From: an uncultured Chloroflexia bacterium
Lineage (GTDB): Bacteria > Chloroflexota > Chloroflexia > Thermomicrobiales > UBA6265
NCBI GenBank assembly: GCA_963750275.1
Contig: CAVVQC010000003.1
Location: 145,034-209,033, forward strand
Direction: 5' to 3'
Length of the DNA: 64,000 bases
Shown here: one piece after another, positions 1 through 64,000 of the stretch
How the letters are laid out: each line of letters opens with the position of its first letter
Numbering within the stretch: position 1 is the stretch's first letter
Position numbers and translations under genes: made by a program
Notes under the pieces: generated by a model
Databases searched by the model: none
Told to the model about the DNA's origin: nothing
What the model saw: only the letters and a program-made list of their open reading frames with translations

Positions 1-45
1 AACGCCGCATGACGAGAATGGATATGCAACGAGGATGACGACACC

Positions 46-987
46 ATGTCGGTAGTCGCGGGATCCACCTCCATCGCCAATGAGAGCACGCAGACGCGAC
101 GTCGCCGGCGCCCCTCCTTTCTCCCCTATTTGCTGGCTATTCCGATTCTGATCTATGAAGGCATCTTTGTTCTCTATCCGATTTATGAGGGTGTCAAATC
201 GAGCTTCTATACACAGGCGAACCTGGGAACCCCGCCGATCTGGGTGGGACTGAAGAACTACCAGCGCCTGATTCACGATGACTTCTTTTGGAATTCGCTA
301 AAACAGACGTCGCTCTTTATGGCCGGCGTGATCGTGGTATCGATCGGGTTCGGCTTACTTTCCGCGGTGGTGCTCAACCGCGCCTTTATGGGCCGATCGG
401 CTGCGCGCGGAATCATCACCCTGCCCTGGGCCTTTCCCGAAGTACCGGCGGCTCTTATCTTCATCTGGATGCTCAATCCCCAGTTCGGCGTGATGAACGT
501 CTTCGCCGGCTGGCTGCCATGGATTGGCCAGAATCCGAAATGGCTGCTCGACCCCGATCTGGCGCTGTTATCGGTGATTCTGATCACCGCCTGGAAGGGC
601 TTTCCGTTCTACAGCCTGGTAATCCTGGCGTCGTTACAAACCGTGCCGAGCGAGCTCACCGAAGCCGCCCGCGTCGACGGCGCAAGCCGCTGGCAAGCCT
701 TTCGAGCAGTGACCTTTCCCTATATCACGCCAACCCTGATGCTCCTGGTGGTACTGGCGGCGATCTATGCCTTCAAACAGTTCACCATCATCTGGCTGTT
801 GACAGGCGGTGGCCCCGCGGGTGCAACCGATACGATCGTCATCCGCATCTACCAGACGGCCTTCCGCTTCTATGACTTCTCATATGCGGCCACGATCGGC
901 GTGGCCGGATTCCTGGTCGTGCTGGGGATCGCCCTGATCTTCCTCTATATCCAACGGCGGCAGGAACTGGCAGGAGGCCGGGTATGA
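46..987 (+). CDS. Carbohydrate ABC transporter (CUT1) permease, MalF/UgpA-like
   Basis: 313 aa, multiple hydrophobic helices, EAA loop 'LTEAARVDGASRWQAFRAVTFP', C-terminal 'GGGPAGAT...YAATIG'. Confidence 0.92.
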   Translation: MSVVAGSTSIANESTQTRRRRRPSFLPYLLAIPILIYEGIFVLYPIYEGVKSSFYTQANLGTPPIWVGLKNYQRLIHDDFFWNSLKQTSLFMAGVIVVSIGFGLLSAVVLNRAFMGRSAARGIITLPWAFPEVPAALIFIWMLNPQFGVMNVFAGWLPWIGQNPKWLLDPDLALLSVILITAWKGFPFYSLVILASLQTVPSELTEAARVDGASRWQAFRAVTFPYITPTLMLLVVLAAIYAFKQFTIIWLLTGGGPAGATDTIVIRIYQTAFRFYDFSYAATIGVAGFLVVLGIALIFLYIQRRQELAGGRV

Positions 988-1884
988 GCATTCCGATTTC
1001 GGCCTTGCCCCCAGCCCAGAACCGCCCCAACAAACCGACCATCAGCCAGAGATTGGGGAAGGTGGGATTTGCGCTCGTCGTCATTCTTATTTGCGCGATC
1101 ACCTTCTTCCCCATCTACTGGATGCTGGTGACCACCATCCAACCCACCAAGCTGACGCTGCACTTCCCGCCGTCGCTCTTACCGCAAGCGTTCGATCTCT
1201 CGTCGTACCGTGAGGTCTTCGACAAACAACCAGTCGGTCGCTGGATCCTCAATTCGATCATCCTCTCGACCATCACGACGGTCATCTGCGTGGTATTGGC
1301 CATCTTCGGAGGCTATGCCCTGTCCGCCTTACGGTGGCGCGGAAGAGGGCTCTTCGCCGATCTTCCTGCTCATGACACAGATGCTGCCGGAAGCGTTGAT
1401 CATCGTGCCGGTGTTCAAGCTCTTCGTTGACTTCCCGATCATCCATCAGGACATCCGCAACAGTCTGCCGGCAGTGGCACTGATCGATGCAGCCTTCATC
1501 CTGCCCATTTGTGTCTGGGTCATGAAGAACATGTTCGACACCGTGCCAAACGAGGTACGCGAAGCAGCCACTGTGGACGGCGCGGGACCGTTGCGCATTC
1601 TCTTCCAGATCGTTATGCCAATCGCGCTACCCGGCGTCGTGGCGGTTGGCGTGGTGGCATTCTTCTACGCGTGGAATGAGTTCCTGTTCGCACAGACCAT
1701 GATCCAGAACCAGCAATTGAAACCGGCATCGGTCGGACTGGCCGGCATGATCACCATGCTCGACACCCCGGTACCGCTCCTCCTCGCCGCGGGCATGCTC
1801 TTCGCGATTCCACCCATCGTTTTCTATCTGGCTATGCAACGCTACATCGTCGCGGGTATTGCCGCTGGCGCGGTGAAGGGATAG
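984..1884 (+). CDS. Carbohydrate ABC transporter (CUT1) permease, MalG/UgpE-like; one +1 frameshift near 1359
   Basis: ORF 984..1430 joins ORF 1210..1884 as 'WRGRGLFA|IFLLMTQMLP'; EAA loop 'EAATVDGAG'; ATGA overlap with the upstream stop. Confidence 0.88.
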
Positions 1885-1988
1885 GAAGAAGGACCTGGCA
1901 ACTCGTTACCGAATAGCAACGTTCGATTGCGTGAATCAGGCGTTCACCAATGGCTCATAACGAATTACTTGTTACGGGGAAGGACCAC

Positions 1989-2999
1989 ATGACCAAGAAA
2001 ATTGTGCTGGCGTATGCAAACCCAGACGAGATCGGACCCGAGCTTGAGATTTTGAGCAGTGGTGATTTCGAAGTGATTGCCACGAAAGGTGGACTGGTCA
2101 CCGGCAAGCAACTTACCGATCCAGACATCTGGCCGCTGGTGCAGGACGCGTCGGCATTGCTGACGGGGTTGCATGTCGTCTCCGCCGAGATGATGGACCA
2201 GATGCCAAATCTGGAGCTGGTCACCCGCGTCGGAACCGGCTACGACGCCATCGATTTCGACGCCGCCGCAGAACGCGGGATCTGGGTCACCAATGTGCCC
2301 GACTACTCGATCGACGAAGTCTCCGCCCATGCCATTGCGCTTTCGCTGGCGTTGGTACGACATCTCTTCGAACACCGGCAAACCGGTCAAAGCGGGACTT
2401 GGCGCTACATGGGCCACACACCGATCAAGCGGTTGGCCAATCTCACCTTCGGCGTGGTTGGGCTCGGCCGGATCGGCAAGGCCTCGGCCCGCAAAGCGGC
2501 TGGTCTGGGCATGTCGGTCATGGCCTACGACCCCTATCTCCCGCAGGGCGACTTCGATTCGGTCGATGCCGTTTCGGTCGACTTCGACACCCTGATGTCG
2601 ACCGCGGACATCGTCTCGCTACATGTGCCGCTCAACGCGGAGACGCGCGGCATGATCGACGCGCGCGCGCTTTCCCTGATGAAACCAACCGCTTTCCTGA
2701 TCAACACCGCCCGCGGCCCGGTGGTAGATGTACCGGCGTTAGTAGCGGCGGTGCAGGCAGAGCAGCTTGCAGGCGCAGGCATCGATGTGCTCCCGGTCGA
2801 GCCATGCCCGGTGGACGACCCAGTCCTGCACGAGCCACGCATTATCGTGACCCCGCATCTGGCGGCCTCCTCGGTGGAAGCAGTGCATGACGTACGCATT
2901 CGCGGCGCGGAAGAAGCGTTCCGGGTGTTGACTGGCCATGCGCCGAAATACCCAGTGAACGCACCAACCAATCCGCGAAACGCGGCCCATGAGTCGTAG
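1989..2999 (+). CDS. D-isomer-specific 2-hydroxyacid dehydrogenase (SerA/CtBP-like)
   Basis: GxGxIG motif 'VVGLGRIG', 'NTARG', 'DVLPVEP', 'TPHLA'; ATG 1989 preceded by GGAAGGA. Confidence 0.9.
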   Translation: MTKKIVLAYANPDEIGPELEILSSGDFEVIATKGGLVTGKQLTDPDIWPLVQDASALLTGLHVVSAEMMDQMPNLELVTRVGTGYDAIDFDAAAERGIWVTNVPDYSIDEVSAHAIALSLALVRHLFEHRQTGQSGTWRYMGHTPIKRLANLTFGVVGLGRIGKASARKAAGLGMSVMAYDPYLPQGDFDSVDAVSVDFDTLMSTADIVSLHVPLNAETRGMIDARALSLMKPTAFLINTARGPVVDVPALVAAVQAEQLAGAGIDVLPVEPCPVDDPVLHEPRIIVTPHLAASSVEAVHDVRIRGAEEAFRVLTGHAPKYPVNAPTNPRNAAHES

Positions 3000-3094
3000 T
3001 ACAGGACCTCCGCGTCCTGCCATCACCGGTCCGTAGCGAAGGACCTCCGTGTCCTGTCGTCGTCGTCCGTAGTTCAGGATCTCCGTGTCCTGCC
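2995..3094 (+). repeat. Three tandem CGTAG-tagged hairpin repeats (CGTAG-N3-AGGAY-CTCCGY-GTCCTG), period about 36-37 bp
   Basis: GTAG at 2996, 3033 and 3069, each followed by an AGGAC...GTCCT stem; the first TAG is the stop codon of the upstream gene. Confidence 0.8.
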
Positions 3095-3165
3095 ACGTTC
3101 CCCCGGCTGAAGCCCGGGGCTCACAAAGCAAAGATCCTCCGGACCTGAGGAGGCGACACCACGAT

Positions 3166-3302
3166 TGTCATTCTGAACGAAGTGAAGAATCTCTCCCGTG
3201 GGGGTAATGCTCCCGAGATTCGCGTAGGACATCAAAGTCTCAATGCTGATGAATGCAGAGGGCGCCAACGAGAGAGATTCTTCGCTGACGCTCAGAATGA
3301 CA
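3166..3302. repeat. Inverted pair of TGTCATTCTGA-N-GAAGAATCTCTC REP-like elements (family B)
   Basis: 3166..3195 TGTCATTCTGAACGAAGTGAAGAATCTCTC and 3272..3302 GAGAGATTCTTCGCTGACGCTCAGAATGACA flanking a unique spacer. Confidence 0.85.
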
Positions 3303-3417
3303 AAAAGGTAGCGTCGAGCCGGACCTGCAAAGTTGAGGCCGGACACCACCGCCCCGGGTTGAAACCCGGAACGCGCCATACGAAACCTCGACGAGGTTGA
3401 AAACGAAGGAGCAAGAC

Positions 3418-4302
3418 ATGGAATTCGGGGTCATGATCTCACCGGTTCCCCGCAAGGGAACCATGCAGGAAATGGTCGAAGCAAACGAGCGGATACTCGA
3501 GGTCGCCAACCGCAATAAATGGGGTCTCTGGTTTGTCGACCACCTGCAGCAAGGAGAGATGCCGTATCTCGAATGCTGGACCCAGATGGTCCACACCTCG
3601 GCCCGCTATCCGGATCTGACGATCGGGCCGATCGTCCTTTGCCAGAGCTACCGGAATCCGGGCCAGTTGGCGAACATGGCCGCAACCCTGCAATTCCTCT
3701 CCGGCGGCAAGTTGATCTTCGGAATCGGCGCCGGCTGGAAAGAAGACGAATATCTTGCCTACAACTACGAATTTCCACGTCCGGGCGTGCGACTGGATCA
3801 GCTCGAGGAAGCAATCGATGTGATCACCGCGCTCTGGACCGGCGAACGGGTGACGGTCGAGGGTGAACACTATCGGGTGACCGACGCCATCGCGCTGCCG
3901 GCGCCCGATCCGATACCGCCCATCATGATCGGCGGCAATGGCAATCGCACGATTGGGATCGCGGCACGCCGAGCCGACTGGTGGAACTCGGACCTGCTCC
4001 CCGTGGACGCCTTCAAGGAAAAGCTCGCCCTGCTGCGCGATAAGTCGGTTGCCGCGGGACGCGCGGCCGACGCGGTGCGTCCGACCGCGTTCAACATGCT
4101 GAGTCTCTCCGCAGATCCCGATAAAGTCATGCGCCAACCACCGCGCGAGGGCATCCACATGATCGCCGGCACGCCCGACGAGGTCCGCGACCAGCTCCGG
4201 GAGTATCAGGATGCCGGGGTGAGCTATATGCAGATCAATTTCATGGACTTCCCGGATGTGGAAGCAGTAGAGCTGTTCGAAGAGATTGCGAAGGACTTTT
4301 AG
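3418..4302 (+). CDS. LLM-class (luciferase-like) flavin/F420-dependent oxidoreductase
   Basis: 'WFVDHL', 'RNPGQLANMAATLQFLSGGKLIFGIGAGW', 'PPIMIGG', 'GTPDEV'; RBS AAGGAG before ATG 3418. Confidence 0.9.
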   Translation: MEFGVMISPVPRKGTMQEMVEANERILEVANRNKWGLWFVDHLQQGEMPYLECWTQMVHTSARYPDLTIGPIVLCQSYRNPGQLANMAATLQFLSGGKLIFGIGAGWKEDEYLAYNYEFPRPGVRLDQLEEAIDVITALWTGERVTVEGEHYRVTDAIALPAPDPIPPIMIGGNGNRTIGIAARRADWWNSDLLPVDAFKEKLALLRDKSVAAGRAADAVRPTAFNMLSLSADPDKVMRQPPREGIHMIAGTPDEVRDQLREYQDAGVSYMQINFMDFPDVEAVELFEEIAKDF

Positions 4303-4440
4303 GCAAGAGGCATTGGGCAAGAGGCGAAAATAGAACAAATGAAGCGTCACGAACATCCATCTGAATACCTGCTTGGCGGACGACGTGTCCTTGCATCGAT
4401 GTCCACTATTGCCTTTTGCCTTTTGCCCATTGCCCAGGTG
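4300..4440. repeat. Heptamer-arm inverted element (GGCAA-type heptamers ... TTGCCYN x4), copy 1
   Basis: Left arm 4300..4330 taggcaa-gaggcat-tgggcaa-gaggcga; right arm 4409..4436 ttgcctt-ttgcctt-ttgccca-ttgccca followed by GGTG. Confidence 0.75.
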
Positions 4441-4445
4441 CACCC

Positions 4446-5588
4446 ATGAACCACGAACTCCAGAAAACCTGCGAAGAGCTGCGGCGCATCGGAGCCGATG
4501 GCGCCGTGCTGGGCTCGATCGAGAATGTCACCTATGTGACCAATGTCGAACAACCGGTACCGGTCGGCGCGCTGGCCGCGACCACCGTGGCCCCCTGGTT
4601 GGCCGTAATCTCTGCCAAAGATGAGCGTGGAATCGTGGTCGCGCCGGACGGAGTTGCGCCTGGCTTGCGGGAAAACGCCCCGGGGTTCGACGTCATCGGG
4701 TTCCCGACGTTCGACAGCTTCGTGGCAACCGATCCCCGTGCACGCTATGTCGAAGGATTGACCCAGGCATTGACCGAGCTCGGACTGGATTCGAGCACAG
4801 CAACAGTAGCGGTCGAATCGGAAGCGGTTCCGCTGCTGGCAGGACCATTGATCTCGGGCAAGCAGCTCGAAGCCGCCGAGGCGTTGCGCCGGGCGCGCTG
4901 GATCAAAACCGAACGCGAGATCGGTCTGCTGCGCACCGCAGCAAAACTGGCCGATATTGGGCATACCACCCTCGATCAGCTTTGCGAGGAAGCTGGCAAG
5001 AACGAGATCGCCATGTGGTGCGAGATCGCGAACCAGATCTTCATGGAAGCCGGCCGGGAAATCCCGCTCTCCGGCGAGCTGGTGACCGGTCCACGCTCGA
5101 CCGTGGTGCTCTATCCCAACGGACCGCACAATCGCATCACCGAGATCGGTGACGCCGCCCTCATGGACCTGAGCGGCAGACACCAGGGCTATTGGTTCGA
5201 CTGCACCAATACCCACATCATCGGCAGGCAACCAACTTCTGAAGAAAAACGCTATGCCAGGGCGTCGCAAGACGCCTGTGAGGCGGCGATGGCCGCGCTC
5301 AAACCAGGTGCGAAAGCCAGCGACGCCGCCAATGCCGCCGAAGCCGCCTTTGCCAAACATGGGTTGCCAATGGCGCACTATGCAGGCCATCAGATCGGGG
5401 TATCGGTCAACGAACTGCCCCGGCTCGTTCCATACGATCATTCCGTAATCGAACCGGGCATGGTGTTTTCTGTGGAACCCGGAGCCTATCAAGGGAAGGA
5501 CGGCACATTCGGCGCACGTTCGGAAAAGATGGTGCTCGTCACCGCAAGCGGACCAGAAATTCTTTCGACATTCACATGGGGGATCTAG
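4446..5588 (+). CDS. M24 family (Xaa-Pro peptidase/creatinase-like) hydrolase
   Basis: Creatinase-like N-domain plus candidate metal ligands 'DLSG...WFDCTNT', 'GHQIG', 'VEPG', 'RSEK'. Confidence 0.85.
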   Translation: MNHELQKTCEELRRIGADGAVLGSIENVTYVTNVEQPVPVGALAATTVAPWLAVISAKDERGIVVAPDGVAPGLRENAPGFDVIGFPTFDSFVATDPRARYVEGLTQALTELGLDSSTATVAVESEAVPLLAGPLISGKQLEAAEALRRARWIKTEREIGLLRTAAKLADIGHTTLDQLCEEAGKNEIAMWCEIANQIFMEAGREIPLSGELVTGPRSTVVLYPNGPHNRITEIGDAALMDLSGRHQGYWFDCTNTHIIGRQPTSEEKRYARASQDACEAAMAALKPGAKASDAANAAEAAFAKHGLPMAHYAGHQIGVSVNELPRLVPYDHSVIEPGMVFSVEPGAYQGKDGTFGARSEKMVLVTASGPEILSTFTWGI

Positions 5589-6581
5589 ATGTCGGTTCTC
5601 TCTGAGGGCGCCCTCGATCTGACGACCGATCAGGCGCTCTGGCTCTTGCGCGAGATGCTGCGCATTCGCCGGGTAGAAGAAGCACTGGCGCGTTCCTACG
5701 CGCAGGGACTCATTCCCGGAGCCTGCCATACCTATATCGGGCAGGAAGCAATCGCGGTTGGCGTCTGCGCGAATCTCCGCAAGGACGATGTGGTTTTCAG
5801 CACCCACCGCGGGCATGGGCATGCGCTGGCCAAAGGCGCGCCCGCGCGTGAAGTCATGGCCGAGCTCTTCGGCAAAGCGACCGGCGTTTCCAAGGGACGC
5901 GGCGGCTCGATGCACCTCTTCGTGCCAGAAGTCGGTCTCATGGGCACAACTGGTATCGTCGGCCCGAACATCCTGCAAGCCACCGGCGCGGGCTACAGCT
6001 TCCAATTGATGAAAACCGACCAGGTGAGCGTCGCCTTCTTCGGCGATGGCGCGGTGAACAACGGCGCTTTCCATGAGGGCATCAATATGGGAGCCATCTG
6101 GGGCTTGCCGGTAGTCTACGTCTGCGAAAACAATCAATACGCCACCGAGGTTCCCTTCGACTACGCCACGCGCAACACCGATGTCGCGGAACGCGCGCGG
6201 TCATATGGCATCCCCGGCGTGACGGTCGATGGCAACGACGTGTTGGCGGTTACCGAAGCCGCCGCAGCGGCGATCGAGCGAGCCCGCTCAGGTGGCGGTC
6301 CATCCCTGATCGAAGGTAAGACCTATCGCACCCGCCCGCACGCCGAGGGGATGCGCGACGGCGGGTATCGCACGGAAGCAGACATCGAGGCCTGGAAGCA
6401 ACGCGACCCGATCATCCTCCTGGAAGCGCGTCTGCTCGACCGGGAGATCGCCACCCAGCAGCAGGTTGACGATGTCCGGCAGGAGATCGAAGACGTCGTA
6501 GCCGAAGGACTCGAGTTTGCAAAGTCGAGTCCCTATCCGGAGCCGGAAACCGCCGCGCTCCATATCTATGGAAAGAGCTAA
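5589..6581 (+). CDS. TPP-dependent 2-oxoacid/acetoin dehydrogenase E1 alpha subunit
   Basis: 'GQEA', 'STHRGHGH', 'GRGGSMH', TPP motif 'GDGA...ENNQYA'. Confidence 0.93.
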   Translation: MSVLSEGALDLTTDQALWLLREMLRIRRVEEALARSYAQGLIPGACHTYIGQEAIAVGVCANLRKDDVVFSTHRGHGHALAKGAPAREVMAELFGKATGVSKGRGGSMHLFVPEVGLMGTTGIVGPNILQATGAGYSFQLMKTDQVSVAFFGDGAVNNGAFHEGINMGAIWGLPVVYVCENNQYATEVPFDYATRNTDVAERARSYGIPGVTVDGNDVLAVTEAAAAAIERARSGGGPSLIEGKTYRTRPHAEGMRDGGYRTEADIEAWKQRDPIILLEARLLDREIATQQQVDDVRQEIEDVVAEGLEFAKSSPYPEPETAALHIYGKS

Positions 6582-6582
6582 C

Positions 6583-7602
6583 GTGGTTACGGCAGTCCAG
6601 AACGGAACGGCAACCGGTATGCGCGAGCTGACCTTCACCACCGCAGCTCGCGAAGCGCTCGACGAGGAGATGGAGCGCAACCCGCGCATCTTCGTAGTCG
6701 GCGAAGGGATCGGTGAACGCGGCGGCAACTTCAACACCACCCTCGGCCTCTACGAGAAGTACGGTCCGGAACGATTGCGCGATACGCCGATCGCTGAGCG
6801 CGGTTTCATCGGCATGTGCACCGGCGCGGCCATGACCGGAACCCGGCCGGTGGTCGACTTCATGTTCCTCGACTTCGCCCTGGATGCGTTTGGCGAGATG
6901 GTCAACCAGATCGCCAAAATGCAGTACATGTCGTCCGGGCGGCTGGAGATGCCCATGGTGCTCCGCGGCTGCATCGGCATCGGCGGCGCGTCGGCCACCC
7001 ATCACTCCGGCAACTACTACCCGATCTTCGCGCACCTTCCCGGATTCCGGGTAGTCATCCCGACCACTCCGCGCGATGCCAAGGGGTTGTTGAAAACTGC
7101 CCTGCGCGGACCCGATCCGGTGCTCTTCCTGGAGCACAAACTCTTGCTCAATGTGAAGGGCGACGTGCCGGACATCGAAGCTGACGAAATGATCCCCTTC
7201 GGCAAAGCCGCCATTCGCCGGCAGGGAACCGACGCGACCGTAGTCGCCATCGGCGCAATGGTCGACAAGTCGGTGCAAGCAGCGGAAACGCTGGCGGGTG
7301 AAGGCGTGGAAATCGAAGTCATCGATCTGCGCTCGATCGCGCCAATGGACGAGGAGACGATTCTTGCCTCAGTGGCCAAGACCGGCCGGCTGCTGATCGT
7401 CGATGAGGACTTCCAACCCTGTGGCATGGGTGCCGAGATTTCCGCCGTGGTGATGGAGCAGGCGTTCGACGAGCTCGACGCCCCGGTCCAGCGCCTGAAC
7501 GGCATCTTCACCCCGGTGCCCTATTCACCGGTACTGGAAAACGCAGTGACCTTGTCCCGCGAGCAGATTCTGCAAGCGATGCGGGACTTACTGGCGGAGT
7601 AA
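6583..7602 (+). CDS. TPP-dependent dehydrogenase E1 beta subunit (alternative ATG at 6568)
   Basis: 'DTPIAERG', 'NQIAKMQYMSSG', 'IDLRSIAPMD', 'ELDAPVQR'. Confidence 0.93.
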   Translation: MVTAVQNGTATGMRELTFTTAAREALDEEMERNPRIFVVGEGIGERGGNFNTTLGLYEKYGPERLRDTPIAERGFIGMCTGAAMTGTRPVVDFMFLDFALDAFGEMVNQIAKMQYMSSGRLEMPMVLRGCIGIGGASATHHSGNYYPIFAHLPGFRVVIPTTPRDAKGLLKTALRGPDPVLFLEHKLLLNVKGDVPDIEADEMIPFGKAAIRRQGTDATVVAIGAMVDKSVQAAETLAGEGVEIEVIDLRSIAPMDEETILASVAKTGRLLIVDEDFQPCGMGAEISAVVMEQAFDELDAPVQRLNGIFTPVPYSPVLENAVTLSREQILQAMRDLLAE

Positions 7603-7688
7603 TGAAGCTGGTCCGGTGGGTTCCCCCAGGATAAAGCCAGGGGCTCACCGGCCCAGCCGCACCAAGACCGTGAGCGCGGCCACCAGAT

Positions 7689-7835
7689 TGTCATTCTGAA
7701 CGTAGTGAAGAATCTCTCTCGTGGCCGCGCAGGAACAATCGATCGATATCGCAGCATGTTTTCAAATGCGAGACCGTCGTATAACCCCACCACCCGCCGC
7801 GGCGGGGAGATCCTTCGCTGACGCTCAGGATGACA
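7689..7835. repeat. Second inverted pair of family B elements
   Basis: 7689..7718 TGTCATTCTGAACGTAGTGAAGAATCTCTC and 7807..7835 GAGATCCTTCGCTGACGCTCAGGATGACA, near-identical to the arms at 3166..3302. Confidence 0.85.
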
Positions 7836-7901
7836 CCCAGTTGGTAGGGACGCGACGACATCTCTCACACGTGAAGTTGTAGATCATGGCAGGAGCAAAC
7901 G

Positions 7902-9276
7902 GTGCCAAGTGAAATCGTGATGCCGCGTCTCGGCTGGACCATGGAAGTCGGCACCGTGGTCGAATGGCTGAAGGCGAACGGCGACCCGGTCGAGGCCGGA
8001 GACCATATCTTCGCGGTCGAAAGCGATAAGGCGATTGTCGAAGTCGAATCGCTCGACTCCGGCGTGCTGTTCATCCCGGACGCAACGCCAATCGGGGTCG
8101 AGGTACCAGTGGGCCAGGCACTTGGGTTCATTCTGGCCCCGGGCGAGACGCCGCCATCCTACTCATTCGAAAGTGGATCGGTTTCGCCAGCGCCGCAGGA
8201 CTTCGGGAAACCAATCGACGGCGATATTCCCGTCGATCCTGGATCGGCGACTGCGGCAGTCAATGGCAATCATGCCGGCACTATGCCGGTCAGCCCGCGG
8301 GCCCGTCGGGTGGCAGGAGAGTTGGGAGTCGATCTCCATGCCGTCATTGGTACCGGCAAGGGCGGCCGCATTCGCGAGCAGGACGTACGCGCTGCCGCCA
8401 CGGCAACTCCCATCGCTGCTCCCGAACCCCGCGCAACACCCAGCGTGCGAAAAATGGCCGAGGAGATCGGAGTCGATCTCCGAACGATTCCAAGCAGCCG
8501 CCCAGGCGGACGTATCACCCGCGCCGATTTGTCCCGCGGAGCTGCCTCACCTGCCGTTGCATCGCGCGAGGGAACTGCTTCACCGATCAGCCCGATCCGG
8601 CGCGCAATTCGCGACCGGATGAGTCGAAACCGCCCGCACAGTCGCACCGGTCACACTGACAACCGAAGCCGACGCCACCGAGCTGTGGGATTTCCGCGAA
8701 CGGCTCAAGCGCGATCTCCGGACCCCGGACCCCGGACTCCACACCCCATCGATCACCGATCTGCTGGTGCGTATCTCCGCGCTGGCCCTGGTCGATCAAC
8801 CAGAGCTGAATGTACGACTCGATGGCGACACAATCATCCAGTACGAATCGGCGCATATTGGCATCGCGGTCGATACGGAACGGGGGTTGCTGGCCCCGGT
8901 GCTGCGCGATGCCGACCGCAAGTCGATTCACGACATCGCGGCGGAATCAACCGAGCTGATCGGAAAGACGCGCAATGGCACCATCGCCGCCGAACAGCTC
9001 AAGGGGAGCACCTTCACGGTCACCAATCTCGGGATGTTCGAGATCGACGCCTTCACGCCGATTCTCAATCTGCCGGAAGCAGCCATCCTGGGCGTCGGTC
9101 GCATTGTGCCGAAACCGGTAGTCATCGATATCGATACAGAAACAATCGCTATTCGGCGGATGCTCTACCTGAGCCTGACCTTCGATCACCGCGTCGTCGA
9201 TGGCGCACCCGCGGCCCGTTTCCTGCAACGGATCAAAGGCATGGTCGAACGCCCCCTGGTGGCATTGACGCGATAG
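7902..9276 (+). CDS. Dihydrolipoamide acyltransferase E2 (lipoyl domain, two E3-binding domains, catalytic domain); +1 frameshift near 8628
   Basis: Lipoyl motif 'VESDKA'; PSBDs 'SPRARRVA...GTGKGGRI' and 'TPSVRKMA...PGGRIT'; catalytic 'DHRVVDG'; removing one A of CGAAACC restores 'RMSRTARTVAPVTLTTEAD'. Confidence 0.9.
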
Positions 9277-9319
9277 TCATGCGGGAAAAACGCCGCTCGA
9301 ATCGATGACGACGGTGGCA

Positions 9320-9347
9320 ACAACGCGAGGGGTTCCTCTCGCGTTGT
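9320..9347. terminator. Hairpin between convergent genes (putative terminator)
   Basis: ACAACGCGAGGG-gttc-CTCTCGCGTTGT, 12-bp stem. Confidence 0.6.
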
Positions 9348-9351
9348 GACC

Positions 9352-10132
9352 TCATCCATGGTCGAGCGGTCGTGCAGATTCCGTTTCGGAAACGGTCATC
9401 GGCGCAAGCTTGGGGATATGTCGGAGCGCGGGCACACCAAGCATGATGATCGGTAATGCCAGATTGAGCACCACAAAAATCACCAACGTTTCCTGCATCC
9501 CAAGCCAGCTCATGAGATATCCATACACAACGATGCCAATGGGAAGGGTGACGATGTACAGGGCGCTGGTGACGCTAAAAATCCGCGCGCGCATGCCAGG
9601 AGGAACCTGTTCCTGCAGGATCGACATCATCATCGGATTGACTGGCTCCAGCATGACGGCCCCTATAAAGATCGCGAGCGCAATGACCCACCAATCCGGC
9701 ATGAACAGGAAGACAGAAAACGAGAGCGCGCGAAAACAGACCCTCCGATCTGGATCACGCTGCGCACGCCTGGGCTATCGAAAAAGGCGCCGATGAACAC
9801 CAGCAGCAAGAGTTGCCAGAACAACGAGCCCCCGGGTCAGGTAGAGCACCGGAATCAGGAGCGCCGATACACTACTCAGCAGGTCGGAAACGATGCTCGA
9901 GCGTTTGTAACCAACTCGTTCGATGATAGGGCCGGACACCATGCCTACCACCACGAGAGGCACGACACCGGTGGCGACGGAGATTCCGGTCTGGCTGGCA
10001 CTACCAGTCGTCTCGAGGACAAACCAGGGGATCGCAACCAGGCTAAAAGTGTTGCCGAACTGGGATATTGACATTTGCCGACAACAGCCCCAGCAGAGGG
10101 CGTTGTCTCGTGCTTGGTCGAACGTAACGCAA
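9352..10132 (-). pseudogene. MFS transporter (MefA/H+ antiporter-like), internally deleted and frameshifted
   Basis: TTG start with GGGGAGG RBS; 'RPLLGLLSANV|ISQFGN...IPWFVLETTGS', motif A-like 'GPIIERVGYKR', 'GAFFDSPG' followed almost directly by the C-terminal 'LQEQVPPGMRARIFS'; only about 260 codons and 3 frameshifts. Confidence 0.72.
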
Positions 10133-10278
10133 GCAGATTCCTCCCCACTTGCATCATACCCTCCGAGGCGCATCTGTAGCGTCGCAAAGAGCAAGAGATG
10201 CTTCTTCACGCCATCCTCTGGCGCAGCGCCCGTGCCACAGAATTTTCACAGGGAGCCTCCGTGAGAAATGAGAAGGAG

Positions 10279-10311
10279 AAAACGGGCGAGGCTTCATTGC
10301 CTCGCCCGTTT
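10279..10311 (-). terminator. Rho-independent terminator of the DUF4397 gene
   Basis: AAACGGGCGAGGC-ttcatt-GCCTCGCCCGTTT, 13-bp stem with a T-tract on the minus strand, 25 bp past the stop at 10337. Confidence 0.8.
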
Positions 10312-10336
10312 GGTTTATCGTGAATTAGCGCGGAGA

Positions 10337-11770
10337 TCAGCCGGCTGGGGTGCCGAGAACCTCTGGTGTTTCTTCCTCGAGCAGGTTCGGCGTTGCCTCA
10401 GGCGATGCGTCCGCATCGCCGGGTCCGACAGAAGTCGCGGCCGGCGCCGTGAGGGCCACGAGCTGCACCGAGCCATCGTCCGCTCGACCGATCGCTACGA
10501 GGTCGTACACCGTGTTCGGCTCGACGACCAGGTCGGTAACGCGAATCAGGACATCGTCACCTTGCTTCACCTGAATGTCATACGTGGTGGCGTCCAGGGT
10601 GACATAGTCGGTTGCGTCCTTGAAGTCGACGCCACCGAAGAGATCCGGACCATCAGTCACCACGACATCGATGCCATCGACATCCGGGGACGCATGGATA
10701 ACACGTACCCGTGACTGATCCTGGGGTAGCGGGCTGAGATCCACGTCTTCCCACATCGCGTCGATATCTTCGATCATATCAACCGCGATGAGCTCATAGG
10801 CATGCCCTGAGATCAGGTCGACATTGGTGTCAAAGACCGAATTATCGATCGGGCTGCCCGACGGAACGATCTTGACTTCGCGATCGTCACCTTCCGGGAG
10901 AGCGATGAAGTCGGTGGAGGAGCCGAATTCCAGGCCCTCGACGATGAGTGAGTCGTTCACATAGACGTCGATCGGCGGGGCATCAGGGGACGCATGCGCA
11001 ACGCGCACACAAGCATCATCGGGAGTTCCAATGCCGAGCACGGTCGAACAGTGGGTTTCCACCGCTGTCGCGAGCGGCAGGACCTGCAGCGACTCATCAG
11101 AGGCAAGACCGAGAATCAACAGCGCATACGCGTTTCCGGCTGCAACTTCGAATCCCGGGATGCTGACCGCGACAGTAGCCTGGTCATGCGGCCGAACTTC
11201 GAGGTCATAGGTCCCGGCATCGAGATCCTGATAGTCGGACGCTTCGCCGAAATCAACATCGTTGAAGAGCTCATCGCCCCCGGTCTGATAGACATCCATG
11301 GTGCCATCGGCCGGTGAGAGGTTGATGGCACGCAACCGCGACTGGTTGCTGTCGAGGTTGTCCATATCGACGTCATAGACTTTCGCCTCGATATCGGCAA
11401 GCAGTCCAGCAGCCGCAATGATGTAGCCCTGTCCACCCTCAGGATCGAATTCCGTATCGATCACCGCAGATGCAGCGTCCGAACCGGCCGGCACGACCTG
11501 AATCTGATGCGAATCCGGCGAGATCGACATGAAATCAGTGACTTCGCCGAAGTTCAAATCTGACGCCACGACGGCTCCGTCGATGATCACATCGACCGCT
11601 GGGGCGTCCGGAGAGGCATGCACGATACGAATGTTCGCATCGGTTTCAGTTGGATCCTGCGCGCCCGTCATTTGCGGCCCAAAGGCAGTCAACGTCAAGG
11701 ACAGAAGGAGCGCGATGGCTACTCCAAACCTGCGAAGGGAAACGCGCGCGAGCGCTGGTGTTTTGGTCAT
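10337..11770 (-). CDS. Exported acidic DUF4397-repeat protein
   Basis: Signal peptide ('SLRRFG...TGA|QD'); four repeats 'RIVHASPDAPAVDV', 'RAINLSP', 'RVAHASPDAPPIDV', 'RVIHASPDVDGIDV'. Confidence 0.85.
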   Translation of the reverse strand: MTKTPALARVSLRRFGVAIALLLSLTLTAFGPQMTGAQDPTETDANIRIVHASPDAPAVDVIIDGAVVASDLNFGEVTDFMSISPDSHQIQVVPAGSDAASAVIDTEFDPEGGQGYIIAAAGLLADIEAKVYDVDMDNLDSNQSRLRAINLSPADGTMDVYQTGGDELFNDVDFGEASDYQDLDAGTYDLEVRPHDQATVAVSIPGFEVAAGNAYALLILGLASDESLQVLPLATAVETHCSTVLGIGTPDDACVRVAHASPDAPPIDVYVNDSLIVEGLEFGSSTDFIALPEGDDREVKIVPSGSPIDNSVFDTNVDLISGHAYELIAVDMIEDIDAMWEDVDLSPLPQDQSRVRVIHASPDVDGIDVVVTDGPDLFGGVDFKDATDYVTLDATTYDIQVKQGDDVLIRVTDLVVEPNTVYDLVAIGRADDGSVQLVALTAPAATSVGPGDADASPEATPNLLEEETPEVLGTPAG

Positions 11771-11917
11771 TCACGAACTCCTCAGAATACTTCACGCAAT
11801 CATGGCCCTCCAACGATAGAGGGCCGCAACGAAAGCGCGGCCGGCCGGGGCAAAACGGCACCCAACGAACGACTTTGCGTACATCCACCTTACCCATAGA
11901 GCGAAATTCAGGAGAAT

Positions 11918-11954
11918 TTGAACAGGGTCTTGAATAGATTTGACAAGATTTGAC
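11918..11954. promoter_or_regulatory. Helically phased TTGA(A/C) direct repeats, candidate transcription-factor site
   Basis: TTGAA 11918, TTGAA 11930, TTGAC 11940, TTGAC 11950; exact AGATTTGAC x2 with 10-bp period, in an AT-rich divergent intergenic region. Confidence 0.4.
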
Positions 11955-12157
11955 CATCTTCTCAAAGAAGAACCTAGGCAAGCCTTGGTCCCCGGATGAG
12001 AGGATGACGCCCAGGTCCGAACGACCGATTCCAAAGCGAAGGTCTGTCAACCTATGGAAAGGACGAGTCCCTCCCGAGGTTCACGCTCCATGGGTTTGCA
12101 TCGGATACTAGCGTGGGCTGAACTGGCGCCTTCGCCAGCAGGGAGGAAGAGACTGAC

Positions 12158-12769
12158 ATGAGCGAAACGAATTGGGCGAAATCCACTCCGCGTGAAGCGC
12201 TGGACGAATTGATGTCCGGAAACCAGCGGTATGTCGAAGGGGGATGGGACCTGAACGACTTTTCCGCCTCCCGGGCCGCTTCGATCGGCGAGCATGCGCC
12301 AATTGCAGCAATCCTCGGCTGTGCCGATGCACGCGTCGCCGCCGAGATGATTTTTCTGCGCGGACCAGGCGATCTCTTCATGGTTCGCGTGGCCGGCAAT
12401 TTCCTTAGCGAGTACGGACTCGCCAGTTTGGAATACGCGGTGCTCTTCCTCGAAGTCCCGTTGCTGCTCGTCCTCGGGCATACCCAATGCGGGGCACTCT
12501 CGACCGCGGTCAAGATCGTGCAGGAACGCTCACATCTTCCCGGCACCCTTCCGTATCTGATCGACGCAGTCGAGCCGGCGGTTCATATTGCCAAAGCAAA
12601 GAATCCCGACGACTTGCTGCGCGCCGCGATCGAGGAAAACGTACGGCGGCAGGTCCAGCGCGTGTCCACCATCTCCCCGGTCATCAACGAAGCCCAGACC
12701 GCTGGCACAACCCGGGTGGTCGGTGCGGTCTACGAGTTGGAGACTGGACGGGTCATCCTCGTGGATTAG
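12158..12769 (+). CDS. Beta-class carbonic anhydrase
   Basis: Zn ligands 'GCADARV' (CxDxR) and 'GHTQCG' (HxxC); 'VRVAGN'; RBS GGGAGG. Confidence 0.93.
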   Translation: MSETNWAKSTPREALDELMSGNQRYVEGGWDLNDFSASRAASIGEHAPIAAILGCADARVAAEMIFLRGPGDLFMVRVAGNFLSEYGLASLEYAVLFLEVPLLLVLGHTQCGALSTAVKIVQERSHLPGTLPYLIDAVEPAVHIAKAKNPDDLLRAAIEENVRRQVQRVSTISPVINEAQTAGTTRVVGAVYELETGRVILVD

Positions 12770-12773
12770 GAGC

Positions 12774-13721
12774 TTACCGGTTGCGCATGCGGGGGTCGAT
12801 CGCGTCGCGCAACCCATCGCCGAAGAGGTTGATCGCCAATACGGTCAACATGATCGCCAAACCGGGGAAGAAGGAAACCCACCAGTGATGCCGCATCATG
12901 GTGCGGCCGTCGGAAAGCATGTTGCCCCACTCCGGTACCGGTGGCTTCACCCCTAATCCCAGGAACGAGAGCGTCGATCCCAGAATGATGGCCCCGGCGA
13001 TTCCGAGGGTCACCAGTACGATGATGGGCGGCAGCACATTGGGCAAAATGTGGCGAAACATGATGGCAGGATCACTCGCTCCGGACACACGCGCAGCCGT
13101 CACATATTCGGTCTCACGGGTGGAAAGCACGGCGCTGCGAACCACACGGGTGTATTCCGGAATAGTGGCAATGCCGACCGCCAGCATGAGATTGAACAGA
13201 CTGGTACCAAGAATGGCCACTAACGCCAATGCGAACAGGATGCCCGGGAACGCAAGCAACACATCCGAGCTGCGCATGATGACGGTATCGGTATAGCTGC
13301 CAAAGTACCCCGCAACCAGCCCGAAAAAGACGCCAATAACTGAGGCGATACCAATGGCCACGAAACCGACCGGCAATGACCGGCGGCCCCCGTACAGCAC
13401 CCGGGAAAAGATATCGCGTCCAAAATTATCCGTGCCCATCAGGTGATGGCGGTTGGGCCCTTGCCGGATGGCAGTGGTGTCCTGCTGAATCGGATCGTAC
13501 GGGGAAATCTGCCCCGCAAAGATGGTGATGAGAATGATCGCCACCAGCACGATCAATCCCGCCACTGCCCCCGGATTCTTGCGCAACCGGCGCAGGGCAT
13601 CCCGCGTCAACCCAGAGGGCTTGGCCGACGATCCGAGGGGAGATGGTTTCCCGGTGGAATCGTCCTGCATCTCAGTCGCGTCGATCGCAGCGGACGTGAT
13701 GGCTGATCCTGGGTCAGTCAT
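12774..13721 (-). CDS. Peptide/nickel ABC permease, DppC/OppC-like
   Basis: 'HLMGTDNFGRDIFSRVLYG', 'EYVTAARVSGAS', 'NLFGDGLRDAIDPR'. Confidence 0.92.
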   Translation of the reverse strand: MTDPGSAITSAAIDATEMQDDSTGKPSPLGSSAKPSGLTRDALRRLRKNPGAVAGLIVLVAIILITIFAGQISPYDPIQQDTTAIRQGPNRHHLMGTDNFGRDIFSRVLYGGRRSLPVGFVAIGIASVIGVFFGLVAGYFGSYTDTVIMRSSDVLLAFPGILFALALVAILGTSLFNLMLAVGIATIPEYTRVVRSAVLSTRETEYVTAARVSGASDPAIMFRHILPNVLPPIIVLVTLGIAGAIILGSTLSFLGLGVKPPVPEWGNMLSDGRTMMRHHWWVSFFPGLAIMLTVLAINLFGDGLRDAIDPRMRNR

Positions 13722-14637
13722 AGCGGATGCGCGGATCGATAAAGGCGTAGGAAAGATCGACAACCAAACTGACCGCAAGATAGATCAGGGCCGTGACCAG
13801 CACGGTTCCCTGGATCAGGGGATAGTCGCGGTTGCCGATGGCGGTGATCGCCACCCGGCCGAGACCGGGGCGGGAAAACACCGTTTCGATGACCACCGCT
13901 CCGGTCAGCAGTCCGGCAAGTTGAATACCGAAATAGGTCACCGTCGGAATCAGGGCGTTCTTCAACGCATGACGAATAATCACCGTGCGCTCGGCTAACC
14001 CTTTGGCGCGCGCAGTTTGGGTGTAATCCTGATGGAGCACTTCCAGCATCGACGAGCGGACCAGCCTCGCTATATAGGCTGATGACGCGATGCCAATCGT
14101 TATCGCCGGCAGCACCAGGCTACGCCATCCATCAGACCCGCTCGAGGGAAACATGCTGAGCCGGAACGAAAAAATGAAGAGCATGATCAGCCCGAGGTAA
14201 AACACCGGCAGGGAAACCCCAAGCAACGCAATCACCATGGCGATCGAGTCGATCCAGGTGTTGTGGTAGATCGCGGCCAATACCCCGAACGTGACGCCGA
14301 TGGTAAGCGCCACCAGCAACCCCGCCAGCGTGAGCTGCAAGGTCGGTCCCACGGCTTCGCGAATCGTATCCGTCACCGGACGCTTGTTATGGAGTCCGGC
14401 GCCCATATCCCCATGCAGCAGATCGTTCATGTAATTGATGTACTGCTGCCACAGCGGTTTATCGAGTCCGTACTGGCGCCGAATCTGCTCCGCCAGCTCG
14501 GGGGAGATTGGCTTTTCGCCGGCAAACGCCTGAACAGGATCGCCCGGCACGAGGTGCGCGATAAGAAACGTGAAGACCGTGATGCCCAACAGAACCGGAA
14601 TGGCCTGCACGAAGCGCCGGAGGATATACGTGATCAT
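13714..14637 (-). CDS. Peptide/nickel ABC permease, DppB/OppB-like
   Basis: 'YILRRFVQ', 'DYTQTARAKGL', 'RHALKNALIP', 'RDYPLIQG'. Confidence 0.93.
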   Translation of the reverse strand: MITYILRRFVQAIPVLLGITVFTFLIAHLVPGDPVQAFAGEKPISPELAEQIRRQYGLDKPLWQQYINYMNDLLHGDMGAGLHNKRPVTDTIREAVGPTLQLTLAGLLVALTIGVTFGVLAAIYHNTWIDSIAMVIALLGVSLPVFYLGLIMLFIFSFRLSMFPSSGSDGWRSLVLPAITIGIASSAYIARLVRSSMLEVLHQDYTQTARAKGLAERTVIIRHALKNALIPTVTYFGIQLAGLLTGAVVIETVFSRPGLGRVAITAIGNRDYPLIQGTVLVTALIYLAVSLVVDLSYAFIDPRIRYD

Positions 14638-14734
14638 GCCGCGTGCTCACCACTGCCCAGCCGATAGGTGGCGTACCGAGAAATTCGGGCGGCGACTCGC
14701 GCCGCCGCCCATTCGCAATCGAAACGAGCGTCCG

Positions 14735-16503
14735 TTATTCGAAGCTGGCGTCGTTCCACCAAACATAGGAGGCCAGGAAATCCAGGAAATCCCCCTGCAG
14801 GCTGGCGCGCTTGGCGTTATAGGTGATCGAATCGGCCAGCGGGATGGTGATCGCATCCTCGACGACCTTCATCTGCACCTTGGAATAGGCCTCGATACGA
14901 GCATCGGGGTCCGCGCTCGTTCTGCCTTCATCCAACCACATATCGACATCCGGATCCGAGTACCGGGAGAAATTGAAGCCCCCGATGTTGTCGGTATGGA
15001 AGATGCTGCGCAGGATATCCGGATCGGCGTAGGAGAACCAGAGGAATGAGATGTCGTAATTACCGGCCAGGCGATTCTCACGCTGCAGCGGCTCGCTCCA
15101 TCGCATCCACCTCGACATCGATTCCGATCTCACGCCAGGCACCCTGCAGGAAGGTGGCCATGTTTTTATCGTTTTCCCGGTCCTGGATCGGCCAGTACAG
15201 CTTGAGCTTCTCGCCGTCCTTCTCACGGATGTCGCCATTGAAGACCCAACCAGCTTCGTCCAGCAACGCGTTCGCCTTGTCTACATCGTAGCTGTAGAGC
15301 TCCTCGGTCTTCGGCTCGTAGGCAAAGGTGGGCTTCATCAGCGGACTGGCTGCCGGAATGTTGGTGCCGGCGAAGACCGCCTCGTTGAAAGCGTCCTTGT
15401 TGACCGCATAGGCCATCGCCTGGCGCACCAGGGTGGTCCATCTGCGGTTTTCCCTCGCGGTCCACATTGAAGAGCACGATCCAGCCGGAACCCGGCTGCC
15501 CCTGCTCGATCACGACCACGTCGGAGTTGGAGCGCAAATCTTCCAGCTGCAGCGGATCGACGTCGTCGATGTACTGCATCTCATCGGAGAGCAGGGCCAG
15601 GGTACGAGTGGCACGGTCGGCGACCATGCGGAACTCCATCGTATCGAACGAGCCCGCCCCCTGATTCGCAAAGAACGAGGATCCCCAGTTGTAGTCCTCA
15701 TTCCTGGTCAGGGTAATGTGATCGGCCTCGATCCACTCCTCGACCTTGTACGGCCCGGTACCAATCGGCTTGCGGGCGAATTCGGCAAGTCCCATCGACT
15801 CCACGGCCGTCGGAGAAACAATACCGAGGAATCCGTTGAGCCCGGTCAGGAAGGGAGCGAAGGGGGTGCTCAGGTTCATCTTGATCGTGTAGTCGTCGAT
15901 GACCTCGGAATCCACATAGGGTCCGATCTGGTCATGAGCTTGTCCTGGGGAAATGAACTTTTCGGGATCGGCCGGGGGAATGGCGTCCGGCGTCGCGCCC
16001 GCGGCAAGTTGTTCCTCGTTGTATTGATCGAGCGCCACCACGCGGTCATAGGTGTATTTGACCGCATCCGCGTTGAAGGGAGTTCCATCGTGGAAGGTGA
16101 CGCCCTGTTTGAGCGTGAACGTGGTGCTCATGCCGTCTTCGCTGGTTTCCCAGCTCTCGGCAAGCGCCGGCACGATCTCGGTCGCGGACGGCATCCAGAC
16201 CAGTGGCTCGCACACATTCAATGTGACGCGGATGGTCGAGTCGAAATTGGTCACCTGCGGATCGAGGGTACCGTCGACATCGAAGCCAAGACCATAGACC
16301 AGCGTGCCACCATCCTGGTTGCGCTGGATCCCGCGGGATGCGCCTGGGCCGCTGCTGGCGGAGGCGCTTCCCAGCTTGGTGGCCGCCAGAGCGGCAACGC
16401 CAGCCGCGCCGGCATACGCCATCGCGGCACGGCGAGTTGCTGTGCGCTGCCATGGAGCGGTGAGCGAAGTCGGGCGGATCGGGGTCGGTTTTTCTTCAGT
16501 CAT
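14735..16503 (-). CDS. Peptide/nickel ABC substrate-binding protein (family 5), Tat signal; two frameshifts near 15435 and 15090
   Basis: 'TATRRAA' signal; 'PALAESWE...TFTLKQGVTFHDG.PFNADAVK', 'PIGTGPYK', 'VRQAMAYAVN'; ORFs 15223..16536, 15078..15467 and 14735..15238 are collinear pieces. Confidence 0.87.
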
Positions 16504-16596
16504 GAAACCCTCCAATGAATTGAGCGCCGGATACACTCCGGCTACGACACGTCGAGTTGTGCGACGCAGAATTCCGGTGTGTGTCTCTCCTGCGAG

Positions 16597-16626
16597 AGAC
16601 TACGGAGTACCGGGTGTGAATGTCAA
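16597..16626 (-). promoter_or_regulatory. Candidate sigma70 promoter for the peptide ABC operon
   Basis: Minus strand TTGACA (16626-16621), 18-nt spacer, TAGTCT (16602-16597), about 95 nt upstream of the ATG. Confidence 0.45.
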
Positions 16627-16755
16627 ACGATGTCTGCAAATATGTTTTACCAGAACTTCATGAACTTTGTCTGATCAGTCACGTTACTCAATCTGACACT
16701 GGCACAGGTCACGCGAAGGAGTTGAGATGCAGAAGCTCGAGCCAAAAGAAGCGCG

Positions 16756-17848
16756 ATGATGGCCGACCAGAAAATATTGCGCGTGGGCGTGGTCGGGGCG
16801 GGATCATGGGCGCGAAGTGCCTACTTGCCCACGTTGCTCGACCATCCTGATACCCGGGTCGTAGCCATCTGCGACGCCGACCCTGCTGTGCTCGACGCGG
16901 TGATAGCGGAGCACGGCGGCGGGTGGGAACGCTATGACAACGCGACAGCCATGCTCGATCGGGAAGCGCTCGACCTGGTCTGCATCGTGACTCCTGACGA
17001 TCAGCATGCTCTGCCAATTCGGGCCGCGGTTGCGAACGGAACCCACATCATCTGCGAGAAACCGCTGGCGTTGACTGGTCCTGAGGCGTGGGATCTGACG
17101 CGGCTGGTCGAAGCGGCTGAGCTGGTCAACCGAGTTGGGTTCACCGTGCGCTATGCACCGTCCGTTAACCGCGTTGCATACCCTGGTCAGTGCGGGAGCG
17201 ATCGGTGAGCCACATTTGCTGATCGGCCTCCAGCAGAACGGACAGTTCATCGACCCAGGCAAACCATTCCACTGGAAAATGGACGCAACGCGCACCGGCG
17301 GTGGCGCCATCGTCGAATATGGGATCCATACGCTCGATCTGGCAATCTGGCTGGGTGGCCCGGTACGAGGAGCGCATGCTGTTGGGCAGACACTGATCCC
17401 GGAGCGTCCGCTGGCCGATGGTTCGGGACGACGGCCGGTGACGGTGGATGACTCGACTGGTTGGCTGATCGAGTACGCGAACGGCGGCAAAGGCATCGGG
17501 CACGCCGGTTGGGCCACCCCGGGCCGCTCGCCGGGAATCGAGATCCGCGTTTATGGCTCGAACGGGGCAGCCAAGGTCGAGTTGAGCGACGAATATCCCG
17601 GCGACGAAGCGCTCTGGGTTTCTGGGCCGGACGGGGTCTTCATCCAGCAGGAGCTCCCCCCGCCCTCCGCGCAACCCTGGTATGCCGCCTGGATCGGGGC
17701 TCTGGTGGCCGACGCCGTCGACGAGATCCTCGGCCGCCCGCATCGGGGTGATCCGACCTTCGCCGACGGTGCTCGCGCGCAAGATCTCCTGGACGATCTA
17801 ATCGCATCGATGTCCTCAGCGCGCCTAATCCCCCGCCCTGAAGACTGA
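16756..17848 (+). CDS. Gfo/Idh/MocA family oxidoreductase; +1 frameshift near 17168
   Basis: 'RVGVVGAGSWA', 'IICEKPLA', 'GGGAIVEYGIHTLD', 'VDD'. Confidence 0.87.
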
Positions 17849-17877
17849 CAACCGACCCAGGAGATCCGGATAAAAAG

Positions 17878-18705
17878 CTAACTGTTCTCCCGGCCGGTGA
17901 CCCAGTCGTAGCGCGGATCGTCGTCGATGATGGGGCCGGTGAAGCGAGACCCAATACCAGCGCCCCCATCGACCTCGACGACGGTGCCGGTCATATAACT
18001 GGAAAGGTCTGACGCGAGAAACAGCACCACCGAGGCGACTTCATCTGGATCGCCCGCACGAGCCAGGGGCAGGTTCGGGATACGCAATGCCAATCCTTCG
18101 GCCATGCGGGGCGGCAGCGGTTTCGGCTGCGTATCGATCAATCCGGGAGATACGGTGGTTACGAGAATGCCGTAGGGCGCGAGCTCGATGGCTGCCACCC
18201 GGCTGAAACTCTCGGTGGCCGCCCGGCTGGAGGCATACGCCGCCGCTCCAGCCGAACCCTTGTGAGCCACACCCGAGGAGAAGTTGATAATGCGCCCTCC
18301 CTTGCCGGCATCGATCATCGCTTTGGCTGCGGCGCGCGTCATGAGGAAGGTGCCCCGGGTATTGACTCCATAGACGGTGTCCCAGACGTCGACCGTTTCT
18401 CCAAACAGATCAGCATGCGGTGCAACCGCGGCGTTGTTGACACAGACATCGAGGGTACCGAACCGCGCCAGCGTTTCGGCAACGATGGCTTTTGCGCCTT
18501 CCTCGGTGCTCACGTCTGCGATCAACGAAACAATCCGATCGGTATCGAGTCCGGCAACGGTTTCCGCCAGCCCCTCGGCGTCGCGGTCGGCGGTCAGCAC
18601 CTTTGCGCCACTTTCCGCAAAACGATGCACCATCGCCCTGCCAATCCCGCGGGCCCCACCGGTCACGATGACGACCCGGTTGACGAAATCGAACGAGACG
18701 TTCAT
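17878..18705 (-). CDS. Short-chain dehydrogenase/reductase (FabG-like)
   Basis: 'TGGARGIG', 'VNNAA', 'AYASSR' (YxxxK with Lys replaced by Arg), 'SPGLIDT', 'YMTG...VDGG'. Confidence 0.88.
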   Translation of the reverse strand: MNVSFDFVNRVVIVTGGARGIGRAMVHRFAESGAKVLTADRDAEGLAETVAGLDTDRIVSLIADVSTEEGAKAIVAETLARFGTLDVCVNNAAVAPHADLFGETVDVWDTVYGVNTRGTFLMTRAAAKAMIDAGKGGRIINFSSGVAHKGSAGAAAYASSRAATESFSRVAAIELAPYGILVTTVSPGLIDTQPKPLPPRMAEGLALRIPNLPLARAGDPDEVASVVLFLASDLSSYMTGTVVEVDGGAGIGSRFTGPIIDDDPRYDWVTGRENS

Positions 18706-18818
18706 CACTTCCTCCAATAAACTTTCACGCGTGGCACCATGCGGCAGTAGCATAGCAACCGGGCGACCCATTCTTTTATTCCCTATTCTCTTTTGTCACG
18801 CACACAGGAAGGACCCCC

Positions 18819-19952
18819 ATGTTCACACCGATTACCGGACGCAAGGTACGTGTTGGCGTGCTCGGGGCCGGTGGCTGGGCGTTACGGGCCCACCTGCCAG
18901 GCTGGACGCGGGATCCCCGCTGCGAAGTCGTAGCGCTCTGTGATGTCGATCCGGACCTGCTGGCAGAGACGGCGGCACAATTCGGCATCACCGATACGAC
19001 CACGAACTACATGGACGTAGTTGGCCGGGACGATATCGATGTCATCGATGTCTGCACCCCGAGCCACACGCACTTCGAGCTTTCCATGGCGGCGCTCGAA
19101 GCCGGCAAGCATGTGCTCTGCGAAAAGCCGGTTGCCTACGATTTCCGCGAAACCATGGGTGCGGCCGAGCTGGCCAAATCCAAAGGCCTCAAAACCAAGC
19201 TCGGCTTCACCTTTCGTTACTCCCCAGCCATGCAATTCATGAAGGAAATGGTCGACCAGGGCTTCACCGGCACCCCCTACATCTACAACGCCTACGAACA
19301 GAACTCCCAATGGATTGATCCGCAAACACCGCTACGCCAGGTCGATCATGAAGCCGACCAGACGACCATCCAGGTTTCCTCCCTGGAGGGGTATGGCGCC
19401 CCGGTCATCGATATCGGCCGCTGGATGACCGGAGCGGATATGACCTCGGTGGTGGGTACGCTCAAGAATTTCGTACCCGATCGAGTGGTGCGCGCCACCG
19501 GCACGATGATGCGCATGAATATCGACGATGGCGACATCTTCCTGGCCGAGTTCGCCAATGGGGCGATAGGCTCGGTGCAGACCAGCTTTGTCACCGTCGG
19601 CAACTACCCCGGTATCGAAGTACGGCTCTATGGTTCCAACGGAGCGATCATCACCCGCCTGGTTGAAGAGTTCGGTATCGCCGAAACGATCAAGATCGCC
19701 ACTCCGGACGACGTCGAGTTCAAAGAAGTCGAGGTCCCGCAACGCTTCTACCCCGAGGGGGGCAGTCCGCGCGAAGCGTGGAATACCCTCTTCTACTCCA
19801 ACCTGATCAAAGACTTCCTCAACGAGCTGACCACCGATACCGAGGCCAACCAGGGGAACTTCGAGGATGGGGCCGCAGTACAGGAGATCATCAATGCGGT
19901 CGAGCAATCGCACCACAGCCGGAGCTGGGTCGATCTCCCCCTGCCACAATAG
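18819..19952 (+). CDS. Gfo/Idh/MocA family oxidoreductase
   Basis: 'VGVLGAGGWA', 'HVLCEKPVA', 'NIDD', 'FEDG...QEIINAV'. Confidence 0.9.
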   Translation: MFTPITGRKVRVGVLGAGGWALRAHLPGWTRDPRCEVVALCDVDPDLLAETAAQFGITDTTTNYMDVVGRDDIDVIDVCTPSHTHFELSMAALEAGKHVLCEKPVAYDFRETMGAAELAKSKGLKTKLGFTFRYSPAMQFMKEMVDQGFTGTPYIYNAYEQNSQWIDPQTPLRQVDHEADQTTIQVSSLEGYGAPVIDIGRWMTGADMTSVVGTLKNFVPDRVVRATGTMMRMNIDDGDIFLAEFANGAIGSVQTSFVTVGNYPGIEVRLYGSNGAIITRLVEEFGIAETIKIATPDDVEFKEVEVPQRFYPEGGSPREAWNTLFYSNLIKDFLNELTTDTEANQGNFEDGAAVQEIINAVEQSHHSRSWVDLPLPQ

Positions 19953-20020
19953 CGACACACTGAGCCCACAACCGTAACCTGTTCGAGCAGCTTTCCAGAG
20001 AAGTAAGAGGACCTACATTC

Positions 20021-21724
20021 ATGAGCGACGCGGCGAATTCAGACAATAGCCAGGCATTCGACGCATGGTTCGATATGTTTCTCGACGACTATCTGAAACG
20101 GAGACCGGTGAGCGCCACCTTCATGGGCGCGCACCAGTACGACCATGCGCTGCCCGACTTCTCGCGTGACGCCGATGCCGACCTCATCACGAGTGCCCAG
20201 GATCTCATCGCTTCGCTCGATGCAATTCCGAACGACGGCCTGTCCGAAGCGCAAATTTACGACCGCATCCTGACTCGCGGATTTCTGGAAACGCAGATCT
20301 GGGAAGTCGGGTCCCCCTTCTTCCAGGCAGGGAATCCTTCGCACCACACCGGGGAAGCGGCGTTCAGTGTTATCTCCCTCTTTCAACGCGATGCCGAGCC
20401 GCTGACAGACCGGGTCGAATCAGCCATCCGCCGGATGACGGCGATGCCGGACTTCTTCGAAACCGCGCGCGCACGCGTCATTCATGCGCCGCTGCTCTGG
20501 ACCGAGCGCGCGATCCGCGAAGCAGACGCGGGAGCCGAATATTTCAGCACTGGTATTCAGATCCTGGCCGAAGAACACGGGATCGATCGGCCCGCATTCC
20601 TGAAACAGGCCAAGGTCGCTGCGCGTGCATTCCGCGAGCATGCCGTCTGGTTGCGCGAGGAGCTAAGCCAGCGGCGTTCGCCATTCAAACCCGCGGGGAC
20701 CGAAGCGTTCGACCGATACCTGCACAAGGGGCACTTCCTTCCCGCCAGCCAGAACACCGAGTGGTGGTTCGACTATGCCCATGCCGAGCTGATCGAAGCA
20801 ACGCTTGAAATGAAGGAGCTGGCGAAATCGATCGACTGGAAACGTTCGTGGCAGGAGCAGTTGGCCGAATTGCCGGAGCACCATCCAACCGCCGAGAACT
20901 ACTACCAGACATTCGGCGATGTCTGGACCACCTCCCGGCAGCAGGCAATCGATGCTGATCTCGTTACCTGGCCAGATTTCCCCATCGAATTCGTGCCTAT
21001 TCCGCGTTCGGACCGCCAAGCAGCGAAGGACCTCTATTACCTCTACTACCGCTGCCCACCTCCCTTTGGGTATCACGATTCCCATCAGTACTTCGTTCCG
21101 CCGTGCGACCCCGACATGTCTCCGGAGGAGCAGGAGGCGGTGCTTCGCAGCACCAATGACGCGCAGATCAAACTCAACCATGTCGTGCACCATGCCGGCC
21201 TGGGTCACCACGTCCAGAACTACAACGCGTTCCGGGCCGAATCCCGCGTCGGTCAGATGGCCGGGACCGATTGCGCGTCACGAGTTGCCATGTTCTGTAG
21301 CGGATCGCTGGTGGAAGGGTGGGCCTGCTACGCCACCGAGCTGATGGAAGAGATTGGCGCGCTGACTCCGCTGCAACGGCTTTCGGAAGCGCAAACCCGC
21401 TTGCGTATGGCCGCCCGCGCAGTAGCGGATACCGCGATTCACTCCGGCGAGTTCAGTATCGAGCGCGCAGCCCGCTTTTATCGCGACGAAGCAGGAATGC
21501 CCGCATCCGCAGCCCTGGGAGAAGCAGTCAAGAATTCGATGTTCCCCGGCGCGGCGGTCATGTACCTGGCCGGTACCGCAGGCATCGACGAGCTGCGCAG
21601 GGCAATGGAGGAAAAAGAAGGGGCAGACTTCACCTTGAAGTCGTTCCACGACCGCTTCCTCAGCTATGGGGCGATTCCCGTCACCTTGATCGCAGCCTCG
21701 ATGCTGGAAGCACCTGTTTCATAG
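20021..21724 (+). CDS. DUF885 family protein
   Basis: N-terminal 'PVSATFMGAHQYD', 'GHHVQ', 'EGWACYA', 'LRMAARAVAD', C-terminal 'FTLKSFHDRFLSYGAIP'. Confidence 0.85.
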   Translation: MSDAANSDNSQAFDAWFDMFLDDYLKRRPVSATFMGAHQYDHALPDFSRDADADLITSAQDLIASLDAIPNDGLSEAQIYDRILTRGFLETQIWEVGSPFFQAGNPSHHTGEAAFSVISLFQRDAEPLTDRVESAIRRMTAMPDFFETARARVIHAPLLWTERAIREADAGAEYFSTGIQILAEEHGIDRPAFLKQAKVAARAFREHAVWLREELSQRRSPFKPAGTEAFDRYLHKGHFLPASQNTEWWFDYAHAELIEATLEMKELAKSIDWKRSWQEQLAELPEHHPTAENYYQTFGDVWTTSRQQAIDADLVTWPDFPIEFVPIPRSDRQAAKDLYYLYYRCPPPFGYHDSHQYFVPPCDPDMSPEEQEAVLRSTNDAQIKLNHVVHHAGLGHHVQNYNAFRAESRVGQMAGTDCASRVAMFCSGSLVEGWACYATELMEEIGALTPLQRLSEAQTRLRMAARAVADTAIHSGEFSIERAARFYRDEAGMPASAALGEAVKNSMFPGAAVMYLAGTAGIDELRRAMEEKEGADFTLKSFHDRFLSYGAIPVTLIAASMLEAPVS

Positions 21725-21758
21725 CCCTGCCCGATATTGGAATTCTTCGTCCCGCCGT

Positions 21759-21829
21759 CGTAGCGTCGCGATTTATGGCGACCGTACCTCTGGCGAAAGA
21801 GATAGGTCGCCATGAATCGCGACGCTACG
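21759..21829. repeat. Inverted CGTAG-tagged doublet (REPIN-like)
   Basis: CGTAGCGTCGCGATTTATGGCGACC ... GGTCGCCATGAATCGCGACGCTACG between convergent genes. Confidence 0.75.
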
Positions 21830-21871
21830 ACCGCTGTGGCCGCGCGTACAAAGCCCCATCGAAGTTGCTGC

Positions 21872-22738
21872 CTATGACGCGCAGAGAACGAAGGCATCGT
21901 TCAAGCCAGTGTGATACTCCAACATCGTTGCACCATCGGTTACGGTGATTCGGTAACCCGGCGAGATCACCTGAGCATAGACACCACCATCCTCCGGGCA
22001 GCCAAGCGAAGAATCGGGCCAATCGACCCCTTCGAGTGCAGATACCGTGAGCGTAGACGGATCGACACCGAGTTGAACGGCGGCATCCTCGAGTACCAGA
22101 TCCACCAATGGTTGTGCCTCCCTCGGAATCTCGATACTGCCTACGCCGCCGGTGTCCTGGGCTGCAGCCGGAGCGATCATATCGACCACCCAGCGGCCCT
22201 CATGTTGCACGAACCAGACAATCTGCTGGTTACCGCCCCAGGAGTTCGGGCTCACCACTGCGGCAATGCGACCGTCCGGCAACTGCACGGCGGCGAGAAT
22301 CATCGGTTGCTGATCGGTAGGCATCGGAGCGGGAGTCGCACTGGTAGGCGTCTTCTCCGGAGCGGAAATAATCGCCACCGATTCCGGCGCGAAGAACTGC
22401 GCCACGATAAACCGCTCGCTATAGAGGGAGAGCAGCCGGGGCAGATCGTTCGCCCAGGAGCACGCGTTGATCTGGGACAGGGTGTCCAGGAGCTGAGCCT
22501 GCAGATCGGCGGTAATCGCGGTCCCTGCTGGCAGGGTCACCGCCTCCGACGATAGCTCGGCGACTGGCGAGGCCTCCGCCATGGCGGCTAGCTCGTTGAT
22601 ACGTTCCTGCGGCATGGGCTCGACCGTGCAGCCGTTTGCAAACGACACGATGGGCGTTCCCTCCGGCTGCGCAGCAGTCGCACCGAGCGGTATGGCGATC
22701 AGGATGGACGCAAGGGCAATGATGACAAGCGGTTTCAT
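21872..22738 (-). CDS. Exported hypothetical protein with a C-terminal 'WPDSSLGCP...YAQVISPGY' domain
   Basis: Sec-type signal 'MKPLVIIALASILIAIPLGATAA|Q'; RBS GGAG; two-domain layout with paired Cys residues. Confidence 0.7.
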   Translation of the reverse strand: MKPLVIIALASILIAIPLGATAAQPEGTPIVSFANGCTVEPMPQERINELAAMAEASPVAELSSEAVTLPAGTAITADLQAQLLDTLSQINACSWANDLPRLLSLYSERFIVAQFFAPESVAIISAPEKTPTSATPAPMPTDQQPMILAAVQLPDGRIAAVVSPNSWGGNQQIVWFVQHEGRWVVDMIAPAAAQDTGGVGSIEIPREAQPLVDLVLEDAAVQLGVDPSTLTVSALEGVDWPDSSLGCPEDGGVYAQVISPGYRITVTDGATMLEYHTGLNDAFVLCAS

Positions 22739-22923
22739 TGGGAAGTCTCCGTTCGCTGCATGCGCGGGAGGAACGCTCCCGTTAGTGTAGAAACGAAGGA
22801 AGCTCCTGACAGGTTCCATATTGCCATCCCCGAAACCGATATCCCCTTGCGGGACGGGCGCGGTTCCTGCACTATCGCCTGATCGAACACAGACGGACCG
22901 ATGACGACCCGAAGGGAGCAACG

Positions 22924-23762
22924 ATGATCTTCAATTCTGCTGAGCGCGTGGCGGCGCTAACCGCAGCCTGGAATGGCGAGCGGCTTGATGACGGCCGGCC
23001 CAAGGTGTCGGACGACATCATCGAGCGCATGAAGCTGGTCACCAACGACGAGGCCTGGGGCATCCTGGAAAAAGGCTACACCGGCTACAACTTCCAGTTC
23101 GAGGGTGACTGGCTGCAAACCCAGCCCGATGTCCTCCTCTCCGGTCGTGTGGTGACCGCGCAGTTCGTTCCGCAACGGCAGGATCTTGCACGATGTCGTG
23201 CAAGCGGTCGGCACGGAAGAAGGCCGAACCGGCGGGCAGAACACCTGGATCATCGACCAGTTGCAACCGAACGACGTACTGGTGGTCGATCTCTTCGGCA
23301 AGATCCACGACGGCACCTTCATTGGCGATAACCTCTCCACCGCCGCACGCCGCCGAACCGGCACCGGCATGGTCATCCACGGCGGTATCCGCGATTACGC
23401 CCGTCATCCTGGAAATGACCGACTATCCGGTCTACTGTCGCGGGGTCGATCCCACCGCCATTGCCGAAGTCACGCTGGTCGGCGTCAACATCCCCATCAA
23501 GATCGGCAATGCAACGGTGATGCCGGGAGACATCGTGCTTGGCACCCGCGAAGGACTCACCTTCGTTCCACCCCATCTGGCGGAAGAAGTGGTGCTCCAT
23601 TCGGAAGACACCCGCCAGCGCGACGTCTTCGGGAAAGACACGCTCGACAAGGGCAAATACTCCAGCGGTGAGATCGATGTTCCCGTCTGGGCCGAACATA
23701 TCGAAGCCGACTACAAAGCCTGGTGCGAAGCGAACAAGTTCGAGTATTCGACAAAGCATTAG
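22924..23762 (+). CDS. RraA/HMG-aldolase-like protein; +1 frameshifts near 23188 and 23401
   Basis: 'GRVVTAQF', 'DVLVVDLFG', 'IGDNL', 'GMVIHGGIRD', 'VMPGDIVLG' across three collinear ORFs. Confidence 0.82.
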
Positions 23763-23767
23763 CAAAT

Positions 23768-23851
23768 GAGGCAAAAGGCGATGGCAATGGGCAAGATTCT
23801 GACGACATTGCCTTCACCCTTGCCTTTTGCCTCTTGCCCATTGCCCAGGAG
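23768..23851. repeat. Heptamer-arm inverted element, copy 2
   Basis: gaggcaa-aaggcga-tggcaa-tgggcaa ... ttgcctt-ttgcctc-ttgccca-ttgccca-GGAG; 3' end matches 4409..4449. Confidence 0.75.
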
Positions 23852-23856
23852 ACCCC

Positions 23857-25005
23857 ATGACCACTCCCGACAATCTCGGATTCACGACACGGGCGATTCA
23901 TGCGGGTGAAGAACCCGATCCCACCACCGGCGCGCATGGTGTGCCGATCTATCAAAACAGCACCTTCGCACTTGGGAACATGGCACGGTTTCAGGAGTTC
24001 TGGGATGGGGCTCCAAACGCCTGGGGGTATTCCCGCGATGGGAATCCCACGGTCGATCACCTGGAGCGCAAAGTCGCCAATCTGGAAGGGGCGGAATCCT
24101 GCGTCGCGTCCGCCTCGGGCATGGGGGCAATCAGCGCCACACTGCTGACGGTGGGGGCGAACGGCGGCCATATCGTGACGGCGAACCAGATCTACAACAC
24201 CGCCAACAAACTGGTGAACGAAGATCTGCCGGAATATGGCATCACGTTCAGCCGGGTCGATATCACCGATCTTGACGCGGTCGAAGCCGCCATCACGCCG
24301 AAAACGACGGCCATTTATACCGAAGTCTTCTCCAATCCGTCATTGGTGGTGGCCGATGTGCAGGAGCTGGCCAAGATCGCGCAGCGGCACGGGCTCAAGC
24401 TGGTCATCGACAACACCTTCCTCTCCCCCGCGCTCTACCGCCCGCTGGAAGACGGCGCCGATCTGGTGATCCACAGCGCCACCAAGTACCTGGCCGGGCA
24501 TGGCGAAGTGCTGGGCGGAGTAGTGTCCGGGTCTGAGGAAGCGACTGCCCCAATCCGCACCAAGGTCCTGCGGTTGGGCAGCACCCTCAGTCCTCTGGCC
24601 GCCTGGTTGATCATCACCGGTATGCGCACCCTTCCTTTACGGATGGAACGGCATTCGCAGAATGGCCGCACGGTGGCAGCCTATCTCTCGGCGCATCCGG
24701 CGGTTGCAAGCTGGCACTATCCGGGCCTCCCGAACGACCCCGGCAATGCCACCGCCACTCGTCTGCTGGGTGAAACCGGTGCGATGGGCGGCATGGTGAC
24801 AATTTCATTGAATGGAGGAGCCGAGTCGGTCGCGCCGTTCGTGGAGTCATTGAAGGTCATCACGCTGGCCACCAGTCTCGGCGACACCTCATCCCTCGCC
24901 TGGCCGATTCTCGGCACCGACCTGGTCCGCCTCTCGATCGGCCTCGAAGACGAGGAAGACCTGCTCGCCGATCTCGACAACGCGCTCGAGCGCATCCCCG
25001 GATAG
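23857..25005 (+). CDS. Cys/Met metabolism PLP-dependent enzyme (cystathionine gamma-synthase/methionine gamma-lyase family)
   Basis: 'TRAIHAG', 'YSRDGNPT', 'ASGMGAI', 'IDNTF', PLP lysine 'HSATKYLAGH', 'LVRLSIGLED'. Confidence 0.9.
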   Translation: MTTPDNLGFTTRAIHAGEEPDPTTGAHGVPIYQNSTFALGNMARFQEFWDGAPNAWGYSRDGNPTVDHLERKVANLEGAESCVASASGMGAISATLLTVGANGGHIVTANQIYNTANKLVNEDLPEYGITFSRVDITDLDAVEAAITPKTTAIYTEVFSNPSLVVADVQELAKIAQRHGLKLVIDNTFLSPALYRPLEDGADLVIHSATKYLAGHGEVLGGVVSGSEEATAPIRTKVLRLGSTLSPLAAWLIITGMRTLPLRMERHSQNGRTVAAYLSAHPAVASWHYPGLPNDPGNATATRLLGETGAMGGMVTISLNGGAESVAPFVESLKVITLATSLGDTSSLAWPILGTDLVRLSIGLEDEEDLLADLDNALERIPG

Positions 25006-25116
25006 CGGTCGTCCGTAGCTGAGGGCGTATCTGCCCTCTCGTGGCGACAACGCAGTTCGAATGTCACTCCGGGAAACGCACCATAGCGTTTCCCGGGGTA
25101 GTTTCGAGCAAGTGAT

Positions 25117-25953
25117 TTATCCCGCGAGCGCCGGAGTCTCGTCGTCGTCAAAGCGCTTGTTCATGCTGTTCTTACGACGAGCCGCAACTTTGGCGAAAAT
25201 GATGCCCAATTCATACAGCAGATAGATCGGCGCGGCGACGAAGAGCATGTTGAATGGGTCCGGGGTCGGCGTGATGATCGCTGCTGCGACCAGCACGACC
25301 ACGATGGCATAGCGGCGAGAGCTCGACATGCGTTTCGGGCTGACGATCCCCAACCGGGCCAGCAGGAACATGATGATCGGCAGCTCGAACGCGATCCCCA
25401 TCCCCAGCGACACCTGCATATAAAACGCCGCGATGCTGCCATAAGTCGGGGAATAGTCGAACAGATCGCTGTTGAAGTTGGACAGGAACTCGAATGCGCG
25501 CGGAATCGCCAGGAAAAAGGCGAAGGCCACCCCCAGCAGGAAGAAGATCACCACGAACGGCAGCGAGCCGTACATGTAGCGCTTTTCCTTCCGCGTCATC
25601 CCAGGCGAAACGAACGCGAAGATTTGATAAAAGATCAACGGCAGCGCGAAGGCGATCGCGATATAGAGCGCGGTCTTGAAGAAATCCGTAATCGGCTCGG
25701 TCGCATCGATGACATCGAACCGCTCGACATTGGCGTTGTCTCGTACTACCCCAAGCATCGGACGCGTCAGGAAGAGACCGAAGATGAACGCAATACCAAT
25801 CCCGATGCAGGTTTTCACGAGGCGGGAGCGGAGCTCATCGAGATGCTCCACCAGGGTCATCTCTTCGAAGACGTCTGTGTATTCCTCATCGTCGCCCGAA
25901 AAGCCGGGCATCGACGGCATATGGACCTTTGGAAGATGGAGGGCACCAGCCAC
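25117..25953 (-). CDS. tatC: Twin-arginine translocase subunit TatC
   Basis: 'MTLVEHLDELRSRL', 'FVSPGMTRKEK', 'FELP', 'ITPTPDPFNM', 'LYELGI'; GTG 25953 with AGGAG RBS (ORF track starts at TTG 25962). Confidence 0.95.
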   Translation of the reverse strand: MAGALHLPKVHMPSMPGFSGDDEEYTDVFEEMTLVEHLDELRSRLVKTCIGIGIAFIFGLFLTRPMLGVVRDNANVERFDVIDATEPITDFFKTALYIAIAFALPLIFYQIFAFVSPGMTRKEKRYMYGSLPFVVIFFLLGVAFAFFLAIPRAFEFLSNFNSDLFDYSPTYGSIAAFYMQVSLGMGIAFELPIIMFLLARLGIVSPKRMSSSRRYAIVVVLVAAAIITPTPDPFNMLFVAAPIYLLYELGIIFAKVAARRKNSMNKRFDDDETPALAG

Positions 25954-26408
25954 GAGTCGCAACTCCTACGAGTGGCGGGCCGGGTGATCGTGGAACTGTT
26001 TGGATCAAGCGGCGCCATGAATGATGGGTCGCCAAAGTGCGGCACCGAGCGAAGAATACTCCTATTCAACGTGATTATCCGGTTTCGTAAGAACCAATCT
26101 TTAAGACCTGCGGAAATGGGCTCATTCAGCAAGGTTCCTCCAGCGGTGCAAGAGGGACAGCGACAGTAATTCGGCGTGATCCACCGTCACGCTGTAGACA
26201 GTTGACACTTTCTTCAGATTGGTGTGCTATCGTTCGCGCCATTCATTTTGTTTCAGCGGTGTCAGCCGGAAAGGTGGTGCGCGTTCGACCGGCCAGGTAG
26301 CCATCCGAGGTCAGAACACCCCCGCGGTACACATCCAGGACAGCGTCCGGCGCCGCTGCCGGGCCAGGTGACTCTTACGACATTGCACGCTCGAAGCGGA
26401 GGTACGCT

Positions 26409-27713
26409 TTGGATACTCACCGAACCACCCGACGTAAGGTTCTCGGATCTCTTGCCCTGGGCGCCGGAGCCCTCTTTACGCATACCGCGATTGGATCGAA
26501 CTGGGCCGCCTATGCTCAGGATGAAACCTACGAACTGACCTGGGCCACCAATAACCTCGAAGGCACCGAGCCCGAGATGCTCCAGAAGGTGACCGACATG
26601 TTCGTGGCAGCCAACCCGAACTACAAGGTCACTGTTCTCAAATACGACGGCACCACCTACGACCAGAAACTCCTGACCGACATCGTGGCTGGCACATTGC
26701 CGGACCTCTTCGTCAGCGCAGATGTTTTCACCAAGCCGTTCTTCGACTCCGGCCTGACCGCGGACCTCAAACCGCTTGCCGAGGCCGCGGGTTACGACCT
26801 GTCGAACTTCGACCCGCTCTTCCTCTCGCTCGCCGAGTACGAAGGCATGATCGGCTTCCTGCCGCGCGCCGCCGACGTGGTGGTGACCTATTACAACAAG
26901 ACCAAGTTCGACGCGGCCGGCCTGGAGTATCCGACTCCCGACTGGACCTACGACGACATGCTGGCGATGGCCGAGAAGCTGACCATCAAGGACGGCGACG
27001 CCACCACGCAATACGGCATTACCGCCGCCAACGACTGGTGGGCTTACTGGGTGCCGATGGTGATCGCGGAAGGTGGCGAAATCCTCAATGAGGACAGCAC
27101 CGAAGCGATCTTCAACTCGCCGGAAGGCATCAAGGCCTGGAACGTCATCTTCACCGCATTGCAAAACGGCTGGTCCGTGCCGCCTTCGGTGCAGGACTCA
27201 GTCGGCGGTCCCTGGACTCCCTTTGCCAATGGCATGGCCGCCATGACCTTCACCGTGCGCGCGCTCACCCCAACCTACCGCGATCAGCTCACGGACGAAT
27301 GGGATGTGCAGCTCGTGCCGAAGGGCAGCGCGATGCGCAAGACCGGCATGGGCACGCAGGGCTACGCCGTTTCAGCGCAGACGGACGATCCCGCCGCCGC
27401 CTGGAACCTGATGCAGTTCATCTTCACCGACGGCATGGTGGTCTTCATGGAGAACTACCTGACGGTCCCGCCGATCAAGTCGTTCTACGACGACCCAGCC
27501 TGGCGCGATCTGCCGGCACCGCCGGCCAACACCGCGGTCTTCATCGATGCCATCAGCGAGGCGATGGTTCCACCACCGCTGCCGTTCTACAGCACTGGCG
27601 CCTTCCGCCAGGCAATGCTGGACGGTATCGACGGCGTGCTGCTCGGCCAGATGGATGCCGAAGCCGCCGTGAACAACATGGCCGCGGAAGCGACCGCGTC
27701 TCTGCAGGAATAG
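26409..27713 (+). CDS. Carbohydrate ABC (CUT1) substrate-binding protein, Tat signal
   Basis: 'TTRRKVL...AYA|QDE'; 'AGTLPDLF', 'YYNKTKFDAAG..YPT.DWT', 'FANGMAAM'. Confidence 0.92.
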   Translation: MDTHRTTRRKVLGSLALGAGALFTHTAIGSNWAAYAQDETYELTWATNNLEGTEPEMLQKVTDMFVAANPNYKVTVLKYDGTTYDQKLLTDIVAGTLPDLFVSADVFTKPFFDSGLTADLKPLAEAAGYDLSNFDPLFLSLAEYEGMIGFLPRAADVVVTYYNKTKFDAAGLEYPTPDWTYDDMLAMAEKLTIKDGDATTQYGITAANDWWAYWVPMVIAEGGEILNEDSTEAIFNSPEGIKAWNVIFTALQNGWSVPPSVQDSVGGPWTPFANGMAAMTFTVRALTPTYRDQLTDEWDVQLVPKGSAMRKTGMGTQGYAVSAQTDDPAAAWNLMQFIFTDGMVVFMENYLTVPPIKSFYDDPAWRDLPAPPANTAVFIDAISEAMVPPPLPFYSTGAFRQAMLDGIDGVLLGQMDAEAAVNNMAAEATASLQE

Positions 27714-27731
27714 GAACAGCGATTCCGCGAG

Positions 27732-27770
27732 CGGGATGGGTGATTGGGAACGATCGCCCATCCCGTTTTT
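27732..27770 (+). terminator. Intercistronic hairpin with T-tract after the SBP gene (terminator/attenuator or mRNA stabiliser)
   Basis: CGGGATGGGTGAT-N8-ATCGCCCATCCCG-TTTTT. Confidence 0.75.
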
Positions 27771-27813
27771 GTCCCGATCGAACGCGCTCTCCGGCGAAAG
27801 GCGCTCCCAGTCG

Positions 27814-28773
27814 ATGCAGCTGCCTGCAACAGAATTCGAGCTCGATGCTCTCGAGAACCCCCGGTTCTGGCATCGGGATCCCAATCGGATCAAGGAAAAG
27901 AAGGACTGGAACGCGGCCCTCTGGGCGCTGCTCTTCCTCGGTCCGAATCTGATCCTCTTTCTGATCTTCACCGCCTATCCAGTCGGATACGGGGTCTATA
28001 TCAGTCTGTATAACTACAGCATTCTCAAGCCGAAAAAATGGATTGGGCTGGATAACTACGACAAGTTCTTCCACGATCCCAAAACACCGGATCTCATCTG
28101 GCGATCGATTTACTACGCGGTCGGCACCACGATTCCGGTCGTGGTTCTGCCGCTCATCTTCGCCGTGCTGCTCACGAATGCCGGCGTTTTCACAAAACCC
28201 TTTCGGTTGATCTACATCTTGCCGATCGTCACCTCTCCGGTCGCCGCCGCGGCTATCTGGAAATGGCTCTACGCCAAGGACTTCGGCCTGATCAACTATG
28301 GGCTCAGCAAGGTCGGCGTAAGTCCGATCGACTGGCTGTACAACCTGACCTGGTCGATGCCGGCCGTGATCCTGATGTCGGTCTGGCTGCTCGTTCCCTT
28401 CAACATCATTCTCTATACCGCCGGGTTACAGGAGGTCCCCCGGGATCTCTACGACGCCGCGGAAGTCGACGGCGCGTCGAGCTTGCAAAAGTTCCGCACC
28501 GTGACGGTTCCGATGATCACGCCCACGATCTTCTTCGTCTTTCTGATCACCATGATCGGGGTGCTGGTCGGCGGATTCGATGTCATCAACGTGTTGACTC
28601 AGGGCGGACCGCTCCAGTCGACCAACGTGCTCATCTACGACATCTATAAAAATGCCTTCGAAAACTTCAAGATGGGCTACGCCTCGGCGCAGGCCTACAT
28701 CCTCTTCCTCGGCGTGCTGGCTGTCACGCTCTTCAACTGGATTCTGCAAAAGCGGTGGGTGCACTACGCATGA
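27814..28773 (+). CDS. CUT1 sugar ABC permease (MalF-like)
   Basis: 'WIGLDNY', 'LYDAAEVDGASSLQKFRTVTVPM', 'MGYASA'. Confidence 0.92.
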   Translation: MQLPATEFELDALENPRFWHRDPNRIKEKKDWNAALWALLFLGPNLILFLIFTAYPVGYGVYISLYNYSILKPKKWIGLDNYDKFFHDPKTPDLIWRSIYYAVGTTIPVVVLPLIFAVLLTNAGVFTKPFRLIYILPIVTSPVAAAAIWKWLYAKDFGLINYGLSKVGVSPIDWLYNLTWSMPAVILMSVWLLVPFNIILYTAGLQEVPRDLYDAAEVDGASSLQKFRTVTVPMITPTIFFVFLITMIGVLVGGFDVINVLTQGGPLQSTNVLIYDIYKNAFENFKMGYASAQAYILFLGVLAVTLFNWILQKRWVHYA

Positions 28774-29606
28774 ACGAACCTCCAGCTCGCCGGATTTCCG
28801 GCAAGGTGCTGCTCATCATCGTTCTGATCGTCGGCGCTTTCATCGCGCTCTTTCCCTTCTACTGGATGATCGTCACCTCGCTCAAAACCAGCCGGGAGGT
28901 TTATCTCTACCCGCCGACCTGGATTCCGAATCCGGTTGCCTGGAGCAACTACCGGGACGCGTTCGACAAGGTCAACGGCCGGGTCTTTTTCAACTCTGCG
29001 TTCTTTGCGCTCTCCATCGTCTTCTTTCAGGGGCTGTTCACCACGATGGGTGGGTTCGCCTTTGCGCGTATCAACTTCCCGTATCGCAACATCTTCTTCA
29101 TCGTCTACCTGAGCACCCTGATGATCCCGCCCCAGGTGACCCTGATCCCGACCTTTCTCGTGGTCGTGCGGCTGGGTTGGGTGGACAGCTACCAGGGGCT
29201 GATCGTGCCGATCTTGGCGCAGGGCGCCTTCGGCACCTTTCTCTTCCGGCAATTCTTCCTGCGGTTACCGAACGAGATGTACGAAGCCGCCCGGCTGGAT
29301 GGAGCCAACTACTGGCAGCAGTTCTGGAAATTCACGATTCCGCTCTCCCGTCCGGTCATCACGGCGTACGCGGTCATCACCTTTCTCACCGCCTGGAAGA
29401 TGTATCTCTGGCCGGTCATCGTGGTGCGCTCGGAAGACCTGAAGGTGCTGCCCATGGTCATCGCCGAGCTGAGCGCCAATAGCAGCCAGGACCGCGGGGT
29501 GATGATGGCCGCCGTGGCCCTCTCGATCCTGCCTATCCTGATCCTGTACATCGTGGCGCAGCGATGGTTTGTCGAAGGTATTGCAATGACTGGACAGAAG
29601 GGATAG
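28770..29606 (+). CDS. CUT1 sugar ABC permease (MalG-like)
   Basis: 'FPFYWM', 'EAARLDGA', 'QRWFVEG'; ATGA overlap. Confidence 0.92.
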   Translation: MNEPPARRISGKVLLIIVLIVGAFIALFPFYWMIVTSLKTSREVYLYPPTWIPNPVAWSNYRDAFDKVNGRVFFNSAFFALSIVFFQGLFTTMGGFAFARINFPYRNIFFIVYLSTLMIPPQVTLIPTFLVVVRLGWVDSYQGLIVPILAQGAFGTFLFRQFFLRLPNEMYEAARLDGANYWQQFWKFTIPLSRPVITAYAVITFLTAWKMYLWPVIVVRSEDLKVLPMVIAELSANSSQDRGVMMAAVALSILPILILYIVAQRWFVEGIAMTGQKG

Positions 29607-29614
29607 TCGCCCCA

Positions 29615-30410
29615 TTGGAATCGAACCCGCATTCGTTGCGTTTTGCATATAGCACCATCAACTGGGGAACCACCCCCGATCTCGCGGCCATGTTCGGGGA
29701 GATACGGGACGCGGGATGGGGAGCGGTCGAGCTCTTCGTCCATTCGCTCGACTGGCTGGGTACCCCGGAGAATCTGCGGGAGAACCTCGGCGGCCTCCAG
29801 GTAGCAACCAACTTCGGCGTGGTCGACGTGCCAACCAACCGCGACCAATTGACGAAACTCAAGAACCAGATCGACTACGCCGCGCTCTTCGGGGCGGAAG
29901 CGATCGGGTTGGTGGGCGGCTCGCGCCTACGCTGGCGGCCACCGAGTGATCTGGAATATGCCGATCTGGCCCACTTCTGCGAAGAGCTGGCCATGTATGG
30001 CGAAGACAAGGGCGTGGTCGTGGCGTATCACCCGCATGTCGCCTGCACCGATTGAAACCGAGGACGAGATCGACCGCCTGATGGATCAGACCACGGTACT
30101 GACCCTCTGCCTGGATGCCTCGCATATTGCGCTGGTCGACGAAGACCCGATTGCCCACATCCGCAAATACCGCGACCGCACCAGCTATATCCATTTGAAG
30201 GACTGGGCGCGTGGCAAGTTCGTGGAGATGGGCCAGGGGACGATCGATATCGACTTCGGCGCCATCTTCAAAGAGCTCGCAGACAATCAATTCGGTGGCT
30301 GGGTCGTGGTCGAGCAGAGCCGCAGCGATGTCTCACCGTCGGCCAGCGCGCAGGCCAATGCCGAATTCGTCAGGAACCTCGGGTACTCACTCGAGCTGAA
30401 CGCCCGATGA
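29615..30410 (+). CDS. Sugar phosphate isomerase/epimerase (xylose isomerase-like TIM barrel, IolE-like); +1 frameshift near 30050
   Basis: 'GWGAVEL', 'AYHPH..T|IET', 'CLDASH', 'YIHLKD', 'GQGTIDF', 'VVEQ'. Confidence 0.85.
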
Positions 30411-31607
30411 CGATCTCGCTGGCAATCGCCGGGTGCGGCGTAATGGGCCGCAGGCATGTGGGTGGTCTGAAAAAGCTCCAGCTGATCGACCGGCTGCGGT
30501 TCGATCTGGTGGCAGTCTGCGATCCGCTGGAATCGAGCGCGACCGCGATGGCCGATTTGGTCGAAGCGCAGCTCGGCACGCGACCGGAAATCTACGCCGA
30601 TCCAGCCGATTTGCCGGCTGAAGTGCAAGCGCTGGACATCACGACCTCGCCCGATCTGCATGCACGCATCGGCATCCAGGCACTGCAACGCCGGACGCCA
30701 TGTGCAAATGGAAAAGCCGATCACCCTGACCATCGCCGAAGGGCGCGACTTGCTGGCCGCACAGGGAGACCGCAAGCTCTCGGTCGCCGAGAACTACCGG
30801 CGCGATCCGATCAACCGCCTGGCCAAGGCGCTCATCGACGCCGGCGCGCTGGGTCGTCCCTTTCTGGTCGTTCAATCGTCCTCCGGTGCCGGCGAGAACG
30901 TCGTCATCACCCCATGGCGACACCTGAAACGCGCCTGCGGTATCGCGATCGATATGGGCGTGCACTACGCCGACATCCTGGAATATCTCCTCGGTCCACT
31001 CCAGACCATTGCCGGACTTGGCGCGGTCATCGACGCCGAACGCAAAGGCGCGGACGGAACGATGTATCCCGCGGATGCCGAAGATCTGACTGTTGGCATC
31101 GGACGCTACGAAAGTGGCGCATTGGCGACCATGATCCTGAGTGTTGCCGGTCGCGGCGAGGGACACTTCACCCGTGTGGTCTATGGCACCGCGGGATCGC
31201 TTTCGATCCCCGCCGACCGCACCGGGCAACCGCTCAAGCTCAGCCTGCGCAAGAACGGCGAAGACCGCCTCGTTTCAAATGCCGACCTGCTCGCGCTGGT
31301 ACCCGACTTCCGGTTGGACGACACCACCGCCGCGCTCTTCGGCGGGGAGCGCATCACCTCATATGACTTGCCGTGGGCAGATACCGATGCCAACCTGCTG
31401 GCAATCGAATACGACGATTTTGCGGAAGCGATCCTGACCGACCGGCAACCGGAAGTGGATGGCGCCTTCGGGTTACGTTCGCTGGCGATCTCCTACGGCT
31501 TCCTGGAATCGGACCGGCTGAACCGGTTCGTCACCGTCGACGAGCTGCTAACCAGCGACAAGCTGCCCTACCAAAAAGAAATCGAGGAGGCCCTGAGCGC
31601 GCGCTAG
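30407..31607 (+). CDS. Gfo/Idh/MocA family oxidoreductase; +1 frameshift near 30689
   Basis: 'IAGCGVMG', 'AGRHVQMEKP', 'VAENYR', 'DMGVHYAD'. Confidence 0.85.
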
Positions 31608-31844
31608 TTGACCCACCCTCCGTCGTGGTGGGACCTGTGCCCGGCCACGCAACGCCCGACAACGGACTCGCCACATAACTCAAATCGTAGTTGATTCACG
31701 CAGGTTCACCACACTACACGTAGCGGGAATCGTGCGAAAAGCTCCCGTGATCCCTCTCCGATGGCGTGCCCGCCAATCGGGCACCCGATCACGAGCGCAC
31801 CTGGCTTCGACCAGATCCATTGCGGCCTACGAAGTGAGCATTCC

Positions 31845-32975
31845 ATGGCGAAAGAAAAGATCAAGATCGTCGTTTGGGACAGCATCGGCAACACGGTGTT
31901 GGGGGTGCGTCCCTGGTCGAGCTGGGAACCGAGGCAGGTCGAGCATTTCCTGCGCGAGGACCCGGCGGGACCGGAGCGCGCCCAGAGCTTCGATGAGCTC
32001 TTCGCTGACTACGATGTCGAGCTGATCTGGTTCAACAGTGCCGATGAAGCCTACGGCGCGTTCGGCACACTCGGCGAGGATTACGCGGCGAACCTTCGAC
32101 TGACCAAAGATGTCGACGAGATCGCGGCCGAGGTCGAGGATGCCGACTACCTCGTCATCCACAAGCAAAACTTTCCCGCCGAAGCGCTACTAAAAGCGAA
32201 GAACCTCAAACTGGTCCAGCATCTGGGACAGGACTATCGCGGCATGCCGGTGGACGCCGCGCGCGAGCTGGGCATACCAGCCGCGGCGACTCCCCTCATC
32301 AACTACATCACCGTGGCCGAGCATGTCTGGGCGTTCGTACTGAACTGGCTCAAACGACTGCCTGCCATCCGCGAGCACATGCGCACCCGGCAATACGCCG
32401 ACTCCTGGGGGATGTTTCCCGGCGTGCAATACGCCGGTGACGTCACGCTCGGTCTGCTCGGTATGGGCGAGATCGCCCGGCCGATCGCGAAATACGCGCA
32501 GGCGTTCGACATGCCAGTCATCTACTGGGATATCCAACGCTTCCCCGAGCTGGAGGAGAAGTTCGATCTGCGCTATGTCGAATGGGACGAGATCTTCGCG
32601 CAGTCCGACATCCTGACCGTGCAACTGGCGCTCAACGAGCAAACCCAGGGGATCATCGGCTCGCGCGAAATCGGGTTGATGAAACCAACCTCGCTCTTCA
32701 TCAATACCGCGCGCGGCAAACTGGTCGATCAGCCGGCCCTGACCGATGCGGTCGCGAATAACCGTATCGGCGGAGTGGCACTCGACGTTTTCTACGACGA
32801 GCCGCTACCGGTGGACGATCCACTGCTCGACCTGCACGATCTTCCCGGCGACCGCGTTACCCTCACCCCGCACGATGCCTGGCAAAGTCCGTGGACCTGG
32901 GTGCGCGATTCGCAAGAGATCTGGTTCAACGTATTGCGATCGCTTCGTGGCGAACCATTGAAGTTTCTCGTGTAG
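31845..32975 (+). CDS. Divergent D-2-hydroxyacid dehydrogenase family protein
   Basis: 'LGLLGMGEIA', 'FINTARG', 'LDVFYDEP', 'LTPHDAW'; atypical N-terminus. Confidence 0.85.
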   Translation: MAKEKIKIVVWDSIGNTVLGVRPWSSWEPRQVEHFLREDPAGPERAQSFDELFADYDVELIWFNSADEAYGAFGTLGEDYAANLRLTKDVDEIAAEVEDADYLVIHKQNFPAEALLKAKNLKLVQHLGQDYRGMPVDAARELGIPAAATPLINYITVAEHVWAFVLNWLKRLPAIREHMRTRQYADSWGMFPGVQYAGDVTLGLLGMGEIARPIAKYAQAFDMPVIYWDIQRFPELEEKFDLRYVEWDEIFAQSDILTVQLALNEQTQGIIGSREIGLMKPTSLFINTARGKLVDQPALTDAVANNRIGGVALDVFYDEPLPVDDPLLDLHDLPGDRVTLTPHDAWQSPWTWVRDSQEIWFNVLRSLRGEPLKFLV

Positions 32976-33006
32976 CATCCCGGAGCCTGGCACACTCCCG
33001 GACGGT

Positions 33007-33150
33007 CGTAGTGGCGGGACCTGTGCCCGCCAGCGGCCGCAGGCCGCCATTGCGTTGCCCGGAACCCGGTTTCCGTTTCGGTTGCCGGGTGGTTGGGCGG
33101 CCCCGTTATCGGGCGTTGCCCGATTGGCGGGCACAGGTCCCGCCACTACG
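33007..33150. repeat. Family A CGTAG-REP inverted doublet
   Basis: 33007..33049 CGTAGTGGCGGGACCTGTGCCCGCCAGCGGCCGCAGGCCGCCA and a reverse copy of the first hairpin at 33125..33150; degenerate copy at 31621..31663. Confidence 0.88.
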
Positions 33151-33196
33151 GAAGCGGATGCCGCCAATACGATAGGGGATACGCCCCAGCCATAAG

Positions 33197-34295
33197 ATGA
33201 CGCCAAAGGAGCGATCGATGCCACCGATTCAGTTTGGATTTTGTCTGCCGATTTTCGCGGCACCGGGGCCGAACCTCTTCCGCACCCCGGGGTTCGCAGA
33301 AGTCGATGCGGCGGCATGCATGGCCATGGGGAAACGGGCCGATGAACTGGGATACGACTCGCTCTGGGTCGCCGATCACCTGATGCTTGGCAAAGATGAC
33401 GCCATCCTGGAAGGGTGGACCGTCATCTCGGCGCTTGCTGGCGCGACCAGCCAAGCCCGGCTGGGGATGATCCACCTGGCGGTCCTCTTCCGAAATCCCG
33501 CGCTGACCGCCAAAATGGTTTCCACCCTCGACCAGATCTCCGGCGGCCGCGTGATTCACTTCATGGACTGCGGGTTCAGCGGCCGGGAGTACCTCGCCTA
33601 CGGGCTCCCCTGGAACGATGAGATCGACGAGCGCGTGGCGATGCTCGCCGAAGCCACCGAGCTTATGCTCGAACTCTGGTCGTCCCACGAACCAGTCACC
33701 TTCAAAGGCGCGCACTATTCGACGCAGGAAGCAGCTGTGCAATCCCAAGCCGATCCAGCAGCCACATCCACCCATCTGGTTTGGGGAGGTCAATCCCAAC
33801 ACGCTGGATGCCTGCGCGACATACGGGCAGGGATGGAATACCACCCCCGTTTCGATCGCCGAGCTACGCCGCCGGCTTGGATTGCTGCGGGAAGCCTGCG
33901 ACCGTCAAAACCGTGATTTCGACGAGCTGGAGCTGAGTCTCGAAACGCAACTGCTGGTGGCGCCCGACCTCGAGGCAATCCGCACGCGCCTGCACGATCT
34001 GGCAACCCTGGCCGAAATCGCCGCTGATGATCAGCGCGGTCAGGTCAAGGGGTTCGTCAGCAGCTATGCCACGGACGACGACTTCCAGGAGTTCATCTCG
34101 GGTGCCAGCGATGCGATCCCCAGCCGACTCGCGGAAGACTGGATCATCGGCACCCCGGATCAGGTCGAGTCCCGCCTGCGGGAGTACATCGACGAAGGGA
34201 TCAGCCACTTCATGATCTGGTTCATGGACGCCCCGAACATGGCCGGCCTGGAACTGTTCGCAGAATCAGTCGCACCGCGTTTCGAACGCGCGTGA
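33197..34295 (+). CDS. LLM-class flavin/F420-dependent oxidoreductase; +1 frameshift near 33737
   Basis: 'SLWVADHL', 'LEGWT', 'RNPALTAKMVSTLDQISGGR', 'CNPKPIQQPHPPIW', 'GTPDQV'. Confidence 0.87.
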
Positions 34296-34343
34296 GACGC
34301 ACTTGGCAGAGCTGGACCGAGGCTGCCCTTCTCGACCTTGCCG

Positions 34344-34381
34344 CCCCCTGTCATTCTTCACTTCGTTCAGAATGACAGGGG
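34344..34381 (-). repeat. Single family B element embedded in a hairpin
   Basis: 34353..34377 is the exact reverse complement of TGTCATTCTGAACGAAGTGAAGAAT at 3166. Confidence 0.75.
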
Positions 34382-34414
34382 TGGGGTAGCGCACAGTCAA
34401 GGGAGGACGCAAAC

Positions 34415-35563
34415 ATGCAACCAGCGCAATTCGATCTCGTGATCCAGAACGGACGACTCATCGACCCAGGAGCCGGGATCGATGGCTACTTCGATGTCGC
34501 GTTTCAGAACGAAAAGGTGGCAGCAGTTGCACCGAAGATCGATCCAGGTGACGCACCGACGATCGATGCGCGCGACAAACTGGTGACGCCGGGATTGGTC
34601 GACGCGCATGTGCATGTCTACGAGGGCGTGTCGCACTATGGAATCCCGCCCGACCCGACCTGTCTGGCGCAGGGAGCAACCACGGTGCTGGATGCCGGAT
34701 CGGCAGGCGCGGACACGTTCAAGGGATTTCGTAAATACATTATCGAGGCGAGCGAAACCCGAATTCTGGCGATGCTCAACATCTCCTCCATGGGGATGCT
34801 GGCAGAGGAAGTCGGCGAGCTCGACGATATCAAATGGGCCAATATCCCCAAGGCGCTAGCCACCATCGAGGCGAATCGCGATGTCATCCTCGGCGTAAAG
34901 GTGCGCCTCACCCGCGAGCTGAATTGCAGCGAGGCATCCGGCATTCGACCCCTCTTCCTCGCGCGGGAGGCCGCTGACGCCGCCGGGCTCCCGTTGATGA
35001 TCCACCCGCAGGATTCCTGGGCAGATTCGATCGATCAGGTGCTGGCCGTGCTACGCGAAGACGACATCATGACCCACATGTATCACGGCATGCGACACGG
35101 AATCCTTGACGAAACCGGCCGCATTCAACCGGCGGTACAGGCGGCACGCGACCGTGGCGTGCGTTTCGATGTCGGGCATGGGCAAGGGTCGTTCAATTGG
35201 GATGTCTGCTCCCGGGCAATGGAGCAGGGTTTCCTGCCCGATACGATCTCGTCTGATCTGCACAGCCACAATGTGGAAGGCCCAGTCTTTGATCTGATCA
35301 CCACAGTCTCGAAATTTCTGTTGCTGGGGATGCCACTGCACGATGCATTGGAACGGGTGACCGTCGAACCAGCCAGGACCGTTGGCATGCCAGGGCGAAT
35401 CGGAACGCTGGCGGTCGGCGCGGAAGGCGATGCCGTGGTGCTCGATCAGCGCGAGGGACGATTCGATCTGATCGACTCGCACAACGTGGTGCGCCAGACA
35501 CCGATGAAACTGGTTCCGACCACGGTGGTCAAGGGCGGCCGTGTGGTGCGCACCGAAGCCTGA
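34415..35563 (+). CDS. Amidohydrolase superfamily (dihydroorotase-like/deacetylase) metallohydrolase
   Basis: 'PGLVDAHVH', 'GVKVRL', 'MIHP', 'THMYH', 'DVGHG', 'SSDLH'. Confidence 0.88.
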   Translation: MQPAQFDLVIQNGRLIDPGAGIDGYFDVAFQNEKVAAVAPKIDPGDAPTIDARDKLVTPGLVDAHVHVYEGVSHYGIPPDPTCLAQGATTVLDAGSAGADTFKGFRKYIIEASETRILAMLNISSMGMLAEEVGELDDIKWANIPKALATIEANRDVILGVKVRLTRELNCSEASGIRPLFLAREAADAAGLPLMIHPQDSWADSIDQVLAVLREDDIMTHMYHGMRHGILDETGRIQPAVQAARDRGVRFDVGHGQGSFNWDVCSRAMEQGFLPDTISSDLHSHNVEGPVFDLITTVSKFLLLGMPLHDALERVTVEPARTVGMPGRIGTLAVGAEGDAVVLDQREGRFDLIDSHNVVRQTPMKLVPTTVVKGGRVVRTEA

Positions 35564-35728
35564 ATTCAGACGATCTCGAGCCTCCAGGAGTTGTGCCCCT
35601 GAAGCTCCTCCGCCTGCGAAACCCGCGCCAGCCTATGGTTCCGAGCTCGCGCCAGCACCCTCGGTGAGCGAACGGGCAGTTCACGTCGTTTCTGGTGCGG
35701 CTGGGCGACCCGAGTAGACTTACCGATC

Positions 35729-36514
35729 ATGCGCATGTCGACCGATTTCGCTCGCTCACCGTGGCGAGCAGCAGGATATGACCCTCACGCAACTGGCTTC
35801 CGACAACGGTGGTCCTTCCAACGGCTCGATAACCCTGAGCTTATGGATGGCGATGGGTTCAGCGCCGATGAGCTGACGACCAACTTTCGCGACATTCAGC
35901 GCGTCAACCGCTGGTTTGGCGGTACGTCCGCCATTTTGGGGGCATTGCCCGGGCTGGTCCCTCCCGGCGCCACCACGGTCTCCCTGCTCGATCTCGCCAC
36001 TGGCGTGGCGGATATCCCGATCGCCGTCGAACGATGGTGTGAAGCCCGCGGCTACGATGTGAATATCACAGCGACAGACGTTTCTCCGCAGATTCTCGCC
36101 CTGGCCGGCGATCAGATCGCGGGCTCGACGCGCATCCACCTGCAGCAGGCCGATGCGCGCGCATTGCCATTCCCGAACAACGCGTTCGACGTAGTGACGT
36201 GTTCCCTCGCGCTACATCATTTTGGCCCCGACGACGCAGTGCTGGTGTTAAAGGAAATGGACCGGCTCTGCCGGACCGGCTTTATCGTCAACGATCTGCG
36301 CCGTGGTGCGGTCGGCTATGGCGCCACCTGGGTCGCCAGCAGGCTAACGACCCGCAACCGCCTGACCCGGAACGATGCGCCCCTCTCCGTCAGACGCGCC
36401 TACACCCCTGCGGAGTTGCGCGCTCTCCTGGATGAGGCCGGCGTAGAAAACGCCGAAGTCAAGACGTTGCCCTGGTTCCGTATGGTCGCGATCAAGCGTG
36501 TGGCCGGTGAGTAG
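35729..36514 (+). CDS. Class I SAM-dependent methyltransferase
   Basis: 'PELMD...NRWFGG', 'LLDLATG', 'DARALPF...FDVV', 'LHHF', 'NDL.R'. Confidence 0.88.
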   Translation: MRMSTDFARSPWRAAGYDPHATGFRQRWSFQRLDNPELMDGDGFSADELTTNFRDIQRVNRWFGGTSAILGALPGLVPPGATTVSLLDLATGVADIPIAVERWCEARGYDVNITATDVSPQILALAGDQIAGSTRIHLQQADARALPFPNNAFDVVTCSLALHHFGPDDAVLVLKEMDRLCRTGFIVNDLRRGAVGYGATWVASRLTTRNRLTRNDAPLSVRRAYTPAELRALLDEAGVENAEVKTLPWFRMVAIKRVAGE

Positions 36515-37743
36515 GTCTCTGCCGCCAACGTCAACTGGGCAAACCGATGCAGAGGTCATCGTCGTCGGTGGCGGCCCGGCCGGGAGTACCACCGCGCTCC
36601 TGCTGGCCCGCGCCGGACATTCGGTTCTGCTCTTGGACAAGGCCAGCTTCCCCAGGCATAAGGCGTGTTCCGAGTACGTCAATGCCGGTGGGGTAGCCGT
36701 GCTGGAAGAGCTGGGCCTGCTGGACGATGCGATGGCCGCTGGCGCTCATCGGCTGACCGAAATGCGCATCCATTCGCCAGCGGGCGGGCAGTTCACCGCC
36801 CGGTTCGATCGGGCATCCCCGGGCCGTCACGCGATCGGCCTCTCCCGCTACCGGCTGGACGCCATGCTGCTCGAGGCGGCTCGCGCGGCTGGGGTCACCG
36901 TGATGGAACGCACGCACGCACGAAACGTCTGGCTTCAGCCCGGACGCACCGGCCACGGTCGAGGTCTCAAGCGGTGGAACCTCCACCCAGCTGCGCGCTC
37001 CCCTGATCGTCGGTGCCGATGGACACCACTCCTGTGTCACGCGGTCGCTGGAACTCGACCAGACCCGACGCTGGCCACGACGAGTTGGCCTGGTGGCGCA
37101 TTATCAACACGTTTCCGGCAACAATCACGGAGGAGACATGTATGTCACCTCCGATGGTTACGCCGGGCTCGCCCCACTGGAAGACGGAATAACGAATATC
37201 GCGGTTGTCGTGCCTGAAGCGCGCGTGCAAGAGCGGTCGGGCTCGGTCGAAGACTTGTTCGATCAGCGGCTGGCGTCGATACCCGAGCTGAACCGTCGCC
37301 TCGATGGCGCAGTTCGGCTGGGAAATCTGCGTGGCGTCGGGCGACTCGGACACCGGGTCCGCCAGCCCACGGGTGATGGGTATCTGCTCGTCGGGGACGC
37401 GGCCGCCTTTCTCGATCCCTTTACCGGCGATGGTATTTACGAAGCCTTGCGAGGTGCGCAGTTGGCCGCTCCCGTAATTTCACGAGCGCTTGCTGCCGGA
37501 GACGTTTCCGAACGCGCCCTCGCGCTGTATCGCTGGGAGCGTCGCCGCGTTTTCACGATGAAACGACAGCTGAGCTGGGTGGTGCAGGGCTTCGTGCACA
37601 CCCCGGCAGCGATGAACTATGTCACCCGTCGTCTGGAGCGGCGGGAAACGGTCGGTTTAGAGTTGGCCGCGGCGCTGGGAAACTTCCGGCCCGCGCATAC
37701 CACGCTCACCCCGCACTTTCTGGCCCGACTCCTGCGGCCCTAA
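36507..37743 (+). CDS. FAD-dependent oxidoreductase, geranylgeranyl-reductase/aromatic hydroxylase-like; +1 frameshift near 36950
   Basis: 'VVGGGPAG', 'FPRHKACSE', 'LIVGADG' (shifted frame), 'LVGDAAAFLDPFTGDG'. Confidence 0.85.
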
Positions 37744-37757
37744 CATGGAACGGTTCT

Positions 37758-38222
37758 ATGCATTCAGAAGATGTCGTGTATATGCGCGGAAAACTCGATC
37801 AGATTGTGGAGCTGGCCATCGATATCGAACGATGGCCGGAGATCCTGCCCCACTACCGCTGGGTCACGCTGCTGGATGGCGGTGGCGATCACAAGGTCGT
37901 GGAAATGGCTGCCCGGCGGGGGCGAATCCCGGTCCGCTGGCGGGCCACACAGGATATCGATCGCAGCGGTCCCACACCGATCATCAGATTCAAACATGTC
38001 TGGGGTGTTACCAAAGGAATGGACGTCGACTGGACGTTTGTGCCAACAGAAGAGCAGGTAGAAGTGCGCATTCGTCACGATTTCAATCCAAACTGGCCAA
38101 TTGTCGGCGCTCCAATCAGCGAGCGAATCATTGGTCCGCAATTCATCTCACCCATCGCCAATCTCACGCTGACCACCATCAAGGGCATCGTCGAGGGGCG
38201 TGATCCCCGGTTCCCGCAATGA
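37758..38222 (+). CDS. SRPBCC/START-fold polyketide cyclase/dehydrase-like protein
   Basis: 'DIERWPEILPHY', 'GMDVDWTF', 'VRIRHDF'; 154 aa. Confidence 0.8.
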   Translation: MHSEDVVYMRGKLDQIVELAIDIERWPEILPHYRWVTLLDGGGDHKVVEMAARRGRIPVRWRATQDIDRSGPTPIIRFKHVWGVTKGMDVDWTFVPTEEQVEVRIRHDFNPNWPIVGAPISERIIGPQFISPIANLTLTTIKGIVEGRDPRFPQ

Positions 38223-39454
38223 CGCGACGGGTCGTCATCACTGGCATCGGCGCCATTACGCCGATTGGCAATAGCGCCGAGGGGCTTTGGTCCGGAGTGC
38301 AACGCGGCACCTCGGCTGTGCAACGCGTCACCCGCTTCGATCCATCGAACTTTCAGAGCCAGGTCGCCGCACACGCCGACTTCGAACCACTCGATTACCT
38401 GACCGAGAAGCGCGCCCGCCGGCTCGATCGCTATTCGCAACTGGCGCTGGCCGCTGCGCAACAGGCGATCGACGATGCCGGGATCGAGCGGAAAGACCTG
38501 GCAGAGATTGGGGCAGGCGCCTATATCGGTTCCGCCCTGGGTGGCGTCGCCTATGGCGAGGAGCAGCATGAAGCCTATGTCCGATCGGGCACGCAAGGCG
38601 TCAGCCCGCTGCTGGCCCTCTCGGTCTTTGGCGGCGCGGCCTCGTCGAACATCTCGATCGAGTTTTCTTTGAACGGACCATGCCTCGCCTATGGCAACTC
38701 CTGCGCGGCGGGATTGATCGCCATTGGAGAAGCAGCGCGCCTGATAGCTGATGGCCGCGCAACGGTCATGCTGGCCGGAGGTGCGGAAGCGCCACTGGCG
38801 CCCCTCACCTTCGGCGCGTTCTCGCTGATCCGGGTGCTCAGTACGCGCAACGACGATCCCGCGACTGCCAGCCGTCCCTTCGATCGCGATCGCGATGGAT
38901 TCGTGATGGCCGAAGGGAGCTGCATGCTCGTGCTGGAAGACGCCGAATATGCTGCGGCTCGGGGCGCTCGGGTCTATGCGCAGATCGATGGTTTTGCCAC
39001 CACCAACGATGCCCATCACATGACCGCCCCGCTCGCGGAAGGTACCTTCGCCGCTCGGGCGATCTCCCAGGCCCTGGCCGATGCCGGACTGCCAGCCGAA
39101 GAGATCGGGTATGTCAATGCCCATGGCTCATCGACCGTGCTGAACGATTCGACCGAGTGCAAAGCGATCCGTATCGCGCTTGGCCGGCATGCCGAGCGCG
39201 TCGCCGTCAGTGGCACCAAAGGGCTGCACGGTCATGCCCTCGGCGCGACCGGCGCCATGGAAACCGCGATCTGCGCCATGGCATTGCAACGGGGCATGCT
39301 GCCGGGTACTGCGAATCTGCAGCATCTCGATCCGGCCTGCGATCTCGACCTGATTCCCCCAGGTGGCCGCGTCGAACAGGTGGAACACCTCGTCACCAAT
39401 GCCTTCGGGTTCGGTGGGGTAAACGCCAGCGTCGTCATGAGCGCAACGAATTAG
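38219..39454 (+). CDS. Beta-ketoacyl-ACP synthase II-like ketosynthase (FabF/KS-alpha family)
   Basis: 'RRVVITGIG', Cys-His-His triad 'NSCAAG', 'NAHGSST', 'KGLHGHALGA'; 'RPFDRDRDGFV', 'NAFGFGG'. Confidence 0.92.
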   Translation: MTRRVVITGIGAITPIGNSAEGLWSGVQRGTSAVQRVTRFDPSNFQSQVAAHADFEPLDYLTEKRARRLDRYSQLALAAAQQAIDDAGIERKDLAEIGAGAYIGSALGGVAYGEEQHEAYVRSGTQGVSPLLALSVFGGAASSNISIEFSLNGPCLAYGNSCAAGLIAIGEAARLIADGRATVMLAGGAEAPLAPLTFGAFSLIRVLSTRNDDPATASRPFDRDRDGFVMAEGSCMLVLEDAEYAAARGARVYAQIDGFATTNDAHHMTAPLAEGTFAARAISQALADAGLPAEEIGYVNAHGSSTVLNDSTECKAIRIALGRHAERVAVSGTKGLHGHALGATGAMETAICAMALQRGMLPGTANLQHLDPACDLDLIPPGGRVEQVEHLVTNAFGFGGVNASVVMSATN

Positions 39455-39490
39455 AGCGGTGCTTGGGTTAAGTACCCGCTTCCCTGAGAC

Positions 39491-39543
39491 TGTCATCCTG
39501 ACCAACGGGAAGAGCCTGTCCTGAGCGTCGCCGAAGGAATCTC
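39491..39543 (+). repeat. Family B variant with an internal insert
   Basis: TGTCATCCTGA[ccaacgggaagagcctgtcctga]GCGTCGCCGAAGGAATCTC. Confidence 0.55.
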
Positions 39544-39704
39544 CTCGCCGCAGCGAGTGGTGGGGTCTACCATGCCTCCAACAGCGTGGGCGAATCATTT
39601 CGCAACCGCTCTAACGGTCCCGGATCGCATCTTCCATACTCAGCGTGCTCTGAATCGGAGCCCTTCACCAGCATGTCGTGACTTGAAGGAACGCCCCAGA
39701 TATG

Positions 39705-39718
39705 CGAACATTCGTTCG
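39705..39718. promoter_or_regulatory. Candidate LexA (Cheo/SOS) box GAAC-N4-GTTC
   Basis: CGAACATTCGTTCG directly upstream of RBS AAGGGAG and TTG 39737. Confidence 0.5.
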
Positions 39719-39736
39719 TACTAAGGGAGACGTTTC

Positions 39737-40753
39737 TTGCTCGAGCGCGCCAGCGGACAGTTCACGATCGACGGCCAGGTGGAAGACATTCTGGGCGGTA
39801 TCAGCGGGGCGGCACGCATCGCCCGCATCAGCCAAAGTTGCCAATTTACCGGGCAGCTCGAAGGCGAAAGCATGGCGGAATTCACTGCCGTGCTGCCGCG
39901 CGATGGCGACGGACGCTTCCACGGCTTCCAGCGGATCGCGGGAACGCTGGGCGAACGCGAAGGAACCTTTGTCGTGAGCGTGACCGGGGAGTACCGCAAG
40001 GGCGTGCCGCACGGTTCCTGGACCATCGTGCCGAAATCAGGCACCGGTGATTTCCTGCATATCCGGGGTAGCGGCGACTTTTCCCTGCCCGATGGGAAGC
40101 CCGGAAAATATCAGTTGGAGTTCGATGCGCGAAAACCGCGCGCGGCGAAGAACGACGTCGCGGCTGTTGCTGTCGCAGAGCCGAGCGTCAGTCCGGTCGA
40201 GACACCCGCTCCGGTCGAGATCCCGGTCGCGGAAGCCACCGACACCACCCCCGCTCCAGCAAAGCGCTCCCGCAAGCCACGCGCCAGCACCGCTGAGCCA
40301 CCCATGGAAGTCACCACCGAACCGCCCGCGAAACGCTCGCGTGCCCGTAAAGATGTGCCACCAGTTGCCGAGGTGCCTGCACCTACCAAGCCGGCAGCCA
40401 AACGAACGCGCAGGAAGCCCGCCGAGCCGGTCATGACTCCTGAACCCGTTATGGCCGAATCCGAGCCAAAACCAAAACGGTCGCGCAAGCCTGCAGCGGT
40501 TCAGCCCGCGATTATCGCGACTCCACCTGTTGCTGAATCCATTCCGGATCCGGTGCCTGCGCCGAAACCCAAGCGTTCTCGCAAGCCAGCGCCCGAGCAT
40601 CCCCCGGTCGAGCTCGCCCCAGTGGTAGCGGAGGTTGCGCCGGAACCAGCAGTGGTGAAACCACCCCGGCGCAAGAAGGACGCCCTTCCCGAACCGGTCG
40701 CGCTTCCCATCGCGGAACCCGCCCCTCGCCGTCGCCGCGCCAAGGCTGCCTGA
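39737..40753 (+). CDS. DUF3224-like N-terminal domain fused to a Pro/Ala/Lys/Arg-rich repetitive tail
   Basis: N-terminal 'FTGQLEG...GTLGEREGTFV...SWTIVPKSGTG...GSG' fits DUF3224; about 200-aa tail with 7 basic motifs such as PAKRSRKP. Confidence 0.75.
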   Translation: MLERASGQFTIDGQVEDILGGISGAARIARISQSCQFTGQLEGESMAEFTAVLPRDGDGRFHGFQRIAGTLGEREGTFVVSVTGEYRKGVPHGSWTIVPKSGTGDFLHIRGSGDFSLPDGKPGKYQLEFDARKPRAAKNDVAAVAVAEPSVSPVETPAPVEIPVAEATDTTPAPAKRSRKPRASTAEPPMEVTTEPPAKRSRARKDVPPVAEVPAPTKPAAKRTRRKPAEPVMTPEPVMAESEPKPKRSRKPAAVQPAIIATPPVAESIPDPVPAPKPKRSRKPAPEHPPVELAPVVAEVAPEPAVVKPPRRKKDALPEPVALPIAEPAPRRRRAKAA

Positions 40754-40779
40754 ATCCGGGTATCGGGATCCCCAACGGA

Positions 40780-41464
40780 CTACGGAGCCTCGAACCCGAT
40801 CTCCGTGTGGGTGCCGTCACAAAAGGGTTTGTTCTTCGACTGACCACAACGGCACAGCGTGACCCGGTTGCGTACTTCGTAGGTAAAACCGTCCTGGGTG
40901 GTGATGGGAATGCCGCCACGTACCCAGAGCGGACCGTTGGGTACGGTCGCGATCGACGCATCGAACCCCGGTTCGAGCGGCGCTCCACCCGGTTCGGCAA
41001 CCGCAAGACGGCCGGAGGGGCAGTTCGACACCATGGTGATCAACCGGTCGCGCACTTCCGGGTCGTTGCTCTGCCGAATCATCTTCCAGACATTGGTGAC
41101 GCGGTTGCCGCAGAACCCGGCATGCTCGCAAAGCGATTCATCGTCGGTCATAACGATCGCGTCCGCCTCGAACGAGCGGGCCCGCTCCGCCCGGGGAGCG
41201 CGGTCAGCCGTCAAGGCCGCATCCGGGAAGCCTTCGCTTGCGTGCGAGCCATCGCAAAACGGCTTGTTCTTCGAGTTTCCGCAACGGCAGAGGGCATAGC
41301 GCGCCTGCGGCTCAGATGATTCGACCTTTCCGCCCACCGGATCCCAGGCCAGCGGTTCGCCCGCGAGCACTCTCGACGGGATGCCGGGTGGTCATCGGCA
41401 CACCGCCTCGCACGATATAGGGCCCACCCTCAGTGATCGTGATGGAATAATCCTGCTCAGCCAT
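40780..41464 (-). CDS. CDGSH iron-sulfur protein (CDGSH - divergent Fe-S - CDGSH); +1 frameshift near 41361
   Basis: 'GGPYIVRG', 'LCRCGNSKNKPFCDGSH', 'LCEHAGFC...CPSG', 'LCRCGQSKNKPFCDGTH'; RBS GGGGAGG. Confidence 0.88.
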
Positions 41465-41720
41465 ACCGCGTTCCTCCCCAATCGATCGTTGGTTCGCGCA
41501 ACTATAGCGACCCTGCGAACACCGAGCTCCCGCGCTTCTGTCCAGCCTCGTCTCATTGCGAGCGCTCTTGCGCAGAGCACGATGCGAGATCAGCCTGGAG
41601 TGTCCAAATGCCAAACGATATTCCTCAGTTTGTCATGCAGATATGCTAGTATCGAAATCGAATACATTACCGCATTAACACCTTGGCTCTTTTGGTTCGC
41701 TATCGGAGGTTTCCAGTCTC

Positions 41721-42599
41721 ATGACGACCCGACGAACGTTCATTCCGGCTGCTGCCGGTGTCGTGGCCCTTGCCGGGCTCGGTCGATTCGGTTCGGCCGG
41801 CGCGCAAGACGCCACTCCGGGCGCATCGCCCGTTGCATCGGCGTCGCCGGTGGTCGCCAGCATCGACGAGCTCCCACTCCGGAATGCCGGTCAGCTCACG
41901 GTGCACGCCGACCAGCCGCTTTATCCGCCTTGGTACATCGACAACGACCCCAGCAACGGCCAGGGTTTCGAAAGCGCGCTGACCTACAAGATCGCCGAAC
42001 GCCTTGGGTTCACTGCCGACCAGGTCGAATGGGGCTACACCTCGTTCAATGCCTCGTTCGCTCCGGGCCCAAAGGATTTCGACTTCTACATCACTGAAGT
42101 CTCGATCACCGAGCCGCGCAAGGAAGCCGTCGACTTCAGCGATTCCTACTACAACTCTCCGCTCGTGCTCCTGGCCGTCGACGGGTCGCCGTTGTTCGAG
42201 GCCCAGACGCTGGAAGATCTGAAGCCATATACCTATGGCGCGCAGGTTGGCACCGTTTACTACACGTACATCTCTGAGGTGATTCAGCCGGACAAGGACC
42301 CGTTGATCTTCAACACCAATGCCGACTCGATCCAGGCGCTGGCCAACGGCCAGACCGACGGCGATCTTCAGTCGCTGCAAATCGGCCAGGCGATCGTCAC
42401 GTTCCAGTTCGACAACCTGGGTATCGTCGGCCTGCTCCCGGACGGTGCGACCGAAATGGGCATGGTCTTCGAAAAGGGGAGCGAGATGGTTCCCTACGTC
42501 AATATGGCACTCCAGTCACTCAAGGATGACGGCACGCTCGACGCACTGATCGCCGAGTGGCTGCCGATTCCGCAAGACCTGCGCGAGATCTCGCGCTAA
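41721..42599 (+). CDS. Polar amino-acid ABC substrate-binding protein (family 3), Tat signal
   Basis: 'TTRRTF...AGA|QD'; 'GQGFES', 'RKEAVDFSDSY', 'GAQVGT', 'DGTLDALIAEWL'. Confidence 0.9.
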   Translation: MTTRRTFIPAAAGVVALAGLGRFGSAGAQDATPGASPVASASPVVASIDELPLRNAGQLTVHADQPLYPPWYIDNDPSNGQGFESALTYKIAERLGFTADQVEWGYTSFNASFAPGPKDFDFYITEVSITEPRKEAVDFSDSYYNSPLVLLAVDGSPLFEAQTLEDLKPYTYGAQVGTVYYTYISEVIQPDKDPLIFNTNADSIQALANGQTDGDLQSLQIGQAIVTFQFDNLGIVGLLPDGATEMGMVFEKGSEMVPYVNMALQSLKDDGTLDALIAEWLPIPQDLREISR

Positions 42600-42622
42600 C
42601 GACGACTCAGATTGATAACGCG

Positions 42623-42655
42623 ACGGACCGGCCGGGTGAGCGGCCGGTCCGTTTC
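42623..42655 (+). terminator. Strong hairpin after the SBP gene
   Basis: ACGGACCGGCCG-ggtgag-CGGCCGGTCCGT followed by TT. Confidence 0.6.
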
Positions 42656-42671
42656 GTATTGAGGGCAGCAC

Positions 42672-43673
42672 ATGAGTGAGCTTCGTTCGGTTGTGCTCGA
42701 TGTCGATGTCGGTATCGACGATGCGTTGATGATGCTGTATCTCCTTTCCGAACCAGATGTGGAGATCGTCGCCATCGGCGCGACCCATGGCAACTGCACC
42801 GCAGCCGATTCGGCTCGCAATGCCCTACGCACTCTGGAAGCGGTTGGAGTAACCACCGTTCCGGTGGCACTCGGACTGGAAAGCCCGTTGGAAACCCCGC
42901 ATTCGGCTCCCCAGGTGCATGGCTACGACGGGCTGGGCGATATCGGGTTGCCCGATCCGATTGGACAAGTCACCGGGGAATCAGCCGTCGACCAACTTGT
43001 GCGACTCGGTGAGGAACGTCCGGGTGAGCTCGATCTGATCACGGTCGGGTCGTTGTCCAACCTCGCGGCGGCCCTGGAGCAGGACCCCGAAAGCCTGAAA
43101 CGCTATCGCTCGGTCACCTATCTCGGCACGCTCTCACAATACCCGGTGACACCACCCGTTCCCGACTACAACGACGCCAATGTCTACTTCGATCCGGAGG
43201 CGGCTACGCTGGTACTGTCTTCCGACACCCCGATGACCATTACCCCTATCGATCTCTCCCGCCGCGCGGCATTGGAAGACACTCATCTCGACGCGCTGAA
43301 GAACGGCACGACGCCGCAGGCGCGCTTTGCATGGACGATCCTTCCCTATTACTGCAACTTTTACCAGGAACGGTTGGGACGCTGGTCGGCCTCGATGCAC
43401 GACCCACTGGCGGCCGGTCTGGCGCTCGATCCGTCGCTCGCCATCGAAGTCGTCGAACGGCCGATCGTGGTCGAGCCATACAACGGGCGCCATCGCGCAG
43501 TTGGACGCATGGAATCTTCCCCCGACACCGAAGGCATTCCGCCTAAACGGATCATCCCCGAGGCCGACCTACCCCGTTTCCTCGACCGCTTCGTCGAGGT
43601 CCTGCTCGGCCCGGTCAACCCGATATACCAATCCAACGACCTCCCAGCGATCGCCAGACTCCCACCCCCCTAG
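42672..43673 (+). CDS. Inosine/uridine-preferring nucleoside hydrolase family
   Basis: 'LDVDVGIDDA' (DxDxxxDD), 'HGNC', 'VHGYDGLG', 'DANVYFDPEAA', 'MHDPLA'. Confidence 0.92.
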   Translation: MSELRSVVLDVDVGIDDALMMLYLLSEPDVEIVAIGATHGNCTAADSARNALRTLEAVGVTTVPVALGLESPLETPHSAPQVHGYDGLGDIGLPDPIGQVTGESAVDQLVRLGEERPGELDLITVGSLSNLAAALEQDPESLKRYRSVTYLGTLSQYPVTPPVPDYNDANVYFDPEAATLVLSSDTPMTITPIDLSRRAALEDTHLDALKNGTTPQARFAWTILPYYCNFYQERLGRWSASMHDPLAAGLALDPSLAIEVVERPIVVEPYNGRHRAVGRMESSPDTEGIPPKRIIPEADLPRFLDRFVEVLLGPVNPIYQSNDLPAIARLPPP

Positions 43674-43682
43674 GCTACCCGC

Positions 43683-43961
43683 CGTAGTGGCGGGACCTGT
43701 GCCCGCCAGCGGCCGCAGGCCGCCATGACCGTGCCCACCCCCCAAGTTTCCCCTCCGAAAACCTGGTTCCTCTCCGACGACCGCCCGGCTGCCCCCTAGA
43801 CATCATCAACCTACCCGTCGTAGTGGCGGGACCTGTGCCCGCCAGCGGCCGCAGGCCGCCATCGCGTCGCCCACAGCCAGGTCTCCAATCCGAAAACCTG
43901 GTCCCCACCAACTCCGTTATCGGGCTCCGCCCCATAGGCGACCACAGGGGCCGCCACTACG
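43683..43961. repeat. Family A REP cluster: two direct copies plus one inverted variant
   Basis: Copies at 43683..43725 and 43819..43861; reverse variant 43936..43961 (CGTAGTGGCGGCCCCTGTGGTCGCCT). Confidence 0.88.
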
Positions 43962-43990
43962 GCCGCGTTGCGGGTCCCGCGACCATTTCA

Positions 43991-46300
43991 TCAACAACTC
44001 GTAATCGGTGACGCCACAAACCGTGGTGGATCGAACGCCCGGATCGGCGGGACCGGTTCGGTCCATTTCTCGACCTCGACCCAGCCAAGCTGGCCCGTGC
44101 AGCCCTGCGCCAACTTCGACGTGCCGACATCCTCGGTCAGCACATTCGGATTGCCATGTACGCACAAGGCCCCAGGATCCGACCAGTCGATCGGGTCGTA
44201 CCAGGCGCCGGTAGAGAGCTGGACAACGCCGGGCAGGATCGCGTCGGTCACAACTGCGCCCGCGAGACAACGTCCCTTGTCACTGCTCAGCAAAACGATG
44301 TCACCGCTCTCGATTCCGCGAGCTGCCGCGTCTTGCGCATGAAGACGCACCGGCTCACGGCCCTGAATTTTGGTCGACTGGCTGTAGCCGCCCATATCGA
44401 GCTGGCTATGCAGCCGCGAGCTCGGGTTATTGGCCACCAGTCGCAAGGGATAGCTACCGGATTCCCGTAACGTCTCGATATCGAACCAGCTCGGATATTC
44501 CCGGCAATCGTCGTATCCAAAGCTGGCGATCGTTTCCGAACCGATTTCGATCTTGCCGCTCGGCGTTTGCAATGGCTGGGCATCAGGATCGTTGCGAAAC
44601 GCTCCCATGAGCGTCACGTTCGGGATGACCGGCACGCTGACCTGACCGTCATCCCAGAACTCGTCGAAGGAGGGCAGGTTCTCACCGGTTCCGGCTTCGA
44701 CCCGGTCGCTCCAATCGTCGTACATGCCACGGATCCATTCCAGCGGCGTCTTGTTCAGGTGATAGCGCTCGCCGAACCCGAGTCGGTCAGCCGCACCGGA
44801 GAAGATCGCGAAGTCGTCGCGCGCTTGGGCATACGGTTCGACTGCCTGGTGCATGGCGATGAGGGTCGGGTCGTTTCGGTTGCCACCGAGGTCATTGCGT
44901 TCCAGCGAGACGGTGGCAGGAAGGACGATATCGGCATGTCGTGCCATACCGGTCCAGTACGGCTCGTGCACCACGATCGTTTCCGGCCGTCCCATCGCGC
45001 GACGCAGGCGGTTCAGATCTTGATGGTGATGGAAAGGATTTCCACCGGACCAGTAGACCAGCCGAATATCGGGATACGTGAGCTGTTGGCCATCGTAATC
45101 GAACGATTCTCCCGGACCGAGCAGCATGTCCGCCACCCGGGCTACCGGAATGAACGACGTTACCGGATTTCTTCCTTGCGGCACCGAGGGGAGCTCGACC
45201 GCGGCCGGTGCCTGCCCGACTTCAGCCATCGAACCGTACCCGTGGCCGAATCCGCGACCCGGCAAGCCAATCTCACCCAGCATCGCGGCCAGCGTGATCC
45301 CCATCCAGACCGGTTGCTCGCCGTGTGGCGCGCGTTGCAAGGCCCACCCGATGGTAACCAGGGTTCGTTGGGCGGCCATCTCGCGCGCAAGCGTCACGAT
45401 CCGCTCGGCGGGAACTCCCGCGATCTCCCCGGCCCAGGTCGCTGACTTGGCGACGCCATCGGTGTCACCCAGCAGATAGCCCTCGAAGGTGTCGTACCCG
45501 GCCGTGAAGCGATCCAGGAACGTGCGGTCATGCAATCCCTCGGTCACCAGGGTATGCGCGATACCGAGCATGACCGCCACGTCCGATCCCGGCCGGGTGG
45601 GCACCCATTCCGCCTGCACCTCGGCCAGATCATCCTTGCAGGGACTGAAGGAGACGAAGCGCACCCCGTTGTCGGCCGCGGCGTGCAGGTTCGCGCGCAT
45701 CTCGTGCTTAGTCACGCCGCCCGGGCTGACGAAGGTGTTTTTGACCGGCAAGCCGCCGAACGAAACGACCAGCTCGGCTTCATCGATGATCTGCCGCCAG
45801 TTCGTGGCGAATTGAAAGGGATTGACGCCCGCACCAACTACACGCTGCAGGATCGGCCCCGATGCGCCCAGACTGTAGGAATTGACCGACGAGGTATATC
45901 CGCCGAGCAGATTCAGGAAGCGGCGCAAATGACTCTGCGCGTGATGGAATCGCCCCGCGCTCGCCCAGCCGTATGAGCCGCCGTAGATCGCCGAGGGACT
46001 ATGGGTCGTGACGACTCGGTCGAGCTCGAGCGCCAGCAGATCGAGCGCCTGGTCCCATTCCACCTCGACGAATGGATCGACACCCCGTTTGTCGCTCGCG
46101 CCTGGCCCATGCTCCAGCCACCCTTTGCGGATCGCGGGACGCCTGATCCGCGCCGGCGAGGTGGTCGAGCCGGGTATATTGCCGAGGAGCGGTGATGGGT
46201 CATGATCGAGCGGATGCGGCTCGGCCCGCACGATCTCGTTGTCGGAGACCTCCGCCAGATACGCGCCCCAGTGGGAGAGTTGGGAAATTCCGCTTGGCAT
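43991..46300 (-). CDS. Molybdo-bis(MGD) oxidoreductase, BisC/TorZ/DMSO-reductase family, cytoplasmic (no Tat signal)
   Basis: 'SHWG', 'PAIRKGWL', 'YGWASAG', Mo-ligand region 'NSYSLGA', 'GGNPFHHHQD', 'ADIVLPAT...ERND', 'RLHSQL'. Confidence 0.9.
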   Translation of the reverse strand: MPSGISQLSHWGAYLAEVSDNEIVRAEPHPLDHDPSPLLGNIPGSTTSPARIRRPAIRKGWLEHGPGASDKRGVDPFVEVEWDQALDLLALELDRVVTTHSPSAIYGGSYGWASAGRFHHAQSHLRRFLNLLGGYTSSVNSYSLGASGPILQRVVGAGVNPFQFATNWRQIIDEAELVVSFGGLPVKNTFVSPGGVTKHEMRANLHAAADNGVRFVSFSPCKDDLAEVQAEWVPTRPGSDVAVMLGIAHTLVTEGLHDRTFLDRFTAGYDTFEGYLLGDTDGVAKSATWAGEIAGVPAERIVTLAREMAAQRTLVTIGWALQRAPHGEQPVWMGITLAAMLGEIGLPGRGFGHGYGSMAEVGQAPAAVELPSVPQGRNPVTSFIPVARVADMLLGPGESFDYDGQQLTYPDIRLVYWSGGNPFHHHQDLNRLRRAMGRPETIVVHEPYWTGMARHADIVLPATVSLERNDLGGNRNDPTLIAMHQAVEPYAQARDDFAIFSGAADRLGFGERYHLNKTPLEWIRGMYDDWSDRVEAGTGENLPSFDEFWDDGQVSVPVIPNVTLMGAFRNDPDAQPLQTPSGKIEIGSETIASFGYDDCREYPSWFDIETLRESGSYPLRLVANNPSSRLHSQLDMGGYSQSTKIQGREPVRLHAQDAAARGIESGDIVLLSSDKGRCLAGAVVTDAILPGVVQLSTGAWYDPIDWSDPGALCVHGNPNVLTEDVGTSKLAQGCTGQLGWVEVEKWTEPVPPIRAFDPPRFVASPITSC

Positions 46301-46444
46301 GGTCGTGACTGGCTCCGTTCCATCGCGATACTCATGAGCTCGATTTGTCGAGAACTTTATACTCATCTCTCGTAAAAGCGGTCGAGCGTATCGTTCGGGT
46401 TGTCCCGAACGTCGATCCCGTGCAGCAGCCACCAGGAGGTCCCG

Positions 46445-47329
46445 ATGAGCGCGCCGCCCGCATCCGTTTCAGGAGAGCTGAGTCCCGAGCAAGTCCAGGT
46501 CTTGCTGACGCCGATACCTCCCTGGAAGCAAGCCGCCCTCTGGAAATCGATTGCCATTGCGCTGGTCAGCACCATCGTGCTGCTGGTGGTCATCGGCATC
46601 GTTCTGTCGAATTCGACGGGTTGGGAGTCCTTCCGGCGCGCCTTCCTGAGCTGGCCCAACTTCAAGGCCTCCTGGCCCCTGGTGGTCGACGGCTTCAAGC
46701 TCAACGTCCGGATCTTTCTGATCGCGGAACCCTTCATTCTGGCGATTGGCCTGTTGATCGCGCTCCTGCGCGTGACGCGCAGTCCGATCTTGTTCCCATT
46801 GCGGGCGCTGGCCGTCATCTATACCGACTTCTTCCGGGGCGCTCCGGCAATCCTCGTCATTCTCATGCTTGGTTTCGGTATGCCTGCACTGAGGCTGAGT
46901 GCGGTCCCCAACAACCCGATCTTCTGGGGCACAGTCGCCTGTATCCTCACGTCGTCCGCCTATACCGCCGAAACCTTTCGAGCCGGTATCGACTCCGTGC
47001 ATCCCAGCCAGCGCGCCGCGGCTCGTTCGCTCGGCTTCTCGAATGTGCAAACCCTTCGCATGGTCGTCCTGCCGCAAGCGATCCGCCGGCAGATTCCGCC
47101 GTTGCTCAGTGGATTCGTGGCCTTGCAGAAAGAGACTGCCCTGGTCTCGGTCATCGGCCCCCTGGAAGCCACCCGGCAGGCGCAGATCTACTCGGGGATG
47201 TATTTCAATTTCACCAGCTATCTCGCCGCGGCGGTGCTCTTCATCGCCGTCACTGTGCCATTGGCTCGCTTCACAGACTATCTGGTGAAACGTGACGCAC
47301 AGCGTCGTTCGAGCGGAGGTGCGTATTGA
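46445..47329 (+). CDS. Polar amino-acid ABC permease (HisM/GlnP-like)
   Basis: 'YTDFFRGAP', 'SAYTAETFRAG', 'QRAAARSLG', 'LPQAIRR..P', 'KETAL'; RBS AGGAGGT. Confidence 0.92.
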   Translation: MSAPPASVSGELSPEQVQVLLTPIPPWKQAALWKSIAIALVSTIVLLVVIGIVLSNSTGWESFRRAFLSWPNFKASWPLVVDGFKLNVRIFLIAEPFILAIGLLIALLRVTRSPILFPLRALAVIYTDFFRGAPAILVILMLGFGMPALRLSAVPNNPIFWGTVACILTSSAYTAETFRAGIDSVHPSQRAAARSLGFSNVQTLRMVVLPQAIRRQIPPLLSGFVALQKETALVSVIGPLEATRQAQIYSGMYFNFTSYLAAAVLFIAVTVPLARFTDYLVKRDAQRRSSGGAY

Positions 47330-48165
47330 GCGCGTCATCCTTGCTCCGTATCGAGCATGTCTACAAAGCGTACGACGATCATCTCGTGCTGCAAAACGTC
47401 GACCTGGCGGTCGATGCCCATGAGGTCGTCTGCCTGATCGGTCGCTCCGGTTGTGGCAAATCGACCCTGCTGCGCTGCGTCAATCGGCTGGAGGAGATTC
47501 AGGCGGGCCGCATTCTGCTCGATGATGTCGACATCACGGCATCGAATGCCGACCGCGACAAGATCCGCCAGCAGATCGGCATGGTCTTCCAGTCGTTCAA
47601 CCTCTTCCCGCACAAGACCGTGCTGGAAAACATCACCATGGCCCCCATCCATGTGCAGAAAGTGCCCAAACGGCAAGCCCGCGAGGAAGCGCACGAGCTC
47701 CTCGACCGCATTGGGCTTCCCGACCGCGCAAAGGAATATCCCGACCGGCTCTCGGGCGGTCAGCAGCAACGAGTGGCGATCGCCCGGGCGCTGGCACTCA
47801 AGCCGAAGCTGATCCTGCTGGACGAAGTCACCTCGTCACTCGACCCCGAAACCATCGGCGGGGTGATGGAGCTCATCCGCGAGTTGCGCGGCTCCGGCAT
47901 GACCATGATGATGGCCACCCACCAGATGGGTTTCGCGCGCGAAATCGCCGACCGGGTCGCCTTTCTCGACGCTGGCCGCATCGTCGAGATCGGCCCGCCC
48001 GAGCAGATCTTCGACCACCCGCGGGAGGATCGCACCCGGGAGTTCGTCAGCCACGCCCTCACGACCGCGGCATCGGAACTCGAAATCGTGGCGCCGGTAC
48101 CCACCTATCGCGACGGCCAGCATTGGACCAACCCCTTGCTCTCCGCCCTCGAAGAAGTAGAGTAA
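47326..48165 (+). CDS. Polar amino-acid ABC ATPase (GlnQ-like)
   Basis: Walker A 'GRSGCGKS', signature 'LSGGQQQRV', Walker B 'ILLDEVTSSLDPE'. Confidence 0.93.
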   Translation: MSASSLLRIEHVYKAYDDHLVLQNVDLAVDAHEVVCLIGRSGCGKSTLLRCVNRLEEIQAGRILLDDVDITASNADRDKIRQQIGMVFQSFNLFPHKTVLENITMAPIHVQKVPKRQAREEAHELLDRIGLPDRAKEYPDRLSGGQQQRVAIARALALKPKLILLDEVTSSLDPETIGGVMELIRELRGSGMTMMMATHQMGFAREIADRVAFLDAGRIVEIGPPEQIFDHPREDRTREFVSHALTTAASELEIVAPVPTYRDGQHWTNPLLSALEEVE

Positions 48166-48177
48166 CCACCCCCGCCC

Positions 48178-48480
48178 CGTAGTGGCGGGACCTGTGCCCG
48201 CCAGCGGCCCCCGGCCGCCATTACCTAGCCTTCACCCCCCGCTCCGATCGGCTACCTGCCCGCAGCACCCCCCCCCACGCCGTAGTGGCGGGACCTGTGC
48301 CCGCCAGCGGCCACAGGCCGCCATTGCGTAGCCTTCAACCCCGTCCCCGATCGGCAGCCTGGCCGCAGGCCACGTGTAGAACCCCCCACGCCGTAGTGGC
48401 GGGACCTGTGCCCGCCAGTGGCCGTAGGCCACCATTACGTAGCCCTCGACCCAGTCCCCGGCCAGCGGCCCGGTCGCGGA
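48178..48480 (+). repeat. Tandem triplication of a family A unit (period 103 and 111 bp)
   Basis: 43-bp cores at 48178, 48281 and 48392; the inter-core sequences resemble each other (tagccttca...cgatcggc...ccccacgc). Confidence 0.9.
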
Positions 48481-48580
48481 CATCTCGTTTATCGGACTTC
48501 ACCCAATCGCAGGACACAAGTCCCTGCCTTACCACGCTGCATGAGACGCTGGCACTCGCCCCGCAACCGCTCCCTACCCC

Positions 48581-48610
48581 TGTCATTCTGAGCGCAGCGA
48601 AGAATCTCTC
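48581..48610 (+). repeat. Family B element (single arm)
   Basis: TGTCATTCTGAGCGCAGCGAAGAATCTCTC. Confidence 0.8.
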
Positions 48611-48705
48611 TCGTCACCACGCATTCGGGCCCTGAACATTCACGACTTGGCATCACCTACATCGAAAGTGGGTTAGAGGAACGCCGCAATTGTGCCCACA
48701 CGCAC

Positions 48706-48758
48706 CGTAGTGGCGGGACCTGTGCCCGCCAGCGGCCGCAGGCCGCCACTACGTAGCC
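48706..48758 (+). repeat. Family A element with perfect 11-bp terminal inverted repeats
   Basis: CGTAGTGGCGG ... CCGCCACTACG (48706..48753) followed by TAGCC. Confidence 0.85.
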
Positions 48759-48832
48759 CAAAACCACGTTTCCCACCCGAACCATGGTGGTTCAGCGAAT
48801 CCGCTCTCGGGCCGCGCCCGACCAGCGGCCAC

Positions 48833-49801
48833 CTAATCCTCGGTCACCGCATACGCGATCAACAGCGCCAGAATCAACCCGCCCTGGATCATCATGCGCA
48901 CCGATTCGGCGATGTTCTCCACCGTCAGCAGATTGAGCAGAATCGTCAGCACCAGCGCCCCGCCGATGGTCCCGATGATCTTTCCGCGTCCCCCAATGAT
49001 CGACGTTCCACCGATCACCACCGCCGCGATCGACATGAGCATGTACGGATCGCCGGCGGTTTTCGAGCTATACCCCGTGCGGCCGAGAATCAGCAGACCA
49101 GTAATGGCCGCAAAGAAGCTGCACAGGGCATAGGTCGCGATCTGGATGGCGGTGGTGGGCACCCCCGAAATAAAAGCGGCGCGCGGATTATTGCCAATGG
49201 CATAGATCCCGCGGCCATACGACGTGAAATGCAGCAGAACAACGCAGACCAGCGTGACCGCGATCAACACCCAGAATGCGGCCGGAACACCCAGCAGCTT
49301 GTCTTTCGCCCAGTGCTCGAGAAACGGCGATTTACCACTGATCGGTTTCCCGGCGTTATAGACCAGGAGCACCCCCTGAATGATGCTCAACGTCGCCAGC
49401 GTCATCACCAGTGGTGGCAGCCTGAGGATCGTCACCCCCAGACCGTTGAAGACGCCGATCAGGATAGCGACCAGGAGGGTTACCAGAATGCCACCGGCCT
49501 GACCAAGCCCCGTCGTCATCAGGTTCCCGGCCACCACCCCCGTCATGGTGACGACCGCCGCCACCGAAAGGTCGATGCCGCCCATCAGGATCACCATCGT
49601 CTGACCGGCAGCCACGATGCCGAGAAACGCCGCGGTGCGCAGGGTCAACATCGTGTAATTGACCGTACGGAACCCGTCGTTACGGTAGATGCTGAAGCCC
49701 CAGAGCAGCAGGAGCACCACGAAGGTCAGGATGACCGGATCGATGCGGATGTTGCGCAGGCGAGAGGTCGCGCCGCTGGAGGTCGTGGGTAAGGAAGCCA
49801 T
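48833..49801 (-). CDS. CUT2 monosaccharide ABC permease (RbsC-like)
   Basis: 'GGIDLSV', 'YGRGIYAIGNN', 'IAAVVIGGTS..GGRG'. Confidence 0.92.
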   Translation of the reverse strand: MASLPTTSSGATSRLRNIRIDPVILTFVVLLLLWGFSIYRNDGFRTVNYTMLTLRTAAFLGIVAAGQTMVILMGGIDLSVAAVVTMTGVVAGNLMTTGLGQAGGILVTLLVAILIGVFNGLGVTILRLPPLVMTLATLSIIQGVLLVYNAGKPISGKSPFLEHWAKDKLLGVPAAFWVLIAVTLVCVVLLHFTSYGRGIYAIGNNPRAAFISGVPTTAIQIATYALCSFFAAITGLLILGRTGYSSKTAGDPYMLMSIAAVVIGGTSIIGGRGKIIGTIGGALVLTILLNLLTVENIAESVRMMIQGGLILALLIAYAVTED

Positions 49802-49803
49802 AC

Positions 49804-52419
49804 TCAGCGCCGCTCCTCTATGCGATAGGCTGCGAAGGTTTTGATCCCGATCGCCACGATCAGCACCAGTCCGTAGATGATCCGTTGATAGGCGACCGAG
49901 AAGCCAGAGATGAACAAAATCTGGGTGACCAAACCGAGGGTAAGCACACCGGCAATCGTTCCCCGCAGATGTCCTTGTCCGCCAAGAAAGCTGATACCGC
50001 CAAGCACCGCGGCGGCGATAGCGGCCAGCGTATAGGTGGTTCCGATGAGGGGGTCGCCCGAGCCGGCATACGCCGAGAGCCCGATTCCGGCCAGCGCCGC
50101 GAAGAGTCCGGCAATGATATAGGCCGCGATACGCAGGTTTTTGACCGGAAGACCGCTGAAGAACGCGCCTCGCTCGTTATCACCGATCGCATAGATGCCA
50201 ACGCCGAGCGGTGTCCGCTTGATCCCGTAGCGCCAGAAGAGCAGCGCCCCGATCAGCACCAGCAGGCTGACCGGCACAACCCCGCCGATCTGACCGATGA
50301 AGCGGGAGGAAAAGGAACGCGGTAAATGCCCGCCGGCCGAGGGTAAGACCCAGAGTGCCGCGCCCGCCCAGATAAACGAGGTCGCCAGCGTGACGATAAT
50401 GGCCGGCAGCTTGATATAGGAGACGATGGCACCGGTAAACAACCCAATCAGCGCACCACCGATCAGGACCATCGTGACCGCTTTCGCCATGGAAAGCGGG
50501 TTGTCGTACATCTGGGTGGCCAGAATGCAGGTAAAGAGCGACATCATGTTGCCGGTCGAGAGGTCGATACCGCCGGTGATCATGATGACCGACTGCGACA
50601 TCGCGGCCAGGAACAATGGGAACAGCCAGGTGGAGAGATTGTTGACGGTATTGATGCTGAACGTGTCACGGTTCATATAGAGGTAAAGCACGATGAAGAT
50701 CGCCGTGACCGCGTAAATCGGCAGGACATCCTGCCAGGCTCGGGAGAGCTTTTTGAAGACTCCCAACCGGGCGATGGGGCTGAGCGAGCGTTCCTCGATG
50801 ACCTCGGCGGTTTCGACTGGCTCCGAGTCCTGCTCCGCAGCTTCAGAAGTGAGCCGCGCCTCGATGCTCTTCTCGCCGCCGACCACCGAGGCATGGACCA
50901 CGTTTTCCTCGGTCACGTCGGCGCCACTCAGGGTGACCACCGGCTGGCGCTCGTACATCACCAGCACCCGGTCGCTCAGCCCCAGAAGCTCGATGGTGTC
51001 CGAGGAAATCAAAAGAATGGACGCGCCGGCGTTGGTCAGCTCCCGCATCAACCGGTGAATTTCCTGCTTGGTGCCGACATCGATACCGCGGGTTGGCTCT
51101 GACAGGAGCAGGATCTCCGGTTCCTGCGGCAGCCACTTGGCGATGGCAACTTTCTGCTGGTTACCACCACTGAGCCGCAGCACCTTCTGCTTGGGAGACC
51201 GCAGCTTGATCTGCAATTTCGCAATCAGGGAATCGATCAACGCCCCTTCGCGTCCCCGGTCGATGAGGCCGAAGCGGCTGATCGCATTGAGATTCGGCAG
51301 GGAGAGGTTGTCGTTGACAGGGAGCTGAAGCACCAGCCCTTCGGTCTTGCGATCCTCAGGAACAAAGGCGTAGCGCTGTCGGATCGCGGACCGGGGATTA
51401 TGCGCCGGAGCCGCGTTTCCATTGAGGAGCACCTCTCCCTCGACCCGGTAGAGTCCGAAGAGTGCGCCCAACAGCTCGCGCTGTCCCTGGCCCTGCAATC
51501 CGCCGAGCCCAAGGATTTCCCCGCGATGCAGCTCGAAATCGACCTTCTGGAACCGATGTCCCGAGCTGAGATTCTTCACAGACAGGACGACCGGCGCTTC
51601 CATAAGCTCGTCGATCGGCGGCTTTGGCGGGAAGATGTCGGTAATCTCACGCCCGACCATGAATTGGACCAACGCCTCGGTAGTCGTCCCGGCGCTGGGA
51701 ACCGTGGTCACATATTCGCCGTTTTTGAGCACGGTGATCCGGTCCGTGATCGCGAAGATCTCTTCGAGCCGGTGGGACACGAAAACGACCGAAACGCCCC
51801 GGTCTCGCAAGGTGCGCAGGGATCTGAAAAAGAGCTCGACCTGCGACTTATCGAGGGCAGAGGTGGCTTCATCGAGAATGAGGAGCTTCGGCTCGGCGAC
51901 CAGCGCCTTGGCGAACTCGACCAGCTGTTGCTCGGCGAGCGGAAGCTCTCCCGCCAGGGCTTTCGGATCGATCTCGATCCCCAGCTCGGCGAAAATGCGG
52001 GCGGACTCGGCTTCGATGTGTCCGTAATCGACTTGACCGAAACGGGTTGTCGGCAGCCGGCCAAGAAAGATGTTCTCGGCCACCGACAGATGGGGAATGA
52101 GACTGAGCTCCTGATGCACCGTGGCGATGCCAATCGCTTCAGCCTGGTGCGGGGAAAGCCCGTTGAAGGACACCCCATTGAACTCGATCGTGCCCGAGTC
52201 AGGACGGTGTACCCCCGTCACCAGATTGATCCAGGTGCTCTTACCGGCGCCGTTCTCGCCCATCAGAGCGTGAATCTCGCCGGGGACCACCTCGAAACCC
52301 ACCCGGTCGAGCACGACATTGCCCGCGAACGACTTGGTCAGGCCGACGGTCCGCAGAAGCGGCGTCGTGGCGGATGCATCTGGAGTGAGAGCTGTTTTAG
52401 GGGCGCTGGTAATGGCCAC
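49804..52419 (-). CDS. Fused CUT2 tandem ATPase (RbsA-like) plus permease (RbsC-like)
   Basis: 'LMGENGAGKST', 'LDEATSAL', 'LSGGNQQKV', then about 50-aa linker and 'GGIDLS...GIYAIG...IAAAVLGG'; single uninterrupted frame. Confidence 0.85.
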   Translation of the reverse strand: MAITSAPKTALTPDASATTPLLRTVGLTKSFAGNVVLDRVGFEVVPGEIHALMGENGAGKSTWINLVTGVHRPDSGTIEFNGVSFNGLSPHQAEAIGIATVHQELSLIPHLSVAENIFLGRLPTTRFGQVDYGHIEAESARIFAELGIEIDPKALAGELPLAEQQLVEFAKALVAEPKLLILDEATSALDKSQVELFFRSLRTLRDRGVSVVFVSHRLEEIFAITDRITVLKNGEYVTTVPSAGTTTEALVQFMVGREITDIFPPKPPIDELMEAPVVLSVKNLSSGHRFQKVDFELHRGEILGLGGLQGQGQRELLGALFGLYRVEGEVLLNGNAAPAHNPRSAIRQRYAFVPEDRKTEGLVLQLPVNDNLSLPNLNAISRFGLIDRGREGALIDSLIAKLQIKLRSPKQKVLRLSGGNQQKVAIAKWLPQEPEILLLSEPTRGIDVGTKQEIHRLMRELTNAGASILLISSDTIELLGLSDRVLVMYERQPVVTLSGADVTEENVVHASVVGGEKSIEARLTSEAAEQDSEPVETAEVIEERSLSPIARLGVFKKLSRAWQDVLPIYAVTAIFIVLYLYMNRDTFSINTVNNLSTWLFPLFLAAMSQSVIMITGGIDLSTGNMMSLFTCILATQMYDNPLSMAKAVTMVLIGGALIGLFTGAIVSYIKLPAIIVTLATSFIWAGAALWVLPSAGGHLPRSFSSRFIGQIGGVVPVSLLVLIGALLFWRYGIKRTPLGVGIYAIGDNERGAFFSGLPVKNLRIAAYIIAGLFAALAGIGLSAYAGSGDPLIGTTYTLAAIAAAVLGGISFLGGQGHLRGTIAGVLTLGLVTQILFISGFSVAYQRIIYGLVLIVAIGIKTFAAYRIEERR

Positions 52420-52493
52420 GTCAGACCTGTATCGAGAGGAGAAGTGCATCCGATATCACATCGGGGATGCACGCGGTTTGCCGGTCAGACCGC

Positions 52494-52516
52494 GCCCGGG
52501 GCTAAAGGCCCCGGGC
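52494..52516. repeat. Family C GC hairpin (CCCGGG-type)
   Basis: GCCCGGGGC-TAAAG-GCCCCGGGC; related hairpins at 3101..3124, 3351..3369 and 7621..7648. Confidence 0.6.
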
Positions 52517-52590
52517 ACAAGTTTACAAACATCTTCGAGGTCTGGGTCCCTGCTCCCGTTATTGGGAGCAGGACAGTGCCAGGAACGAGG

Positions 52591-53706
52591 TTAGGCGGAT
52601 GGGGAAGCCATGGCCTCTGGCGTACCACCCGTCATCGCATTGTTGATGATCTCCTCGATCTCGGCTGGTCCTGGGACCTGCGGAATCGAGTACCAGTCTT
52701 CCGGAAGCTCCGAATTGGCCCACTCGCAGACATTGTCGTTGGTGATAATCGGCAGCGGAACCTCGACCGAGCTCGGCACTGGCATCCCCTGGACAGCCAA
52801 AATGGCCAGGTCGAGCGAGATGACCGCCATGTAGTTCGCTTCGGCAGTGCCATAGCCGGAGAAGCCTTCATCCACGAGGTCGCACCAGTTGAGCAGGAAC
52901 GCGTTGAAGTTTTCGCCCGCGATCGGCACGAGATCCATACCGAGTGACTGCAGGGTCTTGAGCGCGGCCGAGGCATGGGCACCGGCCTGGCACCAGATGC
53001 CAACGACATCGGGATGCGCCGAGAGGAGGCTTTCCATCTCGGGGAGGGCTGGGGCTTCGTTGTATTCGATGTTGGCGGTACCAACAATCTCGACATCGGG
53101 ATTGGCGTCGAAGATTTCCTTCGCGCCCTGCCAGCGCTGCTCGCTAACCGAAATACCGGCCGGCCCGTTGATCGCCAGGATCGGACCGGAACCGCCAATC
53201 TCATCGACCAGCCACTGCGCCGTCATGCGGCCCCATTCGACCTGATCTTCGAAGACAAGAGCGGTCAGCTGATCGGTGCTCACCAGCGAGTCCCAGTTGA
53301 CAACAACCACGCCGGCGCTGTGCGCCGACTCGACGACCTGGTCGAGCGCGGTGGCCGACCCGGCGATCAACAGACAAATGTCGTACTCCTGGTCGATCAT
53401 CGTCTGGATCTGGGCAATCTGGGTCGCGGTGTCGCCATTGGCATCGAACACCTGGAAATCGATCGTCGCGCCCATATCGGTGAGGCGCTGGACCTCTGCC
53501 TCGATCTCGTTCTGGGTCTCCGTCATCCACGACGGTGTCGTGTAGATCGTCGACCAGCCGATCTTCAGCGGCGGGAGACCGTCCACTGGCGGCCAGTTGG
53601 TGTCCTGCGCAAACGCGCTCAGGCGAGTCTGGCTGGCAACGGTCACTGCTGCCGTAAGCGCAGCGGAGCCAACGACAAATCGTCGGCGATCAAATGCTTT
53701 ATCCAT
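52591..53706 (-). CDS. CUT2 sugar ABC substrate-binding protein (RbsB-like), Tat signal
   Basis: 'FDRRRFV...AFA|QD'; 'DANGDTATQIAQIQTMI', 'INGPAGISVSEQR'. Confidence 0.88.
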   Translation of the reverse strand: MDKAFDRRRFVVGSAALTAAVTVASQTRLSAFAQDTNWPPVDGLPPLKIGWSTIYTTPSWMTETQNEIEAEVQRLTDMGATIDFQVFDANGDTATQIAQIQTMIDQEYDICLLIAGSATALDQVVESAHSAGVVVVNWDSLVSTDQLTALVFEDQVEWGRMTAQWLVDEIGGSGPILAINGPAGISVSEQRWQGAKEIFDANPDVEIVGTANIEYNEAPALPEMESLLSAHPDVVGIWCQAGAHASAALKTLQSLGMDLVPIAGENFNAFLLNWCDLVDEGFSGYGTAEANYMAVISLDLAILAVQGMPVPSSVEVPLPIITNDNVCEWANSELPEDWYSIPQVPGPAEIEEIINNAMTGGTPEAMASPSA

Positions 53707-54039
53707 TTGGATATTCCCTTCGTTCAGCCTATGGGCCGAATTGACGGATTTGGGACACGCGTTCGTCCCAGCTCGTTACTCTACACAATCGGATATCGCT
53801 GCACAACTGCCCATGCGATCGAAAGCCTGTGCCATCGCCGGTCCTTCCTTCGTGCCCTCGGAGGTGCGAGCGCGACCAGCCTTTTTTCAGGAATTTGCGG
53901 AGCGAAACCGCACCATACAGAGACCATGGCAAGCTGCTACGATCGCCCGGCCGGACTGCGGAGGACCCTCCTGCTGCTTCCGTGCCTGGGAATACACTGC
54001 CGACCGAGTCAATTCGCGTCGTGTCGTTAGGAGTCAACA

Positions 54040-55740
54040 ATGTCCTGCGTCCGTCCCGCCTCTGTGCGTTACCTGAACGATCTGCCCGTGCCGATGCGTG
54101 ATGGTATACGACTCTCGGCGGATGTCTATCTGCCAGCGGAGGAAGGCCCATGGCCGGTGTTACTGGCGCGGACTCCCTACGATAACAATGGGGATATGGA
54201 CATCGGCTTTTGGTGGGCGCAGCAAGGGTACGCCTTCGTGACCCAGGACGTGCGCGGGCGCTATGACTCCGAAGGCGATTTCGTGCCATGGGACAACGAG
54301 ACCGAGGATGGGTACGACACCATCGAGTGGATCGGGCAGCAACCATGGTGCGACGGCAATATCGGGATGAGCGGTGGGTCCTACGTCGCTCAGGTCCAAT
54401 GGCAGGCGGCGTTCACGCAGCATCCGTTATTGAAAGCGATCGCGCCACGCGTGATGGGCAACAACTTATGGGATAGCCCCCACTTCCAGAACGGCGCGTT
54501 CGGACTCGGGGTGAACGCGGTCTGGGGTTGGCGAACGATGGCCCGCACCACACAACGCATCGACAAAATCGACTGGCCCGCGGTATTGCGAACGTTGCCG
54601 CTGCGCAAGATGGACGAGATGTCCGGCAAACGCCATCCAGCCTTTTCCACCTGGCTCGACCATCACGACTACGACGATTACTGGAAGTCGACCGCAGTCG
54701 ATGAGCACTTCGGACGCTTCACGATTCCGGTCCTGCAAGTCTGCGGTTGGTTCGATCTCTACTCGGCTGGAATGATGCTCAATTTCACCGGACTTCGGGA
54801 GCATGCCGGCAACGAGCTGGCGCGGCAGAACCAGCAGATCGTGATGGGACCGTGGACGCATCAACAGGCGGGCAGTCTGATGGCGCAGACCGATACCAGT
54901 GCTGGCGACCGCGATTTTGGCGTGCCCTCGCTGCTCGATACCCGCGCAATCGAGCTCCGCTGGTGGGACCACTGGCTGAAGGGGATCGACAACGGAGCCG
55001 AGCGTGAGGCACCGGTGAAGCTCTACGTGATGGGTGCCGATACCTGGCGTGAGGAACAGGAATGGCCGCTCGCGCGCACGGAATGGACCCCCTATTACTT
55101 GCATTCCGGAGGGGGCGCAAACACGCTGCGCGGCGATGGCATGCTCAGTACAGAGAAACCGGGGACCGAACCAGTCGATCACTACGACTACGATCCGGAG
55201 CTGCCGGCCCCAACGATGGGCGGCTGCAATTGCTGCAACCCGGAAATTGTGCCGTGGGGGATGTATGACCAGCGGCCGGTCGAAATGCGTGACGATGTGC
55301 TCGTCTACACGACCCCGCCGCTCGAACAGGATACCGAGGTCACCGGTCCGGTGGTCGTCCAGCTCTATGCCGCCACCGATGGGCGCGATACCGATTTCAC
55401 CGCCAAACTGGTCGATGTCCTCCCAGACGGAACGGCATGGAACCTGTGCGACGGAATCGTACGCGCCCGCTATCGCGACGGTCGCGGACCGGCAGAGCTG
55501 CTGGAACCAGGCGAGGTGTATGAATTCACTATCGACTGCTGGGTGACGAGCAATCTCTTCAAAGCGGGACATCGCATCCGGGTGGAGATCAGCAGTAGCA
55601 ACTTCCCGCGCTTCGATCGGAATCTCAATACCGGCGATCCGATCGCGGACGACGCAAGCCCGCGAGTGGCGCACCAGACGATCCACCACGACGCTGAGCA
55701 CCCGTCGCACATCCTGCTGCCGATCATTCCCACGGCATAG
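54040..55740 (+). CDS. CocE/NonD family serine hydrolase (S15)
   Basis: 'MRDGIRLSADVY', 'RTPY', 'QDVRGRYDSEG', nucleophile 'GGSYV', 'GWFD', 'GPWTH', 'SSSNFPRF'. Confidence 0.93.
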   Translation: MSCVRPASVRYLNDLPVPMRDGIRLSADVYLPAEEGPWPVLLARTPYDNNGDMDIGFWWAQQGYAFVTQDVRGRYDSEGDFVPWDNETEDGYDTIEWIGQQPWCDGNIGMSGGSYVAQVQWQAAFTQHPLLKAIAPRVMGNNLWDSPHFQNGAFGLGVNAVWGWRTMARTTQRIDKIDWPAVLRTLPLRKMDEMSGKRHPAFSTWLDHHDYDDYWKSTAVDEHFGRFTIPVLQVCGWFDLYSAGMMLNFTGLREHAGNELARQNQQIVMGPWTHQQAGSLMAQTDTSAGDRDFGVPSLLDTRAIELRWWDHWLKGIDNGAEREAPVKLYVMGADTWREEQEWPLARTEWTPYYLHSGGGANTLRGDGMLSTEKPGTEPVDHYDYDPELPAPTMGGCNCCNPEIVPWGMYDQRPVEMRDDVLVYTTPPLEQDTEVTGPVVVQLYAATDGRDTDFTAKLVDVLPDGTAWNLCDGIVRARYRDGRGPAELLEPGEVYEFTIDCWVTSNLFKAGHRIRVEISSSNFPRFDRNLNTGDPIADDASPRVAHQTIHHDAEHPSHILLPIIPTA

Positions 55741-56032
55741 GCAAAGCGCAATTCAATTCGCTCGAGCAGGGCAAACCGGTGAGGGTGAGCCCACCGATTC
55801 CAGCGGCATGCACGAACACTATCCGCCCATTCCGTGGGTTGGCAGGGTGTGTGATCCCGGAAAAAACCGTTCAAAGGATTCGCTTCGCACTAACCAGTTT
55901 GAGACGGAGCGTTTCCGAATCTCCCCTCTTCCGATAACACGCCATGACCGGCCAGCTCGAATGGTGCGAAGATACGACCGCGATCATGGTCACTTCGATC
56001 TTGAGCGACAACCGTAGGAGGAAGAGCGCATC

Positions 56033-57520
56033 GTGGCATCCAAACCGAACATTCTTATTCTCTGGGGTGATGACATCGGCTGGTGGAATATCAGCTACAA
56101 CAATCGCGGGCAGATGGGGTATCGCACCCCGAATATCGACCGCATTGCCAATGAAGGCGTCGCCTTCACCGACTACTACGGCCAGCAATCCTGCACCGCC
56201 GGTCGCGCCGCCTTTATTACCGGTCAGAATCCCTGGCGCACCGGCCTGACCAAGGTTGGTATCCCGGGCGCGCCGCTTGGCCTGCAAAAGGAAGACCCCA
56301 CGATTGCCGAGCTGCTCAAGCCGCACGGGTATGCCACCGGACAATTTGGCAAAAACCACCTCGGGGACCGGGATGAATTCCTGCCCACGATGCACGGCTT
56401 CGATGAGTTCTTTGGCAATCTCTATCACCTGAATGCCGAAGAAGAACCGGAAGATCCCGACTTCCCGAAGAGCGAAGTATTCCGTTCCCGCTACATGCCG
56501 CGTGGGGTCATGCACTCCTGGGCGAACGGCGATGGCACCCAGAAGGTGGAGGACACCGGCCCGCTGACCAAAAAGCGCATGGAAACCATCGACGAGGAAA
56601 TCACTGACGCGGCCCTTGGGTTTATCGATAAAGCGGTCGAGGATGACAAGCCGTTCTTCCTCTGGTGGAACAGCACCCATATGCACTTCCGCACCCATAC
56701 CCGGGAGCAAGATCTGGGGCGGTCCGGGCAAGGCTTCTACAACGATTCCATGATGTATCACGACGATCTGGTCGGGCAGATGCTCGACAAGCTCGATGAG
56801 CTCGGCATCGCCGACAACACCATCGTCATGTACTCCACCGACAACGGTCCGCACTACAACGCCTGGCCCGATGGCGGTATCACCCCCTTCCGCAGTGAGA
56901 AAAACACCAACTGGGAAGGCGCCTACCGCGTGCCGGCCTTCTATCGCTGGCCGGAACAGATCCCGGCAGGAACTGTGCTGAACGGCATCGTTACGCATCA
57001 GGATGCGCTGCCCACACTGCTGGCCGCGGCCGGCGAACCGGACATCGTCGAGAAGTGCAAACAGGGGTACACCGTTGGAGACATGACCTATAAGGTCTGC
57101 ATCGACGGATTCAACATGCTCGACTACTTCACTGGCGAGTCGGACGAATGCCCCCGCGACTACTACTTCTACGCCAATGACGATGCCGAGCTGGTCGCTA
57201 TTCGCTTCGGAGACTGGAAGTCGGTCTTCATGGAGCAGCGCGCGCATCAAATGCAGGTGTGGGCCGAACCGTTCGTCAAGCTCCGCCTACCAAAGCTCTT
57301 CAATCTGCGACGCGATCCGTTCGAGCGTGCTGATATCGATTCGAATACCTACTACGACTGGCTGCTGAGCAAGGCGTTCATGGTTGCTGGGGCCCAGATG
57401 GTTCTCAAGGCGCACGCGGCATCCATGGTGGAATTTCCGCCGCGACAAGCTCCAGGCTCCTTCAATGTCGACGGAATTCTCAAGACGATCGAGGATTCAC
57501 TCGGCGCCGGCGCTCACTGA
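56033..57520 (+). CDS. Arylsulfatase (formylglycine-dependent S1 sulfatase)
   Basis: 'PNIL...GDDIG', signature 'SCTAGRAAFITG', 'GKNHLG', 'TDNG', 'GAYRVP'; RBS AGGAGG. Confidence 0.94.
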   Translation: MASKPNILILWGDDIGWWNISYNNRGQMGYRTPNIDRIANEGVAFTDYYGQQSCTAGRAAFITGQNPWRTGLTKVGIPGAPLGLQKEDPTIAELLKPHGYATGQFGKNHLGDRDEFLPTMHGFDEFFGNLYHLNAEEEPEDPDFPKSEVFRSRYMPRGVMHSWANGDGTQKVEDTGPLTKKRMETIDEEITDAALGFIDKAVEDDKPFFLWWNSTHMHFRTHTREQDLGRSGQGFYNDSMMYHDDLVGQMLDKLDELGIADNTIVMYSTDNGPHYNAWPDGGITPFRSEKNTNWEGAYRVPAFYRWPEQIPAGTVLNGIVTHQDALPTLLAAAGEPDIVEKCKQGYTVGDMTYKVCIDGFNMLDYFTGESDECPRDYYFYANDDAELVAIRFGDWKSVFMEQRAHQMQVWAEPFVKLRLPKLFNLRRDPFERADIDSNTYYDWLLSKAFMVAGAQMVLKAHAASMVEFPPRQAPGSFNVDGILKTIEDSLGAGAH

Positions 57521-57542
57521 GTGCGGCAAGGAAACGACGACA

Positions 57543-57573
57543 CCAGAGAGCGGGCAACTTGCCCGCTCTCTGG
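57543..57573. terminator. Perfect 15-bp inverted repeat between the sulfatase and HAD genes
   Basis: CCAGAGAGCGGGCAA-c-TTGCCCGCTCTCTGG; no long T-tract. Confidence 0.5.
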
Positions 57574-57599
57574 CTTGAAGCAGGAGCATTGAAGCGACG

Positions 57600-58517
57600 A
57601 TGAGCACCTCACTTGTGGCCTGGAGCAACACGCCAACCAAAGCGGCCATCATCGACTTTGTCGAGCGCACCACCACCGAGGGCAGTGTCGATTATCTCGA
57701 ACCGAACGACCGCATCGCGGTGTTCGATAACGACGGCACCCTCTGGACCGAGTACCCGGCTTACAGCCAGTTTCTCTTCGCGGTCGACCGCCTGAAGGCG
57801 ATGGCGCCGGACCATCCCGAATGGAAAGACGATCCTGCGCTGGGTGCGGTGCTCTCGGGCGACATGGCTGCTTTTGGCAAAACTGGCATGCAGGGCCTCG
57901 TCACCCTGGTCATGGCGACCCATGCGGGCGTCACCACCGAGCAATTCGCCGAGATCGTGCGCGAGTGGATCGCAACTGCTGAGCACCCGATCTACAAGCG
58001 GCCGTATCCCACCACCGCGTTCGCGCCAATGGTGGAACTGCTCGGGTATCTGCGCGACAACGGGTACACCACCTTCATCGTCTCGGGGGGCGGGGTGGAG
58101 TTCATGCGCGCCTTTACCCAGGACGCCTACGGCATCCCCCCGGAGCAGGTCATCGGTTCGACCGGCAAGACCGAGTTCAGGATGGTCGATGGGAAGCCGG
58201 TGCTGATGAAGCTGCCAGAGATGGATGCCATCAACGACGGTCCCGGCAAACCAGTGGGTATCGAAAAATTCCTTGGCCGTCGTCCGGTAATGACCTTTGG
58301 CAACTCCGACGGCGATCTGGAAATGCTCCAGTACACCGCCGCCGGTGACGGCCCCCGATTCATGGCACTTGTGCACCACGACGATGCCGACCGGGAAGCC
58401 GCCTATGACAAGGGCGCCACGTTCGGTGGGCTGGATAAGGCGCTCACCGAAGCACGGGCTCGCGGGTGGACCGTGATCAGCATGAAGCACGACTTTGGCA
58501 CGATTTTTGCCGACTAG
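57600..58517 (+). CDS. HAD-superfamily phosphatase (NapD-like)
   Basis: Motif I 'VFDNDGTLW', 'VSGGG', 'GPGKP', 'FGNSDGD'. Confidence 0.9.
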   Translation: MSTSLVAWSNTPTKAAIIDFVERTTTEGSVDYLEPNDRIAVFDNDGTLWTEYPAYSQFLFAVDRLKAMAPDHPEWKDDPALGAVLSGDMAAFGKTGMQGLVTLVMATHAGVTTEQFAEIVREWIATAEHPIYKRPYPTTAFAPMVELLGYLRDNGYTTFIVSGGGVEFMRAFTQDAYGIPPEQVIGSTGKTEFRMVDGKPVLMKLPEMDAINDGPGKPVGIEKFLGRRPVMTFGNSDGDLEMLQYTAAGDGPRFMALVHHDDADREAAYDKGATFGGLDKALTEARARGWTVISMKHDFGTIFAD

Positions 58518-58552
58518 GCGGTCGCCTGGGAATGGAACGAATGGTGTGCCAG

Positions 58553-58580
58553 ACGACGTCCGGAAGGCTCCGGACGTCGT
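58553..58580. terminator. Hairpin downstream of the HAD gene
   Basis: ACGACGTCCGGA-aggc-TCCGGACGTCGT. Confidence 0.5.
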
Positions 58581-58690
58581 ACTGTATTTGACAGTCCGGT
58601 GCAGAATCGCAAGAACGACGATAATTACCGGCAGAAACAGAGTTAGCGATCCAATTCGCCGGCTCCACGACTCCAGTGCGAGGATATGCA

Positions 58691-58960
58691 ATGAAGCGAC
58701 GTGTCGTGCTTCGAATCTGGGGACGGGTTCAGGGGGTTAACTACCGGCGGGCTGCGAAGCGAGAAGCGGTGCGCCTTGGCGTGACCGGGTTCGCGCGGAA
58801 TATGCCAGACGATTCGGTCTGGATCGAAGCCGAAGGAACCGATGAAACCATCACGAAATACATCACCTGGTGCGAGAAAGGCCCGCCGCGCTCCGAGGTG
58901 ACGCAGTTCGAGGTCCAGGAAGGCGATCTCGTCGGCTACAAGGGATTCGAGATCTATTGA
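58691..58960 (+). CDS. acyP: Acylphosphatase
   Basis: 'GRVQGVNYR', 'GFARNMPD.SV.IEAEG', 'GPPRSEV'. Confidence 0.93.
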   Translation: MKRRVVLRIWGRVQGVNYRRAAKREAVRLGVTGFARNMPDDSVWIEAEGTDETITKYITWCEKGPPRSEVTQFEVQEGDLVGYKGFEIY

Positions 58961-59415
58961 GCGATTCCGTCGCCCCCAACCTTCCCGACGCGCTGGATGA
59001 CAGCGCGCTTCGTGATCTGCTGCTGCGTGCTGAAACGATCGCCGTGATCGGTTGGTCGGACAAGGAAGACCGATCCAGTCACGGTATTGCCGGCTATCTT
59101 CATGCCCAGGGCTATGACGTTGCGCTGGTCAATCCCCGCCTGGCCGGCAAGATGGGCCCCTTCGGCGAACCGGTCTACCGGACCATGGGTGACATCCCCC
59201 GTCATGTCGATATCGTCGATCTCTTCCGTAACGCCAGCTTCGTGCCAGGCCACACCCAGGAAGCGATCGCAATCGGCGCGGGAGCGATCTGGCTGCAATC
59301 CGGGATCGTGAGCCAACCGGCGCGTGCCATGGCGGCAGCGCATGGAATACCCTTTGTGCAGGACAAGTGTATTTCCGTCGCGCACCTCTTTCTGGTGCGG
59401 GCGCGTTCGAATTAG
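58957..59415 (+). CDS. CoA-binding protein (YccU-like)
   Basis: 'TIAVIGWS...RSSH', 'VNP', 'DIVDLFR', 'IWLQSGI', 'VQDKC'; TTGA overlap with acyP. Confidence 0.88.
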   Translation: MSDSVAPNLPDALDDSALRDLLLRAETIAVIGWSDKEDRSSHGIAGYLHAQGYDVALVNPRLAGKMGPFGEPVYRTMGDIPRHVDIVDLFRNASFVPGHTQEAIAIGAGAIWLQSGIVSQPARAMAAAHGIPFVQDKCISVAHLFLVRARSN

Positions 59416-59429
59416 AAAGAACTCATCCG

Positions 59430-59825
59430 ATGGTCGTACCCAAGATTGGCGCCCAGTGGGCCATCAAGAAAATTGCCGACGAGGTCATGGCGCCGCCACC
59501 GGCTCCGCCCCCACCAAATGAGCCCCCTGCCCAACAGGCGTATCAGGCGCCCGTTGAGGAATATGACGAGTTCGACGGTGAGATCGTCAACGATGAGGAG
59601 GGCAGTCCGATCGGCACCGCCCACCGCATGCGCTCGATCGGTATCTATCTCGTCTCCGACTCGCATGGCAACCTGGAGAAAGAGCTCCAGGACTGCATCG
59701 AGGACGAGGAAAGCCGCAAATACTTCATCCGCGACAAGCGCGGCCGCCTGACCGGCGTCATCTTCGCCCCACATCAGGACCGCATGCCCGCCCGTGCCCA
59801 GGCACTCCGCGCGGACGAAATCTAA
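59430..59825 (+). CDS. Hypothetical protein (Pro-rich/acidic N-half, compact C-domain)
   Basis: 131 aa, AGAAAG upstream, follows the yccU-like stop by 14 nt, terminator downstream. Confidence 0.6.
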   Translation: MVVPKIGAQWAIKKIADEVMAPPPAPPPPNEPPAQQAYQAPVEEYDEFDGEIVNDEEGSPIGTAHRMRSIGIYLVSDSHGNLEKELQDCIEDEESRKYFIRDKRGRLTGVIFAPHQDRMPARAQALRADEI

Positions 59826-59856
59826 CCAGTTACTCCCAACAACGCTCTTCATCGTG

Positions 59857-59888
59857 AAAACGGGCCGCCTCAACAGGCGGCCCGTTTT
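59857..59888. terminator. Bidirectional rho-independent terminator
   Basis: AAAA-CGGGCCGCCT-caac-AGGCGGCCCG-TTTT. Confidence 0.82.
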
Positions 59889-60024
59889 GGCATGTGAATT
59901 CCCGGGTACGCCCGTACGAATCGGTAATCCTACGGATACGGTCGCCCAAATGGAAGGGTAAGGTGAATTCCAGGTTCGTCTATGCGGATGACGTTCTTGC
60001 CAGCTCTCAAGAAAGGAGCCTTCC

Positions 60025-61428
60025 ATGACCGCAGTAGCGACGGAAATTCGGGGAATCCCCGCCGAGGCGATCGAGCAATTGCGCACAGGGGTGCGCGGCT
60101 CGGTGATCTCCCCGGACGATCCCGGATATGACACGGCCCGCGCCGTCTATAACGCCATGATCGACAAGCGTCCCGCACTCATCGTGCAATGCGCCGATGT
60201 GGCCGATGTGATGCAGGGGGTGACGTTCGCCAATGCGCACGATCTGCCCATCTGCGTGCGAGGCGGCGGTCACAACGCCGCGGGGCTAGGAACCTGTGAC
60301 GACGGTGTCGTCATCGACCTGGGCCGTATGAACGCGGTGCATGTCAATCCCAACACCCAAAGAGTGCTGGTCGAGGGCGGCGCGCTCTGGGGCGATGTCG
60401 ACCATGCCACCCATCCGTTCGGATTGGCCGTGCCCTGCGGCATCATCTCCACCACCGGGGTCGGTGGGCTCACGCTGGGCGGCGGATTTGGCTATCTCAG
60501 CCGGAAGCATGGTCTCACCATCGATAACCTGGTTTCGGCCGATCTTGTACTCGCCGACGGCTCATTCGTGACGGTCAGCGAAACCGAGCATTCCGATCTC
60601 TTCTGGGCCATTCGCGGCGGCGGCGGCAACTTCGGCGTGGTAACCGCGTTCGAATTCCAGGCTCATCCCGTCAGCACCGTGACCGCCGGGGTGCTCTTCT
60701 ACGAGCTCGATAAAGCCGAAGAGTTGATGAAGCTCTATCGCACGTTCATCGACGACGCTCCCCGGGAGCTTGGCATCTTCTTTGGGTTCCTCATGACCCC
60801 ACCGGCACCTTTCCTGCCGGAAGAGCTGCATCTCAAGAACATGGCCAAAATGGTCTTCTGCTTCGATGGTCCGGAAACCGAGGCGCGCAAAGTCATCGAG
60901 CCGTTCCTCGAGGTCGGCCCGGCAGCCGAGGTTGGTGGCGAGATGCCGTTTGCGATGTGGAACGCCATGTTCGACGAGCTCTTCCCCGCCGGTCGCCATG
61001 ACTACTGGAAAGCCGACTATCTGACAGACATCAGCGATGAGCTCATCGAGGTGCATCTCCGGTATGGCGGCGAGCTCCCGAACCCGCATGGCGCGGTTCA
61101 TATCTATTCGGTCAACGGCGCGATTCAGGATGTCGGCCCGCATGACACGGCCTATAGCCATCGCGATGCCAAATTCGCCTTCGTGAACTTGATGACCGAC
61201 GACGACCCATCGCGCATGCCAGACCACATCGCCTTCGCGCGCGACTACTGGAATGCCCAGCATCCCTTCACCGCCGGCGGCGCGTACGTCAACATGATGA
61301 TGGACGAGGGAAGCGATCGGGTGAAAGACTCCTACCGCGACAACTACCCGCGCCTGCAGGCGATCAAGGCAAAGGTCGATCCGCACAACCGCTTCCGGAT
61401 CAACCAGAACATCACCCCGAAGGCATGA
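60025..61428 (+). CDS. FAD-binding oxidoreductase (FAD_binding_4 + BBE; 6-hydroxy-D-nicotine oxidase-like)
   Basis: Covalent-FAD His motif 'RGGGHN', 'GVGGLTLGGG', 'LFWAIRGGGGNFGVVT', 'YVN', 'K...DPHNRF'. Confidence 0.93.
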   Translation: MTAVATEIRGIPAEAIEQLRTGVRGSVISPDDPGYDTARAVYNAMIDKRPALIVQCADVADVMQGVTFANAHDLPICVRGGGHNAAGLGTCDDGVVIDLGRMNAVHVNPNTQRVLVEGGALWGDVDHATHPFGLAVPCGIISTTGVGGLTLGGGFGYLSRKHGLTIDNLVSADLVLADGSFVTVSETEHSDLFWAIRGGGGNFGVVTAFEFQAHPVSTVTAGVLFYELDKAEELMKLYRTFIDDAPRELGIFFGFLMTPPAPFLPEELHLKNMAKMVFCFDGPETEARKVIEPFLEVGPAAEVGGEMPFAMWNAMFDELFPAGRHDYWKADYLTDISDELIEVHLRYGGELPNPHGAVHIYSVNGAIQDVGPHDTAYSHRDAKFAFVNLMTDDDPSRMPDHIAFARDYWNAQHPFTAGGAYVNMMMDEGSDRVKDSYRDNYPRLQAIKAKVDPHNRFRINQNITPKA

Positions 61429-61435
61429 CGCGATC

Positions 61436-61466
61436 GCTGGCGCCGTGGTAATCCCACGGCGCCAGC
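61436..61466. terminator. Hairpin between convergent genes
   Basis: GCTGGCGCCGTGG-taatc-CCACGGCGCCAGC. Confidence 0.6.
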
Positions 61467-61473
61467 CGGGCGC

Positions 61474-63318
61474 TTAGCTCAGGAGATCCAAGCCACTGCA
61501 CATATCGGTAACGTCTTTCAGTTCGGTTTGATTCAGGTACACCCATGCCTGACTCGCCAGTACGAGGGCGGGTTGCGGCGGATTCTGGCTGAAGAGCTCC
61601 ATGTTTTCGGCGTCCGCCTCCAGACCCACCAGCCGCAGCACATTCGGCAGCGTTTGAGCGTAGCCCACGGACTCCGCGAAACCGCGCCCCAGATCCTCGC
61701 CATTCGGACCGAGAAGATAGACAGCGCCTTCCGAATACTGCGCGCCGCCGGCGAAAAAGCCCGATTGCCCGGTGCTAACGATCGGTTTCATGGTGAACAC
61801 GCGGATGTCCTCCGGAACGTCCTCACCAAAGGTGAAATCCCACTTGTCCGGGTACCAGGTGTACGTGGGCGGATAGGTGTCCGGTGACGGCGTATCGACA
61901 CTCAGGATCCATTCGGTGATCGCAAGCTCGCCCTCGACCGCGGTCGTGACCGAGTCGGGATCCATGTATTTCGCATGGACTTTTCGCGTCATCGTGCCCG
62001 GCGGATTCGGCCCGGTTTGTTGATAAAAATCCAGATAGTCATTGGTATGAATGGCGTAGGCAGTAATCTCGCGGCTGCCATTGAACTGCGCCATGAACCA
62101 GTCCCATCCAGCTGGGCTAGCCGGCGAGAGATTATTGGCCGCGCGCACCACCTCGGTCCGGGCGATCGATGCAAGCGTGCCCCACTGATGGTCGAACCAG
62201 AAAGTGCCTTCCTTGAGCTTTGCGGTCGTTCCATCGATGGTGAGCGAGCTCACGTCCGGATCGAGCGCCAATCCTGGAACGGAGTAGTAAAGCGTGCCCA
62301 GGCCGTCGCAGCAGGGCGTACATCCATCCGCGCCTTGCAGGAGAATCCCCTTGCCGCCAGTGAAGGTCAGATCGATGGAGAACGTCACCGGAGTGATTTC
62401 GCCGTCGTCCTGACCCCAGGCCTGCAAGCGGATCGGGTAGATATCGCCGGCATCAGCCTGACCACCGGAGGAGGTAATGCTGTTCTTGCCCATAGTCGCG
62501 CCGAGCTTGTCGCTTTCGAAGGTGAGCAAGCCAGTCGTGCCAGCAATGGCGATCGGCTTGGCCTGATAATGGCGCTCGCCCGCCCGGGCAACGGCGAAAT
62601 GCAGTTCGACGATCTGATTTTCGACATCGGAGAGCTCGAGGGTTTTCGCCAGATCGGGTGGAACGAGCGATGCCCGGAAGAACATCATCTCGAGGCCGTA
62701 CTCCTGACCATCCTCCGCAACAGCGCTGCCAACGAAGAAATACCAGCCGATTTGCGAGGTCAAGTCAGCGGCGTGCCGCTGTGGGAATTGGAAATCTGCC
62801 TGGGTTGGCAGCGGTGGAAAGCCGCGACTTTGTTCCGGGCCGATCAGATTGCTCAGGAGATATGCCTGGTGTGCGCTGAGCGACTGGGACACAGTCGCCA
62901 ACTCTTCGTAGCGCGGACTGTAGCTCTGCACAAACGAGAGCGGCTGGGCGATCAGCTCCAGCAGGCGCGCTCCCATGCGCAAGCCAAAAGCGGTGTTGCT
63001 GTTCTTGGGTCCCAGGATCTGGGAGAGTGCGTCAGGCGGGATATCGGCCACGGTCAGCGCATCGGACGTCGTCCAGAGCACGCGGGCGATAGCGTCTTTC
63101 GTATCGGGATCGAGGGCGTCCAGTCCCGCTTGCGCACCGGTGGCGGCGTCGGCCATGGGGGAAGCGACCGGGCTGGCATCCTGCGCCAGCGAAAGGGCCG
63201 GCATCTTGGCCAACCCGACCGAGGCCAGCCCAACGGCACCCGCCCCCTTGATGAGTGCGCGACGCGACTCTACGCGCGAGATGAATCGAGTGAGGGCGTC
63301 AAACCGCTCGTCTTGCAT
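61474..63318 (-). CDS. Tat-exported AttH/CrtC-like double-lipocalin (hydratase-like) protein
   Basis: 'ESRRALI...SLA|QD'; 'FPQRHAAD...GWYFFVG', 'TLYYS', 'GTFWFDHQWG', 'WDWF'. Confidence 0.75.
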   Translation of the reverse strand: MQDERFDALTRFISRVESRRALIKGAGAVGLASVGLAKMPALSLAQDASPVASPMADAATGAQAGLDALDPDTKDAIARVLWTTSDALTVADIPPDALSQILGPKNSNTAFGLRMGARLLELIAQPLSFVQSYSPRYEELATVSQSLSAHQAYLLSNLIGPEQSRGFPPLPTQADFQFPQRHAADLTSQIGWYFFVGSAVAEDGQEYGLEMMFFRASLVPPDLAKTLELSDVENQIVELHFAVARAGERHYQAKPIAIAGTTGLLTFESDKLGATMGKNSITSSGGQADAGDIYPIRLQAWGQDDGEITPVTFSIDLTFTGGKGILLQGADGCTPCCDGLGTLYYSVPGLALDPDVSSLTIDGTTAKLKEGTFWFDHQWGTLASIARTEVVRAANNLSPASPAGWDWFMAQFNGSREITAYAIHTNDYLDFYQQTGPNPPGTMTRKVHAKYMDPDSVTTAVEGELAITEWILSVDTPSPDTYPPTYTWYPDKWDFTFGEDVPEDIRVFTMKPIVSTGQSGFFAGGAQYSEGAVYLLGPNGEDLGRGFAESVGYAQTLPNVLRLVGLEADAENMELFSQNPPQPALVLASQAWVYLNQTELKDVTDMCSGLDLLS

Positions 63319-63560
63319 GCAATGTTCTCCCTATTCGTACCCACACGGCAAAGCTGGGCGCCCACTGCGCCGGTCGTTGCTGGCCGGATCTCACCATTCG
63401 ATCCCGACACTTCGGAACCGAGTCACATCAGTTGCTTTCGCGGCTTTTGAGTGAACGCTAAGGCAGTCTACAACGCTTGATTTTTCGTCGCAATCGGGCC
63501 TGCAAGTAGTCGATCGCCCGATAGAAGAATTTGCCCAGAGTCGAAGGAACAGCGCCTCCG

Positions 63561-64000
63561 CTACGAAATCAGCCCGCTTCCGATCGCAGCCAACCGCGCA
63601 ACCTCGCCCATGACCGGTTCCGCGTCATGCAAGACGGGGAAACCATCGGTCAGGACGCTGACGACCATGTCCCCACTGGTGCCACGTACGAAACCCGACA
63701 TCATGCGAAACCGTGCCGACAGTTCCGGTTTTCGATCCCCAGGGCAGGGTTCCTTCCGGAAAAGATCGGCCGATCCGGCGCGTGTTCTGTTGCAGCGTGA
63801 GCATTTCGATCATGCCGTCGCAGCTTTCCCGCGAAGCGGCAGTACCGGTAAGAATGGCGTCGATGCAGGTTCGGAAATCGTTCGCGGTGGCCCAGTTCTC
63901 GGGTGCGCCGTCTTTGGCGGGAACACCACGCATCTTGCGCCCCAGCGCGGAATTCGGCATGTCGAGCGAAGCGATCGCCTCGTTGACATGCTCCATACCG
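63561..64000 (-). CDS. C-terminal part of a class A beta-lactamase-like serine hydrolase (5' end outside window); +1 frameshift near 63692
   Basis: 'ENWATAND', 'WGSKTG', 'HDVG|FVRG...VVSVLT', stop at 63561 after the frameshift is corrected. Confidence 0.75.

Follow-up and report, generated by a model that had tools for sequence, protein, structure and literature searches.

What are the hairpin-forming repeats that fill several intergenic spacers of this uncultured Thermomicrobiales (Chloroflexota) genome, and why are their ends so well conserved? The initial annotation of the window (the whole 64-kb stretch of DNA analysed here) listed about ten copies of a two-hairpin REP element, and each of the listed positions indeed holds sequence of one family, referred to as family A. 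Its 21-nt core TGGCGGGACCTGTGCCCGCCA occurs nine times in the window with at most three mismatches, against 0.00 expected from 100 shuffles, and 84 times across the 4.3-Mb genome. This copy number, together with the GTAG heads, the doublet organization, and the linkage to a RAYT described below, confirms the assignment to a REP family. Family A is an ordinary REP/REPIN, a small hairpin-forming mobile DNA, and very probably a GTAG-tagged, REPIN-organised, non-autonomous family linked to a RAYT. What is new is family A as another REPIN-RAYT case, the biology of these systems being already well documented.

The basic REP consists of CGTAG and a perfect hairpin, hp1, with a 7-bp stem and a 7-nt loop (TGGCGGG-ACCTGTG-CCCGCCA); another perfect hairpin, hp2, and a tail of 7 nt come directly after it. 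Both hairpins of the initial annotation are thus real, but the true unit, overlooked there, is a 143-bp asymmetric inverted doublet of an A-half and a B-half, in the order CGTAG-hp1-hp2A, about 50 variable nucleotides, and hp2B'-hp1'-CTACG. The doublet is a heterodimer in which two REPs are inverted with their heads outward and hp2A differs from hp2B: hp2 and tail read GCGGCC-nnn-GGCCGC-CATTGCG in the A-half and ATCGSGC-nnn-GSCCGAT-AACGGAG in the B-half. The CGTAG head is found in B-halves too and is nearly invariant in the 81 A-halves (C in 80, G in 81, T in 79, A in 77, and G in 79). Genome-wide, 29 doublets are found, 17 of which have an offset of exactly 112 nt; the spacer between the halves is fixed in length and drifts in sequence.

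The first copy in the window, at 31621..31685 (+; nhmmer model positions 76-143), reads CGTCG-TGGTGGG-ACCTGTG-CCCGGCC and has a partly deleted hp2B. Listed as a reverse or degenerate copy, it is more specifically a degenerate B-half singlet, and we consider it the remnant of a doublet since the orthologous spacer of the congener G002 holds a complete one. A complete 143/144-bp A-to-B doublet occupies 33007..33150 (+; 120.6 bits, nhmmer), with the A-half at 33007-33054, the B-half on the minus strand at 33104-33150, and 26-nt arms that are 100% complementary; at the orthologous site of G002, the doublet has the reverse orientation. An A-half singlet with part of the central segment and without B-half is found at 43683..43766 (+; model positions 1-83), followed by a second complete A-to-B doublet at 43819..43961 (+; 106.4 bits, nhmmer), in whose B-half (43936-43961 region, minus strand) hp1 is of the C-G type, contains a single G.T wobble, and has a T-T at the foot of its stem. 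The sites at 33125 and 43936, described as reverse or degenerate copies, belong to family A but are the B-halves of these two doublets, so that the count of about ten copies included both ends of single elements. Likewise, the covariation of hp1 seen at 43936 corresponds in part to the common B-type swap from G-C to C-G (28/42 doublets), the remainder being one G.T wobble.

Further along, a head-to-tail array beginning at 48178, with 103-nt units and spacings of 103 and 111 nt, comprises A-halves at 48178..48236 (+; unit 1, hp2 loop CCC) and 48281..48365 (+; unit 2, hp2 loop ACA). The copies at 48392 and 48706 had been listed under the consensus; their A-halves are perfect, but each is a doublet with a decayed B-half. 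At 48392..48524 (+; model positions 1-134, 70.3 bits), the B-half is strongly decayed and the hp2 of the A-half is the compensatory variant GTGGCC-GTA-GGCCAC. At 48706..48832 (+; model positions 1-127, 87.9 bits), the decayed B-half adjoins the stop of a convergent gene and the tail of the A-half, CACTACG, forms a perfect 11-bp inverted repeat with the head (CGTAGTGGCGG/CCGCCACTACG). This repeat, the compensatory stem, and the hp2 loops GCA, CCC, ACA, and GTA are all as first reported. In the window, family A explains why several intergenic spacers are long and full of repeats, and why spurious ORFs run across them.

The statement that all copies are intergenic holds in the window, but genome-wide only 61/84 cores are cleanly intergenic according to a crude gene caller (maximal ORFs), while in the other 23/84 the overlap is limited to the very tips of maximal ORFs or to short spurious ORFs. 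Family A is mostly located at gene 3' ends. Of the 61 clean cores, 39 lie in co-directional, 17 in convergent, and only 5 in divergent spacers, in agreement with the preference of REPs for co-directional and convergent spacers (PMC3733652). The orientation of doublets relative to transcription displays no significant bias (11 vs 4), and no flanking direct repeats of 3-9 nt are found around 25 doublets at any offset. Copies of family A are also intermingled with those of a second GTAG family (REP-X), in mosaic clusters where inverted and tandem REPs occur together.

A probable RAYT flanked by family A, the check called for in the initial annotation, is found intact in the same-genus genome G002 (RAYT-A, P0002, C3:129,610-130,101). 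P0002 contains the HUH motif PDHIHLL and a Tyr in AYILQNP, aligned to E. coli TnpA-REP 4ER8 (E 1.2e-5); its score on NF047646, 74.7 bits, falls slightly short of the curated NCBIfam cut-off of 80. Copies of family A flank the gene on either side, with their GTAG heads nearest to it, and the TAG of CGTAG serves as its stop codon. In the present genome, the syntenic locus (C7:270,330-270,760, outside the window) carries a truncated RAYT pseudogene with 54% identity and two in-frame TGA stops, still bracketed by family A as in G002; the pseudogene ends before the catalytic Tyr, and its 3' end is replaced by an inverted copy of its own 5' flank. No intact cognate RAYT is present in this 91%-complete assembly, and among the RAYT loci of 30 relatives checked for family A, only that of G002 is positive. 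The intact RAYT of this genome, P0001, is unlikely to be the cognate enzyme: this paralogue, 39% identical to RAYT-A and scoring 81.4 bits on NF047646 (cut-off 80), is bracketed by REP-X with another loop. An IS200 at C5:376k has its own flanks and is unrelated to family A. In the other RAYT lineages of the same bacterial family, each RAYT is bracketed by its own GTAG hairpin, in which the loop (A)CCTGTG is kept, the stems differ, and a second hairpin is often present. The conserved loop and differing stems fit the loop-dependent recognition of perfect-palindrome REPs (PMC8266576).

Copy numbers in the genus are patchy (69, 59, 16, 11, 0, 0, and 0, counted as a 25-mer with at most two mismatches), and the same 25-mer is absent from the searched Thermomicrobiales genomes of other families. 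The genome with 16 copies, G004, is without a close RAYT-A. About half of the family A loci are common to this genome and its sister species, which makes the family an old one. At four orthologous loci the doublet is inverted in situ, and some orthologous spacers hold different elements or none; these differences between congeners in presence, copy number, and orientation are only indirect evidence of RAYT-dependent mobility. While the doublet ends are about 83-98% identical, the centres have drifted to about 52% pairwise and the closest doublet pair in the genome reaches only 92%, so that there is no sign of recent transposition. Orthologous copies of this genome (G000) and G002 have identities of 0.84-0.96 at the ends and 0.56-0.75 in the centres. 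Mobility alone fails to explain why the ends are so strongly conserved at orthologous loci of this age.

The covariation noted initially is real when the copy set is considered, and the structures it supports are the local hairpins hp1 and hp2 rather than the long inter-half stem or the proposed alternative fold. With the local-hairpin model, 98.1% of cells are paired and double changes are observed at six pairs (31 cells), a level reached by 0/500 shuffles. In the 42 doublets, the variable pair of hp1B is CG in 28 and GC in 14, with none unpaired, that of hp2B is GC in 32 and CG in 10, and all four haplotype combinations are present. Using DNA parameters, the minimum-energy fold of the A-half as single-stranded DNA is hp1+hp2. 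Full doublets have a four-way junction as their minimum-energy fold. Other candidates for the selected structure were rejected: a long inter-half stem has G-G/C-C mismatches in 28/42 doublets, exactly at the swapped pair of the B-half, and the central palindrome has a self-fold energy of -7.2, as against -7.1 for inter-copy chimeras and -5.6 for shuffles. Nor is hp2 an abundant palindrome that was already present and served as a target, the explanation suggested for GTAG-23 of T. roseum; the motifs are mostly linked to hp1 (34/40 for hp2A and 22/25 for hp2B), and CCGSSCC-n3-4-GGSSCGG occurs only five times.

The proposal of two exclusive folds is not supported by this comparison. As a bistable RNA, the A-half would alternate between hp1+hp2 and one long hairpin, with the 5' CGTAGTGGCGG pairing to CCGCCAYTRCG. 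For the isolated A-half, RNA parameters do favour the long hairpin (-32.7 vs -24.8/-25.8 kcal/mol), whereas hp1+hp2 is the minimum with DNA parameters and the four-way junction is that of full doublets. At tail positions 46 and 48, many of the changes are compatible with wobble pairing, but positions 47 and 50 of the tail CAYTRCG, two of the five pairs, are unpaired in 20/81 and 25/81 copies, and the near-invariance of CGTAG leaves no covariation with the tail. Moreover, each double substitution agrees with hp1 or hp2, three GTGGCC/GGCCAC copies break the alternative pairing by a C-A mismatch in the long stem, the second CCGCCA is absent from B-halves, and no covariance model of Rfam 15 matches between 31000 and 49500 at E<=1. 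A bistable RNA thus appears weakly refuted by the comparative data, and we regard it as very improbable. It is also scarcely credible that family A is a conventional MITE from a DDE-type insertion sequence with 26-bp terminal inverted repeats. The 26-nt terminal inverted repeats, the size of about 143 bp, and the interspersed copies would be expected of such an element, but target site duplications are absent for k>=3, the sole gene type between family A ends is a probable Y1/HUH RAYT, and every terminal repeat is itself a GTAG-headed hairpin. In addition, the swap in the B-half keeps the local hairpin and yet mismatches the termini in 28/42 doublets.

For the RAYT-linked REPIN family that we favour, the reason why the ends are conserved is one that we infer. 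The hp1+hp2 ends could have been taken over by the host for a cellular function, besides or instead of mobility, as stabilising or terminating 3' UTR structures or as DNA sites for nucleoid or topology proteins, as for E. coli BIMEs; we consider this rather unlikely. The contrast between the ends and the centres of the same elements, which recurs between G000 and G002 orthologues, would suit such a function, although the copies were ascertained through hp1, which inflates its conservation (hp2 and the tails played no part in the selection). So would the perfect A-halves beside decayed B-halves in the window, the fixed length of the drifting spacer, and the dead cognate RAYT. The position of the copies mainly downstream of genes points the same way, but no T-run follows the hairpins, no hp1/hp2 site is called as an intrinsic terminator (8 sites in total, below the shuffle mean of 11.2), and neither an Rfam match nor a significant orientation bias is observed. 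Three same-genus genomes have no copies, and orthologous spacers contain other repeats or nothing; any host function would therefore be dispensable or generic. More generally, it is conceivable, if doubtful, that the two-hairpin ends are kept by transposase-independent selection, through host exaptation or homogenisation by a non-cognate RAYT. This is suggested by ends that are near-perfect at pre-split loci while centres and many partner halves decay, with the RAYT dead here and G004 lacking a close RAYT-A. If true, the ends, with their invariant ACCTGTG loop, may serve the host as a 3'-UTR element or as a structural element of the DNA. Possibly, hp2 and the head-complementary tail constitute a previously undescribed second determinant for this RAYT clade, for recognition or for guiding to the cleavage site.

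Family A resembles the REPIN-RAYT systems (Bertels & Rainey 2011, PMC3116915) and the REPtrons with TnpA-REP (Messing 2012, PMC3479197; Corneloup 2021, PMC8266576) as an extragenic hairpin repeat with a 5' GTAG, in inverted doublets of fixed spacing, with a single-copy, probable HUH/Y1 transposase lying between copies of the REP, no target site duplication, vertical inheritance, and slow turnover. With the S. maltophilia and Marinomonas group it shares a REP that is a perfect palindrome and whose loop is conserved. It differs from these systems in its host, an uncultured Thermomicrobiales (Chloroflexota) lineage, in the tail and the second perfect hairpin of each REP, in the heterodimeric doublet (hp2A vs hp2B), in a spacer that keeps its length while its sequence drifts freely, and in a cognate RAYT that has become a pseudogene in this genome. 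The GTAG-tagged REP superfamily (Di Nocera et al. 2013, PMC3733652), which includes GTAG-23 of Thermomicrobium roseum and Roseiflexus castenholzii, has in common with family A the GTAG tag, dimers arranged head-out ('HH') around spacers of 20-100 bp, the occurrence of heterodimers and of stem-loops at spacer ends (there in A. tumefaciens CGTC-3), and the preference for co-directional and convergent spacers. The GTAG REPs of T. roseum are similarly clustered in blocks with an uneven genomic distribution (PMC3733652), the comparison of GTAG-23 with family A being one of descriptions. E. coli BIMEs also form mosaic clusters of inverted and tandem REPs at gene 3' ends, but their sequences are unrelated and there is no evidence of IHF, gyrase, or Pol I binding motifs in family A.

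In the mechanism that we propose, the cognate single-copy HUH/Y1 transposase (RAYT) would bind the folded hairpin on single-stranded DNA, read GTAG and the loop, and then cut and rejoin alongside; these catalytic steps we infer from work on TnpA-REP of E. coli, S. maltophilia, and Marinomonas. The non-autonomous doublets would spread slowly via the RAYT, without target duplications. Since the cognate RAYT is dead, truncated before the Tyr and with two in-frame stops, the family A population of this genome is probably by now a largely immobile, vertically inherited legacy.

Taken together, these results extend REPIN-RAYT biology to uncultured soil Thermomicrobiales (Chloroflexota). With about half of the REP loci in common and the cognate RAYT live in one and dead in the other, the sister genomes form a natural test pair for asking whether the conservation of REPs is due to the transposase, to the host, or to both. 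The GTAG and loop that are invariant across the clade, the co-varying stems, and the extra hairpin represent testable recognition determinants for an unstudied group of RAYTs.

Nine matches to the 21-nt core of family A (TGGCGGGACCTGTGCCCGCCA) are found in the window at up to three mismatches, with 0 expected from 100 dinucleotide-preserving shuffles. The whole assembly (4.32 Mb, 60% GC, 13 contigs) contains 84 cores: 36 on C6, 33 in the first 800 kb of C7, nine on C3, four on C5, and one each on C1 and C11. The window corresponds to C3:145,034-209,033. Genome-wide, the cores form 29 doublets, plus then minus, in 17 of which the two core starts are exactly 112 nt apart. The 143-bp doublet consensus reads CGTAG-TGGCGGGACCTGTGCCCGCCA-GCGGCCGCAGGCCGC-CATTGCG-(~50 variable nt)-CTCCGTT-ATCGGGCTTCGCCCGAT-TGGCGGCCACAGGTGCCGCCA-CTACG, in which the second hairpin and the tail of the B-half are unlike those of the A-half. 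The repeat finder recovered all the copies listed in the initial annotation, with the hairpin-2 loops given there and, at 48392, the GTGGCC/GGCCAC stem. The two-hairpin sequence described there is present, but as a unit it was under-called, being the A-half of the inverted doublet; likewise, the "reverse copies" at 33125 and 43936 exist, not as separate copies but as the B-halves of doublets. The window thus contains complete doublets at 33007-33150 and 43819-43961, doublets with a decayed B-half at 48392-48524 and 48706-48832, three A-half singlets, two of which form a head-to-tail array, and a degenerate B-half at 31621. Since 34 of 40 second-hairpin motifs of the A type and 22 of 25 of the B type are linked to a first hairpin, the second hairpin is a component of the element and not an independent target palindrome.

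RAYT-associated REPs and REPINs are recognizable as head-out inverted doublets of a perfect palindrome that has GTAG on its 5' side (PMC3116915, PMC3733652). Family A has these features and brackets a RAYT (REP-associated HUH/Y1 tyrosine transposase); its initial interpretation as a REP was right. In G002, a genome of the same genus, an intact 164-aa RAYT (P0002) has a full family A doublet on its left and an A-half on its right, and the TAG stop of its gene is part of the CGTAG of this A-half. Its HUH motif (PDHIHLL) and its tyrosine (in AYILQNP) both align to E. coli TnpA-REP (4ER8), with a score on NF047646 of 74.7 bits (cut-off 80). The syntenic locus of the present genome has the same upstream gene and a weaker RAYT match (C7:270,575-270,748) located exactly between two outward-facing family A elements. 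This match reads ...CIMPDHFHL...SFWQRRFYDHGIRGDRDP* with in-frame stops, and its 3' part is replaced by its own 5' flank, copied in inverted orientation, so that the catalytic-tyrosine region is absent. Orthologues of this RAYT were limited to these two genomes, the one in the present genome being dead.

The one bona fide RAYT of the present genome, P0001 (C7:225,247-225,720; 81.4 bits on NF047646, cut-off 80), is 39% identical to P0002 and is bracketed by REP-X, a GTAG hairpin distinct from family A (C7:225,160-225,739, outside the window). REP-X (CGTAGYGNAGGGCCTCCGTGCCCTC), a third GTAG hairpin family with at least 24 copies, surrounds the sole intact RAYT; a variant pair lies at window positions ~3038-3100, and at four C6 loci (147697, 224985, 225184, and 227915) REP-X precedes a family A doublet on the 5' side, ~5-17 nt away. 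Its distribution across contigs is skewed like that of family A, whose density is ~9 copies per 100 kb on C6; the first 800 kb of C7 have ~4 per 100 kb and the remaining 600 kb none, and the 922-kb C11 carries a single copy. This unevenness could stem from separate replicons or from one large region rich in REPs. The genome also encodes an IS200-type TnpA (C5:375,900-376,700, outside the window; NF033573, 77 bits), whose flanking inverted repeats (GGCTAAAGCC... / GAAGTCCCGCTGGGACT...) are its own; it is unrelated to family A. Further weak Y1-transposase-like matches (23-35 bits) in open frames of 250-286 aa occur outside the window at C3:245,655-246,237 and C7:124,037-124,222.

The covariation initially noted in the hairpins is real. 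Across 42 distinct doublets, of which this genome supplied 24 and relatives 18, 98.1% of the cells in the four local hairpins are paired; both sides have changed at six pairs (31 cells). None of 500 shuffles reached this, and slid controls fell far below it. The innermost pair of the first B-half hairpin is C-G in 28 doublets, G-C in 14, and unpaired in none, while one pair of the second is G-C in 32 and C-G in 10; in RAYT-adjacent copies this hairpin is GTCACGC/GCGTGAC. Two doublets have U-A in place of C-G in the second A-half hairpin. The B-half variants occur in all four combinations (22, 10, 6, and 4 doublets), so the changes are recurrent or recombined. As the events are few and inherited by many copies, they demonstrate hairpin constraint, on a sample that is not large.

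The bistable RNA element with two exclusive folds, which had been suggested as an alternative to a single-stranded DNA transposase substrate, is not supported. For an isolated A-half folded as RNA, the alternative fold is indeed the minimum (-32.7 versus ~-25 kcal/mol), whereas as single-stranded DNA the minimum is the two local hairpins (-15.9). Comparison of copies gave the alternative fold no support, as CGTAG is invariant, pairing fails in 20-25 of 81 copies at two of the five tail pairs, and the fold is interrupted by the GTGGCC/GGCCAC variants. A long stem between the halves was rejected, being mismatched exactly at the swapped positions in 28 of the 42 doublets, as was a maintained central palindrome, whose self-fold energy equals that of chimeras.

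Co-directional spacers contain 39 of the 61 cleanly intergenic cores, convergent spacers 17, and divergent spacers five (genome background 56%, 22%, and 22%); the overlaps of the other 23 cores are confined to the ends of maximal ORFs or to short spurious ORFs. Doublet orientation shows no significant bias relative to transcription, no T-run was found after the hairpins, and Rfam gave no match to family A. The 83-116-aa ORFs that span the tandem A-half array (window 48232-48635) are artefacts of the GC-rich repeats, although automatic annotation may call these ORFs as genes.

An exact 25-mer of family A occurs only in Thermomicrobiales/"Chloroflexia" MAGs, besides one contig labelled alphaproteobacterial. 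That contig (CAWGLP010000009.1), whose copy has flanks 78-83% identical to the C7:305,146 locus, is probably a mis-binned Thermomicrobiales contig. At up to two mismatches, there are 69 copies in this genome, 59 in G002, 16 in G004, 12 in G011, 11 in G003 (59% complete), and 0-2 in other genomes, with none in three same-genus genomes. Further RAYT lineages of the bacterial family each lie between copies of a GTAG hairpin of their own, with a conserved (A)CCTGTG/CCCTGT loop and different stems. Loop-dependent recognition of perfect-palindrome REPs predicts a constant GTAG and loop with co-varying stems (PMC8266576), and this is the pattern seen across the clade. In G001, G006, G011, and G024, the GTAG hairpin is followed by one or two further perfect hairpins of the type ATCGSGC-n3-4-GSCGAT-AAC; an additional hairpin thus characterizes the clade and is not peculiar to family A.

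Family A is old and turns over slowly. Column identity is 95-98% for the heads and first hairpins, which are partly ascertained, and pairwise identity is ~84% for the second hairpins and tails, which are not ascertained, and 52% for the doublet centres; within this genome, the two most similar centres share 92% identity, and the nearest-neighbour median is 73%. For at least 21 of the 42 REP loci of this genome, both flanks (75-93% identity) are found at relatives' loci, mostly in G002, that also carry family A, so much of the population predates the species split. Orthologous doublets have ends of 0.84-0.96 and centres of 0.56-0.75 identity. Relative to its flanks, the doublet is flipped between this genome and G002 at four loci (window 33007-33150, C6:39,191, C6:293,880, and C6:370,957). 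At C6:370,957, reading both doublets from A to B gives centres of 75% identity, so this element was inverted in place, between its terminal inverted repeats. A-half number differs (two versus one) at several orthologous loci, and one locus has a singlet versus an empty site. In G001 and G004, the counterpart of the spacer at window 32976-33218 is occupied by different repeat families, and the 667-bp spacer 48166-48832 is roughly 130-150 bp in G001, without family A. A second interspersed family, GTCATTCTGAGCGCAGCGAAGAAT (window 48572-48605, inverted partner at 34353-34386), fills the former spacer in G001. No target-site duplications were found at the doublets. The 5' flank is pyrimidine-rich, with T or C at position -1 in 47 of 50 ends.

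GTAG REPs, HH heterodimers, structured spacers, and clustering are already in the literature, including a Chloroflexi example, T. roseum GTAG-23 (PMC3733652), with which family A is compared here by its published description. Family A is a fresh representative of a known REP/REPIN type. By analogy with TnpA-REP (PMC3479197, PMC8266576), its RAYT would bind the folded REP on single-stranded DNA, read the GTAG and loop, and cleave nearby at a dinucleotide picked with the help of GTAG. In both halves, the tail after the second hairpin is complementary to the head (CAYTRCG to CGTAGTG; ACGG to CCGT), which, speculatively, may help present a cleavage site. Because the cognate RAYT is dead, the copies of this genome are probably immobile. 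Their intact ends are the one point that the standard model leaves unexplained, for which we propose, as an unlikely possibility, that selection independent of their transposase keeps the ends of family A.

Follow-up and report, generated by a model that had tools for sequence, protein, structure and literature searches.

What is a DUF3224 gene with a long basic tail doing behind a perfect LexA-type palindrome? The question is raised by an ORF in the 64,000-nt window of DNA that we analyzed, whose host is a soil-dwelling bacterium of the Thermomicrobiales. The monocistronic CDS (39737..40753, + strand) encodes 338 aa from a TTG start codon at 39737, in an alignment column where orthologues carry GTG or ATG. 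The candidate operator of Cheo type, CGAACATTCGTTCG (39705..39718, + strand), is a perfect 14-mer of the form CGAAC-N4-GTTCG located 19 nt upstream of the start codon. It is followed by TACT and then by the ribosome-binding site AAGGGAG (39723..39729, + strand), assigned from the sequence and from the orthologue alignment, in which a conserved GGAGG precedes the start column. The placement of the box 4 nt before the ribosome-binding site, first proposed in a sequence-only reading of this DNA, was thus borne out. That reading proposed that the product is a DNA-damage-inducible nucleoid or repair accessory protein. We assign a probability of about 0.6 to the overall explanation that the gene encodes an SOS-controlled barrel with a nucleic-acid-tethering tail, and the grounds for each of its parts are given below.

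We compared the promoter with those of its orthologues in 6 genomes of the genus and in metagenome contigs, 12 promoters altogether. The block TTG-N17-TG[C/A]GAACAT-NN-GTTCG-TA was invariant 5' of every orthologue examined (12/12), at protein identities of 43-88%, and both arms of the operator were invariant throughout. The DNA around the block was unalignable among the orthologous loci, and the neighboring genes differed from one locus to another. The box and its flanks, including the flanking GTA, match the consensus TACGAACATATGTTCGTA of the Firmicutes LexA footprint (PMC2248561). The number of boxes was not significant, as the window holds two GAAC-N4-GTTC matches where 1.38 are expected and as many were reached in 38 of 100 shuffles; we therefore took significance from position and conservation instead. 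By base-composition arithmetic, chance alone would place about one exact CGAAC-N4-GTTCG in the whole of the genome's intergenic DNA; for positions no more than 50 nt ahead of any gene start, the expectation falls to about 0.2. The second core in the window, CGAACCCCGGTTCG (40962..40975), lies inside the CDGSH gene and has a GC-rich spacer. It is missing from G002, which has the same CDGSH neighbor, and we therefore place it outside the system as a chance match, which is how the sequence-only reading had treated it. Scans of metagenomes and genomes for further loci yielded only 3 and 4, respectively; the clade carrying the tailed gene is known from MAGs and metagenomes only.

The invariant block also contains candidate promoter elements. 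The putative -35 hexamer TTGAAG (39683..39688, + strand), whose TTG is invariant in the 12 orthologous promoters, sits exactly 17 nt upstream of GAACAT in the promoter alignment. Together with the preceding TG, GAACAT would form an extended -10 element, TG-C-GAACAT (39703..39711, + strand), overlapping the left operator arm. TG and GAACAT are invariant in 12/12 orthologues, and the two bases that follow vary (TC, TA, TT, AC, GT, AT). Since a consensus promoter scan called no sigma-70 promoter upstream of the tailed gene, the elements were assigned from conservation. GAACAT agrees with TATAAT at only 3 of 6 positions; with this match and the scan silent, its invariance could stem from promoter function alone. 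Carried further, this argument would make the conserved block nothing other than a promoter (an extended -10 and start-site region), or else an operator for a regulator other than LexA, and would place the gene outside the damage response. The invariance of GAACAT fits such a reading, whereas a pure LexA spacer could vary at its first two bases. However, the right arm, GTTCG, is also invariant and keeps exact dyad symmetry, and no -10 element needs this.

The remainder of the genome also bears on the choice between LexA and a promoter-only reading. A single LexA-type protein is encoded, 213 aa in length, with matches to Pfam LexA_DNA_bind and Peptidase_S24 and an intact S24 domain. The only other match to the LexA DNA-binding model was rejected as a LexA paralogue because it is HrcA. 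The promoter of lexA has the same palindrome as the tailed gene, CGAACATGTGTTCG, between TTGACA and TATAAT; it therefore lies in the spacer and not in the -10 element, and it is kept across the genus. The recA gene has a one-mismatch box, TTAGAACAGAAATTCTAA (also given as AGAACAGAAATTCT), adjoining TAGAAT and likewise kept across the genus. With these two genes and the 12 orthologous promoters, the recurrence of the box that the sequence-only reading had proposed to look for was found in each place named. One-mismatch versions precede uvrA (CGAACGTTTGATCG) and recG, the exact core palindrome precedes recQ (CGAACACATGTTCG) and priA, and a GIY-YIG uvrC-like gene also has a box. The candidate regulon further includes DUF3072 and a VOC protein. 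The same core palindrome, as AGAACATATGTTCT, recurs in the promoters of a repeated small-RNA-like element, about 22 promoters in all; an Rfam search with this element gave no match.

Those 22 or so promoters would amount to an unusually large set of LexA sites, which again favors a function other than LexA binding for the block. Against this stand the dyad symmetry, the spacer position in the lexA promoter, the boxes at recA, uvrA, recG, recQ and priA, and the presence of just one LexA-type protein, and we consider a promoter-only or non-LexA function of the block improbable. The nearest described system is the Cheo-box LexA regulon of Firmicutes, Actinobacteria and Chloroflexi, which has the same palindrome (CGAAC-N4-GTTCG); the operator here lies over core promoter elements. 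As in that regulon, lexA carries a box in its own promoter, predicting autoregulation, and recA and uvrA have related boxes. In contrast to described Cheo-box regulons, the set predicted here also takes in priA, recG, recQ, DUF3072, the VOC protein and the tailed DUF3224 gene.

Three other lineages of the order have LexA-type boxes in front of tail-less DUF3224 genes: CGAACACATGTTCG in one genus (4/4 loci), a box in a single additional genome, and a box with one mismatch in another genus. Elsewhere in the order, too, a tail-less DUF3224 gene and a downstream gene form an operon with a LexA box. The downstream gene is VOC-like (glyoxalase/bleomycin-resistance-like) with reservation, as its Pfam Glyoxalase match is sub-threshold (E 0.0066, 17.3 bits against a cut-off of 20.6). 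The presence of a box clusters on the tree (0/500 shuffles as low). No box was found at 28 of the 35 tail-less DUF3224 genes of the order, indicating that SOS control does not go with the DUF3224 domain as such. The box conserved in 12/12 orthologues, the palindrome at lexA, the boxes at recA, uvrA, recG, recQ and priA, and those at tail-less DUF3224 genes together make LexA control of the tailed gene very likely. On this comparative evidence, the tailed DUF3224 gene is very probably a new and narrowly distributed member of the SOS regulon. To our knowledge, a DUF3224 gene with such a tail is in no described SOS regulon.

We considered whether the gene might belong to its neighborhood instead. 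Upstream lies a beta-ketoacyl synthase gene (38219..39454, + strand), identified by Pfam and, from synteny, the last gene of a separate operon. Downstream, a convergent gene for a CDGSH iron-sulfur protein (40780..41370, - strand; Pfam zf-CDGSH, E 2e-36) bounds the transcription unit on its 3' side. A prophage origin of the gene was rejected, the neighbors being metabolic genes. The ketosynthase raises the possibility that the tailed protein works with the neighboring ketosynthase-cyclase operon as a tailoring or cyclase-type enzyme, with its barrel acting on a polyketide or lipid intermediate. The window, G002 and one metagenome contig do have the gene directly downstream of a ketosynthase; however, the two are adjacent at just 3 of 11 orthologous loci, and promoter and box accompany the gene when its neighbors change. 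A 282-nt gap and the separate conserved promoter also stand between it and the ketosynthase operon. We conclude instead that the locus is probably a self-contained monocistronic SOS gene whose promoter, operator and ORF travel as one unit.

The folded part of the protein bears further on the biosynthetic reading. The first 135 residues (39737..40141, + strand) were assigned by Pfam, AlphaFold and Foldseek to a DUF3224 eight-stranded beta-barrel ending in an invariant EFD-x-RKPR. Pfam DUF3224 (PF11528) matches aa 5-129 with an E-value of 3.4e-26 (91.9 bits against a cut-off of 25; profile positions 1-126 of 126), and the AlphaFold model has 8 strands with a pLDDT of 80-90 over aa 1-130. In Foldseek, the TM-scores were 0.76-0.78 to 2Q03 and 0.70-0.72 to 2OOJ, and a sequence search matched the same PDB entries. 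The proteins of these entries are DUF3224/SO1590-like; they share the full-length Pfam match and the barrel, but are stand-alone domains of about 135 aa, whereas the tailed clade has gained a basic tail of 136-258 aa. The SGTGD-x-x-H/L-x-x-G loop signature is another shared feature, and the tailed clade is set apart by a long branch (1.5 changes per site, 100/100 support). The sequence showed neither a hydrophobic N-terminus nor a hydrophobic segment, and a secreted or membrane protein was therefore rejected. Our literature search found no paper mentioning DUF3224.

Structural neighbors beyond DUF3224 are small-molecule barrels, all of them weak matches (E ~0.01, TM 0.35-0.5), and they include the polyketide Diels-Alderases AbyU and AbmU and allene oxide cyclase. 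The presence of such enzymes favors a role in the ketosynthase operon; the weakness of the matches counts against it, and a biosynthetic enzyme would leave the 200-aa basic tail unexplained. With the synteny described above, we regard this role as very improbable. As modeled, the barrel resembles small-molecule-handling barrels of the allene-oxide-cyclase-like class and not DNA-binding or DNA-repair folds, and the structure comparison gave no sign of a DNA-related activity. Characterized members of this class hold or transform hydrophobic small molecules. The proposal of a DNA-damage-inducible nucleoid or repair protein therefore stands in part: its regulatory half is strongly backed by comparative evidence; its functional half is plausible, but not all of it agrees with the protein, whose folded domain is not a repair fold.

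The tail (aa 136-338; 40142..40750, + strand) is predicted to be intrinsically disordered from its pLDDT of about 40 and its composition and spacing. As the sequence-only reading had described, about 200 aa with seven basic motifs follow the DUF3224-like barrel; we recovered the same seven clusters in 203 aa, each with at least 4 K/R per 7 residues, about 21-32 aa apart in Pro/Ala/Val/Glu spacers. Within the tailed family, which comprises 46 proteins, all from Thermomicrobiales, there are 5-10 clusters of the form P-K-[PR]-x-R-[RK]-[RK]-K at intervals of about 24 residues, and cluster number, spacing and consensus are maintained across 30 sequences. In a scan of the genome, the tailed protein was alone in having at least 3 such basic (KRxR) motifs. 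A tandem-repeat search of the tail DNA gave nothing meaningful, and the protein repeats are not a DNA-level repeat. The tail is a polyampholyte (19% K/R, 12% D/E) with a net charge of +9 to +26 in the family and +13 in this protein, the spacers contributing about -1.8 each.

The description of the tail as histone-like or HupB-like did not hold for its composition, as there are no PAKKA or KAAK repeats, D/E residues make up 12% of the tail and the net charge is only +13 over 203 aa; "histone-like" fits the tail only as a loose description. An H1-like tail was rejected on composition (Arg-containing clusters, acidic spacers, 12% D/E), and an AT-hook tail for the lack of a GRP core (R-G-R-P) in the tail sequence or the alignment. 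The tails of mycobacterial HupB, HBHA and Ku and of Streptomyces TopA are likewise low-complexity, Pro/Ala-containing basic extensions on a folded domain. Here, in contrast, the clusters are Arg-rich (K-[PR]-x-R-[RK]-[RK]-K), regularly spaced at about 24 aa and separated by acidic spacers, and the overall charge density is far lower. Ku and TopA tails bind DNA non-specifically. The same has been reported for the tails of HBHA and HupB (PMC10665949). The protein is also like CarD in combining a folded domain with repeated short basic motifs amid acidic sequence, but the AT-hook core R-G-R-P is missing here. In CarD of Myxococcus xanthus, a bacterial domain bears an HMGA-like AT-hook and acidic region, and the basic motifs tether the domain to DNA; we know of no report of CarD as an SOS regulon gene.

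We weighed the possibility that the gene is SOS-controlled but that its tail does not bind nucleic acid. In that case, the tail might serve as a spacer or entropic bristle, bind a different polyanion (polyphosphate, an anionic membrane or the ribosome), or be mainly a disordered region with fast turnover. The moderate net charge and acidic spacers agree with this, as does the fast evolution of the tail, with an overall identity of about 48% where the neighboring ketosynthase is 90% identical. A database search with the tail alone found only the same family and no homologous tail on any known DNA-binding protein, so that there is no guilt by association with such proteins. On the other hand, the K/R clusters are upheld in number, spacing and consensus without DNA repeats in 30 sequences, and this constancy points toward a specific multivalent ligand. 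Insertion into a membrane is disfavored, as the tail has no aromatic or hydrophobic residues for it, and of the cytoplasmic polyanions that matter for an SOS protein, we infer that DNA is the most abundant. A tail that does not bind nucleic acid therefore seems to us rather unlikely as an account of the whole protein. Binding of the tail to nucleic acid, considered by itself and from its sequence features, is an evenly balanced proposition.

The best-conserved part of the tail in the alignment is a C-terminal module, KPPRRKK-x-LPEPVALPIAEPAPRRRRAKAA-COOH (40658..40750, + strand). Its end, ...RRAKAA, is conserved; 29 of 30 sequences end in -AA, mostly in -KAA, and position -3 is K, T or E. KAA ends are rare in the genome (6 of 3499 crude ORFs), and the tmRNA tag of the genome itself ends in YAA. 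The module may act as a degron, or as a peptide that binds a partner. ClpX signals of the ssrA and MuA types likewise have a terminal Ala-Ala after basic residues, here on a protein predicted to be damage-induced; unlike in ssrA-type tags, position -3 is Lys, not Leu or Tyr, and there is no hydrophobic residue. ClpX motifs fall into recognized classes, and RecN of E. coli ends in LAA. The resemblance leaves a degron function possible but doubtful.

Under the explanation that we favor, an SOS-controlled barrel with a nucleic-acid-tethering tail, a LexA dimer would bind CGAACATTCGTTCG, overlapping the extended -10 TGcGAACAT and the transcription start, and block RNA polymerase. Upon DNA damage, RecA-stimulated self-cleavage of LexA would release the promoter. 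We infer that the tail would then act as a multivalent electrostatic tether to nucleic acid, presumably the nucleoid, thereby concentrating the barrel on DNA during the damage response. The ...RRAKAA terminus might serve to bind a partner, or as a proteolytic turnover signal that removes the protein afterwards. A more specific version holds that the product is a damage-induced, nucleoid-tethered ligand barrel. In it, the multivalent basic tail would cover or compact DNA, possibly through phase separation, and the DUF3224 barrel would trap a DNA-reactive small molecule at the chromosome or convert it there. We regard this version as unlikely.

SOS regulons outside model bacteria contain many genes without an assigned role, and those of the Chloroflexota are almost unexplored. 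Although only one uncultured Thermomicrobiales lineage has the tailed form (46 sequences), the predicted regulation would link the DUF3224 family, represented by two crystal structures, to the DNA-damage response, and the regularly spaced basic clusters would offer a bacterial case in which the idea of a multivalent disordered tether can be tested. If the nucleoid-tethered ligand barrel proved true, it would represent a protective SOS function distinct from repair, mutagenesis and division arrest, and it would give the DUF3224 family its first functional handle.

The putative Cheo-type LexA box CGAACATTCGTTCG (core GAAC-N4-GTTC) occupies 39705-39718. TACT and the ribosome-binding site AAGGGAG come next, ahead of a TTG start codon at 39737 that opens the 338-aa ORF of the DUF3224-tail gene (39737-40753). 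Contig C3, which carries the gene, belongs to a genome (G000) of 4.32 Mb with 60% G+C in 13 contigs, and Thermomicrobiales, phylum Chloroflexota, is the group named in the homologue records of the protein. Residues 5-129 matched the Pfam DUF3224 profile across its full length (E 3.4e-26) and the last 203 residues form a tail with all seven basic motifs listed in the sequence-only reading, confirming the observation of box, DUF3224 barrel and basic tail. The window holds two core matches against 1.38 expected, a count without significance. The second core, at 40962-40975, falls within the coding sequence of the convergent CDGSH protein (40780-41370, minus strand); it had been cautioned to be a chance hit, and we agree because it is missing in G002, the sole relative sharing the CDGSH neighbour.

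Metagenome assemblies and five further genomes of the genus supplied orthologous loci, and 12 upstream sequences were compared, two near-identical copies among them, with a protein identity to the window of 43-88%. The box was found in all 12, within an invariant block of TTG, 17 nt, TG[C/A]GAACAT-NN-GTTCG-TA, then GGAGG and the start codon; spacer variation was confined to the two central bases (TC, TA, TT, AC, GT, AT), and outside the TTG-to-start block the upstream regions were unalignable. The neighbouring genes vary by locus: a luciferase-like gene was found in one, a ketosynthase gene (38219-39454, plus strand, in the window) lies upstream in others, and the CDGSH gene is downstream in the window and G002 only, among the loci compared. 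Since the neighbours change between loci, the conserved mobile unit is, from these alignments, the putative promoter, operator, ribosome-binding site and ORF. That the product is an accessory enzyme of the adjoining ketosynthase-cyclase operon is very improbable, given ketosynthase synteny in only 3/11 loci and a conserved promoter of the gene's own.

The spacing within the block suggests a candidate promoter with a -35 TTGAAx, a 17-nt spacer with a TG end and a weak -10 GAACAT; such a -10 role would account for GAACAT being kept even at bases that the palindrome leaves free. A consensus promoter scan called no promoter at the gene. Public gene calls for several orthologues (P0006, P0007, P0009, P0014, P0041, P0045) begin too far upstream, so that the box is translated (for example, MRTFVRT = ATG CGA ACA TTC GTT CGT AC) and the operator is hidden in the annotation by this artefact.

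The genome encodes a single LexA with wHTH and S24 peptidase domains, and its promoter reads TTGACA-CGAACATGTGTTCG-CCA-TATAAT. Across the genus six lexA promoters were found; they keep CGAACATGTGTTCG, one of them with GTTCT as its right arm, and the identical 14-mer also lies upstream of one DUF3224-tail orthologue. At recA, TAGAAT is followed by TTAGAACAGAAATTCTAA, conserved within the genus. Boxes with 0-1 core mismatch lie less than about 50 nt from the starts of uvrA, recG (C11:637438-639912), priA (C11:623826-626291), a RecQ-type helicase (C6:27686-30877) and a GIY-YIG uvrC-like gene, and similar boxes were found ahead of a DUF3072 gene, a glyoxalase/VOC gene and some unknown genes. Exact CGAAC-N4-GTTCG sites number 17 in the genome against about 5 predicted from base composition (about 1 in intergenic DNA), and those with an A/T-rich spacer at promoter positions belong to lexA, recQ and the DUF3224-tail gene. 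The extended sequence of the box fits the Firmicutes LexA footprint consensus TACGAACATATGTTCGTA (PMC2248561). Comparative genomics, spanning the 12 orthologues, lexA, recA and the other SOS genes, strongly supports the SOS regulation proposed earlier, and we consider LexA control of the DUF3224-tail gene highly probable (roughly 0.85). A promoter alone, or the operator of a regulator other than LexA, is an improbable explanation; the LexA DNA-binding model, run against the genome, gave HrcA as the sole weak match beyond LexA. LexA control here would follow the regulatory logic of the textbook Cheo-box SOS operator. To our knowledge the gene is in no described SOS regulon, and our literature search found no paper mentioning DUF3224.

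The boxes at priA, recG and the RecQ-type helicase, which has an N-terminal extension of roughly 300 aa, suggest a helicase-rich SOS regulon. The glyoxalase/bleomycin-resistance (VOC) gene (C11:146224-146625, minus strand) has the box AGAACGGTTGTTCG at C11:146677-146690, 53 nt before it. At C9:30564-32544 a divergent dnaN-like beta-clamp gene and the gene of a 207-aa protein without a Pfam match flank two LexA-type boxes, AGAACACTTGATCT and AGAACACGCGTTCG. The DUF3072 gene (C7:500034-500369, minus strand), preceded by TAGAACATCTATTCTA, and the gene of a 125-aa protein that matched no Pfam family (C7:1202968-1203345, plus strand), preceded by two one-mismatch boxes, are candidate further SOS genes. 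A promoter, TTGACA-N5-AGAACATATGTTCT-ATACT, was also observed in about 22 copies, with a perfect LexA-type palindrome in each spacer and a predicted, conserved transcript of about 150 nt beginning AAGCGGCAC downstream (for example, C7:611575-611760, C5:747901-748088, C6:309992-310169 and C3:236376-236565). The copies fall into three sequence variants, and 12 of them share 91-98% identity across 165-200 nt; the upstream DNA is unique to every copy and Rfam gave no match. The element resembles either a multicopy small RNA driven from an SOS promoter or a mobile promoter element.

DUF3224 is present in 61/151 genomes of the order, and 35 tail-less genes were inspected for an upstream box. At 4/4 loci of one genus a perfect box precedes the gene by 35-58 nt. 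One genome of another family also has a perfect box, and in that genome and at three of the four loci DUF3224 is followed by a gene weakly matching the glyoxalase fold; a third genus has the one-mismatch box AGAACATAYGATCT at its two loci. The remaining 28 had no box. The tailed proteins form a single clade (100/100) on a long branch of the maximum-likelihood tree, and box presence is clustered on the DUF3224 tree (0/500 shuffles as low) and requires at least three changes; from this distribution, putative LexA control of DUF3224 is recurrent within the order and not universal. A second copy in G000 (C7:308396-308765) matched the profile as two fragments that lie in different reading frames and is likely a frameshifted pseudogene.

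AlphaFold predicted an eight-stranded barrel for residues 1-130 (pLDDT 80-90) and an unstructured tail (pLDDT about 40). The top Foldseek matches were 2Q03 and 2OOJ (TM 0.70-0.78), crystal structures of uncharacterised DUF3224 proteins. Only weak matches (E about 0.01) came after them, to the Diels-Alderases AbyU and AbmU, pyocyanin demethylase, dirigent proteins and allene oxide cyclase, each a barrel that accommodates hydrophobic small molecules; no match pointed to a nucleic-acid enzyme. The barrel-plus-tail architecture is common to 46 proteins; where a record carries a name, it reads hypothetical or Thermomicrobiales DUF3224 protein. Thirty of the proteins were aligned: the barrel shows high conservation through an invariant EFD-x-RKPR, and the tail (136-258 aa, net charge +9 to +26, aromatic residues nearly absent) carries 5-10 basic clusters, consensus (P/A)3-K-[P/R]-x-R-[R/K]-[R/K]-K, at a median distance of 24 residues (range 19-48), with spacers of about 16 aa of Pro/Ala/Val/Glu and a net charge of about -1.8. 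This periodicity is not the product of recent DNA duplication. Conservation within the tail peaks in the C-terminal module KPxRRKK-x-PPEPVxLPVAxxxPxRxRRAKAA, with Ala-Ala at the end of 29/30 sequences; a KAA ending is rare in G000 (6/3499 crude ORFs), whose tmRNA tag is GNSELAYAA. A tail-only search matched the DUF3224-tail family alone, and no other G000 protein has three or more such motifs. The tail evolves much faster than its surroundings. On one metagenome contig the ketosynthase is 90% identical to that of the window and the DUF3224-tail protein about 48%.

Ku and TopA carry Lys/Ala/Pro tails. We likened the presumed action of the DUF3224 tail to that of these and of the tails of HBHA and HupB (PMC10665949), but the tail falls outside their compositional definition, and the likeness to mycobacterial Ku and HupB drawn in the sequence-only reading did not hold in composition. 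An AT-hook reading was rejected, the AT-hook core being absent.

We propose that LexA would sit on the -10 and start region and repress the gene until DNA damage triggers LexA self-cleavage and derepression. In the product, a ligand-type barrel would be anchored by a basic tether that is multivalent and intrinsically disordered; DNA, possibly RNA, would be the most economical target for K/R clusters set at regular intervals in an SOS protein, and the barrel would be concentrated on the nucleoid as long as damage persists. A nucleoid function is plausible, "histone-like" being imprecise wording. The conserved C-terminus may contact a partner or allow rapid removal after damage. An SOS-controlled protein whose tail binds a ligand other than nucleic acid, or serves turnover, is less likely than one with a nucleic-acid-binding tail. 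Taken together, the fold class, the probable LexA control and the weak VOC partner of sister lineages point, speculatively, to a role for the protein in dealing with a genotoxic small molecule and not in the chemistry of DNA repair. The DUF3224-tail gene, unusual in its architecture and confined to an uncultured lineage, would belong to the SOS regulon.
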